Shown here in pieces: positions 1 to 64,000 of a stretch of DNA of 64,000 bases. Made by a program: the position numbers and the translations under genes. Source of the DNA: Elusimicrobiota bacterium (GTDB lineage: Bacteria; Elusimicrobiota; Elusimicrobia; UBA1565); contig JBDRPD010000083.1 of the NCBI GenBank assembly GCA_043827405.1, positions 128,001 through 192,000 of the forward strand, read 5' to 3'. How positions within the stretch are numbered: position 1 is the stretch's first letter; each line of letters opens with the position of its first letter. Under the pieces are notes generated by a model, which did not search any database, was not told the origin of the DNA, and was given only the letters and a program-made list of their open reading frames with translations.

Positions 1-716
1 TAGGGGCAGCCGTGCTGTATCTCATGGCTCTCACCACCCGTGAAAAAGCGTTGTCGCAGTCCTACGAGAATGCGACGGTGCTCGTCGCGCGCGTGGATAT
101 TCCTGAACGCACGCTGCTGAAGGAGGATCTCGTCGTCACCAAGGCCGTGCCGCGCAAGTTTATGGCCCAGGATTCGATCGAGATCAAGACTCCTTCCGAT
201 GTGAAGATGATCACCAACCTGGTCACCCGGGTGCGCATTCCCAAGGGCAATCAGGTGTCGCAGTCGGCGCTGACCTCGCTGTCGCCCACGTCGGGATTGA
301 GCGTCAAGATCCCGCCGGGTTACCGCGGCGCCGTGGTGCCTATCGACTCGGCGTTGATGAAACTGGTCAAGCCGGGCGACCGCGTGGATATCCTGGTAAC
401 CTTTGACGCGCTGATGGCCGATAACCGCAAGGAAAAGGTGACGGCCACTATCCTGCAGAATGTTCTCGTCCTCGGCGTCGGCAGCGATCTCGGCCAGGGC
501 CAGACGGCCAAGGAGTGGCAGGAGAAGAATAAAGAGGAGAAGAAGAGCTCCGCTTTCGCGGAAAAGGGCATTCTCAGCTGCGCCCTGAATCCGAACGAAG
601 CCCAGTATCTGGGGCTGGCTATGAAGCAGGGAGATATCACCATTATCCTGCGCGGCCTCGGGGATATAGAAATGCATCCGATGGAGATGGCGAGCTTTAG
701 AAAACTATTCCGCTAG
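1..716 (+). CDS. cpaB: Flp pilus assembly protein CpaB/RcpC (5' partial; frame is open to the window edge)
   Basis: SAF-like VLVARVDIPERTLL, then RcpC motifs IPPGYRG, VKPGDRVDILVT and ILQNVLVLGVG; first gene of a Tad cluster. Confidence 0.9.
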   Translation, partial: GAAVLYLMALTTREKALSQSYENATVLVARVDIPERTLLKEDLVVTKAVPRKFMAQDSIEIKTPSDVKMITNLVTRVRIPKGNQVSQSALTSLSPTSGLSVKIPPGYRGAVVPIDSALMKLVKPGDRVDILVTFDALMADNRKEKVTATILQNVLVLGVGSDLGQGQTAKEWQEKNKEEKKSSAFAEKGILSCALNPNEAQYLGLAMKQGDITIILRGLGDIEMHPMEMASFRKLFR

Positions 717-769
717 GTCGGTCGCAAAAATCAAGGCGTAACTTGTTTCGGCGTCAACGGTAAGACATC

Positions 770-1561
770 ATGATTCGACAACAACGGCGTACTGCCGGCG
801 CGGTCTTCTTGGCTTTTCTTCTGCAGTTCCCGGGCCTGCCGGTTTGGGCTCAGGAGGATAGCGCAGCGGAGGAGGAGACGGACCAGTCGGAGGTGATGAT
901 TGCGGTCAGTGCCGACGTCGTTGAGATCAGCGGCTCGATCGCCAAGGATGTCGGTTTCAGCTGGACGCCGTTCACAACGGGAATCAACTTCGCGGAGAAG
1001 GCGCCGATACCGGGCCTCATCGACATCGCGGACTTTGAGCGGCTGACCCAGCTGCAGACGTCTTTGAAGATGCTCGAAACGGAGGGCAAGGCGCAGCTGC
1101 TGTCGAATCCCAAGATCATCACCAAGAACGCAACGCAGGCGAATTTCGTTGTCGGCGGCGATCAGCCCTACCCCGTGACCAATAACCAGGGGGTGGGAGT
1201 GGAATTCAAGAAGTTCGGGGTGATCCTTAACATTTTGCCGGTGGTGAACCCCAACAAGAAGAACTATATCGACGCGCAGCTGCAGCTGGAGGTGTCCAAT
1301 CCGGATTTCTCGAAGCCCGTGACGGTCGGCAATACGACGGTCCCCGCGATCGTGACGCGGCAAATCCAAACGGAGGTGGAGATCAAGAGCGGTGAGACGA
1401 TCGTCATTGGCGGGTTGAAGTCGAGCGCGAAGAACCAAACCAAGACGCGCGTGCCGTTTATTGGCCATCTGCCTATTATTGGAAAGCTGTTTACGACGAC
1501 CAGCATCATCGAGGAGCAGAAGTCGCTGTTTCTGTTCGTGACTTTTGAGATCATAGAGTAG
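770..1561 (+). CDS. Short secretin (CpaC/RcpA-like; secretin domain only)
   Basis: Signal peptide; secretin motifs LETEGKAQLLSNPKI, FKKFGVILNILP, SGETIVIGGL and RVPFIGHLPIIGKLF. Confidence 0.85.
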   Translation: MIRQQRRTAGAVFLAFLLQFPGLPVWAQEDSAAEEETDQSEVMIAVSADVVEISGSIAKDVGFSWTPFTTGINFAEKAPIPGLIDIADFERLTQLQTSLKMLETEGKAQLLSNPKIITKNATQANFVVGGDQPYPVTNNQGVGVEFKKFGVILNILPVVNPNKKNYIDAQLQLEVSNPDFSKPVTVGNTTVPAIVTRQIQTEVEIKSGETIVIGGLKSSAKNQTKTRVPFIGHLPIIGKLFTTTSIIEEQKSLFLFVTFEIIE

Positions 1562-1563
1562 CC

Positions 1564-4139
<2,576 letters not shown>

Positions 4140-4143
<4 letters not shown>

Positions 4144-5654
4144 GAACAATTCTGGCGGGCCTCATGCTTTGTCTGTCCGGCGCCGCGTCGGCTGCGGCGC
4201 AGGGCTTTACGCGGGAGCAGATCCACTACCTCGTCGATCAGCAGAAAGGCGCCGAGGCGCGTGCCCAGTACATCTACCACTATTTCAAGAAGGAGCGCGA
4301 TCCGAACCTGCAGGTCCCCAAATGGGTCGATGAGGTTCTTGACCCCATGTTGGCGCGTCCCGTGTGGCAGGACCCCGAGGAGGGCATGCTCAATGAGGCG
4401 CAGCTGTGGCAGGCGCCGGTCTCGGTGCTTTACGAGTTTTTCGAGCATACGCGCAAGACCTTCCCCCAGGAGTTCAACGGCAGCCTGCAGCCGCCGTACA
4501 CGCTGATAAAGGACTATGAGGACAGCCGGGTACGCTTCCAGATGGCGCTCGACCGGCTCTATCGTGCCCGCATGGGCGATTCCCTGGGCGGCCGCGGCCG
4601 CTCCGTGCTGTCCAACTTCGATCTTATTTTGAAGCAGATGGACGCCGTTCTTGACGCTTTGACCAGCCAGGACCCGAAGCGCTATGTCGATTCGGTGATG
4701 GCGGTAGGGCGGCTCACGCAGCAGGTCTACGGCATCATGCACCACGATCCGCGCGGCTACGAGCCGCCGCAGGACCCGGCCAAGAAGTTCCCGGCCTCGG
4801 CGTCGCTGTTTTTGAAGATTATCGGCATGGTGCTGATCTTTATCGCGCTGTGGAGCTGGGGCAGCCTCAACGCCAAGTGGGTCAACGACAAGTTCGAGGA
4901 GCGCGTCGCCGAGGCCAAGAACTGGGCCAATGAGTTCAATAAGCAGTTTCTCAAGATTAAGGTGCAGTATATGATTCTGACGCCGGTCGGTGTCGGGCTG
5001 CTGCTCGGCATTGTCTCGCTCAATATCTGGGGACTGCTATTCTGCACCTTCGTGGGCGCCTATGTCGGCATCAAGCTGCCGGAGTGGATTCTCAATGTCG
5101 TGCGCTACCGCCGCGGCCGCAAGGTCGAGGCCCAGCTTATGGATGCCATGATCCTGATGTCCAATGCCCTGAAATCGGGGCTCGACATAGTTCAGGGTTT
5201 CGAGCTCGTGCAGCGTGATTTGGTGCCGCCGATCTCGGAGGAGTATGGGCTTGTTATCAAGAACTACTCGCTCGGCACGTCTTTTGAGCAGGCGCTGCAG
5301 GGGATGGAGAAGCGCATCGAAAGCCGCCTGCTGTCGTACATGATCAAGGCCATCGTCATCCAGCGCGCGGTCGGCGGCAATATGACCAAGATCTTCGACC
5401 GCATTGTCGATAACATCCGCGAGGAAGGCAAGCTCGAGGAGAAGGCGCAGGCGATGACGGCGCAGCAGCGCATCCAGTCGCTGGTCGTGGGGTTCATGCC
5501 CTGGGCGATGCTGGTGCTGATGTGGCTGTTCCAGCCGGAAGTGATGTCGGCGTACTATTTTAGCCCGCTGGGGATGGCGACGATCATCTTCTGCGTGGTG
5601 TGGATGAGCATCGGCATGGGCATCGTACGAAAGCTCGCCGATATACAGGTATAG
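4140..5654 (+). CDS. tadB: TadB-like T2SSF inner-membrane platform protein with an N-terminal exported extension
   Basis: C-terminal QLMDAMILMSNALKSG, IQRAVGGNM and AMTAQQR; ATGA overlap with cpaF; N-terminal signal peptide. Confidence 0.85.
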
Positions 5655-5656
5655 CC

Positions 5657-6562
5657 ATGATGACTGGACAATTCGGGACGATATTTCTCTTCGCCGTGGG
5701 CGTGCTCGGCTCGATGGCCGTGTTCACGCTTGTGCAGCGCATGATCAAGCCGCCGGAAGAAGCGCCGACCTCGCTCACGCGCATCGGCGGCGGCAAGAAA
5801 ATGGGGGACATCTCTCCCTGGGAGTCGCTCAATCCCAATCGGGGTTTTATCGACCGCATCGATATCTTCCTCGTGCACAACTGCCGAATGGGCGACAAGC
5901 TTGAGACCCTGCATACTTTGCTCGGCAAGCCGAAGAAGCCGACACCGCTCAATATCCTGCACATGAAGGAGCTGGCCGCCGCGGGGGTCGCAGCCTTTGT
6001 TTACTTTATGCTCGAGAGCTGGCAGCTGGCGCTGCTGCTGGGCCCGATCGCTTTCTTCCTGCCGGACTTCTACTTCAAGGGCAAGATCGACGAGCGGCAG
6101 AGATCAATCATCCGCAACTTCCCGGCACTCGTCGATTTGGCGGCGCTTACCATCGAAGCCGGCCTCGACTATATGACGGCCTTCGAGCGCATCATCCAGG
6201 CGGCCCGGCAAAAGACGGAGCTGGAAGTGGAGTTCGAACGCATGCTCTCTGAGATATCGCTGGGCTACGCGCGCCGCGAGGCGCTGCGCCGGCTGGCGAT
6301 GCGCACCGGCCTGCAGGATATCCGCTCATTCGTCGGGCTTATCGTGCAGTCGGACGAACTCGGTACCAGCCTGGTGGACCTGCTGCGCAACTATTCGGCC
6401 GATATGCGCTTCCGCCGTCTCAACCAGGCCGAGAAGGCCGCGGCGCAGGCGGCGACCAAGATGCTTATTCCGATCTTCTTCTTCATCTTCCCGACGGTAT
6501 TTATCCTGATGCTGTCGCCGATGGTTTTCAATATGTTCAAGAGCGGAGGGATGGGCTTCTAG
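5657..6562 (+). CDS. tadC: TadC-like T2SSF protein (start reassigned from 5600 to the ATG at 5657)
   Basis: FPALVDLAALTIEAGL, GTSLVDLLR and AEKAAAQAATKMLIPIFFFIFP; directly follows tadB. Confidence 0.88.
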   Translation: MMTGQFGTIFLFAVGVLGSMAVFTLVQRMIKPPEEAPTSLTRIGGGKKMGDISPWESLNPNRGFIDRIDIFLVHNCRMGDKLETLHTLLGKPKKPTPLNILHMKELAAAGVAAFVYFMLESWQLALLLGPIAFFLPDFYFKGKIDERQRSIIRNFPALVDLAALTIEAGLDYMTAFERIIQAARQKTELEVEFERMLSEISLGYARREALRRLAMRTGLQDIRSFVGLIVQSDELGTSLVDLLRNYSADMRFRRLNQAEKAAAQAATKMLIPIFFFIFPTVFILMLSPMVFNMFKSGGMGF

Positions 6563-6566
6563 TTTT

Positions 6567-7895
6567 ATGAGGACGTGCACCGCAACTCTTCTCGCCGGGC
6601 TGCTTCTGGCGGCCGCTCCGGCCGGGGCGCAGAAGATCCCGGCCGACGAAAAGCGACCGAGCATGGAGAGCCTGTTTTTGGATTTCTCCAAGACGCATCT
6701 CGGTCCCATCGGCAAGGAGGATGCCAAGCGCAAGTACCTCTATACCATCCAGCTCGAGAAGTCCCGGCTGTCGCATTCGCTGCTGCGTACGATCTACAGT
6801 AACGCCTACGACCTCTACCGGCAGGGAGACTACGACGGGGCGCGCGAGCTGACGGCGAAAATTCTGCAGATGGACCCGAGCTTCCAGGATGCGGCGATTC
6901 TGCACCGGGCCGCGGCCGAACTGCGCGGGTCGTCGAAGCCTATGGTCTCCGGACGCAAGCTGGTCGAGTCGCGGTTTGAGGAAGGCTTGTCGCTCTATCG
7001 TCAAGGGCGCCTGGTTGAGGCGTCCAAGCGCTGGGAGGAGGCGGTCAAGCTTGCGCCCGGCAACCTCAAGGCGCGCTACTGGCTTAAGAAGGTCCGCCGC
7101 GAGCTCGCGGACGAGCATTTTCGCCGCGGGCAGCGGGCCTACCGCCAGCATCGCCTGCGCGACGCTCTGGACCAGTGGTACGCGGCGCTGATCCTGAATC
7201 CGCGCTACCCGCGGCTGATGGACGTGATCTCCAAAGCGGAGTCCGAGATACGCCGCCAGCAGGCCAACGAGAAACTGCAGCGGGCGCTGCAGCTTTACGG
7301 GCAGGGCAATACCACGGAGTCGCTCAAGGTGCTCGACGAGGTGCTCGAGATCGCGCCGGGAGAGAAGAAGGCGGAAAAGCTTATCTCCGAGATTCGGCTC
7401 GAGATCGGCACGCAGCACGTCGCTCAAGGCCGCGGTCTGTACCGCCAACGCAAGTACACCGGCGCCATCGCGGAGTGGAACAAGGCGGTAGAGTACGGCT
7501 ACGATCCGCGGCGGGCCAATGTCCTGATCGCTAGGGCGCGGGATCAGATGCGCCGCGAGCGGGAGGAAGCGCAGCGGCGCGCCGAAGATGATGAGCGCCG
7601 GCGCCGCGAGGCTGAGCAGCGCGCCCGTGAAGACGAGGAGGCGCGTCGTCTGGCCGAGCTCGAGAAGCAGAAGCAGCTGGATGCCAAACCGCCGGAAGTC
7701 GAGCCGGAGCCCAGTGATGAGGAGAACCGGCGCCGGGCGCTCAAGCATTGGAATAACGGCATTATCTTTTTTCAGAAGGGCGACTACCCCAAAGCGCGCG
7801 ATGAATGGCTTTTGTGCAAGCAGTTTGACGCGAAGAATACGGATTGCCAGGCGGGGCTGCAGCGCATTGATAATACGTACGGCGGCGGACCGTGA
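6567..7895 (+). CDS. Exported tetratricopeptide-repeat protein with a charged coiled coil
   Basis: Signal peptide (LLLAAAPAGA); repeated G..LY.QG....A...W..A....P units; E/R-rich segment. Confidence 0.8.
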   Translation: MRTCTATLLAGLLLAAAPAGAQKIPADEKRPSMESLFLDFSKTHLGPIGKEDAKRKYLYTIQLEKSRLSHSLLRTIYSNAYDLYRQGDYDGARELTAKILQMDPSFQDAAILHRAAAELRGSSKPMVSGRKLVESRFEEGLSLYRQGRLVEASKRWEEAVKLAPGNLKARYWLKKVRRELADEHFRRGQRAYRQHRLRDALDQWYAALILNPRYPRLMDVISKAESEIRRQQANEKLQRALQLYGQGNTTESLKVLDEVLEIAPGEKKAEKLISEIRLEIGTQHVAQGRGLYRQRKYTGAIAEWNKAVEYGYDPRRANVLIARARDQMRREREEAQRRAEDDERRRREAEQRAREDEEARRLAELEKQKQLDAKPPEVEPEPSDEENRRRALKHWNNGIIFFQKGDYPKARDEWLLCKQFDAKNTDCQAGLQRIDNTYGGGP

Positions 7896-8101
7896 GTGAG
7901 ACGGTGCCGGCCGCGCCGGAAGGAAAGAGTTCGCTGCCTAAACTACTGATCGCCGGTACCGCGCTGTTCGTGCTCTTGGCGGCGGTTTCATTGGCCGCGC
8001 TGCTGCATTTCGGGCGAACGCAATCCGAGGCCGATTCGGTGAAGCACCTCGAGGATCAGGCGATCAGCGTCACGCAAGAGGAGCTCTCACGTAGAGAATA
8101 A
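7892..8101 (+). CDS. Small single-pass membrane protein
   Basis: GTGA overlap with the TPR gene; one hydrophobic helix. Confidence 0.65.
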   Translation: MSETVPAAPEGKSSLPKLLIAGTALFVLLAAVSLAALLHFGRTQSEADSVKHLEDQAISVTQEELSRRE

Positions 8102-8113
8102 GCAGGGCGCATA

Positions 8114-9250
8114 ATGAAGCTTGCGACAAAATGGTTCCTATGGTATCTCTGCATCGGCGTCTATGTGATGTTTCTGGGCGGTATTTTCTACTACAACCTT
8201 TTCAAGTGGACGTTCGATGAGAAGCTTAAGCAGCAATCGATCGACCTGGTCAAAGTCCACGCCTTCCAGCTGATCAAAGGGCTGTCGCGCAACCAGCAGT
8301 CTATCAGCATGGATGAGTACGACGTCGTCAACAACGCCCTGTCAAAAGACGAGCGGGTCGCGTCGCTGCTGTACCTCAATCGCTACGGCGAAGTCCGTTG
8401 GTACAAGGACCCCGGCGTCATCGGCAAATCCTACGATGAGTTCGCCAAGATCGTGCCGCTGCCGACCGACGCGGTCGAGCAGGCGTTTGTGACCAAGACG
8501 CCGAAGGTGCGCGCCGTGCCCGACCAACCGTTGTACGAGATCGCCATCCCGCTGGCGGTGCGCGGTGAGGTTGTCGGTATTATCGACCTGCAGATATCCC
8601 GCCGGGGGGTGCAGGAGATTATCGCCAAGGCGATGCATAAATACGTGCTCGGCGCGCTGGGCGTGCTGTTCCTGCTCGGCATACCGCTCTATTTCTTCCT
8701 GCATCACTTCGTGCTCAGCCCGCTCAGTCACTTGCGTGACGCGGTTGAGGCCATCTCATTTAAAAACCTGGACTTGAAGTTCCCGCCGCGCAAGGATGAG
8801 ATCGGCGACGTAGCCGAGGTGCTCAGCATCTTTATGCAGAAGGTGAAGGCGGAGCGCGCCAACGTTCTGGTTAAGGACAAGCAGCGGGGAGTCGCTGAGC
8901 AGCGCTGGTGGCAGTCCATCCTCAGTACCATCGTCACGTCCGAGCACCGCGCCATCGTCGTCGACGAAGACAACTCCGTCCTGTTTACTAATTTCCCCGT
9001 GCAGAAGCAGGCGCGGCCCGATGCGCCGCTGCATCTGCTCGACGTTATCGATAGCCAGCAGCAGGACGTGCTGCGGCTCGTCGGCGTCGCTCTTGATCGG
9101 CCTAACCAGATGGTTGAAACGGATACTATGTTCCAGCAGGAACCCCACCACGTACGTGCGGTGCACTTGGAGGAGGAAGGAGAGCTGCGTCGAACGCTGA
9201 TCCTTTTCGAGCCCAAGCGCAGTTCCGCCTCCGGTCCGCCGCAGGTTTGA
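8114..9250 (+). CDS. Membrane sensor-like protein (TM-periplasmic-TM-HAMP-PAS-like) with no kinase domain
   Basis: Two TM segments; HAMP signature VLSPLSHL...RKDEIGDVA; no H-box or HATPase motifs. Confidence 0.75.
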   Translation: MKLATKWFLWYLCIGVYVMFLGGIFYYNLFKWTFDEKLKQQSIDLVKVHAFQLIKGLSRNQQSISMDEYDVVNNALSKDERVASLLYLNRYGEVRWYKDPGVIGKSYDEFAKIVPLPTDAVEQAFVTKTPKVRAVPDQPLYEIAIPLAVRGEVVGIIDLQISRRGVQEIIAKAMHKYVLGALGVLFLLGIPLYFFLHHFVLSPLSHLRDAVEAISFKNLDLKFPPRKDEIGDVAEVLSIFMQKVKAERANVLVKDKQRGVAEQRWWQSILSTIVTSEHRAIVVDEDNSVLFTNFPVQKQARPDAPLHLLDVIDSQQQDVLRLVGVALDRPNQMVETDTMFQQEPHHVRAVHLEEEGELRRTLILFEPKRSSASGPPQV

Positions 9251-9255
9251 ATAAC

Positions 9256-9284
9256 TTGCGAAAAAGCGAGATTATTGCTACATA
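9256..9284 (+). promoter_or_regulatory. Putative sigma70-type promoter
   Basis: TTGCGA-17 bp-TACATA with TG extension, upstream of 9336. Confidence 0.45.
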
Positions 9285-9335
9285 AGGGAGTGCCTCAGGC
9301 GTTTCGCGTCCTTTTTCGGGGCAAGGGGGGATTAG

Positions 9336-9773
9336 GTGAGCTATCGCATTAAACGAATCGATCCATTTTGGATTGCCCATCCGGGCGTTATCGCCGTGGC
9401 TGTCGTCGGAGTGGTCTTGGCGCTCATCGGGTACAGCAAAGGCAATATTGCGATTCAGATCGTCGGCGGCGTCCTTATGGGCGGCGGCGTGCTGATCGCG
9501 ACCAAGCATGCCGTATCGGCCGTGCTGGGGGCGCTGGGTTTGATCGGCGGAGTTTTGACCTTCGTCATTCTGCCGAACCCTGAGCTGGCGGCAACGCCGA
9601 TGGGCTGGCGTCTGGTGTCTACGTTGTTTTTCGCTCTGCTGTACATGGTCCTGATGGACGCGCTTATTCTTGTCGTCTGCGGGCTGTATAACTTTTTCGG
9701 CGGCACGCTGAATTTGAAGGTCCTCGAGTTGGATATCGAAGAGGACGAAGCGGCGGCGGTCGAAGGCGAGTAA
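9336..9773 (+). CDS. Hypothetical multi-pass membrane protein
   Basis: About 4 hydrophobic helices; IKRIDP N-terminus; LYNFFGG C-terminal motif. Confidence 0.7.
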   Translation: MSYRIKRIDPFWIAHPGVIAVAVVGVVLALIGYSKGNIAIQIVGGVLMGGGVLIATKHAVSAVLGALGLIGGVLTFVILPNPELAATPMGWRLVSTLFFALLYMVLMDALILVVCGLYNFFGGTLNLKVLELDIEEDEAAAVEGE

Positions 9774-9783
9774 GGGGGCGGTC

Positions 9784-10584
9784 TTGAGAGTCAATATCTT
9801 CTGCGTCATGCGCGACCCTAACCGGGCCGGGGTACTCCTGGAGTCGCTGACGCGAAACGGCTATATGACGCATATCGCCCAGCGGGGCAAGGAGGCGCAC
9901 AGCCTTCTCGCGCAGCGCGGCTGCGACCTACTGATCATCGGCCAGCAGCTCGCCGACGGCGACGGGCTGACGCTGGTAAAATCCTTGCGCCAACGGGGGC
10001 CAACGCGACAGCTGGCTATCGTCGCTTTATTGGAACATCAGATGCCCGCCCCGCTGAGTGCGGGACGGGGGCGCTATCCCGGTTTCGGGACCGCCGCGGG
10101 ACAGATCCGGACCTCGGCGGCCGGGCAGGCCTCCGGCGCCGCGGTGGGTAAGCCGCCGGTCCGGCTGCAGTTCTTTCAGGCGGGCGCCGATGAGTGCCTG
10201 ACGCTGGATCAGGATCCGGCGGAGTGTCTGGCGCGTATCAAGGCGGTGCTGCACCGGACGATGTCGAAGCCGCAGGAAGAGATCCTGAAGATGGGGCCGA
10301 TCGAGCTTAATCTGACGAGCTACACGCTGCGCGTCGGCGGCAAGAACGTCCCCTTGACGTCAAAGGAGCTCGATCTGCTCTATGTATTTCTCAGTTCCCC
10401 GAACCGCGTGCTCAGCCGGCCGTACCTGATCGAGCGGGTCTGGGGATATAATTATTTCGGTTCGCCGCGTACGGTGGACGTGCACGTCCGCCGCCTGCGC
10501 GAGAAGCTCGGCAAGGCCGCCCGCTACATCACAACGGTGCCCTGCGTCGGCTACAAACTCATCCCGCCCGGGTCACTGGGATAG
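9784..10584 (+). CDS. OmpR/PhoB-family regulator with an atypical (pseudo-)receiver domain
   Basis: wHTH LTSKELDLL...RTVDVHVRRLREKL; receiver lacks the phospho-Asp and the conserved Lys. Confidence 0.85.
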   Translation: MRVNIFCVMRDPNRAGVLLESLTRNGYMTHIAQRGKEAHSLLAQRGCDLLIIGQQLADGDGLTLVKSLRQRGPTRQLAIVALLEHQMPAPLSAGRGRYPGFGTAAGQIRTSAAGQASGAAVGKPPVRLQFFQAGADECLTLDQDPAECLARIKAVLHRTMSKPQEEILKMGPIELNLTSYTLRVGGKNVPLTSKELDLLYVFLSSPNRVLSRPYLIERVWGYNYFGSPRTVDVHVRRLREKLGKAARYITTVPCVGYKLIPPGSLG

Positions 10585-10596
10585 CACGGGGGTCCT

Positions 10597-10983
10597 ATGG
10601 CAGATCAAGCGATTAAACTGTTGGTCATCGACGACGACGCACACCTGCGCGAGAGTCTGGCGGAAGTCCTGGAGCTCGATGGTTTTGAATGCCTGCAGGC
10701 CGGCGCGGCAAAAGAAGGCATCGATTCGGCAAAAAAGAATAATCCCAAAGTCGTGATCATGGATATTCAGCTGCCGGATTCAAGCGGCTTCCAGATTTGC
10801 CAGGAGTTGCGCCGGTACTCGAAGGAGATGATCCTTATTATGATGACCGGGCGCTTCCTCTCGGCTGAGGAGAAGACCCAAGGGTTCGAGTTGGGCGCCG
10901 ATGAGTACCTTACCAAGCCCTTCGACCTGCAGGAGCTTTCCATCCGCATCCGACAGCTCCTGACCCGGAGCCGGTCAGGCTGA
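10597..10983 (+). CDS. Single-domain response regulator receiver
   Basis: LLVIDDD, IMDIQLPD, DEYLTKPF. Confidence 0.9.
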   Translation: MADQAIKLLVIDDDAHLRESLAEVLELDGFECLQAGAAKEGIDSAKKNNPKVVIMDIQLPDSSGFQICQELRRYSKEMILIMMTGRFLSAEEKTQGFELGADEYLTKPFDLQELSIRIRQLLTRSRSG

Positions 10984-11009
10984 GCCGCGGCTTATTCCGG
11001 TACCGGGTT

Positions 11010-11072
11010 TTAACTTTTAACTTAATTTAATTTATTGGCAAAGAATATCGGTTAAATTAAGTTAAAAGTTAA
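11010..11072. repeat. Perfect 21-bp AT-rich inverted repeat with a 21-bp spacer
   Basis: TTAACTTTTAACTTAATTTAA (11010-11030) is the exact reverse complement of TTAAATTAAGTTAAAAGTTAA (11052-11072). Confidence 0.9.
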
Positions 11073-11078
11073 TAACCG

Positions 11079-13109
11079 GTGCCAACTATGAGTACGCCGA
11101 CCCGCGGCAAACTCGCGTATAAGTTCCTGTTCTGGTTCCTGCTCATTTCCCTCGCGCCCATGGGGGTGGTGGGGTGGCATCTGGTCGACATTTCCCAGAA
11201 CGTCCTCAAGGATGAGTCCCTGCGCAACCAGGAGTCTCTGGCTATCGGCTTCGCCGATACCGCCAACAACTACATCACTACGTTCAAGAACGTGCTGGCG
11301 GTGGCTTCGCGGTTGGAAGGCTTTTCGGGTATGGACTCGGTCCATCAGGAACGCCATCTCAAGCGTGTCATGCAGCAGCATCCGGCGTTTTTGGAGCTCT
11401 CGGTTTTCGATAATGCGGGACAGGAGCTGGTGCGGCTGGGCCGCTTCATCCCCAGCAAGCCGGAGATGCGGAACTTCAATGATAGTCCGCCGTTCCGGCT
11501 GGCGCTCAAGCACGGCGAGTACACCGGCTCGCTGGTGCGGCTGCGGGGGCTTTACCCCACGCTGACCATCGCGGTGGCGATCGTCGACGCGGGAACCCAG
11601 GGCGCCGACCGCAAAGGCGTCCTGATCGGCAAGGTGAGCCTTAATGCCTTGACGCAAATGCTGCACCAGGAATTCCCCAAGGAGGGGCGCAGCCAGGCCG
11701 CCGTCGTCGCGCCGGAGGTCCAGGGGAGTTTTCTCGTCGCGCACTCCGACCCGAGCAAGGTCTTCCGCGTCGATGCGGCACTGCCCGATGAGATTCTCAA
11801 GGTCATCTTGACGCAGAGCGACAAGAAGGGCGGCGGCCGCATTGAGCTTAAAGACAAGACCAGCGTACTCGGCGCTTTTGCCGAGGTCAAGGGCGTTAAT
11901 TGGATCGTCTATGTTCAGCAGCCCATCGAGACGGCCTATTTGGCGGCCACCCAGATGCGCCGGCAGATCGCCAAGGTATTCGTGTGGGTGGTGGTGGTGA
12001 CGCTGCTGCTTTCTTTGGCCGTTGCCGGCCATATCACGCAGCCGATCCGGGCGCTGAAAAAAGCGGCCGATCAGATCACGACGGGCGACTTTGAAGACCT
12101 GCCCGAGATGACGATGACCAATGATGAGATCGGCGACCTGGCGCAATCTTTTCTGCAAATGAGCGATTCCCTCAAGGAGAAGACGGGTGAGCTGATGCAT
12201 GCGAAGGAGGAGCTGGAGAAGTTTACCCGGTTCCTGGAGAAGCGTGTCGAGGCGCGCACGCGTGAGCTTCGTGCGGCGCAGGATGAGCTCATTAAAAAGG
12301 AGCGGCTGGCGGCTATCGGACAGATGGCCTCGGTCGTCGGCCACGAGATTCGCAACCCGTTGGCCGTTATTAATAATTCGATTTTTTTCATTAAGGCCAA
12401 GCTGGCCAAAGAGGGGGAAAGCGATCCCAAGGTGGCGCGCCACATATCGATTATCCAGTCCGAGGTTAAGCAGGCCAACGGCATTATCGATGAGATCTTG
12501 ACCTACTCCCGCTCGCGCGAATTCAAGCCGGAGCGGGCATCGCTCAACGCTTTCCTCGAAGACTTGATATCGATCTACCCCTATCCGCCGCACGTCGAGG
12601 TGATCAAGCAGTTCGATCCGCGCAATCCCATGGTCCAGATCGACCCCGACGAACTGCGTCAGGCCTGCCGCAACCTGATCGGCAACGGCGTCGAAGTCAT
12701 GCCCAAGTCGGGCTACTCCAGTGTGAAGACCGAGATCGTCGATGAGAATTGGGTGCGGTTGGATATCGGGGATACGGGACCGGGTATTCCGCAGGACGTG
12801 CTGGATAAGATCTTTACCGCCTTCTTCACGACCAAGGCTCGCGGTACCGGACTCGGTCTTGCGGTTGTGCGCAAAGTCATCGACCGCCACCGCGGCAAGG
12901 TGGATGTGCGGACAGCCAAGGGGCAGGGGACGACATTCAGCGTCTTTCTGCCGCTGGACAAGACCCCCGAGGACGCGGCCGGCGCGCCGGCGGCTCCGGC
13001 GCAGGCGGCGCCGTTGTCGCCGCTGCCTCCCCCGCCCACCTCGCAGGATGCCAACCCTCCTCAGACGGCCATTCGTCCGGTCGATCCGAACATCGTCGGC
13101 AAAGGCTGA
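11079..13109 (+). CDS. Membrane sensor histidine kinase (Cache-like, HAMP, HisKA, HATPase); start may be the ATG at 11088
   Basis: Two TMs; DEIGDLA; VGHEIRNPL; DTGPGI; FFTTKARGTGLGL. Confidence 0.93.
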   Translation: MPTMSTPTRGKLAYKFLFWFLLISLAPMGVVGWHLVDISQNVLKDESLRNQESLAIGFADTANNYITTFKNVLAVASRLEGFSGMDSVHQERHLKRVMQQHPAFLELSVFDNAGQELVRLGRFIPSKPEMRNFNDSPPFRLALKHGEYTGSLVRLRGLYPTLTIAVAIVDAGTQGADRKGVLIGKVSLNALTQMLHQEFPKEGRSQAAVVAPEVQGSFLVAHSDPSKVFRVDAALPDEILKVILTQSDKKGGGRIELKDKTSVLGAFAEVKGVNWIVYVQQPIETAYLAATQMRRQIAKVFVWVVVVTLLLSLAVAGHITQPIRALKKAADQITTGDFEDLPEMTMTNDEIGDLAQSFLQMSDSLKEKTGELMHAKEELEKFTRFLEKRVEARTRELRAAQDELIKKERLAAIGQMASVVGHEIRNPLAVINNSIFFIKAKLAKEGESDPKVARHISIIQSEVKQANGIIDEILTYSRSREFKPERASLNAFLEDLISIYPYPPHVEVIKQFDPRNPMVQIDPDELRQACRNLIGNGVEVMPKSGYSSVKTEIVDENWVRLDIGDTGPGIPQDVLDKIFTAFFTTKARGTGLGLAVVRKVIDRHRGKVDVRTAKGQGTTFSVFLPLDKTPEDAAGAPAAPAQAAPLSPLPPPPTSQDANPPQTAIRPVDPNIVGKG

Positions 13110-13171
13110 TAAGCCGTCCATCGTCAGCGCGCCGGGTCGAAATACCGTTGTTTTTTTGTACGATAGGCTCA

Positions 13172-14290
13172 ATGGCAGCCCATATCCTTGTTTGCGACGA
13201 TGATGCGAATCTGCGCGAAAGCATCCGCGACAACCTCGAGCTCGACGGCTACGAGGTCGTCGAGGCGGGCATGGGCGGCGACGCGGTCGCCGCCGTCACG
13301 AAGCAGTCCTTCGATGTTATACTGATGGACTATAATCTCCCCGATATGACGGGGATCGACGCCATTCACAAGATTCGGGAGATCAACACCGAGAGTCAGA
13401 TTCTTATGTTGACGGCCCATGCTTCTTTAGATACGGCGCTTAAGGCGATCCAGGAGGCGGTCTACGATTTCCTGGTTAAGCCCGTCGATTTCGACCACCT
13501 CAAGCGCGTCATCGCGAAGAGCGTGGATCGGCTGGCACTGCAGCAGGAAAACAGGCGCCTCGTCGATGATCTGCGGAAGGCCAACGAGCAGATGCTGTAT
13601 CTGTCCAATATGAAGTCGAAGTTCCTGTCGATGGCTTCCCATGATTTGTCCAATGTGTTAATGACGCTGCAGGTCTCCTTTGAGATGCTGTCGGGGTCGA
13701 TGACTCCCGACGGAGAGCAGAAAAAGCGCATGGGCTATATCTCCAACGGGCTCGCCCAGTTGGCGCGCCTGATTGAGGACCTTGTCGACTGGGCGTCGAT
13801 CGAGCAGGGCAAGTTCCGCCTTGAGCGTGAGCCCCATGCCCCCGGCAGCATCGTCACCGACGCGGTCGGCGCGATCTCGGCGCGTGCGGCGCAGCGCGGG
13901 GTCAATATCAGTCATGAGGTCGAGAAGGACCTGCCGAAAATCAATGTCGACAAGAGGCGCTTGTCGCAGGTTCTGGGCAATCTCCTGGAGAACGCCCTGC
14001 GTCATACGCAGAAAAAGGGATCGGTGCGGGTTTGTGTGGCCCGCAACAAGAGGGGACTGTTATTTAGCGTGCAGGACTCGGGCGAAGGCATCGAGCCCCA
14101 GGACCTGAAGAGGATTTTTGAGAGTTTTTATCAGTCCTCGGGGAAGGGATCGCAGGGCCGGTTGGGCTTGGGCCTGTCGATTTCTCGTGAGATCATCCAT
14201 AGCCATGGCGGGGAGATATGGGTGGAATCCAAAGGCCACGGCAAGGGCGCCTCGTTTTTGTTTACGATCCCTGAGGCCGCAAAGTCGTAG
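13172..14290 (+). CDS. Cytoplasmic hybrid receiver-histidine kinase
   Basis: ILVCDDD...LMDYNLPD...KP; ASHDLSN H-box; NLLENA, DSGEGI, GLGLSIS; start taken as the ATG at 13172. Confidence 0.9.
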   Translation: MAAHILVCDDDANLRESIRDNLELDGYEVVEAGMGGDAVAAVTKQSFDVILMDYNLPDMTGIDAIHKIREINTESQILMLTAHASLDTALKAIQEAVYDFLVKPVDFDHLKRVIAKSVDRLALQQENRRLVDDLRKANEQMLYLSNMKSKFLSMASHDLSNVLMTLQVSFEMLSGSMTPDGEQKKRMGYISNGLAQLARLIEDLVDWASIEQGKFRLEREPHAPGSIVTDAVGAISARAAQRGVNISHEVEKDLPKINVDKRRLSQVLGNLLENALRHTQKKGSVRVCVARNKRGLLFSVQDSGEGIEPQDLKRIFESFYQSSGKGSQGRLGLGLSISREIIHSHGGEIWVESKGHGKGASFLFTIPEAAKS

Positions 14291-14340
14291 CGATCAAGAC
14301 GTTGTCGGCGCATAGATTCACGAGCGTTCCAGGAGGGACG

Positions 14341-15042
14341 ATGGCTGCTGCAAAGGCAAAGGCAAAGATTAAAATTAAGGCGAAGAAGCTGACGGTGCTG
14401 ATCGCGGACGATCAAACGCTGTTTCGCGAGGGAATCAAGGATCTGCTGGAGAATGAAAAATCCATCACCGTCGTCGGGGAAGCTGCGGACGGGCTGGAGG
14501 CTGTCGCGCTCGCTAAAAAGCTCAAACCCAACGTCGTGCTGATGGATATCAAGCTGCCGAAGCTGGACGGCGTGTCCGCGACGCGGAAGGTGCGTGAGGA
14601 ATGTCCCGACACCAATGTCCTGATCTTGTCGTCTTATGAGGATGAGGCGCATGTCATGGAGTCGGTGCAGGCGGGCGCGAACGGCTATCTGTCCAAGATG
14701 CTCCCCGCCGCGGAGCTGGTCAACGCGCTAAAGACCTTCGCCAATGAGGGTTTGATGATCCCACAGCCTGTTATGGGCAAGCTGCTTGAGGGCCTGCGGT
14801 CCATGTCCTCTTCGACCGCGGAGGCGACTTTGGTGGCGCTGACCAAGACGGAGATCCGGGTGCTCGCGCTGCTGGGCAGGGGTAATGCCAATAAAGAGAT
14901 CGCGGCAGGTCTCGGCTGCAGCGTCAAGACCATCAAGAACCATCTTAACAGCATCTTTCAGAAGCTGGACGTGAGCAACCGGACCGAGGCCGTGGTCAAG
15001 GCCATCGAGATCGGCATGATATCGCCCGAGGACAGCGACTAG
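14341..15042 (+). CDS. NarL/LuxR-family response regulator
   Basis: IADDQTLFREG, LMDIKLP; LuxR HTH NKEIA...TIKNHLNSIFQKLDVSNRTEA; GGAGG SD before ATG 14341. Confidence 0.93.
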   Translation: MAAAKAKAKIKIKAKKLTVLIADDQTLFREGIKDLLENEKSITVVGEAADGLEAVALAKKLKPNVVLMDIKLPKLDGVSATRKVREECPDTNVLILSSYEDEAHVMESVQAGANGYLSKMLPAAELVNALKTFANEGLMIPQPVMGKLLEGLRSMSSSTAEATLVALTKTEIRVLALLGRGNANKEIAAGLGCSVKTIKNHLNSIFQKLDVSNRTEAVVKAIEIGMISPEDSD

Positions 15043-15069
15043 GCTTCCCGCCGGACGATAAGGCGACAT

Positions 15070-15109
15070 GGCCCCGCTCCCCGGAAGGGGGAGCGGGGCC
15101 TTGCTTTTT
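15070..15109 (+). terminator. Intrinsic terminator after the signalling cluster
   Basis: 13-bp stem GGCCCCGCTCCCC/GGGGAGCGGGGCC followed by TTGCTTTTT. Confidence 0.8.
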
Positions 15110-15135
15110 CCGGATATTGAGTGCTAGAATAATTT

Positions 15136-15285
15136 GCCGAGACGGCAGCCGGACCCTAAGTTCTTAAGTCTGGCACCGGCGAGCGAAAAGAGGGTAAAGA
15201 TTTTCGACAATCCCTAAAGACGAACTCCCTAAACGTCTAAAGTGCGGCACCGGAGCCCTCGTATCGCGGGCTCCGGTGTTATTTT
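15136..15285 (+). ncRNA. Candidate small non-coding RNA of unknown family
   Basis: Extended -10 TGcTAGAAT (15122-15130); several hairpins; no ATG on the + strand; ends in an 11-bp stem plus TTATTTT. Confidence 0.45.
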
Positions 15286-15286
15286 A
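15248..15286 (+). terminator. Intrinsic terminator closing the candidate sRNA
   Basis: CACCGGAGCCC/GGGCTCCGGTG stem followed by TTATTTTA. Confidence 0.7.
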
Positions 15287-15310
15287 TGGCGGAATTTGGT
15301 CCCAAATCCG

Positions 15311-15349
15311 TAGGCCTAAAGGCCAACAAAAAATAGGACCAAGGGCCTA
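15311..15349. promoter_or_regulatory. Two copies of the TRGGNCC-NN-GGNCCYA-like palindrome (putative operator)
   Basis: TAGGCCTAAAGGCCAA (15311-15326) and TAGGACCAAGGGCCTA (15334-15349), upstream of TATAAT at 15372. Confidence 0.55.
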
Positions 15350-15383
15350 TGTGGGCGATTTGGGGCTGGGTTATAATACCGGG

Positions 15384-16610
15384 GTGAGACGTGCTCTCCT
15401 GATACTAGGTCTATCAGTATTGGCGGCGGGACCCCTGTATGCCGCGAATCCCACGATGGAGGATGATTTTACGTCCATCGTGGGCTGGTTGACCGCGCAG
15501 ACGGCGCAGGGCTTGGCGTTCAACTCCGGCTCGACCTTTGATCCGCCCAACGAGATGCGGGCTTGGCGTATTCAGCCGGACTTCAGTTTGGGCCTCGGCT
15601 TGATGCCGTTCGACAAGAACGCTTTCCCTCAGATGCAGGTCGAGGCCCTGGCAGAGAAGGGGCTGAAAGACGACATGCCCAGCAAGGTCCTGTTCCCTAA
15701 CTTGACGTTTCATTCCCGCATGGGGCTGCCCTGGCGTATGGATATGGGCATTCGGCTCGTTAATATGACGGTCCCCAAAAACTATCGCCTGTCGGAAACC
15801 ATGGTCGGCAACGGCCAGAGCAATACCATGGGCATCGGCTTGCGCAAGCACTTCTTCGGCCGCGGGATGCCGCTGCTGACGGTTTCGGGAGCGTATAACC
15901 GGGTATTCGGCTACTTCAATTTCAAAACCCGTTTCAATGATATGGAACTGGTGCCGAACGTATTAACGGCCAGCAGCAATGTGTTCGGTCAGATGGACTG
16001 GAACGTGACGAGCATCGGCGTCAATTTTGTCGTCAGCCAGGTGTACGGCAAGTGGACGCCGTTTATCGGCGCCGGCTACAATCGGATTTCGGGCATCGTG
16101 GACGGACGTATGGAGGCGGTCTGGGAGACGCCGCTGATCGCCACTACGGTCGGCCGGGCGAGCGGTCGCCCGGAGCCCCATAACACCCGCTTGCTTCTCG
16201 GCTTTCAACGCGACGGCTCGTTTTTTAGCCTATTCGTCAACGGCGAGCTCAAGACCAGCGGCGTGCATGCCGGCCGGTCCTATATCGTGTCTACCGGGCT
16301 GGCGGCGCCGTTTCGTATCGGGGCCAGAAGCAGCGTTGTGCGTTATGGGCGCAATAAGCCCAAGGGCTACGCGTCGCTTCCCGAGCCGTCGCGCTTTACG
16401 TCGAGCAGCCGGGCGCGCCGTAAGAAGAGCCGCGGGGACGACCGCGTCTCTCACCGCAAGAGCCGGCTGGAGCGGTACTGGAACTGGGGCCGCAACCGCG
16501 ATATGCGCAAAGCCAAGGCCGCGGCCGAGCAGGCGCCGAAGAAATCGAAGAGCGCCAAGCGCGCCAAGCGTGCTCGTCGAGAGCCTCCCGAGCTGATCTT
16601 CATCTACTAA
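15384..16610 (+). CDS. Exported protein, probable outer-membrane beta-barrel, with a basic C-terminal tail (start reassigned to GTG 15384)
   Basis: Signal peptide RRALLILGLSVLAAGPLYA; alternating amphipathic strands (TPFIGAGYN); C-terminal aromatic residue. Confidence 0.6.
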   Translation: MRRALLILGLSVLAAGPLYAANPTMEDDFTSIVGWLTAQTAQGLAFNSGSTFDPPNEMRAWRIQPDFSLGLGLMPFDKNAFPQMQVEALAEKGLKDDMPSKVLFPNLTFHSRMGLPWRMDMGIRLVNMTVPKNYRLSETMVGNGQSNTMGIGLRKHFFGRGMPLLTVSGAYNRVFGYFNFKTRFNDMELVPNVLTASSNVFGQMDWNVTSIGVNFVVSQVYGKWTPFIGAGYNRISGIVDGRMEAVWETPLIATTVGRASGRPEPHNTRLLLGFQRDGSFFSLFVNGELKTSGVHAGRSYIVSTGLAAPFRIGARSSVVRYGRNKPKGYASLPEPSRFTSSSRARRKKSRGDDRVSHRKSRLERYWNWGRNRDMRKAKAAAEQAPKKSKSAKRAKRARREPPELIFIY

Positions 16611-16633
16611 ACTCCCAGTTGACGGCACGGTTC

Positions 16634-16649
16634 TGGGACGATGGGCCCA
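16634..16649. promoter_or_regulatory. Copy of the palindromic motif upstream of the giant protease
   Basis: TGGGACGATGGGCCCA. Confidence 0.5.
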
Positions 16650-16740
16650 CCATATGGAGGGCCTTTTTCTTTTGCAAAAATCCCTAAAAGACCCATCCGC
16701 TCCCGAGGTTCTGCGGCTACCATCTATAGTAGGAGCACCT

Positions 16741-19700
16741 GTGAGAAGATACTGTGCCGTCATCCTGTCGGCGTCGTTGATCCTGGCCGCTCCCGGCCCG
16801 GGGAGCTGGGCGAGCGCCGCCCAGGTGGTGATACCGAAGACCGGAGCCGCGCCCGTGGTTTCGGGAGGCGTCGCGGTGCCGGTCGGGGCACAGTTTGCTT
16901 CGGGCATGCAGGCGGGCTTTAGCGCCGCTCCCGCGCTCTCCTTGGGCGTTTTGCCCGGGATGGACAGGACGCCTTCTCAGGGTGCCGTCTTTCAGCTTCC
17001 GGTTTCCCTCACGCTTCCCGTTTCCCCCGCGCTGCGGCGCAGTCATCAGGGCCTTTCCGGCGTAACCGGCGTCCCGGGTGTTATGCCCGTTCAGCCCGGC
17101 ACGCATATGGGGGATGCGCAGAAGACCGGCCGGCTGCGGCAGGCTTCACCCTACGCGGCCCAGCCATCGCGCGGCGCCTTTAAGAATACCTTGCTGCAGT
17201 CGCTGCGGCTGCCCTCGCGTCTGAAGGATAGTTCACAGATGAGCGGGGAGGAGTTGTCGCGGACTGCTGAACACGATTTCCGCCTGCATGCCGGCGCCGG
17301 TGCGGGCGGCGGTTCCGGCGCCGTCAGCGCGACGCCGTATAAAGGAAGCGCGGTTTTCGCAGCTCCTTCCGGCGCGGGGCACACCGCGGTTCCCGGCGAA
17401 GCATCGGGCATCCGTCAGGGCTGGCAGGCGCTCGCCAAGCTCTTCGCGCGCAGCGGACCGGCGGGGCTCCCTTCCGGAGTGCTGAAGCTGCACACTCCCG
17501 ACGGACCGGTTAAATCCATGAATATCCGCTCTGTCGCGGGAAGAGCTCCCGGTTCGGCGGGCGGGAGCGCGGTCCTGAAAAACAGCGCGGTCGCCGAAAA
17601 GAACACTGTTTCCGACGTCTCTGCGGAGGCAATCGTGCCGGGCGGAAAAGCGGCGCCGGCTATGTCCGGATCCAGCGGAGTTAAGCCGGCGGCGGCGATT
17701 GAGAAATCTTTTTCCGTAGAGAACGGCTCGGAGTCCGGCGCGCCGGTACGCGAATATCGCTCGGCCTATTTCCCGCTGACCGTCGCCATGGTTTCGGCGG
17801 CGGTGCTGGGGCTCGCCCTCGGCCTGCCGGCGCTGCTGCAGACGATCGCTCCCGCTCTGCTGCCGAGCGCCGCTCTGCAGTCGCTGTCGGCATCGGCCGG
17901 CGTCGAATTCTTCGGCGCGGCCCTGCGTGCCGCCGTGGACGTCATCGCGGCGACGACCGCGCTGAGCGCCGCGTATGCGCTGTGGGAGGCGTTCACTTTC
18001 GCGCTGGGCGTCGCGGTGCGCAAGCCGGTATCCGACCAGGAATTCTGGAGCTTTATCCGCCAGGAGCTTAAGGGCTGGGACCTGCATCCCAGCGTCCGGG
18101 AAAGCCTGTTGGGGACGGGGCCGGGGCGCGGGATGCTCAAGCCTTATCGACCGCCGGGACGCTTCGGCGGTCTGGCCTACGGCTTTACGGCGGGCGGGGC
18201 GATCTACCTGCGGCCGGAGATGATCCGGACGCCGTGGCTGTTCCGCTGGGTGCTCAAGCATGAGCTGGTGCACCTTAACAGGCATTTCTCCCGCGGCCCG
18301 CCGGAGCGGTTAACCGGGCTGCATCGGATCTCCCGCTTTTTTGTTTCGGAACTCGGTGCGCGATTCGGGGAATGGCGCTCGATTCGCAAGCTGCGCAGCC
18401 TGCGCATCCCGGTTCTGCACCGCGTCCTGAGCGCCGCGCGGCTTTCGCTCAAACGCAGCAAGCCTTATGACATGCTCATCGTTCATCCGGGCCACCATGA
18501 ATCCCGCAACTCCAAGACCTATGCCGAGCTTTCCGGGGGGCTGGCGAATGTCGTCGAGCTCTATACCAAGGATCAGAGCGACAAGGCGGCGCTGCAGATT
18601 AAAAATGACGCTTTCGCGCCCGATGTCGAGGCCGGCATCCAGCGCCTGTCGAGCGGCGACCGGACGCCGGATGGGAAGCGCGTTCGGGATTATTTGCAGC
18701 GCGAGGAGAACGACAGCCGGTTCCGCCTGATCGTCTATCCGCAGTCTTTCGGCGCCCTGCCCGCAGCCGCCTCCAATGACGGCCGCAAGCTGCGCCGCGC
18801 TCTGCAGCGTCTCGACCGGGTGTATATGCTGTCGCGGCAGATGCCGCTTCTGCAGCGCATCGAGACGGTCCCGACTCGGCGGATCGGGCAGATCGAACGG
18901 CTGATCAATTCGCTCGGCATTGCCTGGAAGCCGGGAATGAGCCCCGAGCATCTCGAACAGCTGATCAACGAAATGTATTACCGTGCGTCCCGCGACGTCA
19001 TGAGCGACGACGCCTTCGTGCAGACTTTGGAGAGCGTCTATGATGCGCTGCATCATCGGGGCTCTCTGCTGCTGCCCTTCGCGCCGGGCGAGCCGGGACT
19101 CGATATGGTCGAGCGGGTCATGCGGTACTGGCGAGCGGAGGACGGGGGACGCTTTAATGTTATGCGCGTCGACCTGCCCGAAGGCGGGCATGTCCTCGTC
19201 GCGCGCAAGAGCGAGCCGCGGGTCGATTTGTGGCTGCGGCCGGCGGCGGATAAGGCGATAAAGAAGTCGGTGACGAATGTGAACACGGCGCGCAATCAGA
19301 CGCCCAGCCCCGAGGATATCCTGCGCGAAGCCGGCTTCAACGATGCGGACCTTGAGCGTTTTAAGAACGCGGACATGGAGGTGCGGCACGTTTTCGGCGC
19401 CGATGTCGGCGATAACCGCATTTACGTCAATGTCCGCCGCAGCCATGCGCAGCTGCTCAAGCAGTATGCGGTGGAGGCCGGCATCCAGTTCCAGAGCTCT
19501 GAGCGTTTCGCCCTGCATCTGGTGGAGAGCGGCCCGCTGCAGAAAGCGGATAAGGTGTGGAAGCTGGGCTTTACCGGCGCGGGCGGGCGCATCTACGATA
19601 TCGACACCGGGCTTGATACGAGCCATCCGGATTTTGCGGACCGGCACATGGAATCGGTGGACTTCGTCGATGAAGGTCCGGAAGACTGGATCGGGCACGG

Positions 19701-22700
19701 CACGCATAAGGCGGGCATCTCCTACGCCAACGGCACGATTTATCGAGGCATGGCTCCGGGAGCCGAAGGACGCATGGGCAAGGTCTTCGCCCAGAACGGC
19801 ATGGGCGCTTCCGACGGAGAGATTATGGCGGCCGCCGTGGATGCCATGCAGTGGGGCGCCGACGTCATCAGCCTCAGCCTCGGCAGCCCCGGGGCCGTTG
19901 AGTCGCCGCTTGCCGAGTTTTTCTCCCGCCTGACCAAGCAGAAGAACGCCAAGGGCGAATATCCGATCGTGACCGGATCGGCCGGCAACTCCGGACCGTT
20001 CAACAGCACCAAGAGCCAGCCCTCGGTGGGCGAGAACGTGGCATCCATCACCGCCGCGGCGAAGAGCCTGGATGACGGCGTGCCGGAGATTTCCTTCTAT
20101 TCCTCCGTGGGGCCCGCCTACGACCGTCGCTACGGCCGGCTGCGCTACCGGCGGCCGCTGGGGCTGACGGCTTTGGGCGGCGACGTGACGACGCCGCCCG
20201 GCGTCAAGGACGTCTACGCGGACGGCATCGAGTCGGTCAAGTCCAAGGATATGCCGGCGGGTCCGTCGGACGCCGCGGACGGGCGCCACACGCGGATGTC
20301 GGGCACGTCGATGTCCAACCCGATGATCGCGGGCATCGCCCTGCTGGTGAAGCAGGCGGTGCAGAGCGTCGTCAAATCCGGGACGGAGGCGTACGATTTC
20401 TTCACCGCCGAGCTGCCGTTCGCCGTCAATATGATCCTCATGCGTTCCGCCGAGGATATGCGGGTCCCTATCTTCTTCCAGGAGGGGGGCTTCGTTGACG
20501 CGCAGGCCGCCGTGCAGCTCGCGGTCCGGTCGTTCGGCGGCGAGTTGATCGGCGGGATGCGGCGCGCCGTCCGCGCCGTCCGGTCTTTGGGGCGCTCGAC
20601 CAATAAGGTGAGCGAAGCCGCCGCGAACAGCGATGCGCGGTCGTGGGATTGGATCGTGCGCGCGAAAGCGGTATGGGAACTCGAGGATCGTCCCTTCGCG
20701 GCGGGCGAGCGGGCGCGGCAGCGCGCCATTAAGAACCTGCAGGCCAAGGCGGTCGCGGCGCCCGGCGGCAATATCGACGGTCCAGAAGAGAGCCCGCAAG
20801 CGGACATGGTCAGCAAGCGGAAGCTCGGTGACGCCGGCAACCGGGCGATGCAAAAGGACTTCGACGCCGTGCGCAGCGACGTGGTCCCCGCGCTGATCGA
20901 GGCGCTGCAGGATAAGGTTTGGATCGTGCGGATGTACGCGGCCTTTGCGCTGCTGAATCTGCGGGCGCCCGAGGCGGTCCTGCCGCTGGCCGATGCGGCG
21001 CTGCAGGACGCCGACGGACGGGTACGGCAGACGGCCTTTCTCGCGCTGGCGGAGACGTCCGGCTACGCCGCGGACGAAGCCCTGCGTCAGGCGCTCAACG
21101 ATGGCCGCCCCGATGTCGAAATGTACGCCGCCTATGCTCTGGCGCGCCACGGCGTCATGGAGGGGATCGCGCGCATCAGCGCCCATGCCCGCAACGCGGA
21201 CAAGAAAGTGCGCTTTACGGCGGTCTGGCTCCTGGGGCAGCTGGGACGGCGGGCGCCTCCTGAAGTCACCGATGTCCTGGCCCGGCGCGTTATCGATACC
21301 GATGAGCGGGGAAATATTCGCCACCTCTCCGTCGCCTCGTTAACCGAAGTGGCGCGCGCCCGGCCCGAATCCCTCACCAATGAGACGATACTGAATCTCC
21401 TTTACTCTTCCGGCCCGCAGAACTTCGCGCTCACCCGCACGATCGCAAAATTCTTCGCCGTCGCTGCGCAGTCCTCGCTTATTCGCGATCGTATGGCCGA
21501 AAAGCCGCTGCGCGAAGACATCCTCCGCTTTATCCATAAATACAAGAACGCCGTGCATCGGCCCGGCGCCCTCGGCGAGATGGTGCGCCTGCTGTCGCGG
21601 ATTTTGAACGTGCCGCTGGACTCTCCGACGCCGCTGCCCAACCCCAGCGGCGAGGGGGTGCCCGGAGTCGATCCGAACCTCGGCCCGGTCGATCTGATCG
21701 TTGAATTCCCGGAAGACGCGCCTGCGGGGGCGCGCATTCAGCGCTTCGAAGATTTTCGCGCTTACTCCGATGTAAGCAGGCGGGGCGAACAGTCGCGGCA
21801 GCGCGCTGCGCAGACGCTCGGTGAGCTCGGTTTGGCGCCGGAGATGGTGGGCACGCATGGGGCCGATCTCCAGGTCGCGATGCCGCACAGCCAGTCGCTG
21901 TGGTTCAGCGTGCCGGACGCCAAGGTGGTGGCGTTCGCCAGCGAGATGGAATCGCGCGGCTACCGCGTGCGCCGGGCGGCGCCGATGTACCGGCTGCTGC
22001 ACGAGACCGGCGAGCTATCCGGCATGCCGGCGCTGCGCGAAAAAAGCGGGCTGACCGGCGACGGGGTTCTGGTGGCTTACCTCGATGAGGGGGGTGATAC
22101 CCAGCACCCGGCCCTCCCGGCCAAGCGCATACGCGTCAAGAAGAATTTTACCACGGACGGCAGGTCCGGCGAAGTCGAGCGTGAGAGCGTTAGTCATGGG
22201 ACCCATGGTATGGGCATCGTGGGCGGCGAAAGCGTCGACGGCTCGCCCTACGTCGGCATGGCGCCGGGCGTGGAGTTCGCGATCGGGAAGGTCCTCGGCG
22301 CCACCGGCGGCAGCGAGGCGACGGTGATGGCCGGCATGGAGTGGGCGGCCAGCTTGTCGGCCGATCCGCTGAAGGACCCGGTGATTATAAATATGAGTCT
22401 CGGCGGTCCCGGTGCGGCCGACAGTCCGATCAGCCGTCTCGTCAACCGCTTGCGGCTGAAGAATATCGGCGTCGTGGCGGCGGCGGGCAACTCCGGGCCG
22501 ATGGAGGGCACGGTCTCCTCGCCGGCGAACGCGGCACTGGCCATCTCGGTCGGCGCGGTGGACAAGGCGAAGCATCTCGCCGACTATTCCTCACGCAGCG
22601 AGAAAGGCGTACGCGAGCTGTCCTGGGTGGACTTCGGCGGCGCGGTGTTCTTCGACCGGCCGAACCTTTACGATATCGTCTCGGCGCTCAATACCCGCCT

Positions 22701-23163
22701 GCAGGAAGAGATGGCGGATTCTCCGACCGGCGTAAAGTGGAAGGATAAGCTGCTGTACCACACCATGTCGGGGACGTCGATGGCCGCGCCGCATACCACG
22801 GGCAAGCTGGCGGTGCTCGTCGAGGGCATGCGCAAAGCCTTCCCCGAGGGCCTGCCGACCGGCTACCTCTTTTATATTGAAAAGCTCGTCGAAGCGACGG
22901 CCGCGCGCATGAAGGACAACGGCGAGAACGAGGTCGGGGCGGGCTTAATAGACGAGGCCGCCGCTCTGGCGGCCCTTGAGAAGGCGCTCACGGACCCGGC
23001 GAAGGTCCGCTCCGAGTCGGAAGCCATGATCCGGCGGGCCGCGGCGGATTACGGGCAGCCCGCCGCTCCCGCGTCCGCGGGCGGCTGGCTTGCGCACCTG
23101 CGGTCGGTGCCGCGGGCGGTCGGCAGCGTCGTGCACTCTTTCATGACGCTGTTTCTCTTTTAG
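16741..23163 (+). CDS. Giant (~2140 aa) multi-protease: HExxH zincin motif, S8 subtilase, HEAT repeats, second S8 subtilase
   Basis: AGGAG SD then GTG 16741; signal peptide; HELVH; first triad DTG/HGTH/GTSMS; HEAT repeats (VRMYAAFALL, VRQTAFLAL); second triad DEG/HGTH/GTSMAAP. Confidence 0.88.
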   Translation: MRRYCAVILSASLILAAPGPGSWASAAQVVIPKTGAAPVVSGGVAVPVGAQFASGMQAGFSAAPALSLGVLPGMDRTPSQGAVFQLPVSLTLPVSPALRRSHQGLSGVTGVPGVMPVQPGTHMGDAQKTGRLRQASPYAAQPSRGAFKNTLLQSLRLPSRLKDSSQMSGEELSRTAEHDFRLHAGAGAGGGSGAVSATPYKGSAVFAAPSGAGHTAVPGEASGIRQGWQALAKLFARSGPAGLPSGVLKLHTPDGPVKSMNIRSVAGRAPGSAGGSAVLKNSAVAEKNTVSDVSAEAIVPGGKAAPAMSGSSGVKPAAAIEKSFSVENGSESGAPVREYRSAYFPLTVAMVSAAVLGLALGLPALLQTIAPALLPSAALQSLSASAGVEFFGAALRAAVDVIAATTALSAAYALWEAFTFALGVAVRKPVSDQEFWSFIRQELKGWDLHPSVRESLLGTGPGRGMLKPYRPPGRFGGLAYGFTAGGAIYLRPEMIRTPWLFRWVLKHELVHLNRHFSRGPPERLTGLHRISRFFVSELGARFGEWRSIRKLRSLRIPVLHRVLSAARLSLKRSKPYDMLIVHPGHHESRNSKTYAELSGGLANVVELYTKDQSDKAALQIKNDAFAPDVEAGIQRLSSGDRTPDGKRVRDYLQREENDSRFRLIVYPQSFGALPAAASNDGRKLRRALQRLDRVYMLSRQMPLLQRIETVPTRRIGQIERLINSLGIAWKPGMSPEHLEQLINEMYYRASRDVMSDDAFVQTLESVYDALHHRGSLLLPFAPGEPGLDMVERVMRYWRAEDGGRFNVMRVDLPEGGHVLVARKSEPRVDLWLRPAADKAIKKSVTNVNTARNQTPSPEDILREAGFNDADLERFKNADMEVRHVFGADVGDNRIYVNVRRSHAQLLKQYAVEAGIQFQSSERFALHLVESGPLQKADKVWKLGFTGAGGRIYDIDTGLDTSHPDFADRHMESVDFVDEGPEDWIGHGTHKAGISYANGTIYRGMAPGAEGRMGKVFAQNGMGASDGEIMAAAVDAMQWGADVISLSLGSPGAVESPLAEFFSRLTKQKNAKGEYPIVTGSAGNSGPFNSTKSQPSVGENVASITAAAKSLDDGVPEISFYSSVGPAYDRRYGRLRYRRPLGLTALGGDVTTPPGVKDVYADGIESVKSKDMPAGPSDAADGRHTRMSGTSMSNPMIAGIALLVKQAVQSVVKSGTEAYDFFTAELPFAVNMILMRSAEDMRVPIFFQEGGFVDAQAAVQLAVRSFGGELIGGMRRAVRAVRSLGRSTNKVSEAAANSDARSWDWIVRAKAVWELEDRPFAAGERARQRAIKNLQAKAVAAPGGNIDGPEESPQADMVSKRKLGDAGNRAMQKDFDAVRSDVVPALIEALQDKVWIVRMYAAFALLNLRAPEAVLPLADAALQDADGRVRQTAFLALAETSGYAADEALRQALNDGRPDVEMYAAYALARHGVMEGIARISAHARNADKKVRFTAVWLLGQLGRRAPPEVTDVLARRVIDTDERGNIRHLSVASLTEVARARPESLTNETILNLLYSSGPQNFALTRTIAKFFAVAAQSSLIRDRMAEKPLREDILRFIHKYKNAVHRPGALGEMVRLLSRILNVPLDSPTPLPNPSGEGVPGVDPNLGPVDLIVEFPEDAPAGARIQRFEDFRAYSDVSRRGEQSRQRAAQTLGELGLAPEMVGTHGADLQVAMPHSQSLWFSVPDAKVVAFASEMESRGYRVRRAAPMYRLLHETGELSGMPALREKSGLTGDGVLVAYLDEGGDTQHPALPAKRIRVKKNFTTDGRSGEVERESVSHGTHGMGIVGGESVDGSPYVGMAPGVEFAIGKVLGATGGSEATVMAGMEWAASLSADPLKDPVIINMSLGGPGAADSPISRLVNRLRLKNIGVVAAAGNSGPMEGTVSSPANAALAISVGAVDKAKHLADYSSRSEKGVRELSWVDFGGAVFFDRPNLYDIVSALNTRLQEEMADSPTGVKWKDKLLYHTMSGTSMAAPHTTGKLAVLVEGMRKAFPEGLPTGYLFYIEKLVEATAARMKDNGENEVGAGLIDEAAALAALEKALTDPAKVRSESEAMIRRAAADYGQPAAPASAGGWLAHLRSVPRAVGSVVHSFMTLFLF

Positions 23164-23166
23164 GGT

Positions 23167-24057
23167 TTAGTCGCCGAGAATCTGCCGGGTTCGCTGTTCG
23201 GCGGAAATCACCGTGTTGTAGAGCAGGAAGGTGACGGTCAGCGGGCCGATGCCGCCCGGGACCGGAGTGATAAATCCCGCGACCTGGCGCGCCGATTCAA
23301 AGTCCACATCGCCGCATATCTCATTGCCCTTGCTGTATACGCCGGCGTCCAGCACGATTGCGCCGGGCTTGAGCCAGTCGCCGTGGATAAAGCGCGGTTT
23401 GCCGACCGCCGAGACTACGATGTCGGCGCGGCGGACGAGGCCCGGCAGGTCCTTGGTCTGGGAGTGGCACAAGGTCACCGTGGCGTCGAGGCAGGACAGC
23501 AGGTGCGCCGTCGGTTTGCCGACGATATTCGAGCGGCCGATTATGACCGCCGCCAGGCCCCGCGGGTCTACTCCGGTCTCCAGCAGCAGCTGGATGGTGG
23601 CGATTGCCGTGCAGGGGATGAGGGTGTCGGCGCGCTTGAGCTGCTGGAAGGACTTTTCCCGGAACAGCTTGCCGAAGTTCGCCGAGGTCACTCCCTCGAC
23701 GTCCTTTTCCTGAGGGATCGCTTCGATAATGCGGCGGGCGTCCAAGTGTTCGGGCATGGGCAGCTCGACGATAATCCCATCAATATTGAGATCCTGGTCG
23801 AGCTTGCCGAGGATGCGCAGGACATCTTTTTCCTTGATGGACTGCGGTAGTGCCTCGACGGTGCACTCGACGCCCGCGTTCTTGCAGGCGTTGAGCTTAT
23901 GCTTGAGATATATCTGGGATGACGGATCGCCGCCGATCGAGAGGATGGCGAGATGCGGCGGGCTGCCGCGCTTTTCCAGGACCAATGAAGAGCGTTCCTG
24001 CAGGTCCTTGAGCAGGTTCTGCGCGACCTTCTTCCCTTTGAGCAGCACCGCGCTCAT
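23167..24057 (-). CDS. folD: Bifunctional methylenetetrahydrofolate dehydrogenase/cyclohydrolase
   Basis: KDVEG, PCT, GRSNIVGKP, ITPVPGGIGPLT. Confidence 0.96.
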   Translation of the reverse strand: MSAVLLKGKKVAQNLLKDLQERSSLVLEKRGSPPHLAILSIGGDPSSQIYLKHKLNACKNAGVECTVEALPQSIKEKDVLRILGKLDQDLNIDGIIVELPMPEHLDARRIIEAIPQEKDVEGVTSANFGKLFREKSFQQLKRADTLIPCTAIATIQLLLETGVDPRGLAAVIIGRSNIVGKPTAHLLSCLDATVTLCHSQTKDLPGLVRRADIVVSAVGKPRFIHGDWLKPGAIVLDAGVYSKGNEICGDVDFESARQVAGFITPVPGGIGPLTVTFLLYNTVISAEQRTRQILGD

Positions 24058-24998
24058 GGTCGGCGTCCCTCCAGTACCCGCAGCATCTTGTACAGCGGTT
24101 CAATAAAACGGACGGGGCGGCCGTTGCGTCTTGCCGCCGTGATCAGTGGTTTTAGGATGGCGTCCGCTTCGGTCGGTCGTCCGGCGGCGATGTCCTGAGC
24201 CATGGAGTTGACTTGATCGGGGGCCGCGGCGCAGCCGCGAACTACGCGCGCGGCGGGCCGGGAGTCCAGCGATGGATAGCCGGCGGCTTTGGCGATGTCC
24301 GCCGCTTCATTGACGACGCGCACCAGGAGTTCCCGCAGCGCGGGTTCGGAGGCCAGCTCGCCGTTGGTCCGCATCGCCAGCGTGCCGAGCGGATTGATCG
24401 CGGCGTTGTGAATCAGCTTCGTCCACAGCAGGCGCTCGGGCGAGCGCACGATCCGGACGGTCCACCCGGCGCCGCGCAGCAGGACTGCGGCGGCGCGGCA
24501 TGCCGTTTTGTTGGCCGGCGTCTCGGCGAGGGCGATCTCGCGGCCGCCGGTATGGCGGATTGTCGCGGAGCCCGTGCGCATGGCCGCGATATAGCAGGTT
24601 CCGAAGACGGCGCGCGCGGGCCCGTAAGCGCGCAGGATCGGTCCGGTGTGGCCGATTCCGTTTATGAGGCTGACGATCGGCGTCGCGGGATCGACGATGC
24701 CGCGGACGGCGGCCAGCGCCTTGCTTAAGCCGGCGGCCTTCACGCAGAGGAAGACCGCCCGGCATCCCGGACGGCGCGCGGGCCGGGGGGTTATGTCGAG
24801 CCAGCCGCGAATGAGCTTCCGGCGGCGGGGAGGCGCCGTGATGGTTAGGCCGCTGCGCTTGAGAGCGGCCGCGCGGGCGGCGCTGCGCGCGACCAGCAGC
24901 ACCTGGTCGCCGCGGCGGCGCAGGCTGGCCGCGAGCGTGCCCCCGATCGCGCCCGGACCGACGACGGCCGTAAAAGCGTTTGTATGTTTTCGCGGCAT
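24054..24998 (-). CDS. panE: 2-dehydropantoate 2-reductase
   Basis: GPGAIGG Rossmann motif, LINGIG, WTKLIHNAAINPL, SMAQDIAAGRPTE. Confidence 0.92.
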   Translation of the reverse strand: MPRKHTNAFTAVVGPGAIGGTLAASLRRRGDQVLLVARSAARAAALKRSGLTITAPPRRRKLIRGWLDITPRPARRPGCRAVFLCVKAAGLSKALAAVRGIVDPATPIVSLINGIGHTGPILRAYGPARAVFGTCYIAAMRTGSATIRHTGGREIALAETPANKTACRAAAVLLRGAGWTVRIVRSPERLLWTKLIHNAAINPLGTLAMRTNGELASEPALRELLVRVVNEAADIAKAAGYPSLDSRPAARVVRGCAAAPDQVNSMAQDIAAGRPTEADAILKPLITAARRNGRPVRFIEPLYKMLRVLEGRRP

Positions 24999-25028
24999 CG
25001 CGCTAATGTACTATTTATCGCCGCAAAG

Positions 25029-25060
25029 AAAAACCCGCCCAGCATGGCTGGACGGGTTTT
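25029..25060 (-). terminator. Intrinsic terminator (possibly bidirectional) after the 79-aa basic protein
   Basis: AAAACCCG-CCAGC/GCTGG-CGGGTTTT stem with flanking A and T tracts. Confidence 0.75.
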
Positions 25061-25079
25061 GTCTGCGGAACGTACGGTC

Positions 25080-25319
25080 TTAGCGCTTTTTCGCTTTCTT
25101 CGCGTTGACCATCTGGGCCCGGGAGATGTCGCCCTTCTTGTCGAGGAAGTAAAGGTAGCCTTTCTCCTTCGTGATGCCGGCCTTCGCGACCTTCTTCGGT
25201 TTGCCGCCCTTCTTGCCGCCGCGTGCCATGATCGCACGGGACACATCACCCTGCTTGTCGATGTAGTAAAGGAATCCCGACTCACGCGTCACGCCGACCT
25301 TCTGTACTTTCTCAGCCAT
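25080..25319 (-). CDS. Small lysine-rich protein made of two tandem ~32-aa repeats; function unknown
   Basis: AGGAG SD, own promoter and terminator; repeats KVGVTRESGFLYYIDKQGDVSRAIM and KAGITKEKGYLYFLDKKGDISRAQM. Confidence 0.85.
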   Translation of the reverse strand: MAEKVQKVGVTRESGFLYYIDKQGDVSRAIMARGGKKGGKPKKVAKAGITKEKGYLYFLDKKGDISRAQMVNAKKAKKR

Positions 25320-25427
25320 TCTTTTCTCCTGTGCAGCGCCTTGTGTTCAAGCACGCTACGACTTAATATCTTCGACGGGGGATGCGGCATTTCCCGTCGG
25401 TCGACGGAGGATACTCCATCGGGTCTC

Positions 25428-25456
25428 AGAATACATTATCTCTCGTCGGAATGCAA
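25428..25456 (-). promoter_or_regulatory. Putative sigma70 promoter of the 79-aa gene
   Basis: TTGCAT-17 bp-TATTCT on the minus strand. Confidence 0.6.
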
Positions 25457-25500
25457 GTATTTTCTCGTCGAGTTCCCGACGAGAAAAATAGGAGGCGGGG

Positions 25501-25761
25501 CTATTTGGTTTTAAACAGCGGGATCTGCGGCTCCGCCGGGCGCGTAATCAGCCGTTCCTTGAGCCACTTGTCGATGAGGTCTTTCGAGAAGCGGTATTGG
25601 CGTCCGATGCGCGATGCGGGAACCTTTTTCTGCCGGATGAGGTTATAAATTTTGGACCGGCCCATTCCCAGGTACTGCGCGAGTGTTTTGATGTCCATCA
25701 CTTCGGGCGGCGGCCCCAGGAATTGCTTGCGTGAACTCTTTCTTTTTCGCTTTTTTGGCAT
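25501..25761 (-). CDS. Excisionase-like (HTH_17/MerR-type) DNA-binding protein; start reassigned to ATG 25761
   Basis: VMDIKTLAQYLGMGRSKIYNLIRQKKVPASRIGRQYRF. Confidence 0.85.
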   Translation of the reverse strand: MPKKRKRKSSRKQFLGPPPEVMDIKTLAQYLGMGRSKIYNLIRQKKVPASRIGRQYRFSKDLIDKWLKERLITRPAEPQIPLFKTK

Positions 25762-25804
25762 AAATTCGCCGTTTACTGCGTGATTAACCGCTTGTTCTAA
25801 TAAT

Positions 25805-25833
25805 AGGTTACAGTTTGTGTTATATTCTGTCAA
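25805..25833 (-). promoter_or_regulatory. Putative sigma70 promoter of the HTH_17 gene
   Basis: TTGACA-17 bp-TAACCT on the minus strand. Confidence 0.65.
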
Positions 25834-25853
25834 TAGTTGCTGTCGTCGCGGGG

Positions 25854-25881
25854 TTGCGAATAGCAATTTTTATGGTACAAT
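25854..25881 (+). promoter_or_regulatory. Putative distal promoter upstream of the rpsF operon
   Basis: TTGCGA-16 bp-TACAAT with TG extension. Confidence 0.55.
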
Positions 25882-26016
25882 TTTGCATCTAGTTGGACCC
25901 CGCGCGGCGGTAGCCGGCGGCGGACACGGATAGCCGGAGGCTGACGTCCTGGATTCCGGAAGAGTATTTTTTTCGGATTGTCGGCGTCGCCTACGTTTTG
26001 TTAAAATTGGTGAACA

Positions 26017-26433
26017 ATGCAAACCTATGAGACTGTAATTGTCGCACATCCGCGTCTTACTGATTCTGAAGTCGGTGTTTTCTCCGATAACGTCAAGGAG
26101 CAGATCGTATCGGGGGGCGGCGAGGTCGTGAGCGAGGATAAATGGGGCCGGCGCAAGCTGGCATACCCGATCAAGAAGGTGCGGGAAGGTTTCTATATTT
26201 ACTTCAAGTTTCAGGCGGCGGGTTCCGTCGTCCAAAAAATGAATAAAAACTTCCGTCTCCAGGAGACGGTGCTCCGGACCCTGACGGTCGTCTCGCAGAA
26301 ACCCAAAAGGGTGCGCATCAAGCCGGCAAAAGCGGCCAAGCTCGCGGCGACGGCGGCGGCGACGGCGGCGGCGACGGCGGCGACGGCGGCGACGGTGACG
26401 GCGGAACCATCCGAAATTATGGCGGCGGACTAA
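26017..26433 (+). CDS. rpsF: 30S ribosomal protein S6
   Basis: YET..I..P, WGRRKLAYPIKK.REGFY; rpsF-ssb-rpsR order. Confidence 0.96.
   Translation: MQTYETVIVAHPRLTDSEVGVFSDNVKEQIVSGGGEVVSEDKWGRRKLAYPIKKVREGFYIYFKFQAAGSVVQKMNKNFRLQETVLRTLTVVSQKPKRVRIKPAKAAKLAATAAATAAATAATAATVTAEPSEIMAAD
26344..26403 (+). repeat. GCG/ACG tandem codon repeat encoding the Ala/Thr tail of S6
   Basis: Iterated GCGGCG(GCG)ACG units giving AATAAATAAATAATAATVTA. Confidence 0.75.
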
Positions 26434-26843
26434 TGAAAGATATCCGACTTCTGCAGCAGAATATCGTACTGATCGCCGGACATTTGGCGCGGGATCCGGA
26501 GTTCCGAGTCACTCCGGGAGGCGCCCCCGTATGCAATTTCCGCGTCGGCGTCAGCCGCCGGTTCAAAGACGGCAAGACCGGCGACTGGAAGGACGAAACC
26601 ACTTGGATCAACGTCGAGGTATGGCGCGAGGCGGCCGAGCGGCTGAAGGATCAGCTGAAGAAGGGCAGCCCGGTGCACGTCGAGGGTCGGCTGAAGTCCG
26701 AAGACTATGAGGACAAGCAGGGTCAGAAGCGCACTATGTATAAGGTAGTCGCCAACCGTGTGCAGGCCCTGGAGAAGCGTGATTCCGGCGCGTCGTCTTC
26801 CTCGGGCAAGGCCGCGGCGGATATAGAAGAGGTTCCCTTTTAA
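26433..26843 (+). CDS. ssb: Single-stranded DNA-binding protein
   Basis: [25 protein letters not shown]-terminal EEVPF. Confidence 0.96.
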
Positions 26844-27163
26844 TGGCTAATACCGCACCGCAATCGTCGTCTTTTTCACGTCCCGGCGGAAAGTCCAGCG
26901 GCGGACCCCGCCGGGCGCCGGCTCCCGGGGGACGTCCCCCCCGTCGCGGCTTTACACCGCGCCGCAAGGTCTGCCGTTTTTGCGCGGACAAAGTGGGCAA
27001 TGTGGACTTTAAGCAGGTCAACGTGCTTAAAACATTCACTACCGATCGCGGCAAGATTCTTTCCAGCCGCATTACGGGCAACTGCGCGAGCCACCAGCGT
27101 CAGCTGACGCGCGCAATCAAGCGCTGCCGCTATCTGGCGCTGCTGCCGTTCGCTTCTACTTGA
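26843..27163 (+). CDS. rpsR: 30S ribosomal protein S18 (zinc-binding type)
   Basis: [38 protein letters not shown]. Confidence 0.96.
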
Positions 27164-27182
27164 GCTAAGAGAGTAATTCGCC

Positions 27183-27629
27183 ATGAAGGTCATACTAAAA
27201 TCTGATGTCGAAAAGTTGGGCCGCGCCGGGGACATTAAGAATGTCCGGCTCGGTTTTGCCCGCAACTATCTCCTCGTTCGCGGCCTCGCGATGGAGGCCA
27301 CTCCGGTCGCCGTCCGCGAGTACGAGAAGAGCCGGGAGCGGCGGGAAAAGGCCCGCACGCAGACGCTGGAGTCGGCCAAGGCGACCTGTGAGAAGTTGGC
27401 CGCCGTCAAGCTCACATTCGACCGCAAGGTCGCCGAGGGAGGCAGGCTCTTCGGCTCCGTCGGCAAGACCGACATCGTGAAGGGCCTGAAATCTTCCGGC
27501 TACACCGTTGAGAAGGGGGACATCCTCCTGGATGCGGCGATCAAAGAGCTCGGCGAGCTAGAGGTTGAAGTCCGTCTCGCGCCCGAAGCCAGCGCGAAGA
27601 TCAAAGTCGCGGTTGTAGCGCGCACCTAA
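27183..27629 (+). CDS. rplI: 50S ribosomal protein L9
   Basis: MKVIL..DVEKLG..GD, GFARNYL, GRLFGSV. Confidence 0.96.
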   Translation: MKVILKSDVEKLGRAGDIKNVRLGFARNYLLVRGLAMEATPVAVREYEKSRERREKARTQTLESAKATCEKLAAVKLTFDRKVAEGGRLFGSVGKTDIVKGLKSSGYTVEKGDILLDAAIKELGELEVEVRLAPEASAKIKVAVVART

Positions 27630-27661
27630 GCTGTTAAGGGCTTCCCGCCCGGGATCGCCGT

Positions 27662-29071
27662 ATGCCGACCGATACGCTGCAAGTACCGCCGCAGGCCATT
27701 GATGCCGAAAAAGCCGTTCTCGGCTCGATGCTCATCGAAGGCGAGGCGGTCGAAAAGTCTATCGAGCTCCTCGAAGAGAAGCAGTTCTACAAGGATTCCC
27801 ACCGCAAGGTCTTTCACGCCGCCGTCAACCTGTTCGAGCAGGGGCGGGCGGTCGATATCGTTACCGTCGGCGAAGAGCTTAAAAAGCTGAAGTGGATCGG
27901 TGAAATCGGCGGCACAACCTATCTTTCCGAGCTCGTTGCGCATGTCGCGACCGCGGCGCACGTCGAGCATTATGCCCGCATCGTGCGCGATAAGGCCGTC
28001 CTGCGCGAGTTGATCCGGGTCTGCACCGGCATCGTCGGCGAGTGCTACGGCGAGATCAAGAAGCCGGGCGACCTGCTCGACGACGTGCAGGGTCGCGTGC
28101 TGGCGGTGGCCCAGAAGCAGGCCACCACCTCGTTCGCGGATATCAAGACTCTCTCGCACGAGGCCATCAAGGATATCGAGCGCCAGCATCAGAACAAGAA
28201 TGCGGTCACCGGCGTGTCTACCGGCCTGGCCGAGTTTGACAAGATCACCGCCGGATTTCAGAAGGGCGACCTGATTCTGATCGCCGCCCGCCCGAGCCAG
28301 GGAAAGACCGCTTTGGCCCTCAATATCGCCGGGCAGGCGGTCCTGCGCAAGGACGGTCCGACGCCCACCGCCGTATTCTCCCTCGAGATGTCCAAGCATG
28401 CGATCATGACGCGCTTTATTTCGACGCAGGCGGGCGTCGACCTGCACAAGGTCCGCACTGGTTTTTTCCCGCGCAATCGTTGGACGGATTTGACCAATGC
28501 CGCGGCGCGCTTCTCGGAAGCGCCGCTCTACATCGACGACACGTCGGTCCTGTCCGTGCTCGAGCTGCGCTCGCGGGCGCGCCGGCTGGCGTCCGAGCTG
28601 CAGTCGCAGGGCAGGGAGCTGGGGCTGATTGTGATCGACTACCTGCAGCTGATGCGGGGTTCCAGCCGCCGCAGCGAAAGCCGGCAGCAGGAAGTGTCCG
28701 ATATCTCCCGCGGCCTCAAGGGGCTGGCCCGCGACCTGAACATCCCCGTGGTCGCGCTGTCGCAGCTTTCCCGGCGCACCGAGGAGAAAGGGCGCAGCGA
28801 CGCCCGCCCGCAGCTGTCGGACCTGCGGGACTCCGGGGCGTTGGAACAGGACGCCGATCTTGTGGCATTCATCTACCGCGAAGGCTACTACAAGCCGCAG
28901 GACCCGGATCCCGAGCTGCAGCGCAAGGCTGAGATTATCGTCGCCAAGCAGCGCAACGGCCCCACCGGCATTATCCACGCCGTATTCGATCGGAACATCA
29001 CGCGCTTCAGTGATGTGGCCTCCGTTGCCGAACCTGAAGGCGAGGAAGAGGTCCAGGTCGTATTTTCGTGA
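27662..29071 (+). CDS. dnaB: Replicative DNA helicase (no intein)
   Basis: PPQAIDAEKAVLG, AARPSQGKT, IDYLQLM, LSQLSR, DLRDSGALEQDAD. Confidence 0.97.
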   Translation: MPTDTLQVPPQAIDAEKAVLGSMLIEGEAVEKSIELLEEKQFYKDSHRKVFHAAVNLFEQGRAVDIVTVGEELKKLKWIGEIGGTTYLSELVAHVATAAHVEHYARIVRDKAVLRELIRVCTGIVGECYGEIKKPGDLLDDVQGRVLAVAQKQATTSFADIKTLSHEAIKDIERQHQNKNAVTGVSTGLAEFDKITAGFQKGDLILIAARPSQGKTALALNIAGQAVLRKDGPTPTAVFSLEMSKHAIMTRFISTQAGVDLHKVRTGFFPRNRWTDLTNAAARFSEAPLYIDDTSVLSVLELRSRARRLASELQSQGRELGLIVIDYLQLMRGSSRRSESRQQEVSDISRGLKGLARDLNIPVVALSQLSRRTEEKGRSDARPQLSDLRDSGALEQDADLVAFIYREGYYKPQDPDPELQRKAEIIVAKQRNGPTGIIHAVFDRNITRFSDVASVAEPEGEEEVQVVFS

Positions 29072-30237
29072 CCGCGGGGCGCCGTCCCGTGGTCGAGTTC
29101 CCCCGGTTGTACCGCCCCACCTGGGCCGAGGTCGACCTCGGCGTCATTCTGGCCAATCTGAGAAAGCTGAAGCGCCGCGTCCGCGGCGCCGAGCTGCTGC
29201 TGGTGGTCAAAGCGAACGGCTACGGGCATGGAGCGGTGGAGGTCGCGCGCGCGGCGGAACAAGCCGGGCTGGTTCGCGGCTTCGGGGTGTCGTCGGTGGA
29301 GGAGGGTATCGCCCTGCGCGAGGCCGGCATCCGGCGCTCCATTCTGATCCTTGGCTCGCTCTATCCATTCGAGAGCACCATGGCGGCGATCCGTTACGGC
29401 CTGACGCCCACGGTCGCGTCGCTTGAAGGCGCGCGCCTGATCGAGCAGGCGGCGGAATCGATGGAGCGTCTGCATGCGGACGGGACCCAGGCCCTGCCGT
29501 TGAGCTGTCACTTGAAGATCGATACCGGTATGAGCCGGGTCGGCGTGCGTTGGCCCGCGGGCCGCGAGGTCGTCGATTACCTGGAGCGCGCTCCCGGCGT
29601 GCGGCTGGAGGGGGTGTTTACGCATTTGGCCTGCGCCGAGAACGACGTCCCGGCGACCCGCCGACAGCTCCGGCAGTTCCGGGCGGCGGTGCGGGAGATC
29701 GAGCGGCGGGGACGAAAGATTCCCTGCCGGCATGCCGCGAACTCCGCGGCGGCGATGCGCTTTCCGGAGAGCCGCTGGGATATGATCCGGCCGGGGCTGG
29801 CCGCTTACGGTTTGTATCCCGGCTTCGCGCCGGCGCTTAGCCTGAAAACGCGGATCGTCTTCCTAAAAAGCGTTCCGCGGGCGACGCCCGTCAGCTACGG
29901 TGCGTTGTACCGGACCAGGCGCAAATCCCGGATCGCGACTTTGCCCATCGGCTACGGCGACGGACTGCCGCGGCTGATCTCGCTGGCGCGGCGCGGCCGG
30001 CCCGGCGTGCTGCTGAAAGGAAGACGCTGCCCGATCGTGGGCGCCATCACCATGGATATGACCATGGTCGATGTTTCCGGCGTTCCGGACGCCGCGGTGG
30101 GTGATGAGATCGTTCTGATCGGACGTCAGGGCCGCGCGATGGTGTCCGCCGGCGACTTGGCGCAGGCCGCTCAAACCATTCCCTACGAGATTGTTACCGG
30201 CCTGCAGCCCCGGCTCCCTCGGATATATATCCGTTAG
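29068..30237 (+). CDS. alr: Alanine racemase
   Basis: PLP lysine motif VVKANGYGHG, HLKIDTGMSR, ANSA, IGYGDG, ITMD, TIPYE. Confidence 0.95.
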   Translation: MTAGRRPVVEFPRLYRPTWAEVDLGVILANLRKLKRRVRGAELLLVVKANGYGHGAVEVARAAEQAGLVRGFGVSSVEEGIALREAGIRRSILILGSLYPFESTMAAIRYGLTPTVASLEGARLIEQAAESMERLHADGTQALPLSCHLKIDTGMSRVGVRWPAGREVVDYLERAPGVRLEGVFTHLACAENDVPATRRQLRQFRAAVREIERRGRKIPCRHAANSAAAMRFPESRWDMIRPGLAAYGLYPGFAPALSLKTRIVFLKSVPRATPVSYGALYRTRRKSRIATLPIGYGDGLPRLISLARRGRPGVLLKGRRCPIVGAITMDMTMVDVSGVPDAAVGDEIVLIGRQGRAMVSAGDLAQAAQTIPYEIVTGLQPRLPRIYIR

Positions 30238-30363
30238 CCGTCTTGTGCGCTGTCGCGGCGCCGAGATGGAAAACGTATAAAAAACATATACTTTTCTTCC
30301 TTTTCGCTTATTAAGGAAAATGGTAACATTGGAAAAGACCGCGCAGCATGCTGTGTGCATCAC

Positions 30364-31110
30364 ATGAGAGCCTTCGCACTTTCCCTGGTTTTTGTTTTCG
30401 CTCCCTGCCTCTGGGCGTCCGCTGCCGCCTCGGATGCCGCCGCGCCGGCGGAGGACGCGGAATTCGGCGACTTTGAGGACGAATTCGGCGGCGCGGCGGA
30501 GGCAAAGAAGGTCTTCGATCCGCTGCGGGGCTACAATCGCTTCATGTTCAAGGTGAACGACAAGTTCTATTATTATTTGCTGCGGCCCCTGGCGCTGCAT
30601 TACCGTTTCGCCGTTCCGAAGCAGGCGCGCACCGCGGTCAGCAAGTCCTTCCATAACCTGTACTTCCCGGTACGCTTCGTCAATACGCTGCTGCAGCTGA
30701 AATTCAAGAAGGCCGGGATGGAGTTCGGCCGTTTTGTCGTAAACTCCAGCGTCGGCGTCGGGGGCCTGTTTGATCCCGCGGGCCGCTACCTGAAATGGCG
30801 CCCCAGCGACGAGGATTTCGGCCAGACTCTCGGCCATTACGGCATGGGCGGCGGCTTCCCGGTGGTCCTGCCCCTGCTCGGCCCCAGCAATGTGCGCGAC
30901 GGCCTGGCGCTGGCGCCGGACGCTCTGCTCAACCCCCTGTCTTATGCCGTCGAGCTGCCGATGAGCGTCGCCGCCAGGGCGGGGGAAAAATTCAACTATG
31001 CGTCGCTCCATCTCGGGGAGTATGAGAGCGTGAAAAAAGATGCGCTCGATCCGTATACTTTCCTCCGTGACGCCTACGAGCAGAATCGCGACAAGAAAAT
31101 TCAGGAGTAG
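30364..31110 (+). CDS. mlaA: MlaA/VacJ-family lipid asymmetry protein
   Basis: DPLRGYNRFMFKVND, GVGGLFDPA, EDFGQTLGHYG, VLPLLGPSNVRD. Confidence 0.9.
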   Translation: MRAFALSLVFVFAPCLWASAAASDAAAPAEDAEFGDFEDEFGGAAEAKKVFDPLRGYNRFMFKVNDKFYYYLLRPLALHYRFAVPKQARTAVSKSFHNLYFPVRFVNTLLQLKFKKAGMEFGRFVVNSSVGVGGLFDPAGRYLKWRPSDEDFGQTLGHYGMGGGFPVVLPLLGPSNVRDGLALAPDALLNPLSYAVELPMSVAARAGEKFNYASLHLGEYESVKKDALDPYTFLRDAYEQNRDKKIQE

Positions 31111-31113
31111 CCC

Positions 31114-31752
31114 ATGAACAAGATGATATTCGCCGTGCTCGCTCTTTTGCTGCTGTGCCCGCCGGTTTTCGCCGACGAAGAGCTGCAGAAGGTCTCCGTT
31201 CTCGTCGAGACTTCCGCCAACAAGATCTTGGCGGCGCTCAAGGACAAGACGCTCGAGCGCGAAGCCAAGCGCAAGCCGGTCATGGCGGAAGTCGACCGGC
31301 TTTTCGACATGGAGCGCATGGCGAAGCTGGTGCTGGGACCGACAAATTGGAAGCGGTTCGACGAGAAGCAGCGCGCGCAGTTTACGGAGCTGTTTGTCCG
31401 GCTGCTGAAGGATTCCTATTTTGAGAAGGTCGACCTCCTGTCGGACGAGAAGATCGAGTTCGGCAAGCCCGCGTGGGAGGAGAAGAAGATCCATATGTCG
31501 GCCTTCATCCTGTCGAAGGACAAGCGCTACGAGATGATTTACAAGCTGTACAAGAAGGGCAGCGGCTGGAAGGCCTACGACGTCGAGATCGAGGGGATCA
31601 GCGTGGTGCGGTCCTACCGGTCGCAGTACGAACAGTTTCTCAGGGACGGCACGCCCCAGGAGCTGCTGGTCAAGATGAAGGAGAAGTCCCTGGCGGCGCC
31701 CGCAGCTTTTCAGAAAAAGGACGGCGATAAGCCGCAGGAGAAAAAACCCTGA
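31114..31752 (+). CDS. mlaC: MlaC/Ttg2D periplasmic lipid-binding protein
   Basis: FDMERMAKLVLG..W, WKAYDVEIEGISVVRSYRSQY. Confidence 0.9.
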   Translation: MNKMIFAVLALLLLCPPVFADEELQKVSVLVETSANKILAALKDKTLEREAKRKPVMAEVDRLFDMERMAKLVLGPTNWKRFDEKQRAQFTELFVRLLKDSYFEKVDLLSDEKIEFGKPAWEEKKIHMSAFILSKDKRYEMIYKLYKKGSGWKAYDVEIEGISVVRSYRSQYEQFLRDGTPQELLVKMKEKSLAAPAAFQKKDGDKPQEKKP

Positions 31753-34235
31753 TCTCCATCTACGAATCCATCGTCCTGCAGCGCGCGAAGGCCGTGCTCC
31801 TCGTGCTGTTGGCCTGCCTTACCTTTTTCGCCTACTGGATCAAGGACTTCAGGCTCGACGCTTCCAGCGACTCGCTGGTTCTCGAGCACGACGACGATAT
31901 CCGCTACTATCGCGAGATCAACGTCCGTTATGAGAGCGGCGATTCCGTCGTTATTACCTATGCGCCCGAGGCGGATCTTTTCTCCGATCAGTCGCTCGCC
32001 CGGCTGACGGCGCTGCGCGACGAGCTGCGCGCTTTCAAGAGCGTGAGCTCGGTCGTTACCCTCCTGGACGTTCCGCTGCTGAAGAATCCTCCGGGGCTGC
32101 TCAATGAGCTCAAGGATAATATTAAGACGCTCGAGTCGCCGGGCGCCGACCGGCGGCTCGCGATTGCTGAATTTCGCGACAGTCCGATCTACAGCAATAT
32201 GCTCGTCAGCCCGGATCTGAAGACGACCGTGCTGCAGGTTAACTTTCAGTCCGACAACGACCACGAGAAGCTCCTGATCCGCCGCTCGGAGCTCCTCGAA
32301 AAGAAGTTGGCCGGGCCCCTGCCCGAGGCCGAGCGCGAAGAGCTGGCGCGCATCGAGTTGGAGCACCGGCTGTTCAAGGACCAGCGGCGGGCGCAGCGCC
32401 ATGAGGATATCGCCCGCATTCGCGGCGTTATCAAGCGCTACGGCGCCGACGCCCGGTTGTTCCTCGGCGGAGTGCCGATGATCGTCGACGATATACTGTC
32501 GTTTATCCGCAGCGACCTCAAGATTTTCGGAGCGGGGATGCTCGGCTTCCTGGTGCTGGCGCTAAGCGTCATCTTCCGCAAGCCGCGCTGGGTGTTTTTG
32601 CCGATGCTCTGCTGCGCCGCCTCGACCCTCTCGATGATGGGACTGCTGGGCCTGCTGCGCTGGGACGTGACGGTCGTCTCCTCGAACTTCATCTCCCTGC
32701 AGCTCATCTTCACCATGTCTTTGGCGATCCATATCGTCGTGCGCTACCGGGAACTGCTTAAGATCAGCCCGGACGCCGCCAACCGCCGGCTGATCTCCGA
32801 TGCCGTCGCGTCCACCTTCATTCCCTGTCTCTATGCGGTTCTGACGACGATCGCGGGCTTTACTTCTCTGGTCGTCTGCGACATCCTGCCCGTCGTCAAT
32901 TTCGGCTGGATGATGACGCTGGGCCTGGTCGTTTCGCTGCTCGTCACGTTTCTGCTGCTGCCCGCCTGTCTGGTCCTGATGCCGAAGCATGCGGCCGCAA
33001 CGGAAAAGGATTTCGGCCTCCCCCTGACGGCCTTCTTCGCCGGTTTAACGGAGAGATACGGGCGGGCGATACTCGTGGTGAGCGGCTGTGTGGCGGTGGC
33101 GGTCGTCGCCGGCATTATGCGGCTGGAAGTGGAAAACAGCTTCATCGATTATTTTAAGGAGTCGACCGACATCTACCAAGGGATGCGGTTCATCGACCGG
33201 GAGCTCGGCGGAACGACGCCGCTCGACATCATGCTCGATTTCTCGAAGGAGGAGCCGGCTGAAAAGACGGCGCCGGCGGCGGGCGCTGAGGATGAGGACT
33301 TCGACGATTTCGGGGAGTTCGAGGAAGCGGAGAAGGACCCGTCGAAGTACTGGTATACGAAATCCAAGCTCCAACGCATCAGCGAAGTGCACGACTATCT
33401 CGACGGCTTGCCGGCGACCGGCAAAGTCCTGTCTTTGGCGACGCTGTGGAGGACGGCCGGCGAACTTAATCAGGGGCGGGAGTTTGATAACTTTACGCTG
33501 GCCATCCTGTTCGGACAGATGCCGGATCAGTTCAAGGGCGCACTGGTGACCCCGTACGTCTCGCTCGAGAACAGCCAGGCGCGCCTGACCACGCGCATTA
33601 AGGACTCGATGAAAGATCTTCGCCGCGACGCCCTGATCAAGAAGATCAAGTCGGACCTCGTCAATGTATACGGCCTTAAGGAGAGTGAGTTTCGCGTTAC
33701 GGGCCTGATGGTGCTCTACAATAATATGCTGCAGAGCCTGTTCCGCTCCCAGATTCAGACCATCGGGCTAACGGTCCTGGCGCTGACGCTGATGTTCCTG
33801 GTCCTGTTCCGCTCGCTCAAGATCGCGCTCATCGCGATCTTCCCCAACCTGCTCGCCTCGATGACGGTGCTGGGTGTTATGGGGCTCGCCGGGCTGCCCT
33901 TGGACGTGATGACGATCACGATCTCGGCCATCAGCGTCGGCATTGCCGTGGATAATACCATCCACTACCTGCACCGCTTTCGGCGCGAGATCACTAAGGA
34001 CTGGGACTACCTGCAAACCATGCACCGCTGCCACGCCAGCATCGGTCACGCCATGTACTATACGTCGCTGACGATTACGATCGGCTTCTCGATCCTGTCG
34101 ATGTCCAATTTCATCCCGACGATCCTGTTCGGCCTGCTGACGGCGCTGGCGATGGTGATGGCGCTGGCCGCCTCGCTGAGCCTGCTGCCCCGGCTCCTGA
34201 TCATCTTCCGGCCGTTCGGTACGGGCAAGAGCTGA
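31749..34235 (+). CDS. MMPL/RND-family lipid exporter (probable CTG start at 31749; first GTG at 31794)
   Basis: Two-repeat MMPL architecture; LTTIAGF, GGTTPLDI, GIAVDNTIH. Confidence 0.88.
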   Translation: MISIYESIVLQRAKAVLLVLLACLTFFAYWIKDFRLDASSDSLVLEHDDDIRYYREINVRYESGDSVVITYAPEADLFSDQSLARLTALRDELRAFKSVSSVVTLLDVPLLKNPPGLLNELKDNIKTLESPGADRRLAIAEFRDSPIYSNMLVSPDLKTTVLQVNFQSDNDHEKLLIRRSELLEKKLAGPLPEAEREELARIELEHRLFKDQRRAQRHEDIARIRGVIKRYGADARLFLGGVPMIVDDILSFIRSDLKIFGAGMLGFLVLALSVIFRKPRWVFLPMLCCAASTLSMMGLLGLLRWDVTVVSSNFISLQLIFTMSLAIHIVVRYRELLKISPDAANRRLISDAVASTFIPCLYAVLTTIAGFTSLVVCDILPVVNFGWMMTLGLVVSLLVTFLLLPACLVLMPKHAAATEKDFGLPLTAFFAGLTERYGRAILVVSGCVAVAVVAGIMRLEVENSFIDYFKESTDIYQGMRFIDRELGGTTPLDIMLDFSKEEPAEKTAPAAGAEDEDFDDFGEFEEAEKDPSKYWYTKSKLQRISEVHDYLDGLPATGKVLSLATLWRTAGELNQGREFDNFTLAILFGQMPDQFKGALVTPYVSLENSQARLTTRIKDSMKDLRRDALIKKIKSDLVNVYGLKESEFRVTGLMVLYNNMLQSLFRSQIQTIGLTVLALTLMFLVLFRSLKIALIAIFPNLLASMTVLGVMGLAGLPLDVMTITISAISVGIAVDNTIHYLHRFRREITKDWDYLQTMHRCHASIGHAMYYTSLTITIGFSILSMSNFIPTILFGLLTALAMVMALAASLSLLPRLLIIFRPFGTGKS

Positions 34236-34239
34236 AGTT

Positions 34240-35628
34240 ATGCCGAAGCTGAAATCCATCTATATCTGCCAGGAGTGCGGCCAGTCCACGACCAAGTGGG
34301 CGGGCCAGTGTCCGGCCTGCCGCGCCTGGAATACTTTGGTCGAGGAGGTCGTCGAAGAGCGGCCCGCCGCGGCGGTCAAGAGCGCGCCGCGGCCGCTGAC
34401 GGACTTCACTTCCGAAACGGTCCCCCTGGCCGATGTCCAGGCGGCGGAGGCCGCGCGGACGCCGACGCGCCTGAGCGAGCTGGACCGCCTGCTGGGCGGC
34501 GGGCTGGTGCCCGGACACGTGCTGCTTCTCGCCGGAGCCCCCGGGATCGGGAAATCCACTTTGATGCTGCACGCCGCCGGCAGCCTGGCGGCCGCGGGCA
34601 AGGTCCTTTATGTCAGCGGCGAGGAGTCTCTCAGCCAGGTCAGCGGCCGCGCCAAGCGGCTGGGCCTGCGGGGCGAAGGCATCTACCTGCTGGCGGAGAC
34701 CGATCTGGTGAAGATTTTGGACGCGATCCGCAAGCATGAGCCGCGCTTTATCGTTATCGATTCGGTGCAGACCGTCTATCATCCCGAGCTGGGGGGCGGC
34801 CCGGGCTCGGTCGGACAGGTGCGCGAGTGCGCCGCCGAGCTCCTGCGGGCGGTCAAGCAGCGGGACGCGGCGCTGTTTCTGCTGGGGCATGTCACCAAGG
34901 AGGGCAGCGTCGCCGGGCCCAAGGTCCTTGAGCATATCGTCGACACGGTCCTGCAGTTCGACACCGAAAAGCATCATCAGCTGCGCGTGCTGCGGGCGCA
35001 GAAGAACCGCTTCGGACCGACCTCCGAGATCGGAATCTTCGAGATGCGCGAGGACGGGCTGCATGGGGTAACCGATGCCTCGGCCTTTTTTATTGAGGAA
35101 CTCGACCGGGCCCCGGTACCCGGGCGCGCGATCTCGGTGGCGGTTGAGGGCTCCCGGCCGATGCTCGTCGAAGTACAGGCGCTGGTGTCGCCGACCCGCT
35201 ATCCCTTGCCGCGGCGCATGGCGACCGGTATCGACGTCAACCGCGTGCTGGTGCTGGTAGCGGCGCTGGAGAAGCATCTGGCGGTGCGCTTTGAGAATCA
35301 GGATATCTTCGTGAACCTGGCCGGCGGGGTGCGGCTGCGCGATCCCGCGATTGATTTGGCGGTGTGCCTGGCGCTTGTTTCCTCGGCGCGCGAGGCCGCG
35401 CTGCCGTCGGATCAGGTCTATATCGGCGAGGTCGGCTTGCTGGGCGGCCTCGGCCGGGTCGCTTTTCTTACCGAGCGGCTGCAGGCGGCCGAGCGCGTCG
35501 GCTTTAAGAGCGCGGTCATCCCCAGCCGGTCGCGCAAGGACCTCGCCGGCGGCAAAAGAAAGCTGCGGCTCGTCCTGCAGGAAGCCGACGACATGGTCGC
35601 CGCTGTCGGCCGGGTACTAAAAATATGA
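34240..35628 (+). CDS. radA: DNA repair protein RadA/Sms
   Basis: CQECG...CPAC zinc finger, GAPGIGKSTL, KNRFG. Confidence 0.96.
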   Translation: MPKLKSIYICQECGQSTTKWAGQCPACRAWNTLVEEVVEERPAAAVKSAPRPLTDFTSETVPLADVQAAEAARTPTRLSELDRLLGGGLVPGHVLLLAGAPGIGKSTLMLHAAGSLAAAGKVLYVSGEESLSQVSGRAKRLGLRGEGIYLLAETDLVKILDAIRKHEPRFIVIDSVQTVYHPELGGGPGSVGQVRECAAELLRAVKQRDAALFLLGHVTKEGSVAGPKVLEHIVDTVLQFDTEKHHQLRVLRAQKNRFGPTSEIGIFEMREDGLHGVTDASAFFIEELDRAPVPGRAISVAVEGSRPMLVEVQALVSPTRYPLPRRMATGIDVNRVLVLVAALEKHLAVRFENQDIFVNLAGGVRLRDPAIDLAVCLALVSSAREAALPSDQVYIGEVGLLGGLGRVAFLTERLQAAERVGFKSAVIPSRSRKDLAGGKRKLRLVLQEADDMVAAVGRVLKI

Positions 35629-35638
35629 GGGAGTCATT

Positions 35639-36637
35639 ATGATTACATGGCTGTATCGAGTAATGGTTTTGGTCGGCTGTCCCGCTCTCGTCTACTTTCA
35701 GATCGCCAAAGACCCGCGGGCGGTGCTTATCGGGCTCGGCGTCGGCGTCGTCCTCGTGGTGTTTGAGCTGCTGCTTGAGAAGATCAGTCTTATTACCTTG
35801 GTTTCCGGCGTTCTCGGCGCGAGCGCGGGGCTCATTATGGCGAAGCTCGCCGACTATACGGCCTTCCAGGTCGGCGACGAGGCCTTTTATCATGCCTGGG
35901 GCAAGTATTCCGCGCTGCGCTACTTCGCCTTCGGCATCCTCGGCATGTTCGTGACCATCCGCAAGATCCTGCCTGAGATCGATACCCTGGACAAGGATAT
36001 TCTGGCGATTTCCAAGCGCCGGGGATCCAATATGAAGGTCCTCGATACCAGCGCCATTATCGACGGCCGGGTCGTGGATATCTGCGAGACCCATTTTATC
36101 GGCGGCTCGCTGATCGTTCCGCGCTTTGTCCTTAACGCGCTGCAGCACATGGCGGACTCCGGCGACAGCATGAAGCGCGCGCGCGGCCGGCGCGGACTCG
36201 ACATCCTGGCGCGCCTGCAGGAGAACCCGGAAATCCCGCTCAAGATCATCGACAAGGACGTCCCCGAGATCGAGGACACGGACGCCAAGGTCGTGCGGCT
36301 GGCCAAGCAGCTCGGCGGCAAGGTTTTTACGACGGACTTCAATCTCAATAAGATCGCGTCTCTGGAGGGCGTGCAGGTCCTCAACGTCAACGACCTGACC
36401 AACGCGCTCAAGCCGGTGGTGCTGCCGGGCGAGAAGATGTCGCTGTTTGTCATGAAAGAGGGCAAGGAGCGCAGCCAGGGGGTCGGCTATCTCGACGACG
36501 GAACCATGGTGGTCGTCGAAGACGGCAAGTCGTATATCGGCGAACGCATCGATCTTGTGGTTACTTCCATCCTGCAGACTTCGCAGGGCCGGATGATATT
36601 CGGCAAGTTCCAGGAGCCCGAACAGGAGCCGGCCTAG
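35639..36637 (+). CDS. Membrane-anchored PIN/TRAM-domain protein (YacL-like)
   Basis: N-terminal TMs; LDTSAIIDGR, RGRRGLDIL, QGVGYLDDGTMVVVE; follows radA. Confidence 0.92.
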   Translation: MITWLYRVMVLVGCPALVYFQIAKDPRAVLIGLGVGVVLVVFELLLEKISLITLVSGVLGASAGLIMAKLADYTAFQVGDEAFYHAWGKYSALRYFAFGILGMFVTIRKILPEIDTLDKDILAISKRRGSNMKVLDTSAIIDGRVVDICETHFIGGSLIVPRFVLNALQHMADSGDSMKRARGRRGLDILARLQENPEIPLKIIDKDVPEIEDTDAKVVRLAKQLGGKVFTTDFNLNKIASLEGVQVLNVNDLTNALKPVVLPGEKMSLFVMKEGKERSQGVGYLDDGTMVVVEDGKSYIGERIDLVVTSILQTSQGRMIFGKFQEPEQEPA

Positions 36638-38706
36638 CGGTCTTCTTCTTCCGCCGGCAGGTCCGCCAGCGAGTCGGGGAGCTGCTCCAGCATCCGCAGG
36701 AAGTCCTTGACGTCGGGCATCCGCGTCCGGTGGTCGAGGTCGAGCGCGCGCTCAAGCAGCACGGTCAGGCGCGGGTCCGGCTCGCGTCCGCCGATATGCG
36801 GGAGTTCGCCGGTCAGCATCTCGTAGCAGCATAAGCCCAGCGAATAGATGTCCGAGATCGGCGTCGTCTCTCCGCGCTTAGCCTCGGGCGCCGCGTAGCG
36901 TTCGGCGCCTTCCCCGGTGGTGCGCGCCAGCACGAAATCCGAGACCTTGATATAGCCCTTATTGGTCACGATGATGCGCTCGGGGCTCAAGCCCCCGTGC
37001 GCTATGCCGTGATGGTGCGCATGCTCCAGGGCGCGGCAGACGGGGATCAGGATGTCGCGCACCTGGCCGACCGGGAATTCGCCGACCTCTTCCAGGATGC
37101 TGTGAACGCTCTTGCCCGGGGTGTAGCCGTAGACGATATAGAGTCCGGAGGCGATATCGAGAATCTCGTAGAGGTCGACGATATTGGGATGGCGCAGCTT
37201 GGCCGCCGCGCGCGCCTCGTCGAGGCGGCGGGCGCGCTCTTCGGCGGGCTGGGCCTTGCTGCCGGCGTAGAGCCGCTTGATGAGGGCGGCGCGGCCCAGC
37301 GTCTGGTCCTGCGCCTTCCATATTTCGACGGTTCCGTCGTAGCCCATGAAGCGGATTAGATCGTACTTCTCGGCGATCGTCATATTGCGCCGCAGCTTCA
37401 GCGGCGGCAGCGGGGTGCGTGAGATTATTGTTGTTTTCGTTTCTGTCTTCTGCTTCGGGGCGACGTTTTCCGTCCAGGAGCGGAGGCGCTTGGCGACGGT
37501 TCCGAAGGCGTCCAGCTTCGTCTGCTTCGGGTCTTTACGGCGGCGCGTCAGCATCACGATCGCCGCCATGAGAGCGACTCCGAGCAGCGCCCCTAGTATC
37601 ATGAAAAGCGCGTTGGTGCCCGAGCCGCCCTGCGCTGTCGCCGCCGCCGGCGCCTCCTCGTCGCGCAGCAGCTTCCAGCTGCTGCCTTCGGCATCGAACA
37701 GGTCGCGGCTGTCGGCGTATTTTAGGTAGCGCAAAAAGCGAGCCGGGTCCAGCTTGGCGGCGATGCGCAGGTTCTGCATCCGCAGCTCTTTGTCTCCGCT
37801 CTGCTCATGCGCCAGCGCCAGCAGGAAGAAGGCGTCCGCGTTATGCGGTGCCAACGCGGTCGCATAAGTTGCGCTTTCCACCGCTTCGGCGAAGCGTTTC
37901 TGCTCCAGCAGGCTTTGCGTCAGGATGATGACCGCTTTGATGTCGCCGGTGCCGCCGACCATGGCGGAGCGCGCCGCGGCCTCGGCCTCGGGGAGGCGGT
38001 TGCCGCGCAGCAGCTTCTCCGCCTGACGCAGCGGGGCGCCGCGCACGGCGTTGGTCGCCGCAGCGCGGGGCAAATCCTTTTCTGTCGCCGGGCGGGGCGG
38101 GGGTTCGGCGAATTTCTTAAACGCCGGCCAATCCGACACGGAGGAGGTCGCCGGTATGCTCGCCGGCGATGCGTCCCCGGCGCTTTTCGGGCTCTTGCGC
38201 GCGGGTTCGCGCCGCGTCGCGCGCGCGCCCGCGTCCTGATTATTATCCTGGTCGCCGCCGGATTTTCTGAACTTCCAGTGATCCCGAGTGCTTATGTCGG
38301 GCCGCGGGTCGCGCTTGAGGCTCTGCGCCGGGGGCTTGACGTCGAGGTTGTTGTAGCCCGCGGGGCGGGTATAGGATACGTCGCCCGCGGGCTTCTGCTC
38401 TACGATCGGCTTTTGCGCGTTGAGGTTCTGCAGCATGAGGTCGATCTGTTCGCGCTGTTCGGGGGGGAGAGATTCATTGGCGGAGATCTTCTTCAGGGTA
38501 TCGATCTGCCGCATCAGCAGTACCGCGTCGTCCATCTGCTTTTGGCCGTCCTGCATGGAATATTCGTAGTCCTTGTCCTTGCGCTTGCCGGATTTCTGCT
38601 TATCGCCGGACGCTTTCTGCGGCGGCGGGTCGGCGTTCTGCGGCGCGGCGGCGATCAGCAGCGACGCGGCGAGAAGGCCGGCGGAGCAGCGGAGGAAGCT
38701 CCTCAT
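36634..38706 (-). CDS. Membrane protein with exported TPR region and a cytoplasmic Hanks-type pseudokinase domain
   Basis: Signal peptide, TPRs, one TM; kinase fold LRHPNIV, YAAPE, SDIYSLG; HRD replaced by HGG and DFG by DFV. Confidence 0.85.
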   Translation of the reverse strand: MRSFLRCSAGLLAASLLIAAAPQNADPPPQKASGDKQKSGKRKDKDYEYSMQDGQKQMDDAVLLMRQIDTLKKISANESLPPEQREQIDLMLQNLNAQKPIVEQKPAGDVSYTRPAGYNNLDVKPPAQSLKRDPRPDISTRDHWKFRKSGGDQDNNQDAGARATRREPARKSPKSAGDASPASIPATSSVSDWPAFKKFAEPPPRPATEKDLPRAAATNAVRGAPLRQAEKLLRGNRLPEAEAAARSAMVGGTGDIKAVIILTQSLLEQKRFAEAVESATYATALAPHNADAFFLLALAHEQSGDKELRMQNLRIAAKLDPARFLRYLKYADSRDLFDAEGSSWKLLRDEEAPAAATAQGGSGTNALFMILGALLGVALMAAIVMLTRRRKDPKQTKLDAFGTVAKRLRSWTENVAPKQKTETKTTIISRTPLPPLKLRRNMTIAEKYDLIRFMGYDGTVEIWKAQDQTLGRAALIKRLYAGSKAQPAEERARRLDEARAAAKLRHPNIVDLYEILDIASGLYIVYGYTPGKSVHSILEEVGEFPVGQVRDILIPVCRALEHAHHHGIAHGGLSPERIIVTNKGYIKVSDFVLARTTGEGAERYAAPEAKRGETTPISDIYSLGLCCYEMLTGELPHIGGREPDPRLTVLLERALDLDHRTRMPDVKDFLRMLEQLPDSLADLPAEEEDR

Positions 38707-40103
38707 TTCTTTTTGTGGTAAAAGTCCTTTCCGGGCTGGATCTTAAGCATCATGCCCGGGCGCAGGAGGCGCGGGTTATGGATATTGTTCTGCTGCATGA
38801 TATTTTTGACCGTGGTCCGGTAGCTGCGGGCGATTTTTCCGAGGTAGTCTCCGCGGCGGACCTTGTAGCGGACGAGCTCCGGCCCGGGGTTCCAATCCTT
38901 CACTGCGGCAAGTTTTTTCAGGAACTCCTCCTTGACGCCCTGCGGGATGCGCAGCGGAAAGCCGGGGCGGTTGCGGGGCGTGCACCAGGCGCGGATATGC
39001 GGATTGAGCCGCTGGATCACTTCCTTGGTTGTCCCGGCGCACTTGGCCGCGATGCCGAGATCGAGGTCGCGGTCGAGCTCCACGATGTCGTAGGGTTCGG
39101 GTTCCTCGTAGTTGGGCTTGATGCCGTAGTTTTCCGGAGCTTCGCCGATGAGCACGCAGGCCATGAATTTCGGCACATAGTTGTGCGTCTCCTGCGGCAG
39201 GACCTTGCGGTCCGCCAGCTTGCCGAAGTCGGCCGAGTTGGAAAACTTAAGATCGCGGCCGATGCCGTTGAGCCCCCGGTTGTAGGCGGCCAGCGCCAGG
39301 TGCCAGTCCTTGAACCACTGGTGCAGGTCGCTCAGATGACGGATCGCGGCCTTGGTCGCCTTCTCCGGGTCGAACCGTTCGTCGACCCAGTACGAAACCT
39401 CCAGGCCGTAGGCGCGCGCGGTGAAGGGCATGAACTGCCATAAGCCCGCGGCCCCGGAGCGGGAGACCGCGTTGCGCTTGTATTCGCTCTCGGTCATGAC
39501 GAGGTAGAAGAGCTCGCGCGGCAGGCCCGCTTGGCGCAGCTCGGACTCGATGAAAGCGCGGTAGCGTCCGGAGCGTTCCAGCGCTTCACGGACGGAATCG
39601 GGCCGCTTTTCAGTGTAGAGCTGGATAAACTTCTTGGTGATCTCGTTTTCCGGATCGATCTCGATGGTATGCTGCTGGGAGGAAATGGGAGCGGCCGGCG
39701 CGGGCGGGGTCTCCTCGAGCACTTCAGCGGAAACCTGCAGGTCGGAGGGGTACTCGGTCTGTGTTTCGCCCGCCTCCCAGGTCCGGACCTTCTCGAGCAT
39801 GCTCAGAAAATCGGCCTTAAGCTCGATCGTCAGCTGGTCCTCCTCCAGCGAGGAGGTCAGCAGGGCAAAGGCTTTCTTGACGGCCGCCCGCGCCTGGCGG
39901 ACCTTGCCTTCCTGAAAGAGCTTGATCCCCTGTTCGTATTGGCTCTCCGCCACCCGCAGCTGTTCGAGGAGCAGCGCGTCCGGATCGGCGTTCTCTTCCT
40001 GTCGGTCGGAGGCGTAGACGGGCGCCTCGGGCGGCGAGGTGTCGGGCGGCAATGCCCGCGCCGCGGGAACGAGCAGCAGCAGCAGCGCGGCGAACGGTTT
40101 CAC
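38703..40103 (-). CDS. MltD-like lytic transglycosylase with LysM domain
   Basis: Catalytic VMTES, AAGLWQFM, LAAYNRG, ETHNYVPKF; C-terminal LysM YKVRRGDYLGKIA. Confidence 0.92.
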   Translation of the reverse strand: MKPFAALLLLLVPAARALPPDTSPPEAPVYASDRQEENADPDALLLEQLRVAESQYEQGIKLFQEGKVRQARAAVKKAFALLTSSLEEDQLTIELKADFLSMLEKVRTWEAGETQTEYPSDLQVSAEVLEETPPAPAAPISSQQHTIEIDPENEITKKFIQLYTEKRPDSVREALERSGRYRAFIESELRQAGLPRELFYLVMTESEYKRNAVSRSGAAGLWQFMPFTARAYGLEVSYWVDERFDPEKATKAAIRHLSDLHQWFKDWHLALAAYNRGLNGIGRDLKFSNSADFGKLADRKVLPQETHNYVPKFMACVLIGEAPENYGIKPNYEEPEPYDIVELDRDLDLGIAAKCAGTTKEVIQRLNPHIRAWCTPRNRPGFPLRIPQGVKEEFLKKLAAVKDWNPGPELVRYKVRRGDYLGKIARSYRTTVKNIMQQNNIHNPRLLRPGMMLKIQPGKDFYHKKK

Positions 40104-41243
40104 CTAGGCCAGCTTCTTGCCGCAGCCGCCGCAGAACTTCACGGTCGGTCCCGCTTGCGCGCCGCACTTCGGGCAGGCGATCGAGCCGAGTCCCTTGCCG
40201 CAGTTCTGGCAGAACTTGGCGCCGGCGGCGACGTCGGCCTTGCAGCCGGGGCATTTGGCTGTCGGCGCGACGACCGGCTTGCCGCATTCGGGGCAGAATT
40301 TCGCGGTGGCCGGCACCTGGGCGTTGCACTGGTCGTTGGTGCAGGAAGCCGTCTGCTGCGGCTGCGTCGAGGCGGCCGAGCCCATGACGCCCGCCATCAT
40401 CCCGCCCATGCCGGCGCCGGCGCCCAGGCCCATGCCCAGGCCCATGCCGCCGCCCATCATGCCGCCGCCCTCGTTTTTGGCCGCGCCCTCCATGGTGTCG
40501 AAGGTGCGCTTCATGCGGTAGTTCTGGCCGCCGAGGATGTCGATTTCGGCCCGCTCGGAAAGGGCTTTCTTCAGGCGCTTGACGGTATCGTCGTCGTCCG
40601 GGACGTTGACCGACTGCAGCATGAAGTTGACCAGCTGGATGCCGAAGTTCGCGAAATCCTTGCCGATCTTCTTATGCAGATCTTCGGAGAGGTCCTCGAG
40701 GTAAGCGCTGATTTCGAGCAGGTTGATCTTCTTGCGGATGATCGTCTCCGCGATGTAGTCCTTGGCCTTGGTCAGGATGATGCCGCGGAAGTAGTCGGTC
40801 AGGGCGTTGACCGTGAACTCGTTCTGCGTACCCGCCAGCTGGACCACGAACTTGCGCGCGTCCGTGACGCGCACGCCGAACTGCCCGAAAGCGCGTATCG
40901 GCAGGAAGATGTTGTACTTTGGGTCCAGGATCGGGATCGGGGATTTTGTACCCCACTTCACATCGAGCTTGGTGGCCTTGTTGATGAAGTATATCTCGGC
41001 CGCGAACGGAGTCTCGCCGCCGAACGGGGCCTTGATCAGGCGCCGGAGGAGCGGAATGTTCAGGGTGCGCAGAGTATGCGTCCCGGGGCCGAGCAGATCA
41101 AGCGCCTGGCCGCCCTTGAAGAACAGGGCCTCCTGGGATTGGTTGACGATGACCTGCGTGCCCCAGGTCAGGTCGTCCGGAGGATGCCGCCAAACCAAGA
41201 TGTCCGCCGGGCCGTCAAATTTTACTCTGTCGATTATCGCCAT
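40104..41243 (-). CDS. SPFH (Band-7, YdjI-like) protein with C-terminal zinc ribbons; start reassigned to ATG 41243
   Basis: GTQVIVNQSQEALFFKGG..LGPG.HTL, KWGT, RAFGQF; GMG-rich linker; multiple CxxC pairs; GGAGG SD. Confidence 0.9.
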   Translation of the reverse strand: MAIIDRVKFDGPADILVWRHPPDDLTWGTQVIVNQSQEALFFKGGQALDLLGPGTHTLRTLNIPLLRRLIKAPFGGETPFAAEIYFINKATKLDVKWGTKSPIPILDPKYNIFLPIRAFGQFGVRVTDARKFVVQLAGTQNEFTVNALTDYFRGIILTKAKDYIAETIIRKKINLLEISAYLEDLSEDLHKKIGKDFANFGIQLVNFMLQSVNVPDDDDTVKRLKKALSERAEIDILGGQNYRMKRTFDTMEGAAKNEGGGMMGGGMGLGMGLGAGAGMGGMMAGVMGSAASTQPQQTASCTNDQCNAQVPATAKFCPECGKPVVAPTAKCPGCKADVAAGAKFCQNCGKGLGSIACPKCGAQAGPTVKFCGGCGKKLA

Positions 41244-41268
41244 ATTCCCTCCGCAGAAAAGCAAAGTT

Positions 41269-41297
41269 AGCTTAAGACTCCGTCCGACGGTTGTCAA
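41269..41297 (-). promoter_or_regulatory. Internal sigma70 promoter upstream of the SPFH gene
   Basis: TTGACA-17 bp-TAAGCT on the minus strand. Confidence 0.65.
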
Positions 41298-41304
41298 GCC
41301 CTCA

Positions 41305-42762
41305 TTATTTCGCGGGCCGGACGATGGGCGGGTCGCCGGCCTCTATGATCTCGACGGTCGCGCCCTTCTCGATCGCGCCGCTGTCGGCGAGCGCCTCGAC
41401 AATCTGGGTGCCGAACTGCACCCGGCCTTCGGGTTTGAGCGGGCCCAGAGCGAGACCACGGCGCCCGACGGCCAGCTCGCCCTCCTCCGGAGTGTCGAGC
41501 GGCGCGGTGCTCCCCGCGTCGGTGTCGAGCGGGCCGCGATTGAACATCGGCAGGCGGGGGATCATGAACAGCAGCGATATGATGCCCGCGACCCCGCCGG
41601 CGCCCGCGGCGGCCAGGACCCAGAGAACTTCGCGCAGGCGGTCCCACTCCCAAGGAGCGTGCGGCACGACAAAAGGGACGATCATGAGATAGAATCCGAT
41701 CATCAGGCACAGGAAGCCCCCGATGCCTGCGAGCCCGAAGCCCGGCACCACGAAGATCTCGAGCGCGATCAGAAACAGTCCGGCCAGGACCAGCAGCAGA
41801 TCGAACCAGCCCGCCATGTCCGCCAGGTAATGGCCCCAGAAGACCACGATGAAGCAGGCGATGCCGGCGGCGCCCATCCAGCCGAAGCCGGGCATATGCA
41901 TCTCGCCGGAGATCAGCATGAAGCCGAGAAATACCAGCAGACTCGTCGCGGCGCTGCCGGTGATGATATCAATGAACTTTTCCAGCCCGGTCTTGCGGGC
42001 ATCGATCAGCGTCGGGTCCGGGATGTTTTCCCGGCGCAGCGCATACGTGATCGAGTCGGCCGGCTCGGCGAGCCCGTAGCGGATCGCCCGGCGGGCGCTG
42101 AGGTTCAGGAGCTTCCCCTTGGCGATGACCAGCTCGGGCTCGCCGCGGATTCGCCCTTCCTTCTTCAGGCGTTCCAGCTCCGGCGCGGTGACGAAGTGCG
42201 TTTCGCCGCCGGCGGTGACGCGATGAACTTCCAGGTCCTTGTCGACCATGGCGGCGGCGAGCGCCGCCGGGTAATTGTTGCGCTCGGCAAGGGCGCGGAA
42301 CTTCGCCCGCAGGGCGGAGATGTGCTTCTCTCCCGCCGCCTCCGTTTTGCCGCCGCCGCTCATCACGGGAGCGGCGGAGCCGATCGAGGCGCTTGGGGCC
42401 ATGTAGATTTTGCCGCAGGCGAGCGAGATCAGCGCCCCGGCCGACCAGGCCTTGTCCTCTACCCAGGCGAATACCGGGATATTGGGCTCCTGCGCCGCGC
42501 GGGCGATGTCGAGCGCCGCGTCCACGCGCCCGCCGAAAGTGTCGATGCGCAGGACAACGGCGCGCGCGTCTTCCCTGCCGGCGAGCGAGCGCCGGACATA
42601 GGAGGCGAGGCCATGGGTAATCTCGCCGTCGATATGGATGACCAGAACCTTGCTGCCGGCGGTCGTGGGAGCGGGTCCGCGGCTGGCGGCGAAGCCGACG
42701 GCCGCATAGAGCAGGCCGGCGGCCAATGCGGCCAGCGATCTTGTAAGCGGTTGCGCGTTCAT
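41305..42762 (-). CDS. nfeD: Long-form NfeD membrane protease (ClpP-like domain, TMs, OB fold); start reassigned to ATG 42762
   Basis: IDTFGG, AWSAGALI, APSASIGSAAP, LEIFVVPGFG, LKPEGRV; ATGA overlap with the upstream gene. Confidence 0.9.
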   Translation of the reverse strand: MNAQPLTRSLAALAAGLLYAAVGFAASRGPAPTTAGSKVLVIHIDGEITHGLASYVRRSLAGREDARAVVLRIDTFGGRVDAALDIARAAQEPNIPVFAWVEDKAWSAGALISLACGKIYMAPSASIGSAAPVMSGGGKTEAAGEKHISALRAKFRALAERNNYPAALAAAMVDKDLEVHRVTAGGETHFVTAPELERLKKEGRIRGEPELVIAKGKLLNLSARRAIRYGLAEPADSITYALRRENIPDPTLIDARKTGLEKFIDIITGSAATSLLVFLGFMLISGEMHMPGFGWMGAAGIACFIVVFWGHYLADMAGWFDLLLVLAGLFLIALEIFVVPGFGLAGIGGFLCLMIGFYLMIVPFVVPHAPWEWDRLREVLWVLAAAGAGGVAGIISLLFMIPRLPMFNRGPLDTDAGSTAPLDTPEEGELAVGRRGLALGPLKPEGRVQFGTQIVEALADSGAIEKGATVEIIEAGDPPIVRPAK

Positions 42763-44651
42763 GCCTGAAGGTCCTGCTGCGCCTGTTGGTAGAGGAGCTT
42801 GCGTTCCGCCGCGATCATGCCGCGGATGTCCTGCGCGTTCATCTTGAGCTGCCGTCCGAAGGCCAGCAGGGTGTTCATCTCCGGCCGGGATATCTCGCCG
42901 TCGGCGAGGCTCATTTGGATGACGCCGCGGAGGAATATCCGAGCCTCCTCGGGCGTCTTCGGCGCCGGCACTTCCAGGTGTCCGCTGCGGGCCGCGCTGA
43001 GCAGCCCGTCGAGCTTGACCCGCGGTATCGTATGCTTCCTGGCATAGGCCTGCGCGAACGCCAGCTCCCGCTGGTCGATGCGGCCGTCGAGGATCATCGC
43101 CCCGACGAGCACGGCCAGCGCCTGTATGGGCGGCATGGCGCCCGACCAGCCGGCGTCCGCGCCGCGCGCCGCAACGCTCTCGGCGGCCAGCAGCGGAGTC
43201 GGCTGGCGCCACTGGCCGTGGGGCATGATGCCGGTCAGGACCCAGCGGCGGCTGCCGTCGTTGGCCGGCGAGCCGCAGAACTCGCAGGCGGCCTGCCGGC
43301 GCTCCGCGGGCGGCGCGCCGCAGCTCGCGCACAGCAGCGAGCGCAGCCCGGAGCCGGCGTCGGTCTTGGCGGCGGCCTGGCGGCTAAGGATGAAAACGTG
43401 GTGGTTGAGCACCGAGCCCTGAGCGGCGGCTTCGCCGTTATGGACCGCGAATTTCTCGCCGGACCATTTGACGAGGACGTGGGCCTTGTCGTCGGGCCGG
43501 CCCGCCTCTATCGCGAGGATATCGACGGCGCCCACGGCGGCGCCGCGGTACAGGGCGCGGGTGCGCGACTGGCTTTCCCGGTGCGCGGCGACCAGCGCCT
43601 CCGCGGCTACCGGGACCAGCGAGGAGGCCTCCGGCTCCCAGTGCGCCATCTGCCAGCGCCAGAAGACGGCCGAGGCGCGGTCCTCCAGGAACTGAACGTT
43701 GAGCGCGGGATCGCGCTGCTTGATCTCCACCAGCCCCGGAATCTGCGCCTCCGAGGTGCGGATGCGCCATTCGCAGGCTTGGGTGATTTCGGCGAGCACC
43801 CAGTCATACTCGCCGGAGCTGACCCAGGAGCCGCAGGCCGCGCATTTGGCGGCGTCGGCGATATCCAGCGGCGCCCCGCAGTTCGGGCAGAACCCTTCAA
43901 GCAGTCCGGGTTTTTTCAGGGTCTGCGCGCCCGGGCGCCGCAGGAAGGACCAGACCTCGATAAACTCTTCTTCTTTCCCGGAGCGGTTCTTGACGACGCT
44001 GTCGTCGTCCAGCCGCACGTCCTGGTCCACCGCCGAGGCGCGAACGCTTACATGGAGCGTGTCGAAGTGCGCGTCCGATTCGACATGGACCACGTCGGCT
44101 TTGAGAACCCGGACCTCGTGCATGCGGTTGCGGATGCCCATCGCCCGCTGCATGCGGATATAAATGGCGAAGCGCTCGTTGATCCCGTCGGAGATGAAGG
44201 CGCGCGCCGGGCCCATGTCTTGGTTCGACCAGGCCTCCTGGATGCGCAGGAAGGCCTTCTGCACCCGGTCGAGAAAGGCGGGCGTGCTGAAGCCCGGGTC
44301 GCGCTGATGGATCTTCGCGATGCCGGCCATGATGGCATGGGACTGGGCGCGCGCCGCGCCCTGCACGATGGTCCGCTGCGTGCGGCCCTCCCCGTTGATG
44401 GCGCCGAATACGCGCAGCATGACGAAGACGCCGATGACGGCGAGCCAGATGACGTTTTCCGTCCGGCTCATGCGCCGGCTGGAACGGTAGCCGCCGTAGC
44501 TGCCGCCGCTGAAACTTCCGCCGCTGAAACCACCGCCGCTGAAGCCTCCGCCGCCGCCCGAATAGCCGCCGCCGCCGCCGGCGCGGGCGAAGACGATCGG
44601 GGGCGCGAACAGGGCGAGCAGAAACAGGGCCAGCGCGAGGCGGCGGATCAC
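42759..44651 (-). CDS. Tim44-like domain protein (two Tim44-like plus Zn-ribbon units) with C-terminal TerB-like domain
   Basis: RAGGGGG Gly-rich N-terminus; DPGFS...F..IQEAW, EVWSFLR; CPNCG/CAACG and CASCG/CEFCG; DGRIDQRE and ADGEISRPE. Confidence 0.8.
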   Translation of the reverse strand: MIRRLALALFLLALFAPPIVFARAGGGGGYSGGGGGFSGGGFSGGSFSGGSYGGYRSSRRMSRTENVIWLAVIGVFVMLRVFGAINGEGRTQRTIVQGAARAQSHAIMAGIAKIHQRDPGFSTPAFLDRVQKAFLRIQEAWSNQDMGPARAFISDGINERFAIYIRMQRAMGIRNRMHEVRVLKADVVHVESDAHFDTLHVSVRASAVDQDVRLDDDSVVKNRSGKEEEFIEVWSFLRRPGAQTLKKPGLLEGFCPNCGAPLDIADAAKCAACGSWVSSGEYDWVLAEITQACEWRIRTSEAQIPGLVEIKQRDPALNVQFLEDRASAVFWRWQMAHWEPEASSLVPVAAEALVAAHRESQSRTRALYRGAAVGAVDILAIEAGRPDDKAHVLVKWSGEKFAVHNGEAAAQGSVLNHHVFILSRQAAAKTDAGSGLRSLLCASCGAPPAERRQAACEFCGSPANDGSRRWVLTGIMPHGQWRQPTPLLAAESVAARGADAGWSGAMPPIQALAVLVGAMILDGRIDQRELAFAQAYARKHTIPRVKLDGLLSAARSGHLEVPAPKTPEEARIFLRGVIQMSLADGEISRPEMNTLLAFGRQLKMNAQDIRGMIAAERKLLYQQAQQDLQA

Positions 44652-45913
44652 CGCGGGTTCCCGCCTTGCTGTTGCTGCTGCTGCCCCATGACCTGATTGA
44701 GCATTTCCATGCTTTGACCGAGCATTTCGTTGACGCCGCGCGTGGCTTCGATCATCTCCTTAACGGTGCCGGCGCGGTCCGCCTTGGGGATATTGGGCAG
44801 GGTCTCGACCAATGACTGGCGGATGGGCCCGCTCATTTTCGGCCACTCCTTCACCAGCAGGCTGCTGGTGCGGCTGTCGAGGAGCAGCAGGGTTTCGTTG
44901 GGAGGATGCTGCATTTTCTGGTAGCGCTGCATCTCCTGGATGACGCCCATGGGATTGGTCTGCGCCTGGTGCATCGCCTGCTGGAAGTCGTTGTTGGCCT
45001 GCTCGTCGCCCAGCGCCTGCATCATGGCCGAGGCCGCCTGGATGGCCTGCTGGGGGTTCATCGGCTGCTGCTGTTGCTGCGTTCCGATGACGGCGGGCGG
45101 CCCGCCGAAGGAGGAGCTCTGCTGTGTTGAGATCTGTCCCTGGAAGTTGCCGAGCGACGACTTGAGGCGCTGGGCGGCTATGGCCGCCGAGATGCTGAGC
45201 AGCAGCCAGAAGACCGTTAAGGCGCCGAAGACCAGCCAGGCCTTCTTCTTGTCGACCCGGTGCAGGCCCGCCGCCGCATGAACGGCAAGGTAGAGCCCGC
45301 ATAGCTGGGGGATGATCGCTCCGGCATAGGGGATGAGGCCCAGAAGAGAACTAATAGGCATCAGCGCCGCCATGGCGGCGAAGGCGCCGAAGCTGCCGTT
45401 GTAGGAGACGCCGCCGCCGAGGACTTTGCACAGGACGTGGAAGATCGCGGCGCCGATGAAGCTCATGATGATCGCCACGATCGGCAGCATGAACAGCCCG
45501 CCGGTGGCGGCAGCGATCGTGAAGGGGACCGACTGGGTCTTGGCGTAAACCGTGAAGGCGGACAGCGGGGCGCTGATCAGCGCCCACAGGATGATGACGA
45601 CCAGCGGCGGGCCGAAGCCGCCGTTGGGGTTGATGCGGGAAAAGAAAAGCGTGGGCTGCTGGGCCATGAATACGGCATTGGCGATCAGCTTGCCGGGCTT
45701 GAAATCGATAAACCCGCCGACATCGGCTTCCCGGCCGGGGCCGATGGGCGCCGCGGCGGGCGGCGGCGGGACGTTTTGTGCCATGACGGCCCGGACCGCT
45801 TCCTCGATAGCTTCGGGGGGAAAGCCGTTGCCGGCCAGCGCCGTCTTGAGGCTTTCGATGGGGTAGCTGCCCATGTTCTGGCGCAGATAGTCGACGATTC
45901 TCTGGTCGGGCAT
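44648..45913 (-). CDS. Yip1-domain membrane protein with Gln/Met-rich C-terminal region; start reassigned to ATG 45913
   Basis: P..FF, GAAIFHVLCKVLGG..SY, LHRVDKKKAW; about 5 TMs. Confidence 0.8.
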   Translation of the reverse strand: MPDQRIVDYLRQNMGSYPIESLKTALAGNGFPPEAIEEAVRAVMAQNVPPPPAAAPIGPGREADVGGFIDFKPGKLIANAVFMAQQPTLFFSRINPNGGFGPPLVVIILWALISAPLSAFTVYAKTQSVPFTIAAATGGLFMLPIVAIIMSFIGAAIFHVLCKVLGGGVSYNGSFGAFAAMAALMPISSLLGLIPYAGAIIPQLCGLYLAVHAAAGLHRVDKKKAWLVFGALTVFWLLLSISAAIAAQRLKSSLGNFQGQISTQQSSSFGGPPAVIGTQQQQQPMNPQQAIQAASAMMQALGDEQANNDFQQAMHQAQTNPMGVIQEMQRYQKMQHPPNETLLLLDSRTSSLLVKEWPKMSGPIRQSLVETLPNIPKADRAGTVKEMIEATRGVNEMLGQSMEMLNQVMGQQQQQQGGNPR

Positions 45914-45920
45914 AATAGGC

Positions 45921-45949
45921 AATATACCGCGCTTTGACGACGGAAGCAA
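45921..45949 (-). promoter_or_regulatory. Promoter of the Yip1-to-pseudokinase operon (leaderless geometry)
   Basis: TTGCTT-17 bp-TATATT, 7 nt before ATG 45913. Confidence 0.6.
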
Positions 45950-45980
45950 GACCCGGCGGGCCCCCTAGCGTATTTCCTAT

Positions 45981-47918
45981 ATGCAAGCTATGCTCTTCTC
46001 AGCGGTGAAAAAGAAGGGCAATAAAAAGTCGGAAAAATTCGGCACGGTTCTGGGCTGCGCTCCCGGAAACGTGCCGGTTTACTCGTCGGACTACGGTACG
46101 GTCGACAAAGAGCGGCTTCCCACGCGGCATACCTTCCGGAGCTATGTCGATGGGATATTCATGGGGTACAAATGGCAGTGCGTGGAGTTCGCCCGACGCT
46201 GGCTGTACCTGAACCGCGGGTTTGTTTTCGACGATATCGCGATGGCATACGATATATTCCGTCTCAAATCCGTTCGGGTGGTTAAAGACGGCGCCGTTCT
46301 GCCGCTCCACTCGTTCGCCAACGGATCGGCACGGCTTCCCGAACCGGGCTGCCTGCTCATATGGAACGAGGGCGGGGAATTCGCGGATGCGGGGCATGTG
46401 GCTGTCGTTACGGAAGTTTTTCCCGATCGAATCCGTTTCGTGGAGCAGAATGTCGAGCATGAGTTATGGCCGGCAGGACAAAATTATTCCCGGGAGCTGC
46501 GCGCAAAAGAAGATGAGAACGGCGGCTACTGGATAGAGTGCTTTTACAGCGGAGCGACCATCCTGGGCTGGGTCATTCAGACCGGCGATCCGCAGGGGGC
46601 GGAAATCTTCCCGGACCTCGATATAGAGCTGCTGAATCTTCAGGCGCGCGAGGTTAAGAACCGCGGCCAGGCCAACCGATCCTGGCTCAATGTCGCCAAT
46701 CCCGATGAGGCCGCCTATGTGGCTGTCCAGGGTCACAAGGTGACCGACAGGAAGGACAAGGAGTATAAGTATTTTTGTATTTCCGAATCGGCGTACGGCG
46801 AGCTCAAGCGGGCGACCAACCAGCTGCATTCCATGTTCATGCACGCCACCGACTATGTGCTGCAGAATGAAGCGGTGCTGGAGAGGTTTTGCATTCCCCG
46901 GCCTCTCTGGTCCAGGCTTCGGCGGTCATGGGACAATCGCCGCAATCAGGCGATAACCGGGAGGCTTGATTTTTCGGTCTCGGAGAACGGGATAAAAATC
47001 TATGAATACAACGCTGATTCCGCCGCCTGCTATATGGAATGCGGAGTCATCCAGACAAAATGGTCCAAGCACTTCGGCTGCAAGGAAGGATGGTGCGCGG
47101 GAGAGAAGCTGCACCGCGAGCTGGTCGACGCCTGGAAGGACAGCGAAGTGGACGGCATCCTGCATATCATGCGGGATAATGATCGCGAGGAGGCTTATCA
47201 TGCCCTCTTCATGAAAGCGGCGATCGAGCAGGCCGGAATCGAGTGCCGGGTAATCACCGGATGCAGGGGGCTGTCCTGGGACGCGGACGGACGGGTCATC
47301 GATTCGGCGGGCGTTCCCATTCGCTGGGTTTGGAAAACGTGGGCATGGGAAACGGCGCTGGATCAAATCCGCGCCGAATGCGACGAAGATGATACGCGGG
47401 AGCCGCAATCCCTGCTGCGGGGTCCCGCGAGGGGGGCGCCCCGCTTGGTCGACGTGCTGCTGGGAGAGGATGTTCTGGTTTTTGAGCCCCTCTGGACGCT
47501 GATCCCGAGCAACAAGGCGATTCTTCCCGTGCTATGGACCCTGTATCCCGGCCACCCGTACCTGCTTGATTCACAGTTTGAGCTGACTGCGGAGTTGCGG
47601 GGAAAGGGGTTCGTGGCAAAGCCCATCGTGGGGCGCTGCGGGGCCAATATAAGTATTTTCAGCAAAGACGACTCTCTGGTCTCCCGGACCGGCGGTCAGT
47701 TCGAAAAGCGTGAGCAGATCTATCAGGAGTTCTTTCCTCTGCCGAAAATCGACGGCGACAATGTGCAGGTCGGGACGTTTCCGGTGTCCGGAGTGTTTGC
47801 CGGGGCCAACGTCAGAATGGACCCATCTCTCATCCTGGTGTCCGACAGCGACATGCCCGCATTAAGAGTGGTCAACGACGAGGCGCTGCTGGACGGCGGG
47901 CGGCTTAGGGGGTCTTAG
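45981..47918 (+). CDS. gsp: Bifunctional glutathionylspermidine amidase/synthetase
   Basis: CHAP amidase GYKWQCVEFARRW and GHVAV; ATP-grasp GRLDF, YEYNADS, WKTWAWE, FEPLWTLIPSNKAILP, KPIVGRCG. Confidence 0.93.
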   Translation: MQAMLFSAVKKKGNKKSEKFGTVLGCAPGNVPVYSSDYGTVDKERLPTRHTFRSYVDGIFMGYKWQCVEFARRWLYLNRGFVFDDIAMAYDIFRLKSVRVVKDGAVLPLHSFANGSARLPEPGCLLIWNEGGEFADAGHVAVVTEVFPDRIRFVEQNVEHELWPAGQNYSRELRAKEDENGGYWIECFYSGATILGWVIQTGDPQGAEIFPDLDIELLNLQAREVKNRGQANRSWLNVANPDEAAYVAVQGHKVTDRKDKEYKYFCISESAYGELKRATNQLHSMFMHATDYVLQNEAVLERFCIPRPLWSRLRRSWDNRRNQAITGRLDFSVSENGIKIYEYNADSAACYMECGVIQTKWSKHFGCKEGWCAGEKLHRELVDAWKDSEVDGILHIMRDNDREEAYHALFMKAAIEQAGIECRVITGCRGLSWDADGRVIDSAGVPIRWVWKTWAWETALDQIRAECDEDDTREPQSLLRGPARGAPRLVDVLLGEDVLVFEPLWTLIPSNKAILPVLWTLYPGHPYLLDSQFELTAELRGKGFVAKPIVGRCGANISIFSKDDSLVSRTGGQFEKREQIYQEFFPLPKIDGDNVQVGTFPVSGVFAGANVRMDPSLILVSDSDMPALRVVNDEALLDGGRLRGS

Positions 47919-48804
47919 CCGTCATCGCCAGCTTGAATATCTCGGTCACGTCGCTGGAGAAGGCGAATTCGAACCGCGGATCCAGCACATAGGCCTTGAT
48001 TTTCAGCGTCGTGCGCAGCTGCTTTTCCGACGGCGCATCCTGGAACAGCACGACGATCGGCTTGGCGAGATTTATGTAGCGGGAGGTGACAGCCGCCTCC
48101 CATGCGGTGCGTTTCGCCGCGAGCAGGTCGGTTTCCGGCGGCAGCGTGATTTCCGTGACGACCTGGCAGGTCAGTGCTCCGGAATTGGCGTTCGCTATGA
48201 TGCGGTTGACGATCTCCGCGTTGGGGACCGTAACCAGATTGTCGTCCGATGTGACGAGCCGCACGGTGCGCAGCCCAATGCCGACGACCTCGCCGTAGTG
48301 TTCTCCGATGCGGATCTTGTCGCCGACCTGGAATGGACGATCCAGGATAATGACCAGCCCGCCGAAGATATTCTTTAAGATGTCCTGGGAGGCAAAACCG
48401 ATGGCGACTCCGGAAGCGGTTAGTACGGCGAAAAACGCGTCCCTGGTCGGAGAGAATACCCAGCGGACGATGATATAGGCGGTGCCCGCCCATACCAGTA
48501 CGCGGATGATCGGAATGCCCTTTTTGAGGAAGCGGTAGCGCGCGCTGCGTTCCCCGATAAGGTCGAGCAGGTAAGTGCTGGTTAAGATGGCCAGCCAGGC
48601 GAGTGCGAACAAGAGCGCCGCGATGAGGATCTTTAGGGAAAGCCTTGACGCGCCGCGGCGGACCTCGCCCAGTTTCTGCTGCCCCGTGACCGGCGTCGAA
48701 GCGGCCTCCGTCGTCGGCACGGAGACGGCGGCGTGAGATGTCGCGACGGCCGCGAAAGCGGTGGGGACCAGAAGGACGATAATGAGCGGCAGCGCTTTAT
48801 GCAT
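47905..48804 (-). CDS. MscS-family mechanosensitive channel; start reassigned to ATG 48804
   Basis: GVAIGFASQDILKNIFGG, DRPFQVGDKIRIG..YGEV..IGLR, VTVPN. Confidence 0.9.
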   Translation of the reverse strand: MHKALPLIIVLLVPTAFAAVATSHAAVSVPTTEAASTPVTGQQKLGEVRRGASRLSLKILIAALLFALAWLAILTSTYLLDLIGERSARYRFLKKGIPIIRVLVWAGTAYIIVRWVFSPTRDAFFAVLTASGVAIGFASQDILKNIFGGLVIILDRPFQVGDKIRIGEHYGEVVGIGLRTVRLVTSDDNLVTVPNAEIVNRIIANANSGALTCQVVTEITLPPETDLLAAKRTAWEAAVTSRYINLAKPIVVLFQDAPSEKQLRTTLKIKAYVLDPRFEFAFSSDVTEIFKLAMTAKTP

Positions 48805-51256
48805 GGATGAAGTTTTTGTCCCGGAGCGCTTCCAGCACCGGGCCCAGCAGGATGGGATTGGGCGCATACCGCGGTTCGGCGCCTTCCTCGCGGCGGCACG
48901 ACAAAATCCGCCGGTGCGTCAGGTAGTCCAGCAAGGTCCGGCTCTCGGTGAGGGGCGAGCGCAGCAGCTGTGAGAGGAGCGGTGCGGTGAGGTGGTCGTG
49001 CTCGAGCGTGTAGAGCATCCCGAACAGCTCGCTCAGGGTGAGGTCGCCCAGAATTTCCTTACGGAAGGGCGAGAGCGGCGCGACGTGGACTTTCCGCCGG
49101 CCCTCGCTCTGGGTTGAGCGCAGCCAATAGTACAGAGCGGCGTGCAGGTTGCGTCCGGCGGCGGCATGCAGAGTATCGAAGAACTCCTCGCACAGGATCG
49201 CCTGGCGCTTCTCCCGGTCTTTAGCCTGGCGCAGCTTCCACCGGATATCGGCCGACAGGCTGGGGCCCTCAGTGAACTCTAGATCGTAGCCGCTGACCTC
49301 GTGACGAGCCATGAGCGCGGATTCGAGTTCCGTCCGGTCGAGGCCTCGGAGCATGATGCACGAGTCGAAGCGTTTAAAGATATCAAAGGTCCGGTCCAGG
49401 TAATCCCATCCGGCCTGTGAAAAAGTGATGATCCAACACGCCTTTCCCTCGGTGTTGGAGAGCAGTGAGAAAAGGGAGCGTACAGCGTCGAAGCCGCCGA
49501 CGCGCCGGAGGTGGAGCATGCTTCCGCCCTCGATGACGAACACCGGCCTGTCGGGCAAGGCGCGAATCGCGGAGACGAGGTTCGGGAGGGCATTCTCCCG
49601 GACCGGGGTGCTCCATCCGATGGATGTCGAGATGAGCTCGACAAAATCGGACTCGGAGCTTAGATGTTTTTGGAGCTGTATCCACGCCGGCTTTTGGTCG
49701 GGGAAGTGTCTTTGCAGTGCGCAGCGGGTGAAGCTGGTCTTGCCCAGCCCCACCGGGCCGATGACGGCGACGGCCGCCGACAGGCCGGAGTTGAACCGCT
49801 GGCGGATGGCCCGCATGGCGGGCATGAATTTCTCGCATCCGGTCAGGAAATCCTCGTCGGTTAGGGGCTCGAAGCGGAACAGGCGGCGGTAGAGGAGCGG
49901 GGTATTCTTGAGCGCGAACTCAATGGTCGCCTCCTCCAGAGTCGCTTGGGAGAGTTCGATCTGCGGCTTCTTGATGCCCAGGGCGGTTTGCAGGCCGGCA
50001 AAGGCTTCCCGCCCGCGGGCACGCAAGGCCTCTGTCCAGGAACGGGTGGAGTGGAGTTTGCGTTGGCCCCGTTCTTCGAACAGACGCCAGGTCGACAGAA
50101 GCGATGCGGTCGCGACCGCCACCCGTTCGCCGAACGTATCGGCGACGTCACAATCGCGACGAAGCTGCTTGCCTGCCCGCTCGACCGCCGTCGACACGGC
50201 GGCGGCGAAAGCCGTGGTGAGAGTTTCTATTTCTTCGGGCAGCTTCTCGATGCGGGCTCCGGTGCGGTCGATCCCGTCGAGCGCGAGCTGGAGGGCTTCG
50301 CCCGGCGGTTCCGCGGCGGTTCCCTCGTCGCCGTCAAGCAACGCTCCCGCGGAGTGCAGATTAAATCTGGCGATCTTGGCGCTCTCCCGCATCTGGGTGG
50401 AGGACTCCGCATAATCCCGGTCCAGCGTTTCAGCGGGTGGGCGAAGATCATCGATCATGTCCTCCAGCAGGATGCGGACCACGATGGAGCGCAGCGGAAT
50501 GCGGCGCACTCTTCCCTGGGCTCTGGCTTTGCCGGTCAAGCTGGTCAGAAACAGCGTCAACCGGCGCTGCAGCTTGAACGCACGCACGAACAGGGTGTCT
50601 CCCGGTTCGGCGCCGAGCTGTTCCTTTGTCTGACGAACCCGGTATTCGAGAGGAACGCTTTGCGCAAGCTTGAGGAGCTCTGCGCGCAGGTGTCGAACCG
50701 CGGATAGGCCCAAAGGCGCCGCAGCGGCGGTGTGGCGATGTTCGGATGCCGCGCTGAGTAGGAGGTGCCCTATCATGCGGGCTTCGCTTTCCAGGAGTTC
50801 AATTTGGGCGGATGATTCCTTATCCCGGAAGGCCTTTTTTAACCGGTCGGCGGAAAGCCGGCACTCTTCGAGAATCGAGCGGGAGACCTGCTGCGCCCGC
50901 GCACCCGCTTGTTCCGTCGCTTTAGCTGAGACGGCGGCGGCGGCTCGGGCGAGGTCATCAAGGACCAAAGAGACGCTTTCTTCGAGGTGCTGGGATTGGT
51001 CGTCAGCGTCGGCGCCGGGTATCTCGGGGGGGAAGGCTGTGACCCAGAACTGGCGCAGTTGGTTCCAGAGGGCCCGCCGCACGACCAGGGCGAGGCGGGT
51101 CACACGGTCGAGCAACCAATAGGCGAGAAGCGCTCCTACCGCGAGCGCCGCGAGCTTGGCGCCATACGCATAGTCTCCCAGTACGGGTAGGGGTTGGTCG
51201 AGCCAAGCCAGCAGCGCGTGCCAGGAAAGATGCAGCGGTCGCAGATGCGTCATCAC
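48797..51256 (-). CDS. Membrane-anchored P-loop NTPase-domain protein of unknown function
   Basis: N-terminal TM and long helical region; Walker A GPVGLGKTS; stop overlaps the MscS start. Confidence 0.7.
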   Translation of the reverse strand: MMTHLRPLHLSWHALLAWLDQPLPVLGDYAYGAKLAALAVGALLAYWLLDRVTRLALVVRRALWNQLRQFWVTAFPPEIPGADADDQSQHLEESVSLVLDDLARAAAAVSAKATEQAGARAQQVSRSILEECRLSADRLKKAFRDKESSAQIELLESEARMIGHLLLSAASEHRHTAAAAPLGLSAVRHLRAELLKLAQSVPLEYRVRQTKEQLGAEPGDTLFVRAFKLQRRLTLFLTSLTGKARAQGRVRRIPLRSIVVRILLEDMIDDLRPPAETLDRDYAESSTQMRESAKIARFNLHSAGALLDGDEGTAAEPPGEALQLALDGIDRTGARIEKLPEEIETLTTAFAAAVSTAVERAGKQLRRDCDVADTFGERVAVATASLLSTWRLFEERGQRKLHSTRSWTEALRARGREAFAGLQTALGIKKPQIELSQATLEEATIEFALKNTPLLYRRLFRFEPLTDEDFLTGCEKFMPAMRAIRQRFNSGLSAAVAVIGPVGLGKTSFTRCALQRHFPDQKPAWIQLQKHLSSESDFVELISTSIGWSTPVRENALPNLVSAIRALPDRPVFVIEGGSMLHLRRVGGFDAVRSLFSLLSNTEGKACWIITFSQAGWDYLDRTFDIFKRFDSCIMLRGLDRTELESALMARHEVSGYDLEFTEGPSLSADIRWKLRQAKDREKRQAILCEEFFDTLHAAAGRNLHAALYYWLRSTQSEGRRKVHVAPLSPFRKEILGDLTLSELFGMLYTLEHDHLTAPLLSQLLRSPLTESRTLLDYLTHRRILSCRREEGAEPRYAPNPILLGPVLEALRDKNFIHA

Positions 51257-51372
51257 CTGAGGCTAGCAAAGAAATCGGCACGAAGAACAGAGGACGATTC
51301 AAGTATCTTTTCCTCCGTCAGGGATATATACTTTTCGGGAAAAGAGACGCTTATTCCGCTGGATAATATGAC

Positions 51373-52902
51373 ATGACCAAGCAGCCATTGGCCGGGCTCC
51401 ATCGCCCGGTCTCCCCCGACGCTCTGACCTGCGCCGGCTTGGCGACCGGTTTCACGCTGCTGTATTTAAGCTTCTTAAGCCGGTATTACGTCTTCGAGGG
51501 CTTGGCGCGCGCTATGCCGATCGAGGCCGGCCGGTTCCGGGAGCTCTTCAACGCCAACCATATGCTCTACGGCACCGTGGGCTGGTGCTTCCACGGCCTG
51601 CTCAAGATGCTGGGCGTCGTCCAGCTGTCGGTCCATTCACTGCAGCAGTTGGATGCGCTTCTCGGCGCCGCGGGCGTCGGGCTGTTTTTTCTGACTTTGC
51701 GCCGGCTGGATGCGCCGCGCATCACCGCCGCTTTGTGGGCCGCGGCGCTGGGCTTCTTTCTCGGCTATTGGCTCTGGAGCATCGATGCCGAAAATTACAT
51801 CTTTTCCACTTTTCTCCTGCAGCTCAACTTCTTCGCTCTGGTCCGTTATACGCGGCAAAGAAAGGGGCATCCCGTCCTGCTGGGCGCCCTGCATGCCCTG
51901 GCCGTCATGGGACATATCGTCAATGGCGTTTTCGGCGTGGTCGTTTTATGGGTCATCTATCGCACCCACCGGCGCAACTGGCTGCGGCCGGCACTCCTCT
52001 ATGTCGCCGCGGTAGCCGTTCTCACCTTGGGCGCCTATGCCTTGACGCTGGCGGTGATCGTTCGTCCGCAAACCATGGACGAGGCGAGGCGTTGGTTTAT
52101 GGGCAGTGCGGGGAGAACCGATGGGGCATGGAATTGGCGCGGCGGCTATGGCTGGACCAAGCTGGGGCAATGGCTGACGTCGTCGCTCAATGTCATCTGC
52201 TCTTTCAAGAGCGGCTATCAGAACCCGCCTCCCTGGCCGCTGGCCGGTCTCTGGCAATGGATCGCGCGGCTGATGCTCGCCGGTTTCGCCGCCGCCGCTC
52301 TATGGAACCGCCGCCGGATATGGCGCGAGAGCGGAACCGAGCTGGGAGCCTGCCTGCTGTGGGTGGGGGCCTATGCCTGTGTATTCCTCTCCTGGGAACC
52401 GCATATGCTGATGTATCACGTCACCAATACGGTCCCGTTCTGCGTCATCCTCTACCTTTCGTCGCGGGCGATGCGCCTGCCGGCGCCGCGGCAGTACGCG
52501 GCCGCCGGCGTCTTTACCCTTTCTTTAGGCTTAGCCAACTTTTCGGCCGAGGTCCTGCCGCGATCTTATCGGGAGAACAACCCCGCTCTCATGGCTATGG
52601 ATTTTATCCGGAACCATACCGAGGACCGGGCCTGGATCGCGACCGACCTCGACCTGGATCAGCTCTATATCCCCTTCTTCGCCCGGCGGCGGCCGCTGCT
52701 TCTCGGCCGTTACGGGGGGAGCTCCGGGCATGAGCGGCTCTCAGGCGAACTGGACCGGCTGCTGCAGGACGGCCAACGGCTCTACCTGACGTCGAATGTG
52801 CTCGCTATTGAGGAGTGGCGCCGGTACTTCGGCGGCGCTCAGCTTGAGGTCGCGGCGCGTTATGAGGACGGTTTTACGCTCTACCGCCTGCGTGGCAGGT
52901 AA
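51373..52902 (+). CDS. Polytopic membrane protein, probable GT-C (ArnT/PMT-like) glycosyltransferase
   Basis: About 11 TMs; NHMLY, W.WS..AENY motifs; soluble C-terminal domain. Confidence 0.6.
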   Translation: MTKQPLAGLHRPVSPDALTCAGLATGFTLLYLSFLSRYYVFEGLARAMPIEAGRFRELFNANHMLYGTVGWCFHGLLKMLGVVQLSVHSLQQLDALLGAAGVGLFFLTLRRLDAPRITAALWAAALGFFLGYWLWSIDAENYIFSTFLLQLNFFALVRYTRQRKGHPVLLGALHALAVMGHIVNGVFGVVVLWVIYRTHRRNWLRPALLYVAAVAVLTLGAYALTLAVIVRPQTMDEARRWFMGSAGRTDGAWNWRGGYGWTKLGQWLTSSLNVICSFKSGYQNPPPWPLAGLWQWIARLMLAGFAAAALWNRRRIWRESGTELGACLLWVGAYACVFLSWEPHMLMYHVTNTVPFCVILYLSSRAMRLPAPRQYAAAGVFTLSLGLANFSAEVLPRSYRENNPALMAMDFIRNHTEDRAWIATDLDLDQLYIPFFARRRPLLLGRYGGSSGHERLSGELDRLLQDGQRLYLTSNVLAIEEWRRYFGGAQLEVAARYEDGFTLYRLRGR

Positions 52903-52907
52903 GGGTA

Positions 52908-52947
52908 TTGACGACTTGATAAATTAATGGTATATTATAATATACCA
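52908..52947 (+). promoter_or_regulatory. Sigma70 promoter overlapped by a perfect 20-bp palindromic operator
   Basis: TTGACG-17 bp-TATATT; palindrome TGGTATATTATAATATACCA (52928-52947). Confidence 0.8.
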
Positions 52948-52953
52948 CAAATT

Positions 52954-53517
52954 ATGCTTGAATTTAAACAAATAACCAGCCTAAGGAAGAAGAACGAGGT
53001 GTCAGAGCGAGGGCTCGCGCGTATAGTCGGCATGAGCCGGATAACGGTCCGAAAATTCGTATCGGGAGATGGGAATCCCACCCTGCGTACGGTCGAGAAG
53101 TTGGCGAAGGGATTCGGGCGCAAGGCGTGCGTCCTCTTGGAGCCGGATGCCGATTGCTGGGCGGAAATGTCTACGGTAGCCGTTTCGATGCGGACCGCCG
53201 CCGGCGAGGATTGGAAGATCGCTTTTTTCGATCTTGTCGACGCCTTGCGCAGTACGCTGGACTACCGTCTCGTCCTGCTGCCGCCGGTGCGGAAATTGGC
53301 GGACCGTCCGCGGGCGCTGCTGGCGTCCATGGTGTGCGAGCTTTGTCATGAATGCGGATTCACGCCTCCTTCCTGGGCGGACCGGACATATTTTTTGGAC
53401 CAGCCATGGTTCGTCGCGGGGATGCGATCGTTAAAGGCTTGCGCAATTCAGGAATCGCCGCTGTGCTTCCGCCGGAATAATATATTCGTGCTGGCGAATT
53501 TCATGCACCGCGTTTAA
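52954..53517 (+). CDS. XRE-type HTH protein, putative antitoxin; start reassigned to ATG 52954
   Basis: SERGLARIVGMSRITV...GNPTLRTVEKLA; C-terminal PSW...L..PWF...ESP..FRRNNIF. Confidence 0.8.
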   Translation: MLEFKQITSLRKKNEVSERGLARIVGMSRITVRKFVSGDGNPTLRTVEKLAKGFGRKACVLLEPDADCWAEMSTVAVSMRTAAGEDWKIAFFDLVDALRSTLDYRLVLLPPVRKLADRPRALLASMVCELCHECGFTPPSWADRTYFLDQPWFVAGMRSLKACAIQESPLCFRRNNIFVLANFMHRV

Positions 53518-53518
53518 T

Positions 53519-54046
53519 ATGCTGACGACGAAGGAAATCCGCTCTCTCTTCGCCGAGCTCAATGTCCGTCTGGCGGAGGCGGGTATGCGCGGGGAGATCG
53601 GTATCGTGGGCGGCGCCGCGATGTGCCTTGTCTACAACGCGCGCGAATCGACGCGGGATGTCGACGCCGTGTTCGCTCCGGCGGGTGAAATCCGCGCTAT
53701 GGCGGCCAGGATCGCGCAAGAGAAGGGGATCGGAAAAGACTGGCTCAACGATGCCGTCAAAGGATATATCGAAAAGGGATTCGAGCGCGAGATCGTGCTC
53801 CAGCTGTCGCATCTGCATGTCTGGACGCCCGAGCCGCGCTACCTGCTGGCGATGAAGTGCGTCAGCGCGCGTTTCGACTCGCATGACGGCGACGATATCC
53901 GTTTCTTGATCCGGCATCTTGGTTTACGGAAGATCGACCAGGTCTTGTCCGTCATCGAGAAATACTATCCGCGGGATCGCGTGCCGGCGAAGACGAGCTT
54001 CTTCCTGGAAGAGGTGATTGAGGGATTGAATGACCGAAGCGAATAA
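53519..54046 (+). CDS. Pol-beta-superfamily nucleotidyltransferase (DUF6036/AbiEii-like), putative toxin
   Basis: IVGGAAM, STRDVD, WLND, LLAMK, D.DDI; starts 1 nt after the HTH stop. Confidence 0.8.
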   Translation: MLTTKEIRSLFAELNVRLAEAGMRGEIGIVGGAAMCLVYNARESTRDVDAVFAPAGEIRAMAARIAQEKGIGKDWLNDAVKGYIEKGFEREIVLQLSHLHVWTPEPRYLLAMKCVSARFDSHDGDDIRFLIRHLGLRKIDQVLSVIEKYYPRDRVPAKTSFFLEEVIEGLNDRSE

Positions 54047-55745
54047 ATCCCTTTACGCCGCGGTCCTCCTGATATTCCTTTCGGGGTTTTGCGCGATCCG
54101 GGCTGTGGACCGCCATTCCCTGACCTACGACGCCGTTAAATACCCCGCTTCGGGCTACGACTATCTGCGCACCCTGCGGCTGCGGACCGATCCCGAGAAC
54201 CCGCCGGTCGGCAAGGTCCTGACCGCCCTGCCCTTCCTGATTATCGACGCCGACCCTCCCCAGCTGACCGACGGCTCCGATGAACGGGGCTTCGACACCG
54301 GCTGGCGCTTCTTCTTTCGCAACAAGGTTCCCGGCGATGTGCTCGCCTACTACGCCCGTCTGCCCGCGGTCGCCGCCGGGATGCTGCTGGCGCTGACGCT
54401 GTTTCTCTTCGCCCGGCGGCGCTTCAGCGGTTGGGGTTCGCTGGTCGCCTTGGTCTTTCTGCTCGCCGGGCCGATGTACCGGGCGCTGACGACTTTGGCG
54501 ACGACCGACATCTTCCTGGCGCTGTTTTTTCTGTCGGCGGTCTATTGGCTCGACAGGGAGCTGGAGGGCGAGAGGCCCAATCAGCACTACCTAAGCGGAG
54601 CGGGGATCTTCGCGGCGGCGGCGGTGCTGACCAAATTCTCGGGCCTGCTGTTTTATCCATTGGCCGCCGCTGCCGTTCTGCGCCGGCGCCGGCTCATGCT
54701 GGGAATCCTGGATCTGATCGTCCTCGGCATGCCGCTGCTGATTCTCAGCACCATGCTCTACGGCTCCGATTTCGGCCGCTTGTGGGAGGGAGTGCTGTTT
54801 CAGAAGACGGTGCTCTCCCGGGGGCCGCACCTGACTTTCTTCTGGGATGTCTTGGAGAAGCGGGCCTGGCCGCAGTACTATTTGGTCTCGTTTTTCCTCA
54901 AGACGCCGTATCCCTTCCTGCTGGCGCTGGCCGCCGGCCTTTTCTTTTGGGTTCGCACCCCGGAACGCCGCCAGATCGTCCTGGTGGCGGCGCCGTTTTT
55001 GCTCTTTCTGGCGGCGGCGAGCGGCAACCGCTTCTACGCCACGCGCTACCTGTTCCCCGTCTATCCTCTGCTGGCTTTGACCGCGGCGGCGGCCTGGGAC
55101 TTCGGCCGCCGGCGCGGCAAGGTCCTGATCCTGATTTTGGCCGCCTGGCAGGTTGGGGAAGCAGCCTGGGCCTATCCGCATTACCTTTCCTACATGAACC
55201 TGCCGTGGCGGGCGCAGGGCCACCGCTACCTGGCCAACTCGGATTTCGACTGGGGCCAGGACTTGCCGGCGCTGGCTGATTTCCTGACGCTGGAGAGGCG
55301 GCCGCCGCTGCAGCTCTGCTACTTCGGCACCTCCGATCCCGAGGCTTGGGGCATCGAGGCGCAGCAGCTGGCAACGGTCTCCAAGTCCTATGTCTCGGAC
55401 ACGGTGCTGCCGTTGGCGCCGGAGCGGGAGCTCCTGGCGGTAAGCGCCGGCTGCCGGCAGTACATGACCGTGCGCGCGGGTGCGGAGACGCTGCGCGCCT
55501 GGGCCTGGCTCGATAAGCGGCGGCCGATCAAGGTCGTGGCGGGCACTTTCTTCATCTATGATATCCGCGACGACGCCGAGGCGCATGGACGTATCGGCCA
55601 GCTGCATGCCGCGCAGGGCGACCTCCGCAAAGCCCTGCGCGAGGCCCAGCGGGTTCTCGAGATCGAACCCGGCAGCGCCGAGGGCAAGGCCTTCCTCTCC
55701 TTCGTGCGCGGGCGAATGGGCGGTGAGGCAGGTTTGATACAATGA
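54030..55745 (+). CDS. GT-C (family 39/ArnT-like) membrane glycosyltransferase with C-terminal TPR
   Basis: SLTYD, ENPP, LATTD, TKFSG, KTP, RYLFP, NSDFDWGQDL. Confidence 0.75.
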   Translation: MTEANKSLYAAVLLIFLSGFCAIRAVDRHSLTYDAVKYPASGYDYLRTLRLRTDPENPPVGKVLTALPFLIIDADPPQLTDGSDERGFDTGWRFFFRNKVPGDVLAYYARLPAVAAGMLLALTLFLFARRRFSGWGSLVALVFLLAGPMYRALTTLATTDIFLALFFLSAVYWLDRELEGERPNQHYLSGAGIFAAAAVLTKFSGLLFYPLAAAAVLRRRRLMLGILDLIVLGMPLLILSTMLYGSDFGRLWEGVLFQKTVLSRGPHLTFFWDVLEKRAWPQYYLVSFFLKTPYPFLLALAAGLFFWVRTPERRQIVLVAAPFLLFLAAASGNRFYATRYLFPVYPLLALTAAAAWDFGRRRGKVLILILAAWQVGEAAWAYPHYLSYMNLPWRAQGHRYLANSDFDWGQDLPALADFLTLERRPPLQLCYFGTSDPEAWGIEAQQLATVSKSYVSDTVLPLAPERELLAVSAGCRQYMTVRAGAETLRAWAWLDKRRPIKVVAGTFFIYDIRDDAEAHGRIGQLHAAQGDLRKALREAQRVLEIEPGSAEGKAFLSFVRGRMGGEAGLIQ

Positions 55746-57190
55746 GTGTCATGCCGAAGCTGCGATTTTTTAATACGCTGACGCGTTCCGTTGAAGATTT
55801 CACGCCGGCGCGTGAAGACGGGATCGTCCGCCTCTACACCTGCGGACCGACCGTCTACGACTACCTGCATGTCGGCAACTACCGGACCTATATTTTTGAA
55901 GATGTCCTCAAGCGGACGCTCAAGCTCTTCGGCCTTCCGGTGCGCCACGTCATGAACATTACCGACGTCGGACATCTGACCAGCGACGCGGACGAGGGCG
56001 AGGACAAGCTCGAGCTCGGCGCCAAGCGCGAAGGCAAGACCGCCTGGGATATCGCCCGCTTCTATGAGCAGACCTTTATCGAGGACATTAAGAAGCTCAA
56101 TATCGACTTCGCTCCCGAGCCGGACCCGGCGCGGGAGGATGCCCCGCGCGCGGCCGATATCCTGTGCCGCGCCACCGACCATATCAACGAGCAGGCGGCC
56201 ATGGTCGACCGGCTGGTGCTTAACCGCTTCACCTACGATACCGCGGACGGCATCTACTTCGACACCTCCATGCTCCCGGACTACGGCAAGCTGGCGGGGG
56301 CGGCGCATATCGCGGGCCTGCAGGAGGGCGCGCGCGTCGCTATGGGAGAGAAGCGCAATTCGACCGACTTCGCGTTGTGGAAGTTCTCGCCCAAGGGCGA
56401 GCAGCGCCAGATGGAGTGGGAGTACCGCGGCCGCAAGGGCTTCCCCGGCTGGCATATCGAATGCTCGTCGATGGGGCAGACTTATCTGGGGGAGTCCTTC
56501 GACATCCACTGCGGCGGGGTCGACCATATCCCGATCCATCACACCAACGAGATCGCCCAGGCCGAGGCGGCGACTGGCAAGCCCTTTGTCCGCTGCTGGA
56601 TGCATGCCGAGTTCCTGATAATGAACAAGGCCAAGATGGCCAAGTCGGCCGGCGGCTTTATCAAGCTCGCCGATCTCGAAGAGAAGCGCATCGACCCGCT
56701 CGACTACCGCTACTTCTGCTTCGGCGCCCACTACCGCAAGCAGCTGGAGTTCTCCTGGGAAGGCCTGCAGGCGGCGCGTACCGCGCGCCGGCGGCTGCGC
56801 GACCGGGTGCGGGGCTGGCTCGCCGAGTCCGCGGCGGGCGTGGAGAGCGCGGCGGTGGCCCAGGCGCGGCGGGACTTCTCCGCGACGCTGGCCGACGATC
56901 TGAACGTGCCCGAGGCGCTGGCCTGCGTATACGGCGTGCTCGATAATCTCGGCAGTGCGGGTGAGCGCATCGCTTTCCTGCGGGAAGCCGAGAAGGTCCT
57001 CGCTTTGGGGCTGTTTGCCGCTGCTAAAGAAGAATGCCTGCCGGGCGACGTGCAGCGGGCATTCGAGGACTACGTCGCCGCCCGCCGTGATAAGAACTTC
57101 GCGGTTTCCGACGCCCTGCGCTCCAAGCTTAAGGACTGCGGGATTCAGGTACTGGATTCCAAGGATGGTTCCAGCTGGAGGCGTTTATGA
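55742..57190 (+). CDS. cysS: Cysteine--tRNA ligase
   Basis: YTCGPTVY, HVGN, MNITDVGH, DFALWK, PGWHIECS, HHTNEIAQ, KMAKS. Confidence 0.97.
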   Translation: MSVMPKLRFFNTLTRSVEDFTPAREDGIVRLYTCGPTVYDYLHVGNYRTYIFEDVLKRTLKLFGLPVRHVMNITDVGHLTSDADEGEDKLELGAKREGKTAWDIARFYEQTFIEDIKKLNIDFAPEPDPAREDAPRAADILCRATDHINEQAAMVDRLVLNRFTYDTADGIYFDTSMLPDYGKLAGAAHIAGLQEGARVAMGEKRNSTDFALWKFSPKGEQRQMEWEYRGRKGFPGWHIECSSMGQTYLGESFDIHCGGVDHIPIHHTNEIAQAEAATGKPFVRCWMHAEFLIMNKAKMAKSAGGFIKLADLEEKRIDPLDYRYFCFGAHYRKQLEFSWEGLQAARTARRRLRDRVRGWLAESAAGVESAAVAQARRDFSATLADDLNVPEALACVYGVLDNLGSAGERIAFLREAEKVLALGLFAAAKEECLPGDVQRAFEDYVAARRDKNFAVSDALRSKLKDCGIQVLDSKDGSSWRRL

Positions 57191-58020
57191 GAAAGGAAAA
57201 ACCTGGACGCCGCCGCTGGGCGGGCGACAAGGGGAGACCGGCGCGGCGGGGCAGGGCGGGCGACTTCGCGCGTCAGCTCAAGGAGGACGAGCGCTGGGTC
57301 TTCGGCCGGCATGTGGTCGAGGAGGTGATCGACTCGCGCCGGTGCCGGGTGCTGAGCCTGTGGGCGATCGACGGCGACAAGTACGCCGACCTTCTGCGCC
57401 GCGTCCGCAAGCGCGGCACCCGGGTCTCCGTCGTGCCGAAGAAGGAGCTCGACCGCATTACCAACGGCGGGGCGCATCAGGGGCTGGCGGCCAAGATCGC
57501 CGACAAGCCCGGCGCCGCGCTGGAGGATTACCTGGAGGCGCTGTCGCCCGCCGAGAAGGCGAAAGCCGTCATCGTCGTCCTCGACCAGATACAGGACCCG
57601 CACAATTTCGGCGCCATTTCCCGCAGCGCGGTTTGTCTGGGCGCGAGCGCCTTGGTCTATCCGCAGCGGCGCAGCGCCCCGCTGACCCAGGCGGTGCATG
57701 CCGCGTCGGCCGGCGCCATATCCAAAATCAAGACCTTTTCCGTCGTGAACCTCGCCCAGACCTTGGAGCTGTTCAAGCGGGCGGAATTTTGGATCTACGG
57801 CGCGGATGTCGCCGGCCGGCCGCTGGCCGGGACGCGCTTTAACCGGCCGCTGGTGCTGGTGATCGGCTCCGAGGGCCAGGGCATCCGTCCGTTGGTGCGG
57901 CGCTGCTGCGACGAGCTGGTCTCCATCCCGCAGGCCGCGGGCGGCGTGCAGAGCCTCAACGCCTCCTGTGCGGCGAGCGTACTGCTTTACGAAGCCGCCC
58001 GCCAAGGGGCGAAGGGGTAG
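57187..58020 (+). CDS. rlmB: 23S rRNA Gm2251 methyltransferase (SpoU family)
   Basis: HQG, LDQIQDPHNFGAI.RSA, IGSEGQGI, SLNAS; follows cysS. Confidence 0.92.
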   Translation: MRKEKPGRRRWAGDKGRPARRGRAGDFARQLKEDERWVFGRHVVEEVIDSRRCRVLSLWAIDGDKYADLLRRVRKRGTRVSVVPKKELDRITNGGAHQGLAAKIADKPGAALEDYLEALSPAEKAKAVIVVLDQIQDPHNFGAISRSAVCLGASALVYPQRRSAPLTQAVHAASAGAISKIKTFSVVNLAQTLELFKRAEFWIYGADVAGRPLAGTRFNRPLVLVIGSEGQGIRPLVRRCCDELVSIPQAAGGVQSLNASCAASVLLYEAARQGAKG

Positions 58021-58901
58021 TGTCCGCGACCCAGCCTACCGGTCTCGAGCATGCGAGCGGGGAGACCGCCATCCGGCCGCTCGCGCTCGCCTTCGCCATC
58101 ACCTTCTGCATCTTCCTGCTCGAGTTCGGCGGCGGCATATGGTGCGGCTCGCTGGCCCTGGTCGCCGATGCCATGCATATGGCGGTGGACCTCGTCGCTC
58201 TGGCCCTCGGCCTGTTCGCCGCTTGGGCGGCGGGCCGGCCGGCGGACGACAAGCGAACTTTCGGCTATCATCGCGTTGAGGTTCTGGCGGCGCTGGGCAA
58301 CGGCATCGGCCTGTGGATCATCGTCGGCGTGCTGCTGCATGAGGCCTGGGGCCGGTTCAATGCGCCGCGCGACGTGCGTGTCGTGGAGATGATTATCATC
58401 GCGGTCATCGGTTTGGCCGCCAACCTCATCGCGGCGGCGCTCCTTTTTCGCCACAGCCACAACAACCTCAACGTTAAGGGCGTGCTGCTGCACGTGCTCT
58501 CCGACGCCTTGGGTTCGATCGGCGCCATCGCCGCGGGTATCGCGATGTGGGCGGGCGGCTGGATGATCGCGGACTCCCTGGCCACCGTTTTTATTTGCGT
58601 TGTGATTACCTTTACATCCTATAAGCTGATCCGCGAATCGATTCATATCCTGCTCGAGGGGGCGCCGGCTGATGTGGACATCGGTGCGCTGCGCCGCTCC
58701 CTTGGCAGCCTCGAAGGCGTGGTCGAGGTCCACGACCTGCATCTGTGGTCGTTATGCTCGGGCAGCGCGTCGATGAGCGGCCATCTCGTGATTGAGCCCG
58801 GACGGGACGAGCAGGCGGTGCGTCTCGCGGGCGCCGAACTCCTGCGGCGGGAATTCGGGCTCACCCATCTGACCCTGCAGATAGAAAGACGCGGAGACTA
58901 G
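58020..58901 (+). CDS. Cation diffusion facilitator (CzcD/ZitB-like)
   Basis: SLALVADAMHM, TFGYHRVE, LHVLSDALGS, VHDLHLW, HLTLQIE. Confidence 0.92.
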   Translation: MSATQPTGLEHASGETAIRPLALAFAITFCIFLLEFGGGIWCGSLALVADAMHMAVDLVALALGLFAAWAAGRPADDKRTFGYHRVEVLAALGNGIGLWIIVGVLLHEAWGRFNAPRDVRVVEMIIIAVIGLAANLIAAALLFRHSHNNLNVKGVLLHVLSDALGSIGAIAAGIAMWAGGWMIADSLATVFICVVITFTSYKLIRESIHILLEGAPADVDIGALRRSLGSLEGVVEVHDLHLWSLCSGSASMSGHLVIEPGRDEQAVRLAGAELLRREFGLTHLTLQIERRGD

Positions 58902-59284
58902 CCTTTTGCCATGAGCTCGAAGATGCGGTCGAGCTTGTTCTTGATGATCTCCACGTCGATCGGCTTGACCACGTAGTCGATGGCGCCGAACAGGATGGCG
59001 TCGTTGAGGGTGGCGGCGTCGCTGAGGCCGCTGACTACCAGGATGGGGATATGCGCGGTTTCCGGATCGGAGCGGATCTCCTGGGTGAGGCTGATCCCGT
59101 CCTGGTCCGGCATCATGATATCCATGAGGATGGCATCGGGCTTGTGCTTTTTGAGGGCTTCCCGGCACTTGCCCGCGCTGGAAGCGCAGACGACGTCGAA
59201 GCCGACGATGGGGAGTCCCTTTTCGTAGATGTCGCAGACGGATGCGTCATCATCGACGGCGAGTATCAGTTTCTTGTCAGGCAT
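58898..59284 (-). CDS. Single-domain response regulator receiver
   Basis: ILAVDDD, LMDIMMPDQDG, DYVVKP. Confidence 0.9.
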   Translation of the reverse strand: MPDKKLILAVDDDASVCDIYEKGLPIVGFDVVCASSAGKCREALKKHKPDAILMDIMMPDQDGISLTQEIRSDPETAHIPILVVSGLSDAATLNDAILFGAIDYVVKPIDVEIIKNKLDRIFELMAKG

Positions 59285-59780
59285 GACCGGTGTCCTCTTT
59301 TCCCCGTTGGATCCAGGAGCCGATCGGGGCGTACGCGCTCCCTTTCCGATACGCTAAGTATGCCAGGCATAGCAGCACGCTGTCCAGGGTCAGCGCCTGG
59401 GCCGGCGTCAGGTGAAAGCCGCCGAAGCAGCCGCAGCTCTCCAGGGGGACGCCGCGCACGAGCGTCGAGGCGAGCGCGCCGATGAACATCAGGAAGAGGG
59501 CGCCCGCCGTCGCCGCCGAGAGCCGGCACAGGTAGCCGCCCAGAAGCGCCAGGCCGAGCAGGATCTCCACCGGCGGCAGCGCCCGTGCCATGTTTAACGC
59601 CATTTCGGGCGATATGAGATGGTAGGCCTCGATTATGACCGCGAATTCTTCGGCCGGCGCCGCAGCCTTCTGCAGCCCCGAAACCAGAAAGACCGCGGCC
59701 AGCAAGGTGCGCGCCGCCGCTCCCGGGATGTCCCAGGCAGGAGACGACGGCGGCTCGTTCTTTTTGCGCTGCTTGCTCAT
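59277..59780 (-). CDS. MauE/DoxX-family membrane protein
   Basis: R..LAAVFLVSGLQK, LPPVEILLG, CGCFG. Confidence 0.85.
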   Translation of the reverse strand: MSKQRKKNEPPSSPAWDIPGAAARTLLAAVFLVSGLQKAAAPAEEFAVIIEAYHLISPEMALNMARALPPVEILLGLALLGGYLCRLSAATAGALFLMFIGALASTLVRGVPLESCGCFGGFHLTPAQALTLDSVLLCLAYLAYRKGSAYAPIGSWIQRGKEDTGHA

Positions 59781-60424
59781 TTTCCCTTGAGGATGTTTTC
59801 GATATGGTTTAGGCCGTGGGTGCGCAGCTGGAGGTCCCCGACGAAGCGGCGGCCGTTGATGATGAAAGTCGGAGTCGAGCCGACCCAGCGTTTTTTGGCT
59901 TCCTTAAACTCCGCATCCACCGCCTCGCCGACCGCGGGGGTGTCCAGGCAGGCGGCAAAAGCCGCTTCATCCAGCTTGAGCTCCTTGGCGAAGGTGAAAA
60001 AGACGCCGCGTACCTCGTCTTTCTTCGTCTTCACTGTCCATTGGTGCTGCCGGGCGAACAGGCGGTCGTGAAAACCCCAGAAATCGCCGCCCTTGCCCGC
60101 GCATTCGGCGGCAATGGCGGCGTCGCGGGCCCAGTCGTGAAAATCCCAGGGGAAGTGCTTGAATATAATGCGGACCTTGCCGGGGAACAAGATCTGCGCG
60201 AACTTGCCGACGGTGGGGGCCGCAACCCGGCAGGCCGGACATTGAAAATCGGAGTACTCGGCGATGATTACGGCCGCGTCGGCGGGGCCCTTTTGGCGGT
60301 AGGCGGGGGCATCCGGCACGTATGGGGTCGATTTGCCGCGAACGGCGCAGGCCAGCGCCGCCGTCGCGGCCAGCAGGGCCGCGCCCGCGAATAGTCTTCG
60401 TCCCGACTTGGTCGTTGGCAGCAT
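59777..60424 (-). CDS. DsbA/thioredoxin-like oxidoreductase; start 60424 or 60433
   Basis: YSDFQCPAC, FKHFP, GSTPTFIING. Confidence 0.9.
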   Translation of the reverse strand: MLPTTKSGRRLFAGAALLAATAALACAVRGKSTPYVPDAPAYRQKGPADAAVIIAEYSDFQCPACRVAAPTVGKFAQILFPGKVRIIFKHFPWDFHDWARDAAIAAECAGKGGDFWGFHDRLFARQHQWTVKTKKDEVRGVFFTFAKELKLDEAAFAACLDTPAVGEAVDAEFKEAKKRWVGSTPTFIINGRRFVGDLQLRTHGLNHIENILKGK

Positions 60425-60438
60425 TCGCGCCATAATAG

Positions 60439-60478
60439 CAAAAAGACCTCCCGGCGCAGTGCCGGGAGGTCCTTTTTG
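60439..60478 (-). terminator. Intrinsic (bidirectional-looking) terminator after the subtilisin
   Basis: 11-bp stem GACCTCCCGGC/GCCGGGAGGTC flanked by A and T tracts. Confidence 0.8.
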
Positions 60479-60490
60479 CCGAATAATCGC

Positions 60491-61756
60491 TTATTGGACG
60501 AGCTTGCCCGCGTCCACCATGCCGGCGCCCTGCTGGGTGTCCGGCACGCCGTCGAACTTCGTCGCGGCGCTCTGCAGCGCTTCCATGACCGCGTCGAAGC
60601 CGCTGGCGCCGTTGGCGATCGCGAGCGCCGCCAGGCCCGCCGCATGCGGGCAGGCCATGGACGTTCCCGAGAGGCTCCGGTAGCCGCCGCCCATATAGGT
60701 CGACTCCACGCTGACGCCGGGGGCGATGATGTCCACTTCCGGGCCGCGGCTCGAGAAGTAGGCGACCTGGTCGCTCGAGTCCGACGCCGCGACCGCGATC
60801 GCTTCCGGGTAGGCCGCGGGATAGCCCACGGCGCGTCCGGAGTTGCCGGCGGCGGCGACGATGGTCGTCCCCTGCTTTTTGGCGTTGGCGATCGCTTCCG
60901 CGAGGGACTCCGTCCCGGATGAAGCGCCGAGGCTCATGCTGCCGATGTCCATATTGTTCTTGACCGCCCACTGGATGCCGTCGATGACGCCCTCGAAGGT
61001 TCCGCTGCCGCTGGCCGACAGGACCTTGACGCCGTAGAGGGTCACGTCGGGAGCGACGCCGACGACGCCGATGCCGTTGTCCTGTCCGGCGATGGTGCCG
61101 GCGCAGTGTGTTCCGTGGCCGTTGTCGTCCTTGTATGAGACACTGTTGTCGATGGCGTTGTAGCCGCCGGCCACCACGAGATCCTCATGGTCGAAGTCGA
61201 TGCCGGTGTCGATAACCGCGACCTTGACGCCCTTGCCGCGGGTGACGGGCCAGGCCGCCTTGGCGTTGACGCGCTTGATGCCCCACGGTACCTTTTGACC
61301 GGCGGCGTCCGGCGGCGCTTCTTCAGTCGTCGTCGCCTTGAGCCAGTTCTGTACGTAGTCCTTCTCGACGCGCAGCACCTCGCTCAGCGAGGCCAGGCTC
61401 CGGTCGACGCCGGCCGCCTTGACCTTGGGCACGATAACCGCCACCGCGTTGACCAGCCATAGGTCCTTGGTGGGAATGCCGCCGGTGTCGCGCACCAGGC
61501 TCATCCGCCGGGTCAGGGACGTGCTTTTCTTGAAAACGACGATGCGCCGCTCGATCGAATCGTCGAGCTCCTGAACGGCGACCTTTTCGCCCTGGATTTG
61601 CTCGGCGGGCGAGGACTTGGACGCCTGCTCCATCTTGGCGACGAGGCCTTCGACCTTAACGCCCTGGTCGAAGTTGACCGCGGCCGCGGGAAGAGTCGTT
61701 TGCGGGGCCAAAAGAGCCGCCGCGCACAACAACGCAGATAGTTTGCTTCGAGACAT
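60491..61756 (-). CDS. Secreted subtilisin (S8A) with propeptide; start 61756 or 61768
   Basis: VAVIDTGID, NGHGTHCAG, AAAGNSG, SGTSMACPH; signal peptide. Confidence 0.95.
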   Translation of the reverse strand: MSRSKLSALLCAAALLAPQTTLPAAAVNFDQGVKVEGLVAKMEQASKSSPAEQIQGEKVAVQELDDSIERRIVVFKKSTSLTRRMSLVRDTGGIPTKDLWLVNAVAVIVPKVKAAGVDRSLASLSEVLRVEKDYVQNWLKATTTEEAPPDAAGQKVPWGIKRVNAKAAWPVTRGKGVKVAVIDTGIDFDHEDLVVAGGYNAIDNSVSYKDDNGHGTHCAGTIAGQDNGIGVVGVAPDVTLYGVKVLSASGSGTFEGVIDGIQWAVKNNMDIGSMSLGASSGTESLAEAIANAKKQGTTIVAAAGNSGRAVGYPAAYPEAIAVAASDSSDQVAYFSSRGPEVDIIAPGVSVESTYMGGGYRSLSGTSMACPHAAGLAALAIANGASGFDAVMEALQSAATKFDGVPDTQQGAGMVDAGKLVQ

Positions 61757-61805
61757 GACCACCCCCATTACGATTTCACCACTAGCCGTAACTTAGCATA
61801 ATTAA

Positions 61806-61843
61806 AACCGAAAGGCCTAGTGAAAAATAGGCCTAAAGGGAGG
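61806..61843. promoter_or_regulatory. Degenerate copies of the palindromic motif upstream of the subtilisin
   Basis: AAAGGCCTA (61811-61819) and TAGGCCTAAAGG (61828-61839); the latter is identical to 15311-15322. Confidence 0.5.
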
Positions 61844-61844
61844 G

Positions 61845-62306
61845 TTATTCTGGGCGCGCTTTGGGGGCTAAAAGGTCCGGTTCTTCGCCGGGAGCGGCGC
61901 TTTTGGCGCAGCCCGGCTCGGCGTCCAGGAGCCCGGAGTTTCCGTCGGTAATATTCGGTTTCGCGGGCTCCGGTTCAGCGCAGGGCGGGGAGTCTGCAGG
62001 GGGAGCTGGATTGCGTACCGCCTCCTGGAAGGCGGCGTCGTCTGCGAACCTGTCGACCACGGTCTGCAGGCGGCGCCGGTCCGCCTCGGCGGCGCCTTGC
62101 TGCAGCGCTGGGCGCAAGCCCGGCACGGCGTCGAGTTCCCGGTTGAAGCCGGCGGCGCCGGGGTGATCGTAAAGAGCGTCCAGGTTGAGCAGAACCTGCT
62201 TGGCGAAGGTCGTCAGCTCGAAGCGCTCTTCTACCGGCGGTTTCTCCGCCGCGGGCTGGCAGCCCAGACTGATAAGCGCGAGCGAGATCAGGAGGAGGAG
62301 CTTCAT
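61845..62306 (-). CDS. Hypothetical lipoprotein; start reassigned to ATG 62306
   Basis: MKLLLLISLALISLG-C lipobox; ATGA overlap with the upstream gene. Confidence 0.7.
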   Translation of the reverse strand: MKLLLLISLALISLGCQPAAEKPPVEERFELTTFAKQVLLNLDALYDHPGAAGFNRELDAVPGLRPALQQGAAEADRRRLQTVVDRFADDAAFQEAVRNPAPPADSPPCAEPEPAKPNITDGNSGLLDAEPGCAKSAAPGEEPDLLAPKARPE

Positions 62307-62977
62307 CGGAAGAGGGACAGGAAGCGGTCTTCGTACTCCGCGAACAAGCCATACTCCCGGAGCTTGGTTCCCAGGCTCTGCCGGGCGCCGGCGTCGCGGC
62401 GCGCCCGCGTGAAGAGCCGGTCTACTTCGTTGCGGCGGCGGCGGTCGGCGTTCGCGCCGGGCTCGAACATCCCGTGGTTGCTGAGGTCGCGGACATTGGT
62501 CGGAAAGGAGCGGGCGGCCTCCTCGATGGTGAAGCGCATAAGAGCCAGCGACCAGGCGGCGTCGGGGCATTGGATGACGGCGGCCTGCGGGGAGCCGAGG
62601 TCGTCGAGCTCCTTGAGAATCCGCTCCGCGGCGACCTGCGGCTTTTGGGCGAGAACGCGGGTTTTCAGGTCCTGGTTTTTAAACCGGTATTCCAGCGCCT
62701 GCAGGACGTCCTGATACTGGGTGCCGAGCCAGTCGGCGAATTCCGCCGCGTTCTTGCCGAAGCCCTCGAAGCGGTCCCGCAGGGCGTCCGCCGTTAGAAT
62801 CTTGGGGCGTTCCGATATCACCCAGCCCTCGCGCAGGCGCGTCTTGTTGGGCAGCTGATCGACGGCGGAAATCAGGTGGTACTGGATGCGGGTGTCGCCG
62901 AAGGTCGACAGCGTCTTTTTCGGCGGCCGCAGCAGTTTCGTTTCGCTTAGGAACTTGCGGATCAGGGATGGCTTCAT
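62303..62977 (-). CDS. Hypothetical cytoplasmic protein
   Basis: Coding-like ORF with its own promoter; LSTFGDTRIQY, RLREG, YEDRFLSL. Confidence 0.75.
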   Translation of the reverse strand: MKPSLIRKFLSETKLLRPPKKTLSTFGDTRIQYHLISAVDQLPNKTRLREGWVISERPKILTADALRDRFEGFGKNAAEFADWLGTQYQDVLQALEYRFKNQDLKTRVLAQKPQVAAERILKELDDLGSPQAAVIQCPDAAWSLALMRFTIEEAARSFPTNVRDLSNHGMFEPGANADRRRRNEVDRLFTRARRDAGARQSLGTKLREYGLFAEYEDRFLSLFR

Positions 62978-62988
62978 CTGCTGCCGAT

Positions 62989-63017
62989 ATCTTAACAACC
63001 CCCCAGCGGACCGTCAA
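62989..63017 (-). promoter_or_regulatory. Sigma70 promoter
   Basis: TTGACG-17 bp-TAAGAT with TG extension. Confidence 0.65.
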
Positions 63018-63072
63018 TGAAGGCCCGTTGTTTTTCGCGAACTCCCTTTAGTACAATGGGCCTAGTTCAGGA

Positions 63073-63089
63073 TGGGACCTTCGGTCCCA
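63073..63089. promoter_or_regulatory. Perfect copy of the palindromic motif
   Basis: TGGGACC-TTC-GGTCCCA. Confidence 0.55.
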
Positions 63090-63110
63090 AAGGGGAAGCA
63101 AGGGGGGAGT

Positions 63111-64000
63111 ATGGCGGGGTATCTTGCCGCGGTTCTCGCGGTGCTGTTGTCTGCTAATCTGTTCGCACAGGTGCCGGATTTCGACCAGGGCGTCCCGGAC
63201 GTCAAGGACGTCGTGGCCGGGCTTAAGAAAGAAGCCGTACCGGATGGCTCCGCCGTCCAGGAGTCCTACCAGGTCGCTTACCGTTCCGACCGCGACTGCG
63301 TGACCTTCGTTTTCCGGCCGGATGGCCCGACGGTATCCGAGAAGGTTTGGCTGCGCAGCACCGAATACCGCGAGGAGTGCCGCTGGGAGGGCGACCCGCG
63401 CAACGGCGGCCGGCAGTACTGCCGCGAGGTGCCGCGCTGGACCTATCGCGAGCTGGTGCAGGTCGAACTGCGCGAGCGCAAGGAGCTCTACCCGTGGGAG
63501 AAGGAGGCGGTCGCCGTCTGCCTGGACGGGAACTGGCTGAGCGTCCACGAAGTGCAGCTGGCGCATAAATACACCGCGTCGCGCAACGGCGGCTACTATA
63601 CGCTGACCGCCGGCGAGAAGAAGCCGATGGACCCCGACAAGCACGGCATTGAGGCCGCGGCTCCGGAAAGCACCGGCGATAACCTGGCGGTGACCTTTAC
63701 CGACCGCTGGGCTTCCTACTATGCCGGCGAGCAGGTTGTGCTCTCGATGAAGCTCAAGCGCGAGGTCAAGAACTGGTTTGACCCGGTACTGGTCGAGAAG
63801 GAGTTTACGTTCGCCGCCGCTGACGCCTATCCGGTCGATTTCGCGCCCTACGCCGCGGAATTCTCCGAAAAGCTTAAGCCCGGGAGCAACTATTATGTGG
63901 AATGGAGCTTTAAGCGTATCGGCGTGATTTCCAAGCCCACCCAGATGAAGCGGGGAGACGGCCCGACGGGGACGTATCGGCCGCGCTTGATCATGGTCGC
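63111..64000 (+). CDS. Secreted hypothetical protein (3' partial; absent from the ORF track)
   Basis: Translated by hand: GGGGGAG SD, ATG 63111, MAGYLAAVLAVLLSANLFA-QVPDFDQGV..., no stop before the window end; four Cys in the N-terminal half. Confidence 0.85.
   Translation, partial: MAGYLAAVLAVLLSANLFAQVPDFDQGVPDVKDVVAGLKKEAVPDGSAVQESYQVAYRSDRDCVTFVFRPDGPTVSEKVWLRSTEYREECRWEGDPRNGGRQYCREVPRWTYRELVQVELRERKELYPWEKEAVAVCLDGNWLSVHEVQLAHKYTASRNGGYYTLTAGEKKPMDPDKHGIEAAAPESTGDNLAVTFTDRWASYYAGEQVVLSMKLKREVKNWFDPVLVEKEFTFAAADAYPVDFAPYAAEFSEKLKPGSNYYVEWSFKRIGVISKPTQMKRGDGPTGTYRPRLIMV

Follow-up and report, generated by a model that had tools for sequence, protein, structure and literature searches.

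A palindromic promoter box before genes for predicted exported proteins in an Elusimicrobia clade, and a Tad-operon NarL-type regulator as its likely reader

The Tad locus and the boxes in the window

The window, by which we mean the whole 64-kb stretch of Elusimicrobia DNA analysed, opens with a Tad pilus cluster followed by genes for an OmpR-type regulator, a stand-alone receiver, two histidine kinases and a NarL-type response regulator (Table 1). Within the cluster, the TadC-like gene is named by its position and not by the Pfam scan. Gene order was the same in 52/52 long loci up to the gene at 8114 and in 51/52 to the kinase, full-length matches to the TadZ-TadA fusion were found across 79 loci, and the linkage of Tad and kinase genes persists in reduced genomes that have lost the OmpR family. 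In the single-copy genomes examined, the operon ends with a regulator of the 14341 type. The phospho-acceptor is kept (Asp69 in 14341, Asp in 42/42 homologous matches), and the recognition helix, xVKT[IV]KNHLN, varies hardly at all within the clade.

Table 1. Features of the window, numbered from its first base.
Feature	Position	Strand	Remarks
Tad cluster: RcpC, secretin, TadZ-TadA fusion ATPase, TadB, TadC-like, TPR protein, membrane protein	1..9250	+	Pfam
TadZ-TadA fusion ATPase	1564-4143		CbiA and T2SSE in one frame
Membrane protein	8114-9250		No Pfam match
OmpR-type regulator and stand-alone receiver	9784..10983	+	Pfam
Membrane sensor kinase, dCache-HAMP-HisKA-HATPase	11088..13109	+	Pfam; dCache_1 match below curated cut-off
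Receiver-first hybrid histidine kinase	13172..14290	+	Pfam REC, HisKA, HATPase
NarL-type response regulator, REC and GerE HTH	14341..15042	+	PF00072 E 3e-28, PF00196 E 4e-17
Distal box of tandem pair	15311..15326		16.5 bits; begins 23 bp before 15334
Proximal box, predicted centre -42.5 (class II activator position)	15334..15349		21.3 bits
Predicted -10, TATAAT	15372..15377	+	12 bp before GTG start; predicted leaderless mRNA
Target gene: 408-aa predicted exported protein, family not assigned	15384..16610	+	DUF6588 match below cut-off only
Full distal box of three-site array	16634..16649		18.9 bits
Degenerate second and third sites	16658..16695		Half-site scan: left half 16658 (+24), right half 16689 (frame 16680, +46)
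Predicted -10, TACCAT	16718..16723	+	+84 from 16634, +38 from 16680 frame
Target gene: 2140-aa predicted exported protein, two S8 domains and HEAT repeats	16741..23163	+	Pfam
Possible target: predicted exported S8 subtilisin	60491..61768	-	Pfam S8
Two back-to-back half-sites, 8 bp apart, doubtful	61811..61834		Best 16-mer 6.5 bits, sub-threshold
Full box	63049..63064		14.7 bits; overlooked by the earlier note
7-3-7 secondary site, 24 bp after 63049	63073..63089		8.0 bits as 16-mer
Target gene: 298-aa predicted exported protein, ends just past window	63111..64000	+	No Pfam match

An earlier note on this DNA had described a palindromic motif before four genes for secreted proteins, and all of its motif strings are present where it placed them. 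Scored with a matrix trained on this genome (threshold 10.25 bits), the sites at 15311, 15334 and 16634 are full boxes, whereas those at 61811 and 61828 are sub-threshold half-sites; a full box does precede 7/11 homologues of the subtilisin gene in relatives. Before the 63111 gene, the site reported at 63073 with a half-site at 63057 has to be redrawn: the real full box is the one at 63049, of which 63057 is the right half, while 63073 scores below threshold and might also fold as a hairpin in the 5' UTR. A -10-like TACAAT (63052-63057) lies inside the 63049 box, so this box, like the few others over or below a -10, may repress. A box of at least 12 bits precedes 3/4 orthologues of the 63111 gene. 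The orthologues of the 15384 gene had no box of at least 10.25 bits within 200 bp upstream in 5/5 cases, so the 15311/15334 pair is not kept. No other window gene having at least 40 bp upstream reaches the threshold except the one diverging from 63111. All four genes carry predicted signal peptides, flagged by our own heuristic and not by SignalP. The 63111 protein belongs to a box-linked paralogue family ("FDQG"), and its organism-named homologues are all from Elusimicrobia. In the ESM Atlas, this protein gave one cluster at 0.90, commonest in Bdellovibrionota, with a low recognition value; sequence search gave that placement no backing.

Form, promoter position and targets of the box

The motif is real and extends far beyond the window. 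Its consensus in this genome is TRGGHCY-WW-RGDCCYA, a 7-2-7 palindrome of 16 bases, and about 119 intergenic copies were found against 11.6 (about 12) in shuffles, more than chance would give. Density per 10 kb was 3.7 in tandem, 5.6 in divergent and 1.1 in convergent intergenic regions, and 0.13 in coding DNA. A de novo dyad, TAGG-N8-CCTA, was observed 22 times in intergenic DNA where 2.3 were expected, and the exact degenerate pattern occurs 34 times in this genome while its reversed control does not occur (0). The consensus first proposed allowed spacers of two or three bases. The former stands (91 sites vs. 6.4 in shuffles); the latter was rejected as an equal form and is at most minor (15 vs. 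6.7), and spacers of 0, 1, 4 and 5 were at background level.

It is scarcely credible that we are dealing with REP-like elements, hairpins in RNA or an effect of base composition. The site at 63073 can be drawn as a mismatch-free 7-bp stem closed by a 3-base loop, but perfect arms occur in only 8/100 sites, arm complementarity is close to the independent expectation, and the 2-base loop of the usual form is unable to close. Moreover, the flanks of the sites are unrelated (median best identity 0.48), the distance from box to -10 is fixed, and only 1/133 convergent regions contains a site, contrary to the position mostly 3' of genes that the earlier note had named as a ground for refutation. Neither the conserved unit with flanks, nor the stable stem, nor the position downstream of genes by which REP and MITE elements are recognized applies to the box. 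An Rfam scan of the window gave 0 matches.

The box instead very probably marks a protein-binding activator site. Start sites were predicted from -10 hexamers and not mapped; the commonest -10 position genome-wide is -12 (110/1494 genes). A -10 lay at +38, +61-63 or +84-85 from the box in 40/72 promoters where 5 were expected, offsets that had been picked post hoc, and in a held-out test on 24 promoters from three other genomes they were kept in 19/24 against 4.9 expected (maximum 13 in 5000 draws). In the window, TATAAT begins 38 bp after the first base of the 15334 box, the genome-wide peak offset, and the offsets of TACCAT at 16718 also agree with the peaks. The distance between partner sites has its maximum at 24 bp (28 counts; the next highest is 9), and tandem boxes at predicted -42.5/-66.5 are an activator layout.

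Genes behind the box tend to encode proteins with predicted signal peptides, as the earlier note had expected. Signal peptides and gene starts were called by heuristics of our own that pick up some membrane proteins as well; when only unambiguous targets are counted, 37/48 genes behind a box carry a predicted signal peptide against 193/693 without one (OR 8.7, p 1e-11), the figures outside the window are 36/46 and 187/677, and the association persists after accounting for length, GC and orientation (OR 3.3). The idea of one motif for a regulon of predicted exported proteins (about 80 genes in this genome) thus holds up, although not for the secretome as a whole, as about 15% of signal-peptide leader genes (77/497) lie behind the box. 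The set is likely large and lineage-variable. Hydrolases were not significantly enriched among targets (19/69 vs. 12/78 among signal-peptide genes lacking a box, p 0.10), wall-acting enzymes accounted for 5/69 vs. 1/78 (p 0.10), and 0/9 M23 genes had a box. A search of the mature proteins for a shared export tag found no universal signal, only the small families FDQG (5/86 vs. 0/555) and PG-x-Y-x-A-x-A (6/86 vs. 3/555).

A candidate regulator

The box is conserved in relatives, occurring in 103/109 sampled genomes that carry a 14341-type NarL regulator, while in genomes without the regulator a single match was found in 5/141, which is background level. Regulator without exact box was seen in 6/73 genomes of family f4; in genome G056, allowing one mismatch gave 22 matches vs. 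12 in the control. In family f7, a NarL cousin next to Tad (58% identity, with the helix KTVKNH retained) comes with no box excess (3 vs. 3 and 0 vs. 10 in the control), and no relaxed form of the box was found there. In a quick RpoB tree the box-bearing families form one clade (SH-aLRT 96) with the box-less families outside it, so that the idea of Tad, regulator and box having been lost independently within the class was rejected. Because the box families form one clade, the co-occurrence of box and regulator amounts to a single event and would be matched by any clade-specific factor.

Two DNA-binding families, GerE and OmpR, were compared with the distribution of the box. The OmpR-type regulator at 9784 was rejected as binder, as its family was not found in 9/10 box-bearing f4 genomes. 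The remaining three GerE proteins encoded in this genome were rejected as well: their helices differ, and single-copy genomes do without them. In genomes G150, G076 and G094, with 22, 21 and 14 exact boxes, the sole GerE-family protein is the 14341 orthologue, and genome G192, with 47 exact boxes, has two GerE proteins, both of the 14341 type. These patterns suggest that a 14341-type regulator is likely the binder. The earlier proposal of 14341 itself as the co-controlling regulator is upheld as the best candidate by co-occurrence; in this genome any of three same-helix paralogues, two of them encoded away from Tad (contig C51, 1406-2086, and contig C35, 39556-40260), may be the acting member.

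It is distinctly improbable that some other clade-specific protein, neither GerE nor OmpR, reads the box while the NarL regulator is co-distributed by descent. Such a reading would accommodate the single event, the f7 cousin without box excess and the lack of a box at the regulator's own operon. Conversely, the 7-2-7 symmetry, the GG-C half-site, the tandem sites and the -42.5 position are all features of DevR, and a near-invariant recognition helix is what would be expected of a protein with many sites.

Taken together, the explanation we consider probable is that the box serves promoters throughout the clade and that its likely binder is the Tad-operon NarL regulator, which would activate genes for predicted exported proteins. 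The neighbouring kinases would phosphorylate the regulator, and a phosphorylated dimer would first occupy the strong distal box (centre about -66.5) and help another dimer to bind the proximal box, which is often degenerate and is centred at -42.5 over the -35 region. The bound dimers would recruit sigma-70 RNA polymerase, as DevR does, switching on the genes for predicted exported proteins.

Input signal, related systems and meaning

In this genome, the best scores before flp, tad and relay genes for this box type were <6 bits, and across 79 tad loci one site of at least 13 bits was found, far upstream. Autoregulation of tad through the box was accordingly rejected, and since the tad promoters lack it the pilus would act upstream of the regulator. 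The least certain step of the proposed scheme is that pilus contact or assembly state feeds the kinases; gene order points to the pilus as input, and we put this forward tentatively. We give a chemical input a similar likelihood: box and regulator would act as above, overlapping our best explanation in all but the input step, with the dCache kinase sensing amino acids or peptides to drive a scavenging secretome and the relay merely sharing the operon. The dCache_1 match on the 11088 kinase would fit this, as would the boxes of 6/14 S8 protease genes (2 more lie in box-led operons), the clostripain and M14 peptidases among the targets of genome G212, and the two paralogous regulators away from Tad. 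Against it stand the near-constant company of Tad and kinase genes described above and genome G066, where 0/11 targets have a Pfam family (some cut by the locus end).

The DNA side most resembles DevR (DosR) of Mycobacterium tuberculosis, a NarL-family HTH protein which binds palindromic boxes with GG-x-C half-sites, arranged in tandem as strong primary and degenerate secondary sites at -42.5/-63.5 (PMC3177182). Here too at least two boxes stand in tandem with the proximal one at predicted -42.5. However, the period is 24 bp instead of 21 bp, the half-site is TRGGHCY instead of GGGACT, and the targets are predicted exported proteins instead of the dormancy genes described there (PMC3177182). 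Nor is 14341 an orthologue, the DosR HTH being a weak match (E 5e-7).

In Pseudomonas aeruginosa, pprB is located inside the tad locus, and here a NarL-type regulator is likewise encoded with the tad cluster. PprA-PprB resembles the present system in that a NarL/LuxR-family regulator is tied to Tad/Flp (PMC3510237), and PprB is described as directly controlling the large secreted protein BapA (PMC3510237; 10.1101/639112). In contrast, PprB drives pilus genes (PMC3510237), whereas the tad and relay promoters here lack the box; additional receivers accompany the two kinases of the relay here, and some 80 scattered predicted exported proteins, varying between lineages, make up the regulon. The Tad system of Bdellovibrio bacteriovorus is alike in architecture in its TadZ-TadA fusion ATPase (bioRxiv 10.64898/2026.07.08.737194), look-alikes of which also occur in Omnitrophota and Vulcanimicrobiota. 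In Bdellovibrio and in the Kil system of Myxococcus, TPR and kinase genes adjoin tad and Tad is thought to lie upstream of a lytic programme, yet the accessible parts of these accounts link no transcription factor or regulon to Tad (10.64898/2026.07.08.737194; PMC8460266).

An unlikely reading is that the clade, gut members included, attacks other cells, with Bdellovibrio-like TadZA contact acting through the relay on a transcriptional "predatosome" of enzymes that cut the cell wall (L,D-transpeptidase, two lytic transglycosylases, amidase and M15 peptidase), proteases, phospholipase D, nucleases and giant multi-membrane-span exported proteins. If it were true, the circuit would supply the missing wiring from Tad contact to the lytic programme.

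To our knowledge, Elusimicrobia are known almost solely from genomes, and a literature search found no regulon described for them. A cultured strain (record L195) carries the Tad-kinase operon, which makes binding, start sites and the inducing signal testable. Dozens of exported proteins without known function are sorted into one candidate co-regulated group, with a target list per genome, and a defined box with a named candidate regulator gives a handle on the role of the conserved Tad pilus. If the 14341 type binds the box, one switch would serve part of the secreted enzymes, and a Tad-embedded regulator apparently bypassing the pilus genes for the secretome would reverse the logic of PprB. 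If contact is the input, this would be a pilus-to-secretome circuit of the kind that the available account of Bdellovibrio leaves open (10.64898/2026.07.08.737194).

The box and its sites

The earlier note described a palindrome shared by the upstream regions of four secreted-protein genes; this observation is confirmed, and its scope is widened to a clade-wide regulon. All of the strings it had read are present in the sequence, and its consensus with a spacer of two or three holds for the former (19 genomic occurrences), while a spacer of three occurs three times only and spacers of one and four never. In the genome (4.33 Mb, GC 63%, 108 contigs; 3578 genes called with a custom script, 92% coding), dyads were counted without a seed in 1393 intergenic regions; TAGG-N8-CCTA came fifth (22 against 2.3 expected), and CCCA-N8-TGGG and CCTA-N8-TAGG also stood close to the top. 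Further strong intergenic dyads were TTAA-N2-TTAA (39 vs 3.5), GTTA-N1/N7-TAAC (26 vs 1.9) and AGATA-N15-TATCT (9 vs 0.2). A palindromic matrix seeded from 18 intergenic matches converged on TRGGHCY-WW-RGDCCYA (hereafter the box), with 119 sites of at least 10.25 bits against 11.6 in dinucleotide shuffles, a ratio somewhat inflated by training and scanning on one and the same sequence. Box density per 10 kb was 5.6 in divergent, 3.7 in tandem and 1.1 in convergent regions and 0.13 in coding DNA, the four convergent sites all lying within one of 133 regions. Three of the sites claimed in the window passed the threshold, and those before the subtilisin gene (61768) did not (Table).

Table. Features by position (bare numbers, window; G000, genome under study, with its contigs as C numbers)
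Feature	Position	Detail
Box	15311	Over threshold
Box	15334	Over threshold; 38 bp upstream of TATAAT (15372), 50 bp upstream of start codon
Box	16634	Over threshold; three-site array with left half 16658 and right half 16689, ending 38 bp before TACCAT (16718)
Half-sites	61811, 61828	Best 6.5 bits
Full box	63049	Over threshold in matrix scan; holds -10-like TACAAT, kept in two orthologues
Weak 7-3-7 site	63073	
Box matches	34914, 50705	Within genes
TadZ-TadA fusion ATPase	1564-4143	Proline-rich N-terminus; kept in 79 Elusimicrobiota loci
CHAP + glutathionylspermidine synthase fusion	45990-47918	
Two pilin-like genes, FtsH-like AAA/M41 gene	G000:C1:70214-73638	Pilin-like by eye, no Pfam hit
Exported paralogue family	63111-64000; G000:C54:33541-34539, C76:2527-3627, C54:105597-106136	FDQG opens mature chain
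Large box-linked proteins	G000:C36:3522-10172, C98:1136-7216, C3:33484-36705, C22:34432-50739, C99:25740-37823	Alike signal region and Ala/Gly linker
Box target in a relative (G078)	L042:213-1412	Type IX-like C-terminal sorting domain (PF18962)
Receiver, PAS-GGDEF and PilZ signalling proteins	G000:C3:36807, C91:27569, C31:18084, C94:13086	Non-exported box neighbours

A reading of the box as a REP element or hairpin was rejected. Among 100 sites of at least 12 bits, the arms were perfectly complementary in eight and varied independently at each position, apart from a mild departure at positions 2/15, and flanks were unrelated (median best identity 0.48; 2/80 above 0.7), consistent with a protein dimer that contacts two half-sites.

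Promoter geometry

Partner boxes lie most often 24 bp apart, a sharp peak (28 counts in 100 sites; the runner-up had 9) that is echoed at 46-50. A -10-like hexamer began 38, 61-63 or 84-85 bp past the first base of the box in 40 of 72 promoters (random offsets averaged 5); the three distances had been chosen on the same data. With the offsets fixed beforehand, 19 of 24 promoters from three relatives (G066, G078, G212) agreed, against 4.9 expected (at most 13 in any of 5000 draws); the hexamers clustered at +38 (14) and +62 (10). Box centres would therefore lie at about -42.5, -66.5 and -89 from the predicted start sites. The 63049 box may be a repressing site. Genome-wide, 110 of 1494 leader genes have the -10 hexamer exactly at -12 from the start codon, which suggests many leaderless mRNAs.

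GG-C half-sites, primary plus degenerate secondary boxes and a proximal site at -42.5 are all described for DevR (PMC3177182, excerpt) and recur here; unlike DevR, the box period is 24 bp, and the NarL-type response regulator encoded at 14341 is not its orthologue.

Genes behind the box

The proposed association with secreted proteins extends to the whole genome, signal peptides being called by a home-made rule rather than SignalP that also flags some membrane proteins (SecY, Lgt). Among tandem-oriented genes, 37/48 with a box carry a signal peptide vs 193/693 without (odds ratio 8.7, p 1e-11); the counts are 41/48 vs 322/693 when a nearby alternative start is permitted, and 36/46 vs 187/677 with the window excluded. 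Divergent regions contain at least one such gene in 35/38 box-bearing cases vs 230/364 others, and for soluble exported proteins the box odds ratio is 3.3 (p 7e-10; covariates region length, GC and orientation). A box precedes 77 of 497 signal-peptide leader genes, and hence marks a subset. In relatives, a flagged gene starts within 200 bp in 23/30 box regions (G066 11/14, G078 5/8, G212 7/8), a figure with no matched control and drawn from 15/27, 8/18 and 8/12 sites, respectively.

A Pfam scan of 69 of the 78 strict targets identified proteases (six S8 genes, two trypsins, S41, C93, M28), wall-acting enzymes (L,D-transpeptidase, two lytic transglycosylases, amidase, M15 peptidase), a four-motif phospholipase D, a staphylococcal-type nuclease, a metallo-beta-lactamase-fold protein and an alpha/beta hydrolase; 43 had no match at E 1e-8. 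The comparison set was 78 signal-peptide genes lacking a box, taken from 40 of 384 tiles picked at random; relative to it, neither hydrolases (19/69 vs 12/78, p 0.10) nor wall-acting enzymes (5/69 vs 1/78, p 0.10) were significantly enriched. S8 genes stood out post hoc, 6/14 having their own box and two more lying within box-led operons; 0/9 M23 genes had one. Box targets turn over between relatives: the box precedes 7/11 subtilisin homologues, 3/4 orthologues of the predicted exported protein 63111 and 0/5 of the predicted exported protein 15384.

The FDQG tag of the 63111 family also occurs at the start of the 61768 subtilisin. The large box-linked proteins, reminiscent of Omnitrophota giant proteins, combine membrane spans with normally cytoplasmic domains (ClpB-type AAA, MFS + ATP-grasp, M50 + S8) or have no Pfam hit. 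The few signalling proteins beside boxes make a c-di-GMP link possible.

The candidate regulator and its Tad-kinase operon

Of 109 genomes sampled from seven related families (f1-f5, f8 and f11), 103 contain the exact box, in as many as 47 copies against 0-3 for the reversed control; five of the 141 others have a single copy. Each of the 109 encodes an HTH sharing 59-90% identity with the one in 14341; none was found at E 1e-8 in f6, f9, f12 or f14, and weaker matches occur in f7, in f10 and in a few genomes from other classes. Three genomes (G150, G076, G094) encode exactly one GerE-family protein, the 14341 orthologue, and a fourth (G192) encodes two, both of 14341 type; OmpR-family proteins were not found in 9/10 box-bearing f4 genomes. 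A 14341-type NarL regulator is the likely binder. Counting against this, box-bearing families form one clade (SH-aLRT 96; quick RpoB tree search, 28 genomes, one outgroup row dropped), so that the co-occurrence is one event, and f7, where boxes are not in excess, has a Tad-adjacent cousin of 14341 with a related helix. Two further paralogues in the genome, both away from Tad, carry 14341's helix, so 14341 may share its job.

Where single-copy genomes were inspected (four f4, four f5, one f8, one f2), the regulator gene is the last of the Tad-kinase operon. A conserved set of genes usually comes next, in some of them with a pilin among the matches listed. The pilin-like and FtsH-like genes follow the regulator in most relatives; here they lie on another contig, their place taken by 15384 and 16741. 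Across 79 TadZ-TadA fusion loci, the order tadZA-B-C-TPR-8114-like (a membrane protein gene) is kept in all 52 that have sufficient flank; 51 of them also keep the kinase, and the regulator is reached in 22. TadC matches were not found in f6 (0/5), f9 (0/2) or f12 (0/1). The genome belongs to Elusimicrobiota, the phylum of every phylum-named relative of its Tad ATPase.

Tad systems have been noted in Elusimicrobia (PMC6668835, excerpt); a word search of a groundwater Elusimicrobia preprint (10.1101/765248) for Tad, pilus, secreted, peptidase and predat gave no hit, and in excerpts of two other reports the phylum is mentioned just for large genes and small secretomes (10.1101/2023.11.21.568195; PMC11495043). 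Searches with Elusimicrobia terms turned up no paper on this box or regulon; an earlier mention could lie in the 2009 papers on E. minutum, in subscription journals, in regulon databases or in supplements to preprints. As in Bdellovibrio, the Tad ATPase is a TadZA fusion; the authors of the Bdellovibrio study left the Tad-to-signalling link open (bioRxiv 10.64898/2026.07.08.737194, excerpt). Kil-like systems are found in predatory deltaproteobacteria (PMC8460266, excerpt). Look-alikes of the fusion in the Atlas are commonest in Omnitrophota, Vulcanimicrobiota, Bdellovibrionota and Elusimicrobiota, so that the fusion is not a mark of known predators alone. In culture, Elusimicrobium ferments and needs no other organism to grow, which weighs against obligate predation.

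The pairing of a NarL regulator with Tad resembles PprAB (PMC3510237, excerpt); unlike PprAB, the regulator here probably does not control the pilus genes, as a promoter scan of tad loci found no box upstream of tad or relay genes, and the regulator would therefore act downstream of the pilus. Gene order alone points to the pilus as input; a chemical signal read by dCache has about the same probability. Either signal would most likely enter via the membrane kinase (dCache-HAMP-HisKA) and receiver-first hybrid kinase; the regulator, phosphorylated on Asp69, would load cooperatively as dimers onto tandem boxes, and the proximal dimer would recruit RNA polymerase.

What the first reader, a model, noticed from the sequence alone, without database searches (positions are those of the whole stretch)
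36634..45949. Six-gene envelope operon: Yip1, Tim44/Zn-ribbon/TerB, NfeD, SPFH/Zn-ribbon, lytic transglycosylase, TPR pseudokinase
Seen: all six genes are on the minus strand. Junctions are 4-nt overlaps (44651/44648, 42762/42759, 38706/38703) or 0 nt (40104/40103), except one gap that holds an internal TTGACA promoter. Known: NfeD-SPFH pairs organise membrane microdomains, YdjI-type SPFH and Zn-ribbon proteins occur in PspA-linked stress operons, and TerB and Tim44 domains occur in stress or lipid-binding contexts. Long NfeD normally partners stomatin/FloA rather than a YdjI-type SPFH. Inference: an undescribed PspA-less membrane-stress or microdomain system that links membrane proteolysis, peptidoglycan cleavage and a pseudokinase receptor.
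Basis: partly seen in the sequence, partly recalled or inferred. Interest (0 to 1): 0.78.

Follow-up and report, generated by a model that had tools for sequence, protein, structure and literature searches.

The report
PspA-less membrane scaffold with rewired protease
The six genes are real but are not one fixed system: the conserved core is a two-gene pair that likely builds a stress scaffold under the bacterial inner membrane, and this genome adds a rare membrane protease that has likely swapped its usual flotillin partner for that scaffold.

Summary
All six genes, junctions and domains are confirmed; the host is an Elusimicrobiota bacterium (inferred from homologue names). No genome searched repeats the six-gene set. 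It resolves into three layers.

(1) Core: a single-pass Tim44-Zn-Tim44-Zn-TerB protein plus a soluble YdjI/SamI-type SPFH-zinc-ribbon protein. They co-occur in 21 of 24 phylum genomes that have either, are linked in 20 of 30 relatives with both, and G000 has no PspA. The scan noted this pair before on other DNA (e1-1493756).

(2) Yip1, MltD-like transglycosylase and TPR pseudokinase are linked only within one family; the transglycosylase is unlinked in all 12 non-family genomes with both.

(3) The long NfeD occurs in 5 of 393 class genomes. It belongs to a six-member clade that keeps the Ser-Lys dyad but has lost the OB-fold LRPxG motif (0 of 6, versus 105 of 114 others). It lies near this SPFH in two other families, whereas 68 of 80 wider loci carry FloA.

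A conserved promoter before SPFH likely splits the block. Binding and function are inferred only.

The parts
45921..45949 (-). Putative leaderless promoter of yip1 (TTGCTT-17-TATATT, ending 7 nt before the ATG)
   Evidence: Sequence. A -10-like hexamer 5-7 nt before the ATG also in 4 of 5 orthologues. Function inferred.
44648..45913 (-). Yip1-domain membrane protein, 421 aa, 5 hydrophobic segments, Gln-rich tail
   Evidence: Pfam Yip1 E 4e-10; hydropathy; full orthologues in 8 of 16 family genomes, within 7 kb of SPFH in 5
42759..44651 (-). Core gene 1, 630 aa: signal peptide, Gly-rich loop, one TM helix, two Tim44(NTF2-like)/Zn-ribbon units, TerB-like C-terminus
   Evidence: Pfam; AF2 model pTM 0.81; Foldseek Tim44/mL45; 8 Cys invariant in 109 homologues; hydropathy
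41305..42762 (-). Long NfeD (NfeD1b-type) membrane Ser-Lys protease, 485 aa, member of a small clade lacking the OB-fold LRPxG motif
   Evidence: Pfam; S107/K146 align with PH1510 Ser97/Lys138 and are invariant in 13 homologues; trees; motif count
41269..41297 (-). Internal sigma70-type promoter for SPFH (TTGACA-17-TAAGCT)
   Evidence: Sequence; conserved in 17 of 27 order-level SPFH loci; activity inferred
40104..41243 (-). Core gene 2, 379 aa: soluble SPFH (Band_7_1, YdjI/SamI-like), Gly/Met linker, three zinc ribbons
   Evidence: Pfam Band_7_1 E 2e-46 + DZR; no TM segment; orthologues in 35 of 60 relatives
38703..40103 (-). MltD-like lytic transglycosylase (SLT + one LysM), 466 aa
   Evidence: Pfam; NCBIfam MltD E 1.5e-37 but below cut-off; next to SPFH only in the family
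36634..38706 (-). Signal peptide-TPR-TM-pseudokinase, 690 aa (HRD to HGG, catalytic-loop Asn to Arg, DFG to DFV)
   Evidence: Pfam; the same losses in 7 of 7 orthologues aligned; family-restricted
34240..36637 (+). Flanking housekeeping radA and PIN/TRAM genes, convergent, with a 4-nt stop overlap (context, not part of the module)
   Evidence: the same junction side in G002, G008, G010, G011, G016

Best explanation
The block is a layered gene cluster whose conserved core, a single-pass Tim44/zinc-ribbon/TerB protein and a soluble YdjI-type SPFH protein, likely forms a PspA-independent scaffold under the inner membrane, to which this lineage adds a long NfeD protease that has likely switched partner from FloA to this SPFH. 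Shown: gene structure, domains, SPFH without a membrane anchor, co-occurrence and linkage of the two core genes, no PspA or FloA found in the genome, intact protease dyad, altered NfeD OB domain, pseudokinase substitutions. Inferred: (i) the Tim44 protein is the membrane anchor that recruits SPFH oligomers, as SamG/SamH do for SamI in B. subtilis; (ii) its two Tim44 folds bind the cytoplasmic leaflet, and the zinc ribbons mediate contacts; (iii) NfeD docks on the SPFH cage by its cytoplasmic OB domain while its outward-facing protease trims damaged membrane or periplasmic proteins; (iv) SPFH, SLT and the pseudokinase are read from the internal promoter, and Yip1, SLT and the pseudokinase are family-level co-regulated neighbours, not obligate subunits.
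For: Co-occurrence: 21 of 24 genomes with either core gene have both, in 301 phylum genomes including G000; 30 of 36 among 60 relatives. Linked within 5 kb on one strand in 20 of those 30, also in G064 (another class), G484, and G159 in reversed order. A one-domain Tim44-ZnR gene precedes a Band_7_1 gene in Monoglobus, Bacillota. Different genes are inserted between the two in different genomes (ZnR-TPR, GDSL lipase and a beta-lactamase-like gene, NfeD), so the slot is labile and the pair is the constant. SPFH has no TM; the Tim44 protein has one. B. subtilis precedent: YdjG/YdjH are needed for membrane recruitment of soluble YdjI (PMC8581546 passages); YdjG has ZnRs, an NTF2-like domain and a TM segment (PMC11237479 passages). 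NfeD: a clade of six with SH-aLRT 100 among FloA-linked relatives (FastTree 99). NfeD is directly upstream of SPFH-DZR in G350 and 2.4 kb from it on the opposite strand in G490; no FloA over cut-off in either. P0002 and P0003 share a contig length and source with Tim44 P0122 and SPFH P0259: 3 of 4 clade members match, against 2 of 115 others. LRPxG in 0 of 6 versus 105 of 114; OB identity clade-to-sister 0.31 versus 0.51 for the protease domain, while within-clade OB identity stays at 0.43. The NfeD OB domain is the flotillin-binding part in S. aureus (PMC11222466 passages).
Against: No physical or functional evidence for any interaction. At least 4 of the 10 unlinked genomes hold the core genes truly apart (G025, G037, G040, G053), and G533 holds both on different contigs. 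Most linked genomes belong to one order, near cysS/rlmB, so kinship inflates the counts. G350 (83% complete) and G490 (67%) gave no long-Tim44 match, so NfeD+Tim44+SPFH together is shown only in G000. The clade members were picked as top hits of the query. The four NfeD-linked SPFHs are scattered on the SPFH tree (4 changes), which requires many losses or repeated arrival. G000 has four other Band_7 genes that could be the NfeD partner. In B. subtilis the two-hybrid anchor was YdjH (TPM domain), which this locus lacks. L052 and L053 (short Tim44 hits) and four other Band_7_1 loci showed no such pairing.
Confidence: 0.55

Rival explanations
1. One reading: all six products form one envelope-stress machine that couples membrane proteolysis, peptidoglycan cleavage and a pseudokinase receptor.
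For: Tight translational coupling. G008 has the other five genes in the same order. Six family genomes that form one RadA clade lack all five genes, as does G004, which was not in the tree. B. subtilis ydjG/ydjH loss mislocalises wall synthesis (PMC8581546 passages).
Against: The six-gene set was seen only in G000. SLT is unlinked in 12 of 12 non-family genomes and not found in 11 of 30 pair-bearing genomes. The pseudokinase is family-restricted. The joint loss is a single event and fits a block deletion. There is a conserved internal promoter.
Confidence: 0.1
2. The core pair is real, but NfeD is an orphan that lost FloA. It works alone or with an unlinked stomatin, and sits here only because envelope-stress genes cluster; its OB motif decayed by relaxed selection.
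For: NfeD is missing from 388 of 393 class genomes; the clade has long branches; weak or no Pfam NfeD OB hit in P0004, P0005 and P0024; two stomatin-like genes and a tandem Band_7 pair elsewhere in G000.
Against: Proximity to this SPFH type in three families of the class (G000, G350, G490). Within-clade OB identity (0.43) is close to that of the sister group (0.46), with invariant OB residues. None of 80 wider loci has this neighbour.
Confidence: 0.22
3. The Tim44 protein and SPFH serve membrane-protein insertion or ribosome/translocon tethering, like mitochondrial Tim44 and mL45/Mba1, rather than stress scaffolding.
For: The best fold matches are Tim44 and mL45; weak NCBIfam TimA matches; the locus lies among housekeeping genes (radA, cysS, rlmB).
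Against: Both TimA models are far below cut-off (52 < 80; 32 < 200). The genes are patchy, found in 22-23 of 301 phylum genomes. No translocon gene lies among the neighbours identified.
Confidence: 0.1
4. The cluster is an anti-phage or conflict system.
For: TerB-like and kinase-fold parts; the kinase matches PD-T4-6 and MAD6 models.
Against: Five of six proteins have no PADLOC match, and the kinase matches cover only the generic kinase fold. Native codon bias (GC3 0.84-0.89) and a stable chromosomal position across the family.
Confidence: 0.03

Closest known systems
Bacillus subtilis pspA-ydjGHI (pspA-samGHI): SamI/YdjI with SamG and SamH
   Same: Soluble SPFH with a low-complexity linker and C-terminal zinc finger, no own membrane anchor, encoded beside a membrane protein with zinc ribbons and an NTF2-like fold (PMC13713150 abstract and Introduction; PMC8581546 and PMC11237479 passages).
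   Different: No PspA in the genome and no TPM-domain (SamH) gene in the locus. The putative anchor is a twin Tim44-ZnR plus TerB protein; its homology to YdjG was not tested. Three zinc ribbons on SPFH; optional long NfeD.
Long NfeD-SPFH operons: YqeZ-FloA(YqfA) and PH1510-PH1511
   Same: ClpP-like Ser-Lys protease domain, multi-pass membrane domain and C-terminal OB fold, encoded directly upstream of an SPFH gene.
   Different: The partner is a soluble Band_7_1/zinc-ribbon SPFH, not FloA or stomatin. FloA is not found in the genome and the OB LRPxG motif is lost. PMC2636767 (passages) reports no NfeD neighbours for SPFH subgroups outside those it pairs, and lists SPFH8/9 as the soluble ones.
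Tim44 C-terminal domain, mL45 and bacterial TimA (PF04280; NF033778, NF033779)
   Same: Tim44/NTF2-like fold.
   Different: Duplicated, each copy carrying a zinc-ribbon insert, fused to TerB and a TM helix; below both NCBIfam cut-offs.
E. coli MltD lytic transglycosylase
   Same: SLT + LysM with an export signal.
   Different: One LysM; score 129 against cut-off 508; an ordinary neighbour here.

Membership tests
pspA-samGHI (ydjGHI) system | PspA/IM30 gene | tested here: not met
   PF04012: 0 matches in G000 (98% complete); the control rang in 9 of 14 genomes
pspA-samGHI (ydjGHI) system | Soluble SPFH (Band_7_1) with C-terminal zinc ribbon and no TM | tested here: met
pspA-samGHI (ydjGHI) system | TPM-domain membrane protein (YdjH/SamH) in the operon | tested here: not met
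   No TPM hit in any of the six proteins; the rest of the genome was not searched
pspA-samGHI (ydjGHI) system | Membrane protein with zinc ribbons and an NTF2-like domain (YdjG/SamG) | tested here: inconclusive
   Same domain types in the Tim44 protein; direct homology to YdjG was not tested
pspA-samGHI (ydjGHI) system | Membrane recruitment of the SPFH protein by the partner | not testable with these tools
   Needs localisation or binding assays
Long NfeD (NfeD1b/STOPP) protease family | ClpP-like domain with Ser-Lys dyad, membrane domain, OB fold | tested here: met
   Pfam, all three over cut-off; S107/K146 align with PH1510 Ser97/Lys138
NfeD1b-FloA/stomatin operon | Adjacent FloA or stomatin gene | tested here: not met
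   No FloA in G000; the other Band_7 genes lie 33 kb away or on other contigs
NfeD1b-FloA/stomatin operon | LRPxG motif in the OB domain (defined from the alignments made here, not from a paper) | tested here: not met
   0 of 6 in the clade (G000 has LKPEG), 105 of 114 others; 115 of 139 further representatives
Active Hanks-type Ser/Thr kinase | Catalytic-loop Asp and Asn, DFG (motif names recalled) | tested here: not met
   HGG/HGA, Arg for Asn, DFV/DFI in 7 of 7; the ATP-site Lys and APE are kept. Hence a pseudokinase
MltD equivalog (NF008050) | Score over curated cut-off | tested here: not met
   129 vs 508 bits; SLT+LysM present
TimA / Tim44 adaptor (NF033778, NF033779) | Score over curated cut-off | tested here: not met
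   31.7 vs 200 and 52.2 vs 80 bits; Pfam Tim44 and the fold are met
TerB domain | Pfam TerB over cut-off | tested here: inconclusive
   19 vs 24.4 bits here; 28.1 in homologue L051; PF05099 on many homologues
Known anti-phage systems (PADLOC) | System-specific model matches | tested here: not met
   0 for five proteins; generic kinase-fold matches only

The most novel reading that the evidence does not exclude
A small, old clade of long NfeD proteases in Elusimicrobiota has abandoned flotillin FloA, remodelled its OB docking surface and now serves a soluble zinc-ribbon SPFH cage that is moored by a twin-Tim44/TerB anchor. This would be a PspA-free, protease-equipped membrane quality-control platform, and the first NfeD partnership with the soluble SPFH class.
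Probability: 0.4. Interest if true: 0.72.

Novelty: new variant of a known kind. Interest (0 to 1): 0.5.

Why it matters
If true, it shows two things. [quoted passage not shown] And NfeD-SPFH specificity can be rewired. The LRPxG-minus clade beside its FloA-linked sisters is a natural experiment for the open question of what sets NfeD partner choice. It also gives a first functional handle on a large uncharacterised Tim44/TerB membrane-protein family (1122 hits). The peptidoglycan and pseudokinase link that drove the first score is not supported beyond one family.

Tried and rejected
Complex prediction (Tim44 residues 88-630 with SPFH) was not available: queue full, nothing folded. No verdict on binding. 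RNA evidence: no RNA holder listed, so no reads were laid. The promoter/terminator scan was not above shuffles. The genome-contig scan with the single Tim44 protein gave only 3 loci, too few to measure spread outside the phylum. The single-sequence NfeD search found 0 of 300 other phylum genomes; only the profile over the whole class found G350, G421, G484 and G490. G421 is a fragment on a 1.2-kb contig and was left undecided. A single transferred NfeD-SPFH cassette is rejected by the SPFH tree, and recent acquisition of NfeD is not supported by GC3 (0.86). The divergent glutathionylspermidine synthetase gene recalled the ATP-grasp genes of PspA operons (PMC11237479). Rejected: opposite strand, lower GC3, and no match in the 23 plus 20 plus 14 relative loci screened. 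The all-or-none pattern of five genes in the family looked like co-evolution but is one loss on the RadA tree. The profile search of 1.84 billion representatives added no clade member among the new hits placed on the tree (of the first 30 new hits, those of 440-540 aa). PMC7159879 and PMC10936438 (passages) do not describe this module. The NfeD tree is the quick tree; the careful search did not finish.
Full report
Observation. The six minus-strand ORFs, their four tight junctions and the 61-nt gap before SPFH are as described, and Pfam confirms the domains. Yip1 most likely begins at ATG 45913, where five orthologue loci begin; it has a -10-like box 7 nt upstream and no ribosome-binding site, which suggests a leaderless transcript (inference). 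The window is G000:C83, a 4.33-Mb, 98%-complete genome. Source names of the closest homologues say Elusimicrobiota, so the taxon is inferred.

Anatomy. Hydropathy gives five segments for Yip1, a signal plus one TM for the Tim44 protein and for the kinase, a signal plus five for NfeD, and none for SPFH. The AF2 model of the Tim44 protein (109 sequences, pLDDT 84, pTM 0.81) shows a disordered Gly-rich loop, one long helix through the membrane, two Tim44-like domains each with a zinc-ribbon insert, and a helical TerB-like end. Foldseek's best matches are Tim44 and mL45. All eight cysteines and the RxGxG just after the predicted signal cleavage site are invariant in 109 homologues. NfeD S107 and K146 align with the PH1510 dyad (PMC4208085 passages). 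The kinase lacks the catalytic Asp and Asn and has DFV/DFI in 7 of 7 orthologues (motif names recalled).

Layer 1, the core pair. In 60 relatives SPFH was found in 35, Tim44 in 31, both in 30 and neither in 24; 20 of the 30 have them within 5 kb on one strand. Of the other ten, two end at contig edges (G002, G032) and at least four are truly apart. In 301 phylum genomes (G000 included) 22 have Tim44, 23 SPFH and 21 both. The pair is adjacent in another class (G064), in G484, and in reversed order in G159. Outside the phylum, Monoglobus has a shorter Tim44-ZnR gene before a Band_7_1 gene, and G533 has both on separate contigs. Two short Tim44 hits and four other Band_7_1 loci showed no such pairing. 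Kin are not independent, so these counts overstate. No PspA was found in G000. Among the 35 SPFH-bearing relatives only G025 has a single-domain PspA match over cut-off; several others have long ORFs with repeated PspA-like matches.

Layer 2, family neighbours. G008 has yip1-tim44-spfh-slt-kinase with no NfeD, between cysS and radA-PIN. SLT follows SPFH in 8 of 9 family genomes with both and in 0 of 12 outside, and 11 of 30 pair-bearing genomes gave no SLT match. The pseudokinase orthologue was found in 8 of 16 family genomes and 0 of 44 others, with 19 candidates scored per genome; it follows SLT in 6. Seven family genomes lack all five genes; the six of them with a RadA match form one clade, so this is one loss. 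A sigma70-type promoter precedes SPFH in 17 of 27 order-level loci, against 68 of 2605 long ORFs in G000 (the background uses the first ATG and may run low). The block is therefore likely two units.

Layer 3, NfeD. A profile found it in 5 of 393 class genomes and in none of the 16 other family genomes. In the best 80 of 468 metagenome loci of wider relatives, 68 carry a FloA-like gene and none matches any other window protein tested; G000 has no FloA. The window protein, its four closest homologues and P0024 form one clade (SH-aLRT 100, quick tree of 59 rows; FastTree 99). Where context is readable, G350 has NfeD, a 73-nt gap, SPFH-DZR and ZnR-TPR; G490 has SPFH-DZR, GYF_2/ZnR and a third gene, converging on NfeD 2.4 kb away; the first relative outside the clade (G484) has NfeD-FloA. 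P0002 and P0003 share contig length and source with a Tim44 and an SPFH homologue: 3 of 4 clade members match such lengths, against 2 of 115 others, and those two differ in source (inferred, not read). The OB-fold LRPxG motif is absent in 6 of 6 clade members and present in 105 of 114 others. In S. aureus the OB domain of NfeD binds the FloA coiled coil (PMC11222466 passages). Against: the linked SPFHs are scattered on their tree, G350 and G490 gave no long Tim44 (83% and 67% complete), the clade is tiny, and G000 has four other Band_7 genes.

Mechanism. The most likely reading (0.55) is a SamGHI-like scaffold without PspA. The Tim44 protein anchors the soluble SPFH under the inner membrane, as YdjG/YdjH do for YdjI (PMC8581546 passages; PMC13713150 abstract and Introduction). 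NfeD is an optional protease that docks through a remodelled OB domain, and Yip1, SLT and the pseudokinase are co-regulated family neighbours. Every interaction step is inferred; no complex could be folded and no RNA run holding the stretch was listed.

Novelty. Eight full-text searches returned no paper describing a Tim44-SPFH pair or a long NfeD with a soluble zinc-ribbon SPFH. PMC2636767 (passages) states that the SPFH subgroups outside those it pairs have no neighbouring NfeD. PMC11237479 and PMC9239133 (passages) describe YdjGHI and NfeD with band-7/FloT only in PspA contexts. I did not read their supplements, nor Green, Lower and Young 2009 (seen only as a reference), which could list such neighbours. 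The scan noted the Tim44-SPFH neighbourhood before in another genome (e1-1493756). Verdict: new variant of a known kind; interest 0.5.

Noticed in passing
G000:C54:79686-81482 (L171:5684-7486): Full-length homologue (34%) of the GYF_2/zinc-ribbon gene that follows SPFH-DZR in G490; a GYF_2 gene also follows SPFH in G044. Possibly an unlinked partner.
   Followed up: partly
window 45981-52902: Glutathionylspermidine synthetase/CHAP, MscS, an 819-aa protein with no Pfam match but a visible P-loop-like motif, and a PMT-like gene. They have lower GC3 (0.72-0.79) and separate the block from cysS (window 55757) and rlmB; likely a later insertion.
   Followed up: partly
L031, L035, L040, L146, L149, L162: A zinc-ribbon-TPR gene recurs directly beside the SPFH gene in six genomes and has no match in G000, where NfeD fills the same slot as in G002, G003 and G011.
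   Followed up: partly
G001:C14, G032, G041, G045, G047, G055, G056, G059: Long ORFs (about 700-1700 aa) carrying one to four near-full-length PspA-profile matches each: tandem PspA-like repeats or generic coiled coils.
   Followed up: no
G006, G009, G012, G014: Single-domain PspA occurs in four family genomes of the clade that lacks Tim44/SPFH, a complementary pattern resting on one event.
   Followed up: partly
G000:C83:74045-74770 and G000:C13:68306-68620: A second Yip1 paralogue and a second, weak ClpP-like/NfeD-type match elsewhere in the genome.
   Followed up: no
window 29068-36637: alr, MlaA-like, MlaC-like, MMPL-like, radA and PIN/TRAM genes on the plus strand. The first four names are read from the translations by recall; radA and PIN/TRAM rest on domain matches.
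   Followed up: no
genome-wide: G000 carries many TPR/kinase-fold paralogues (28 tblastn matches), so the pseudokinase is one member of a large lineage expansion.
   Followed up: no
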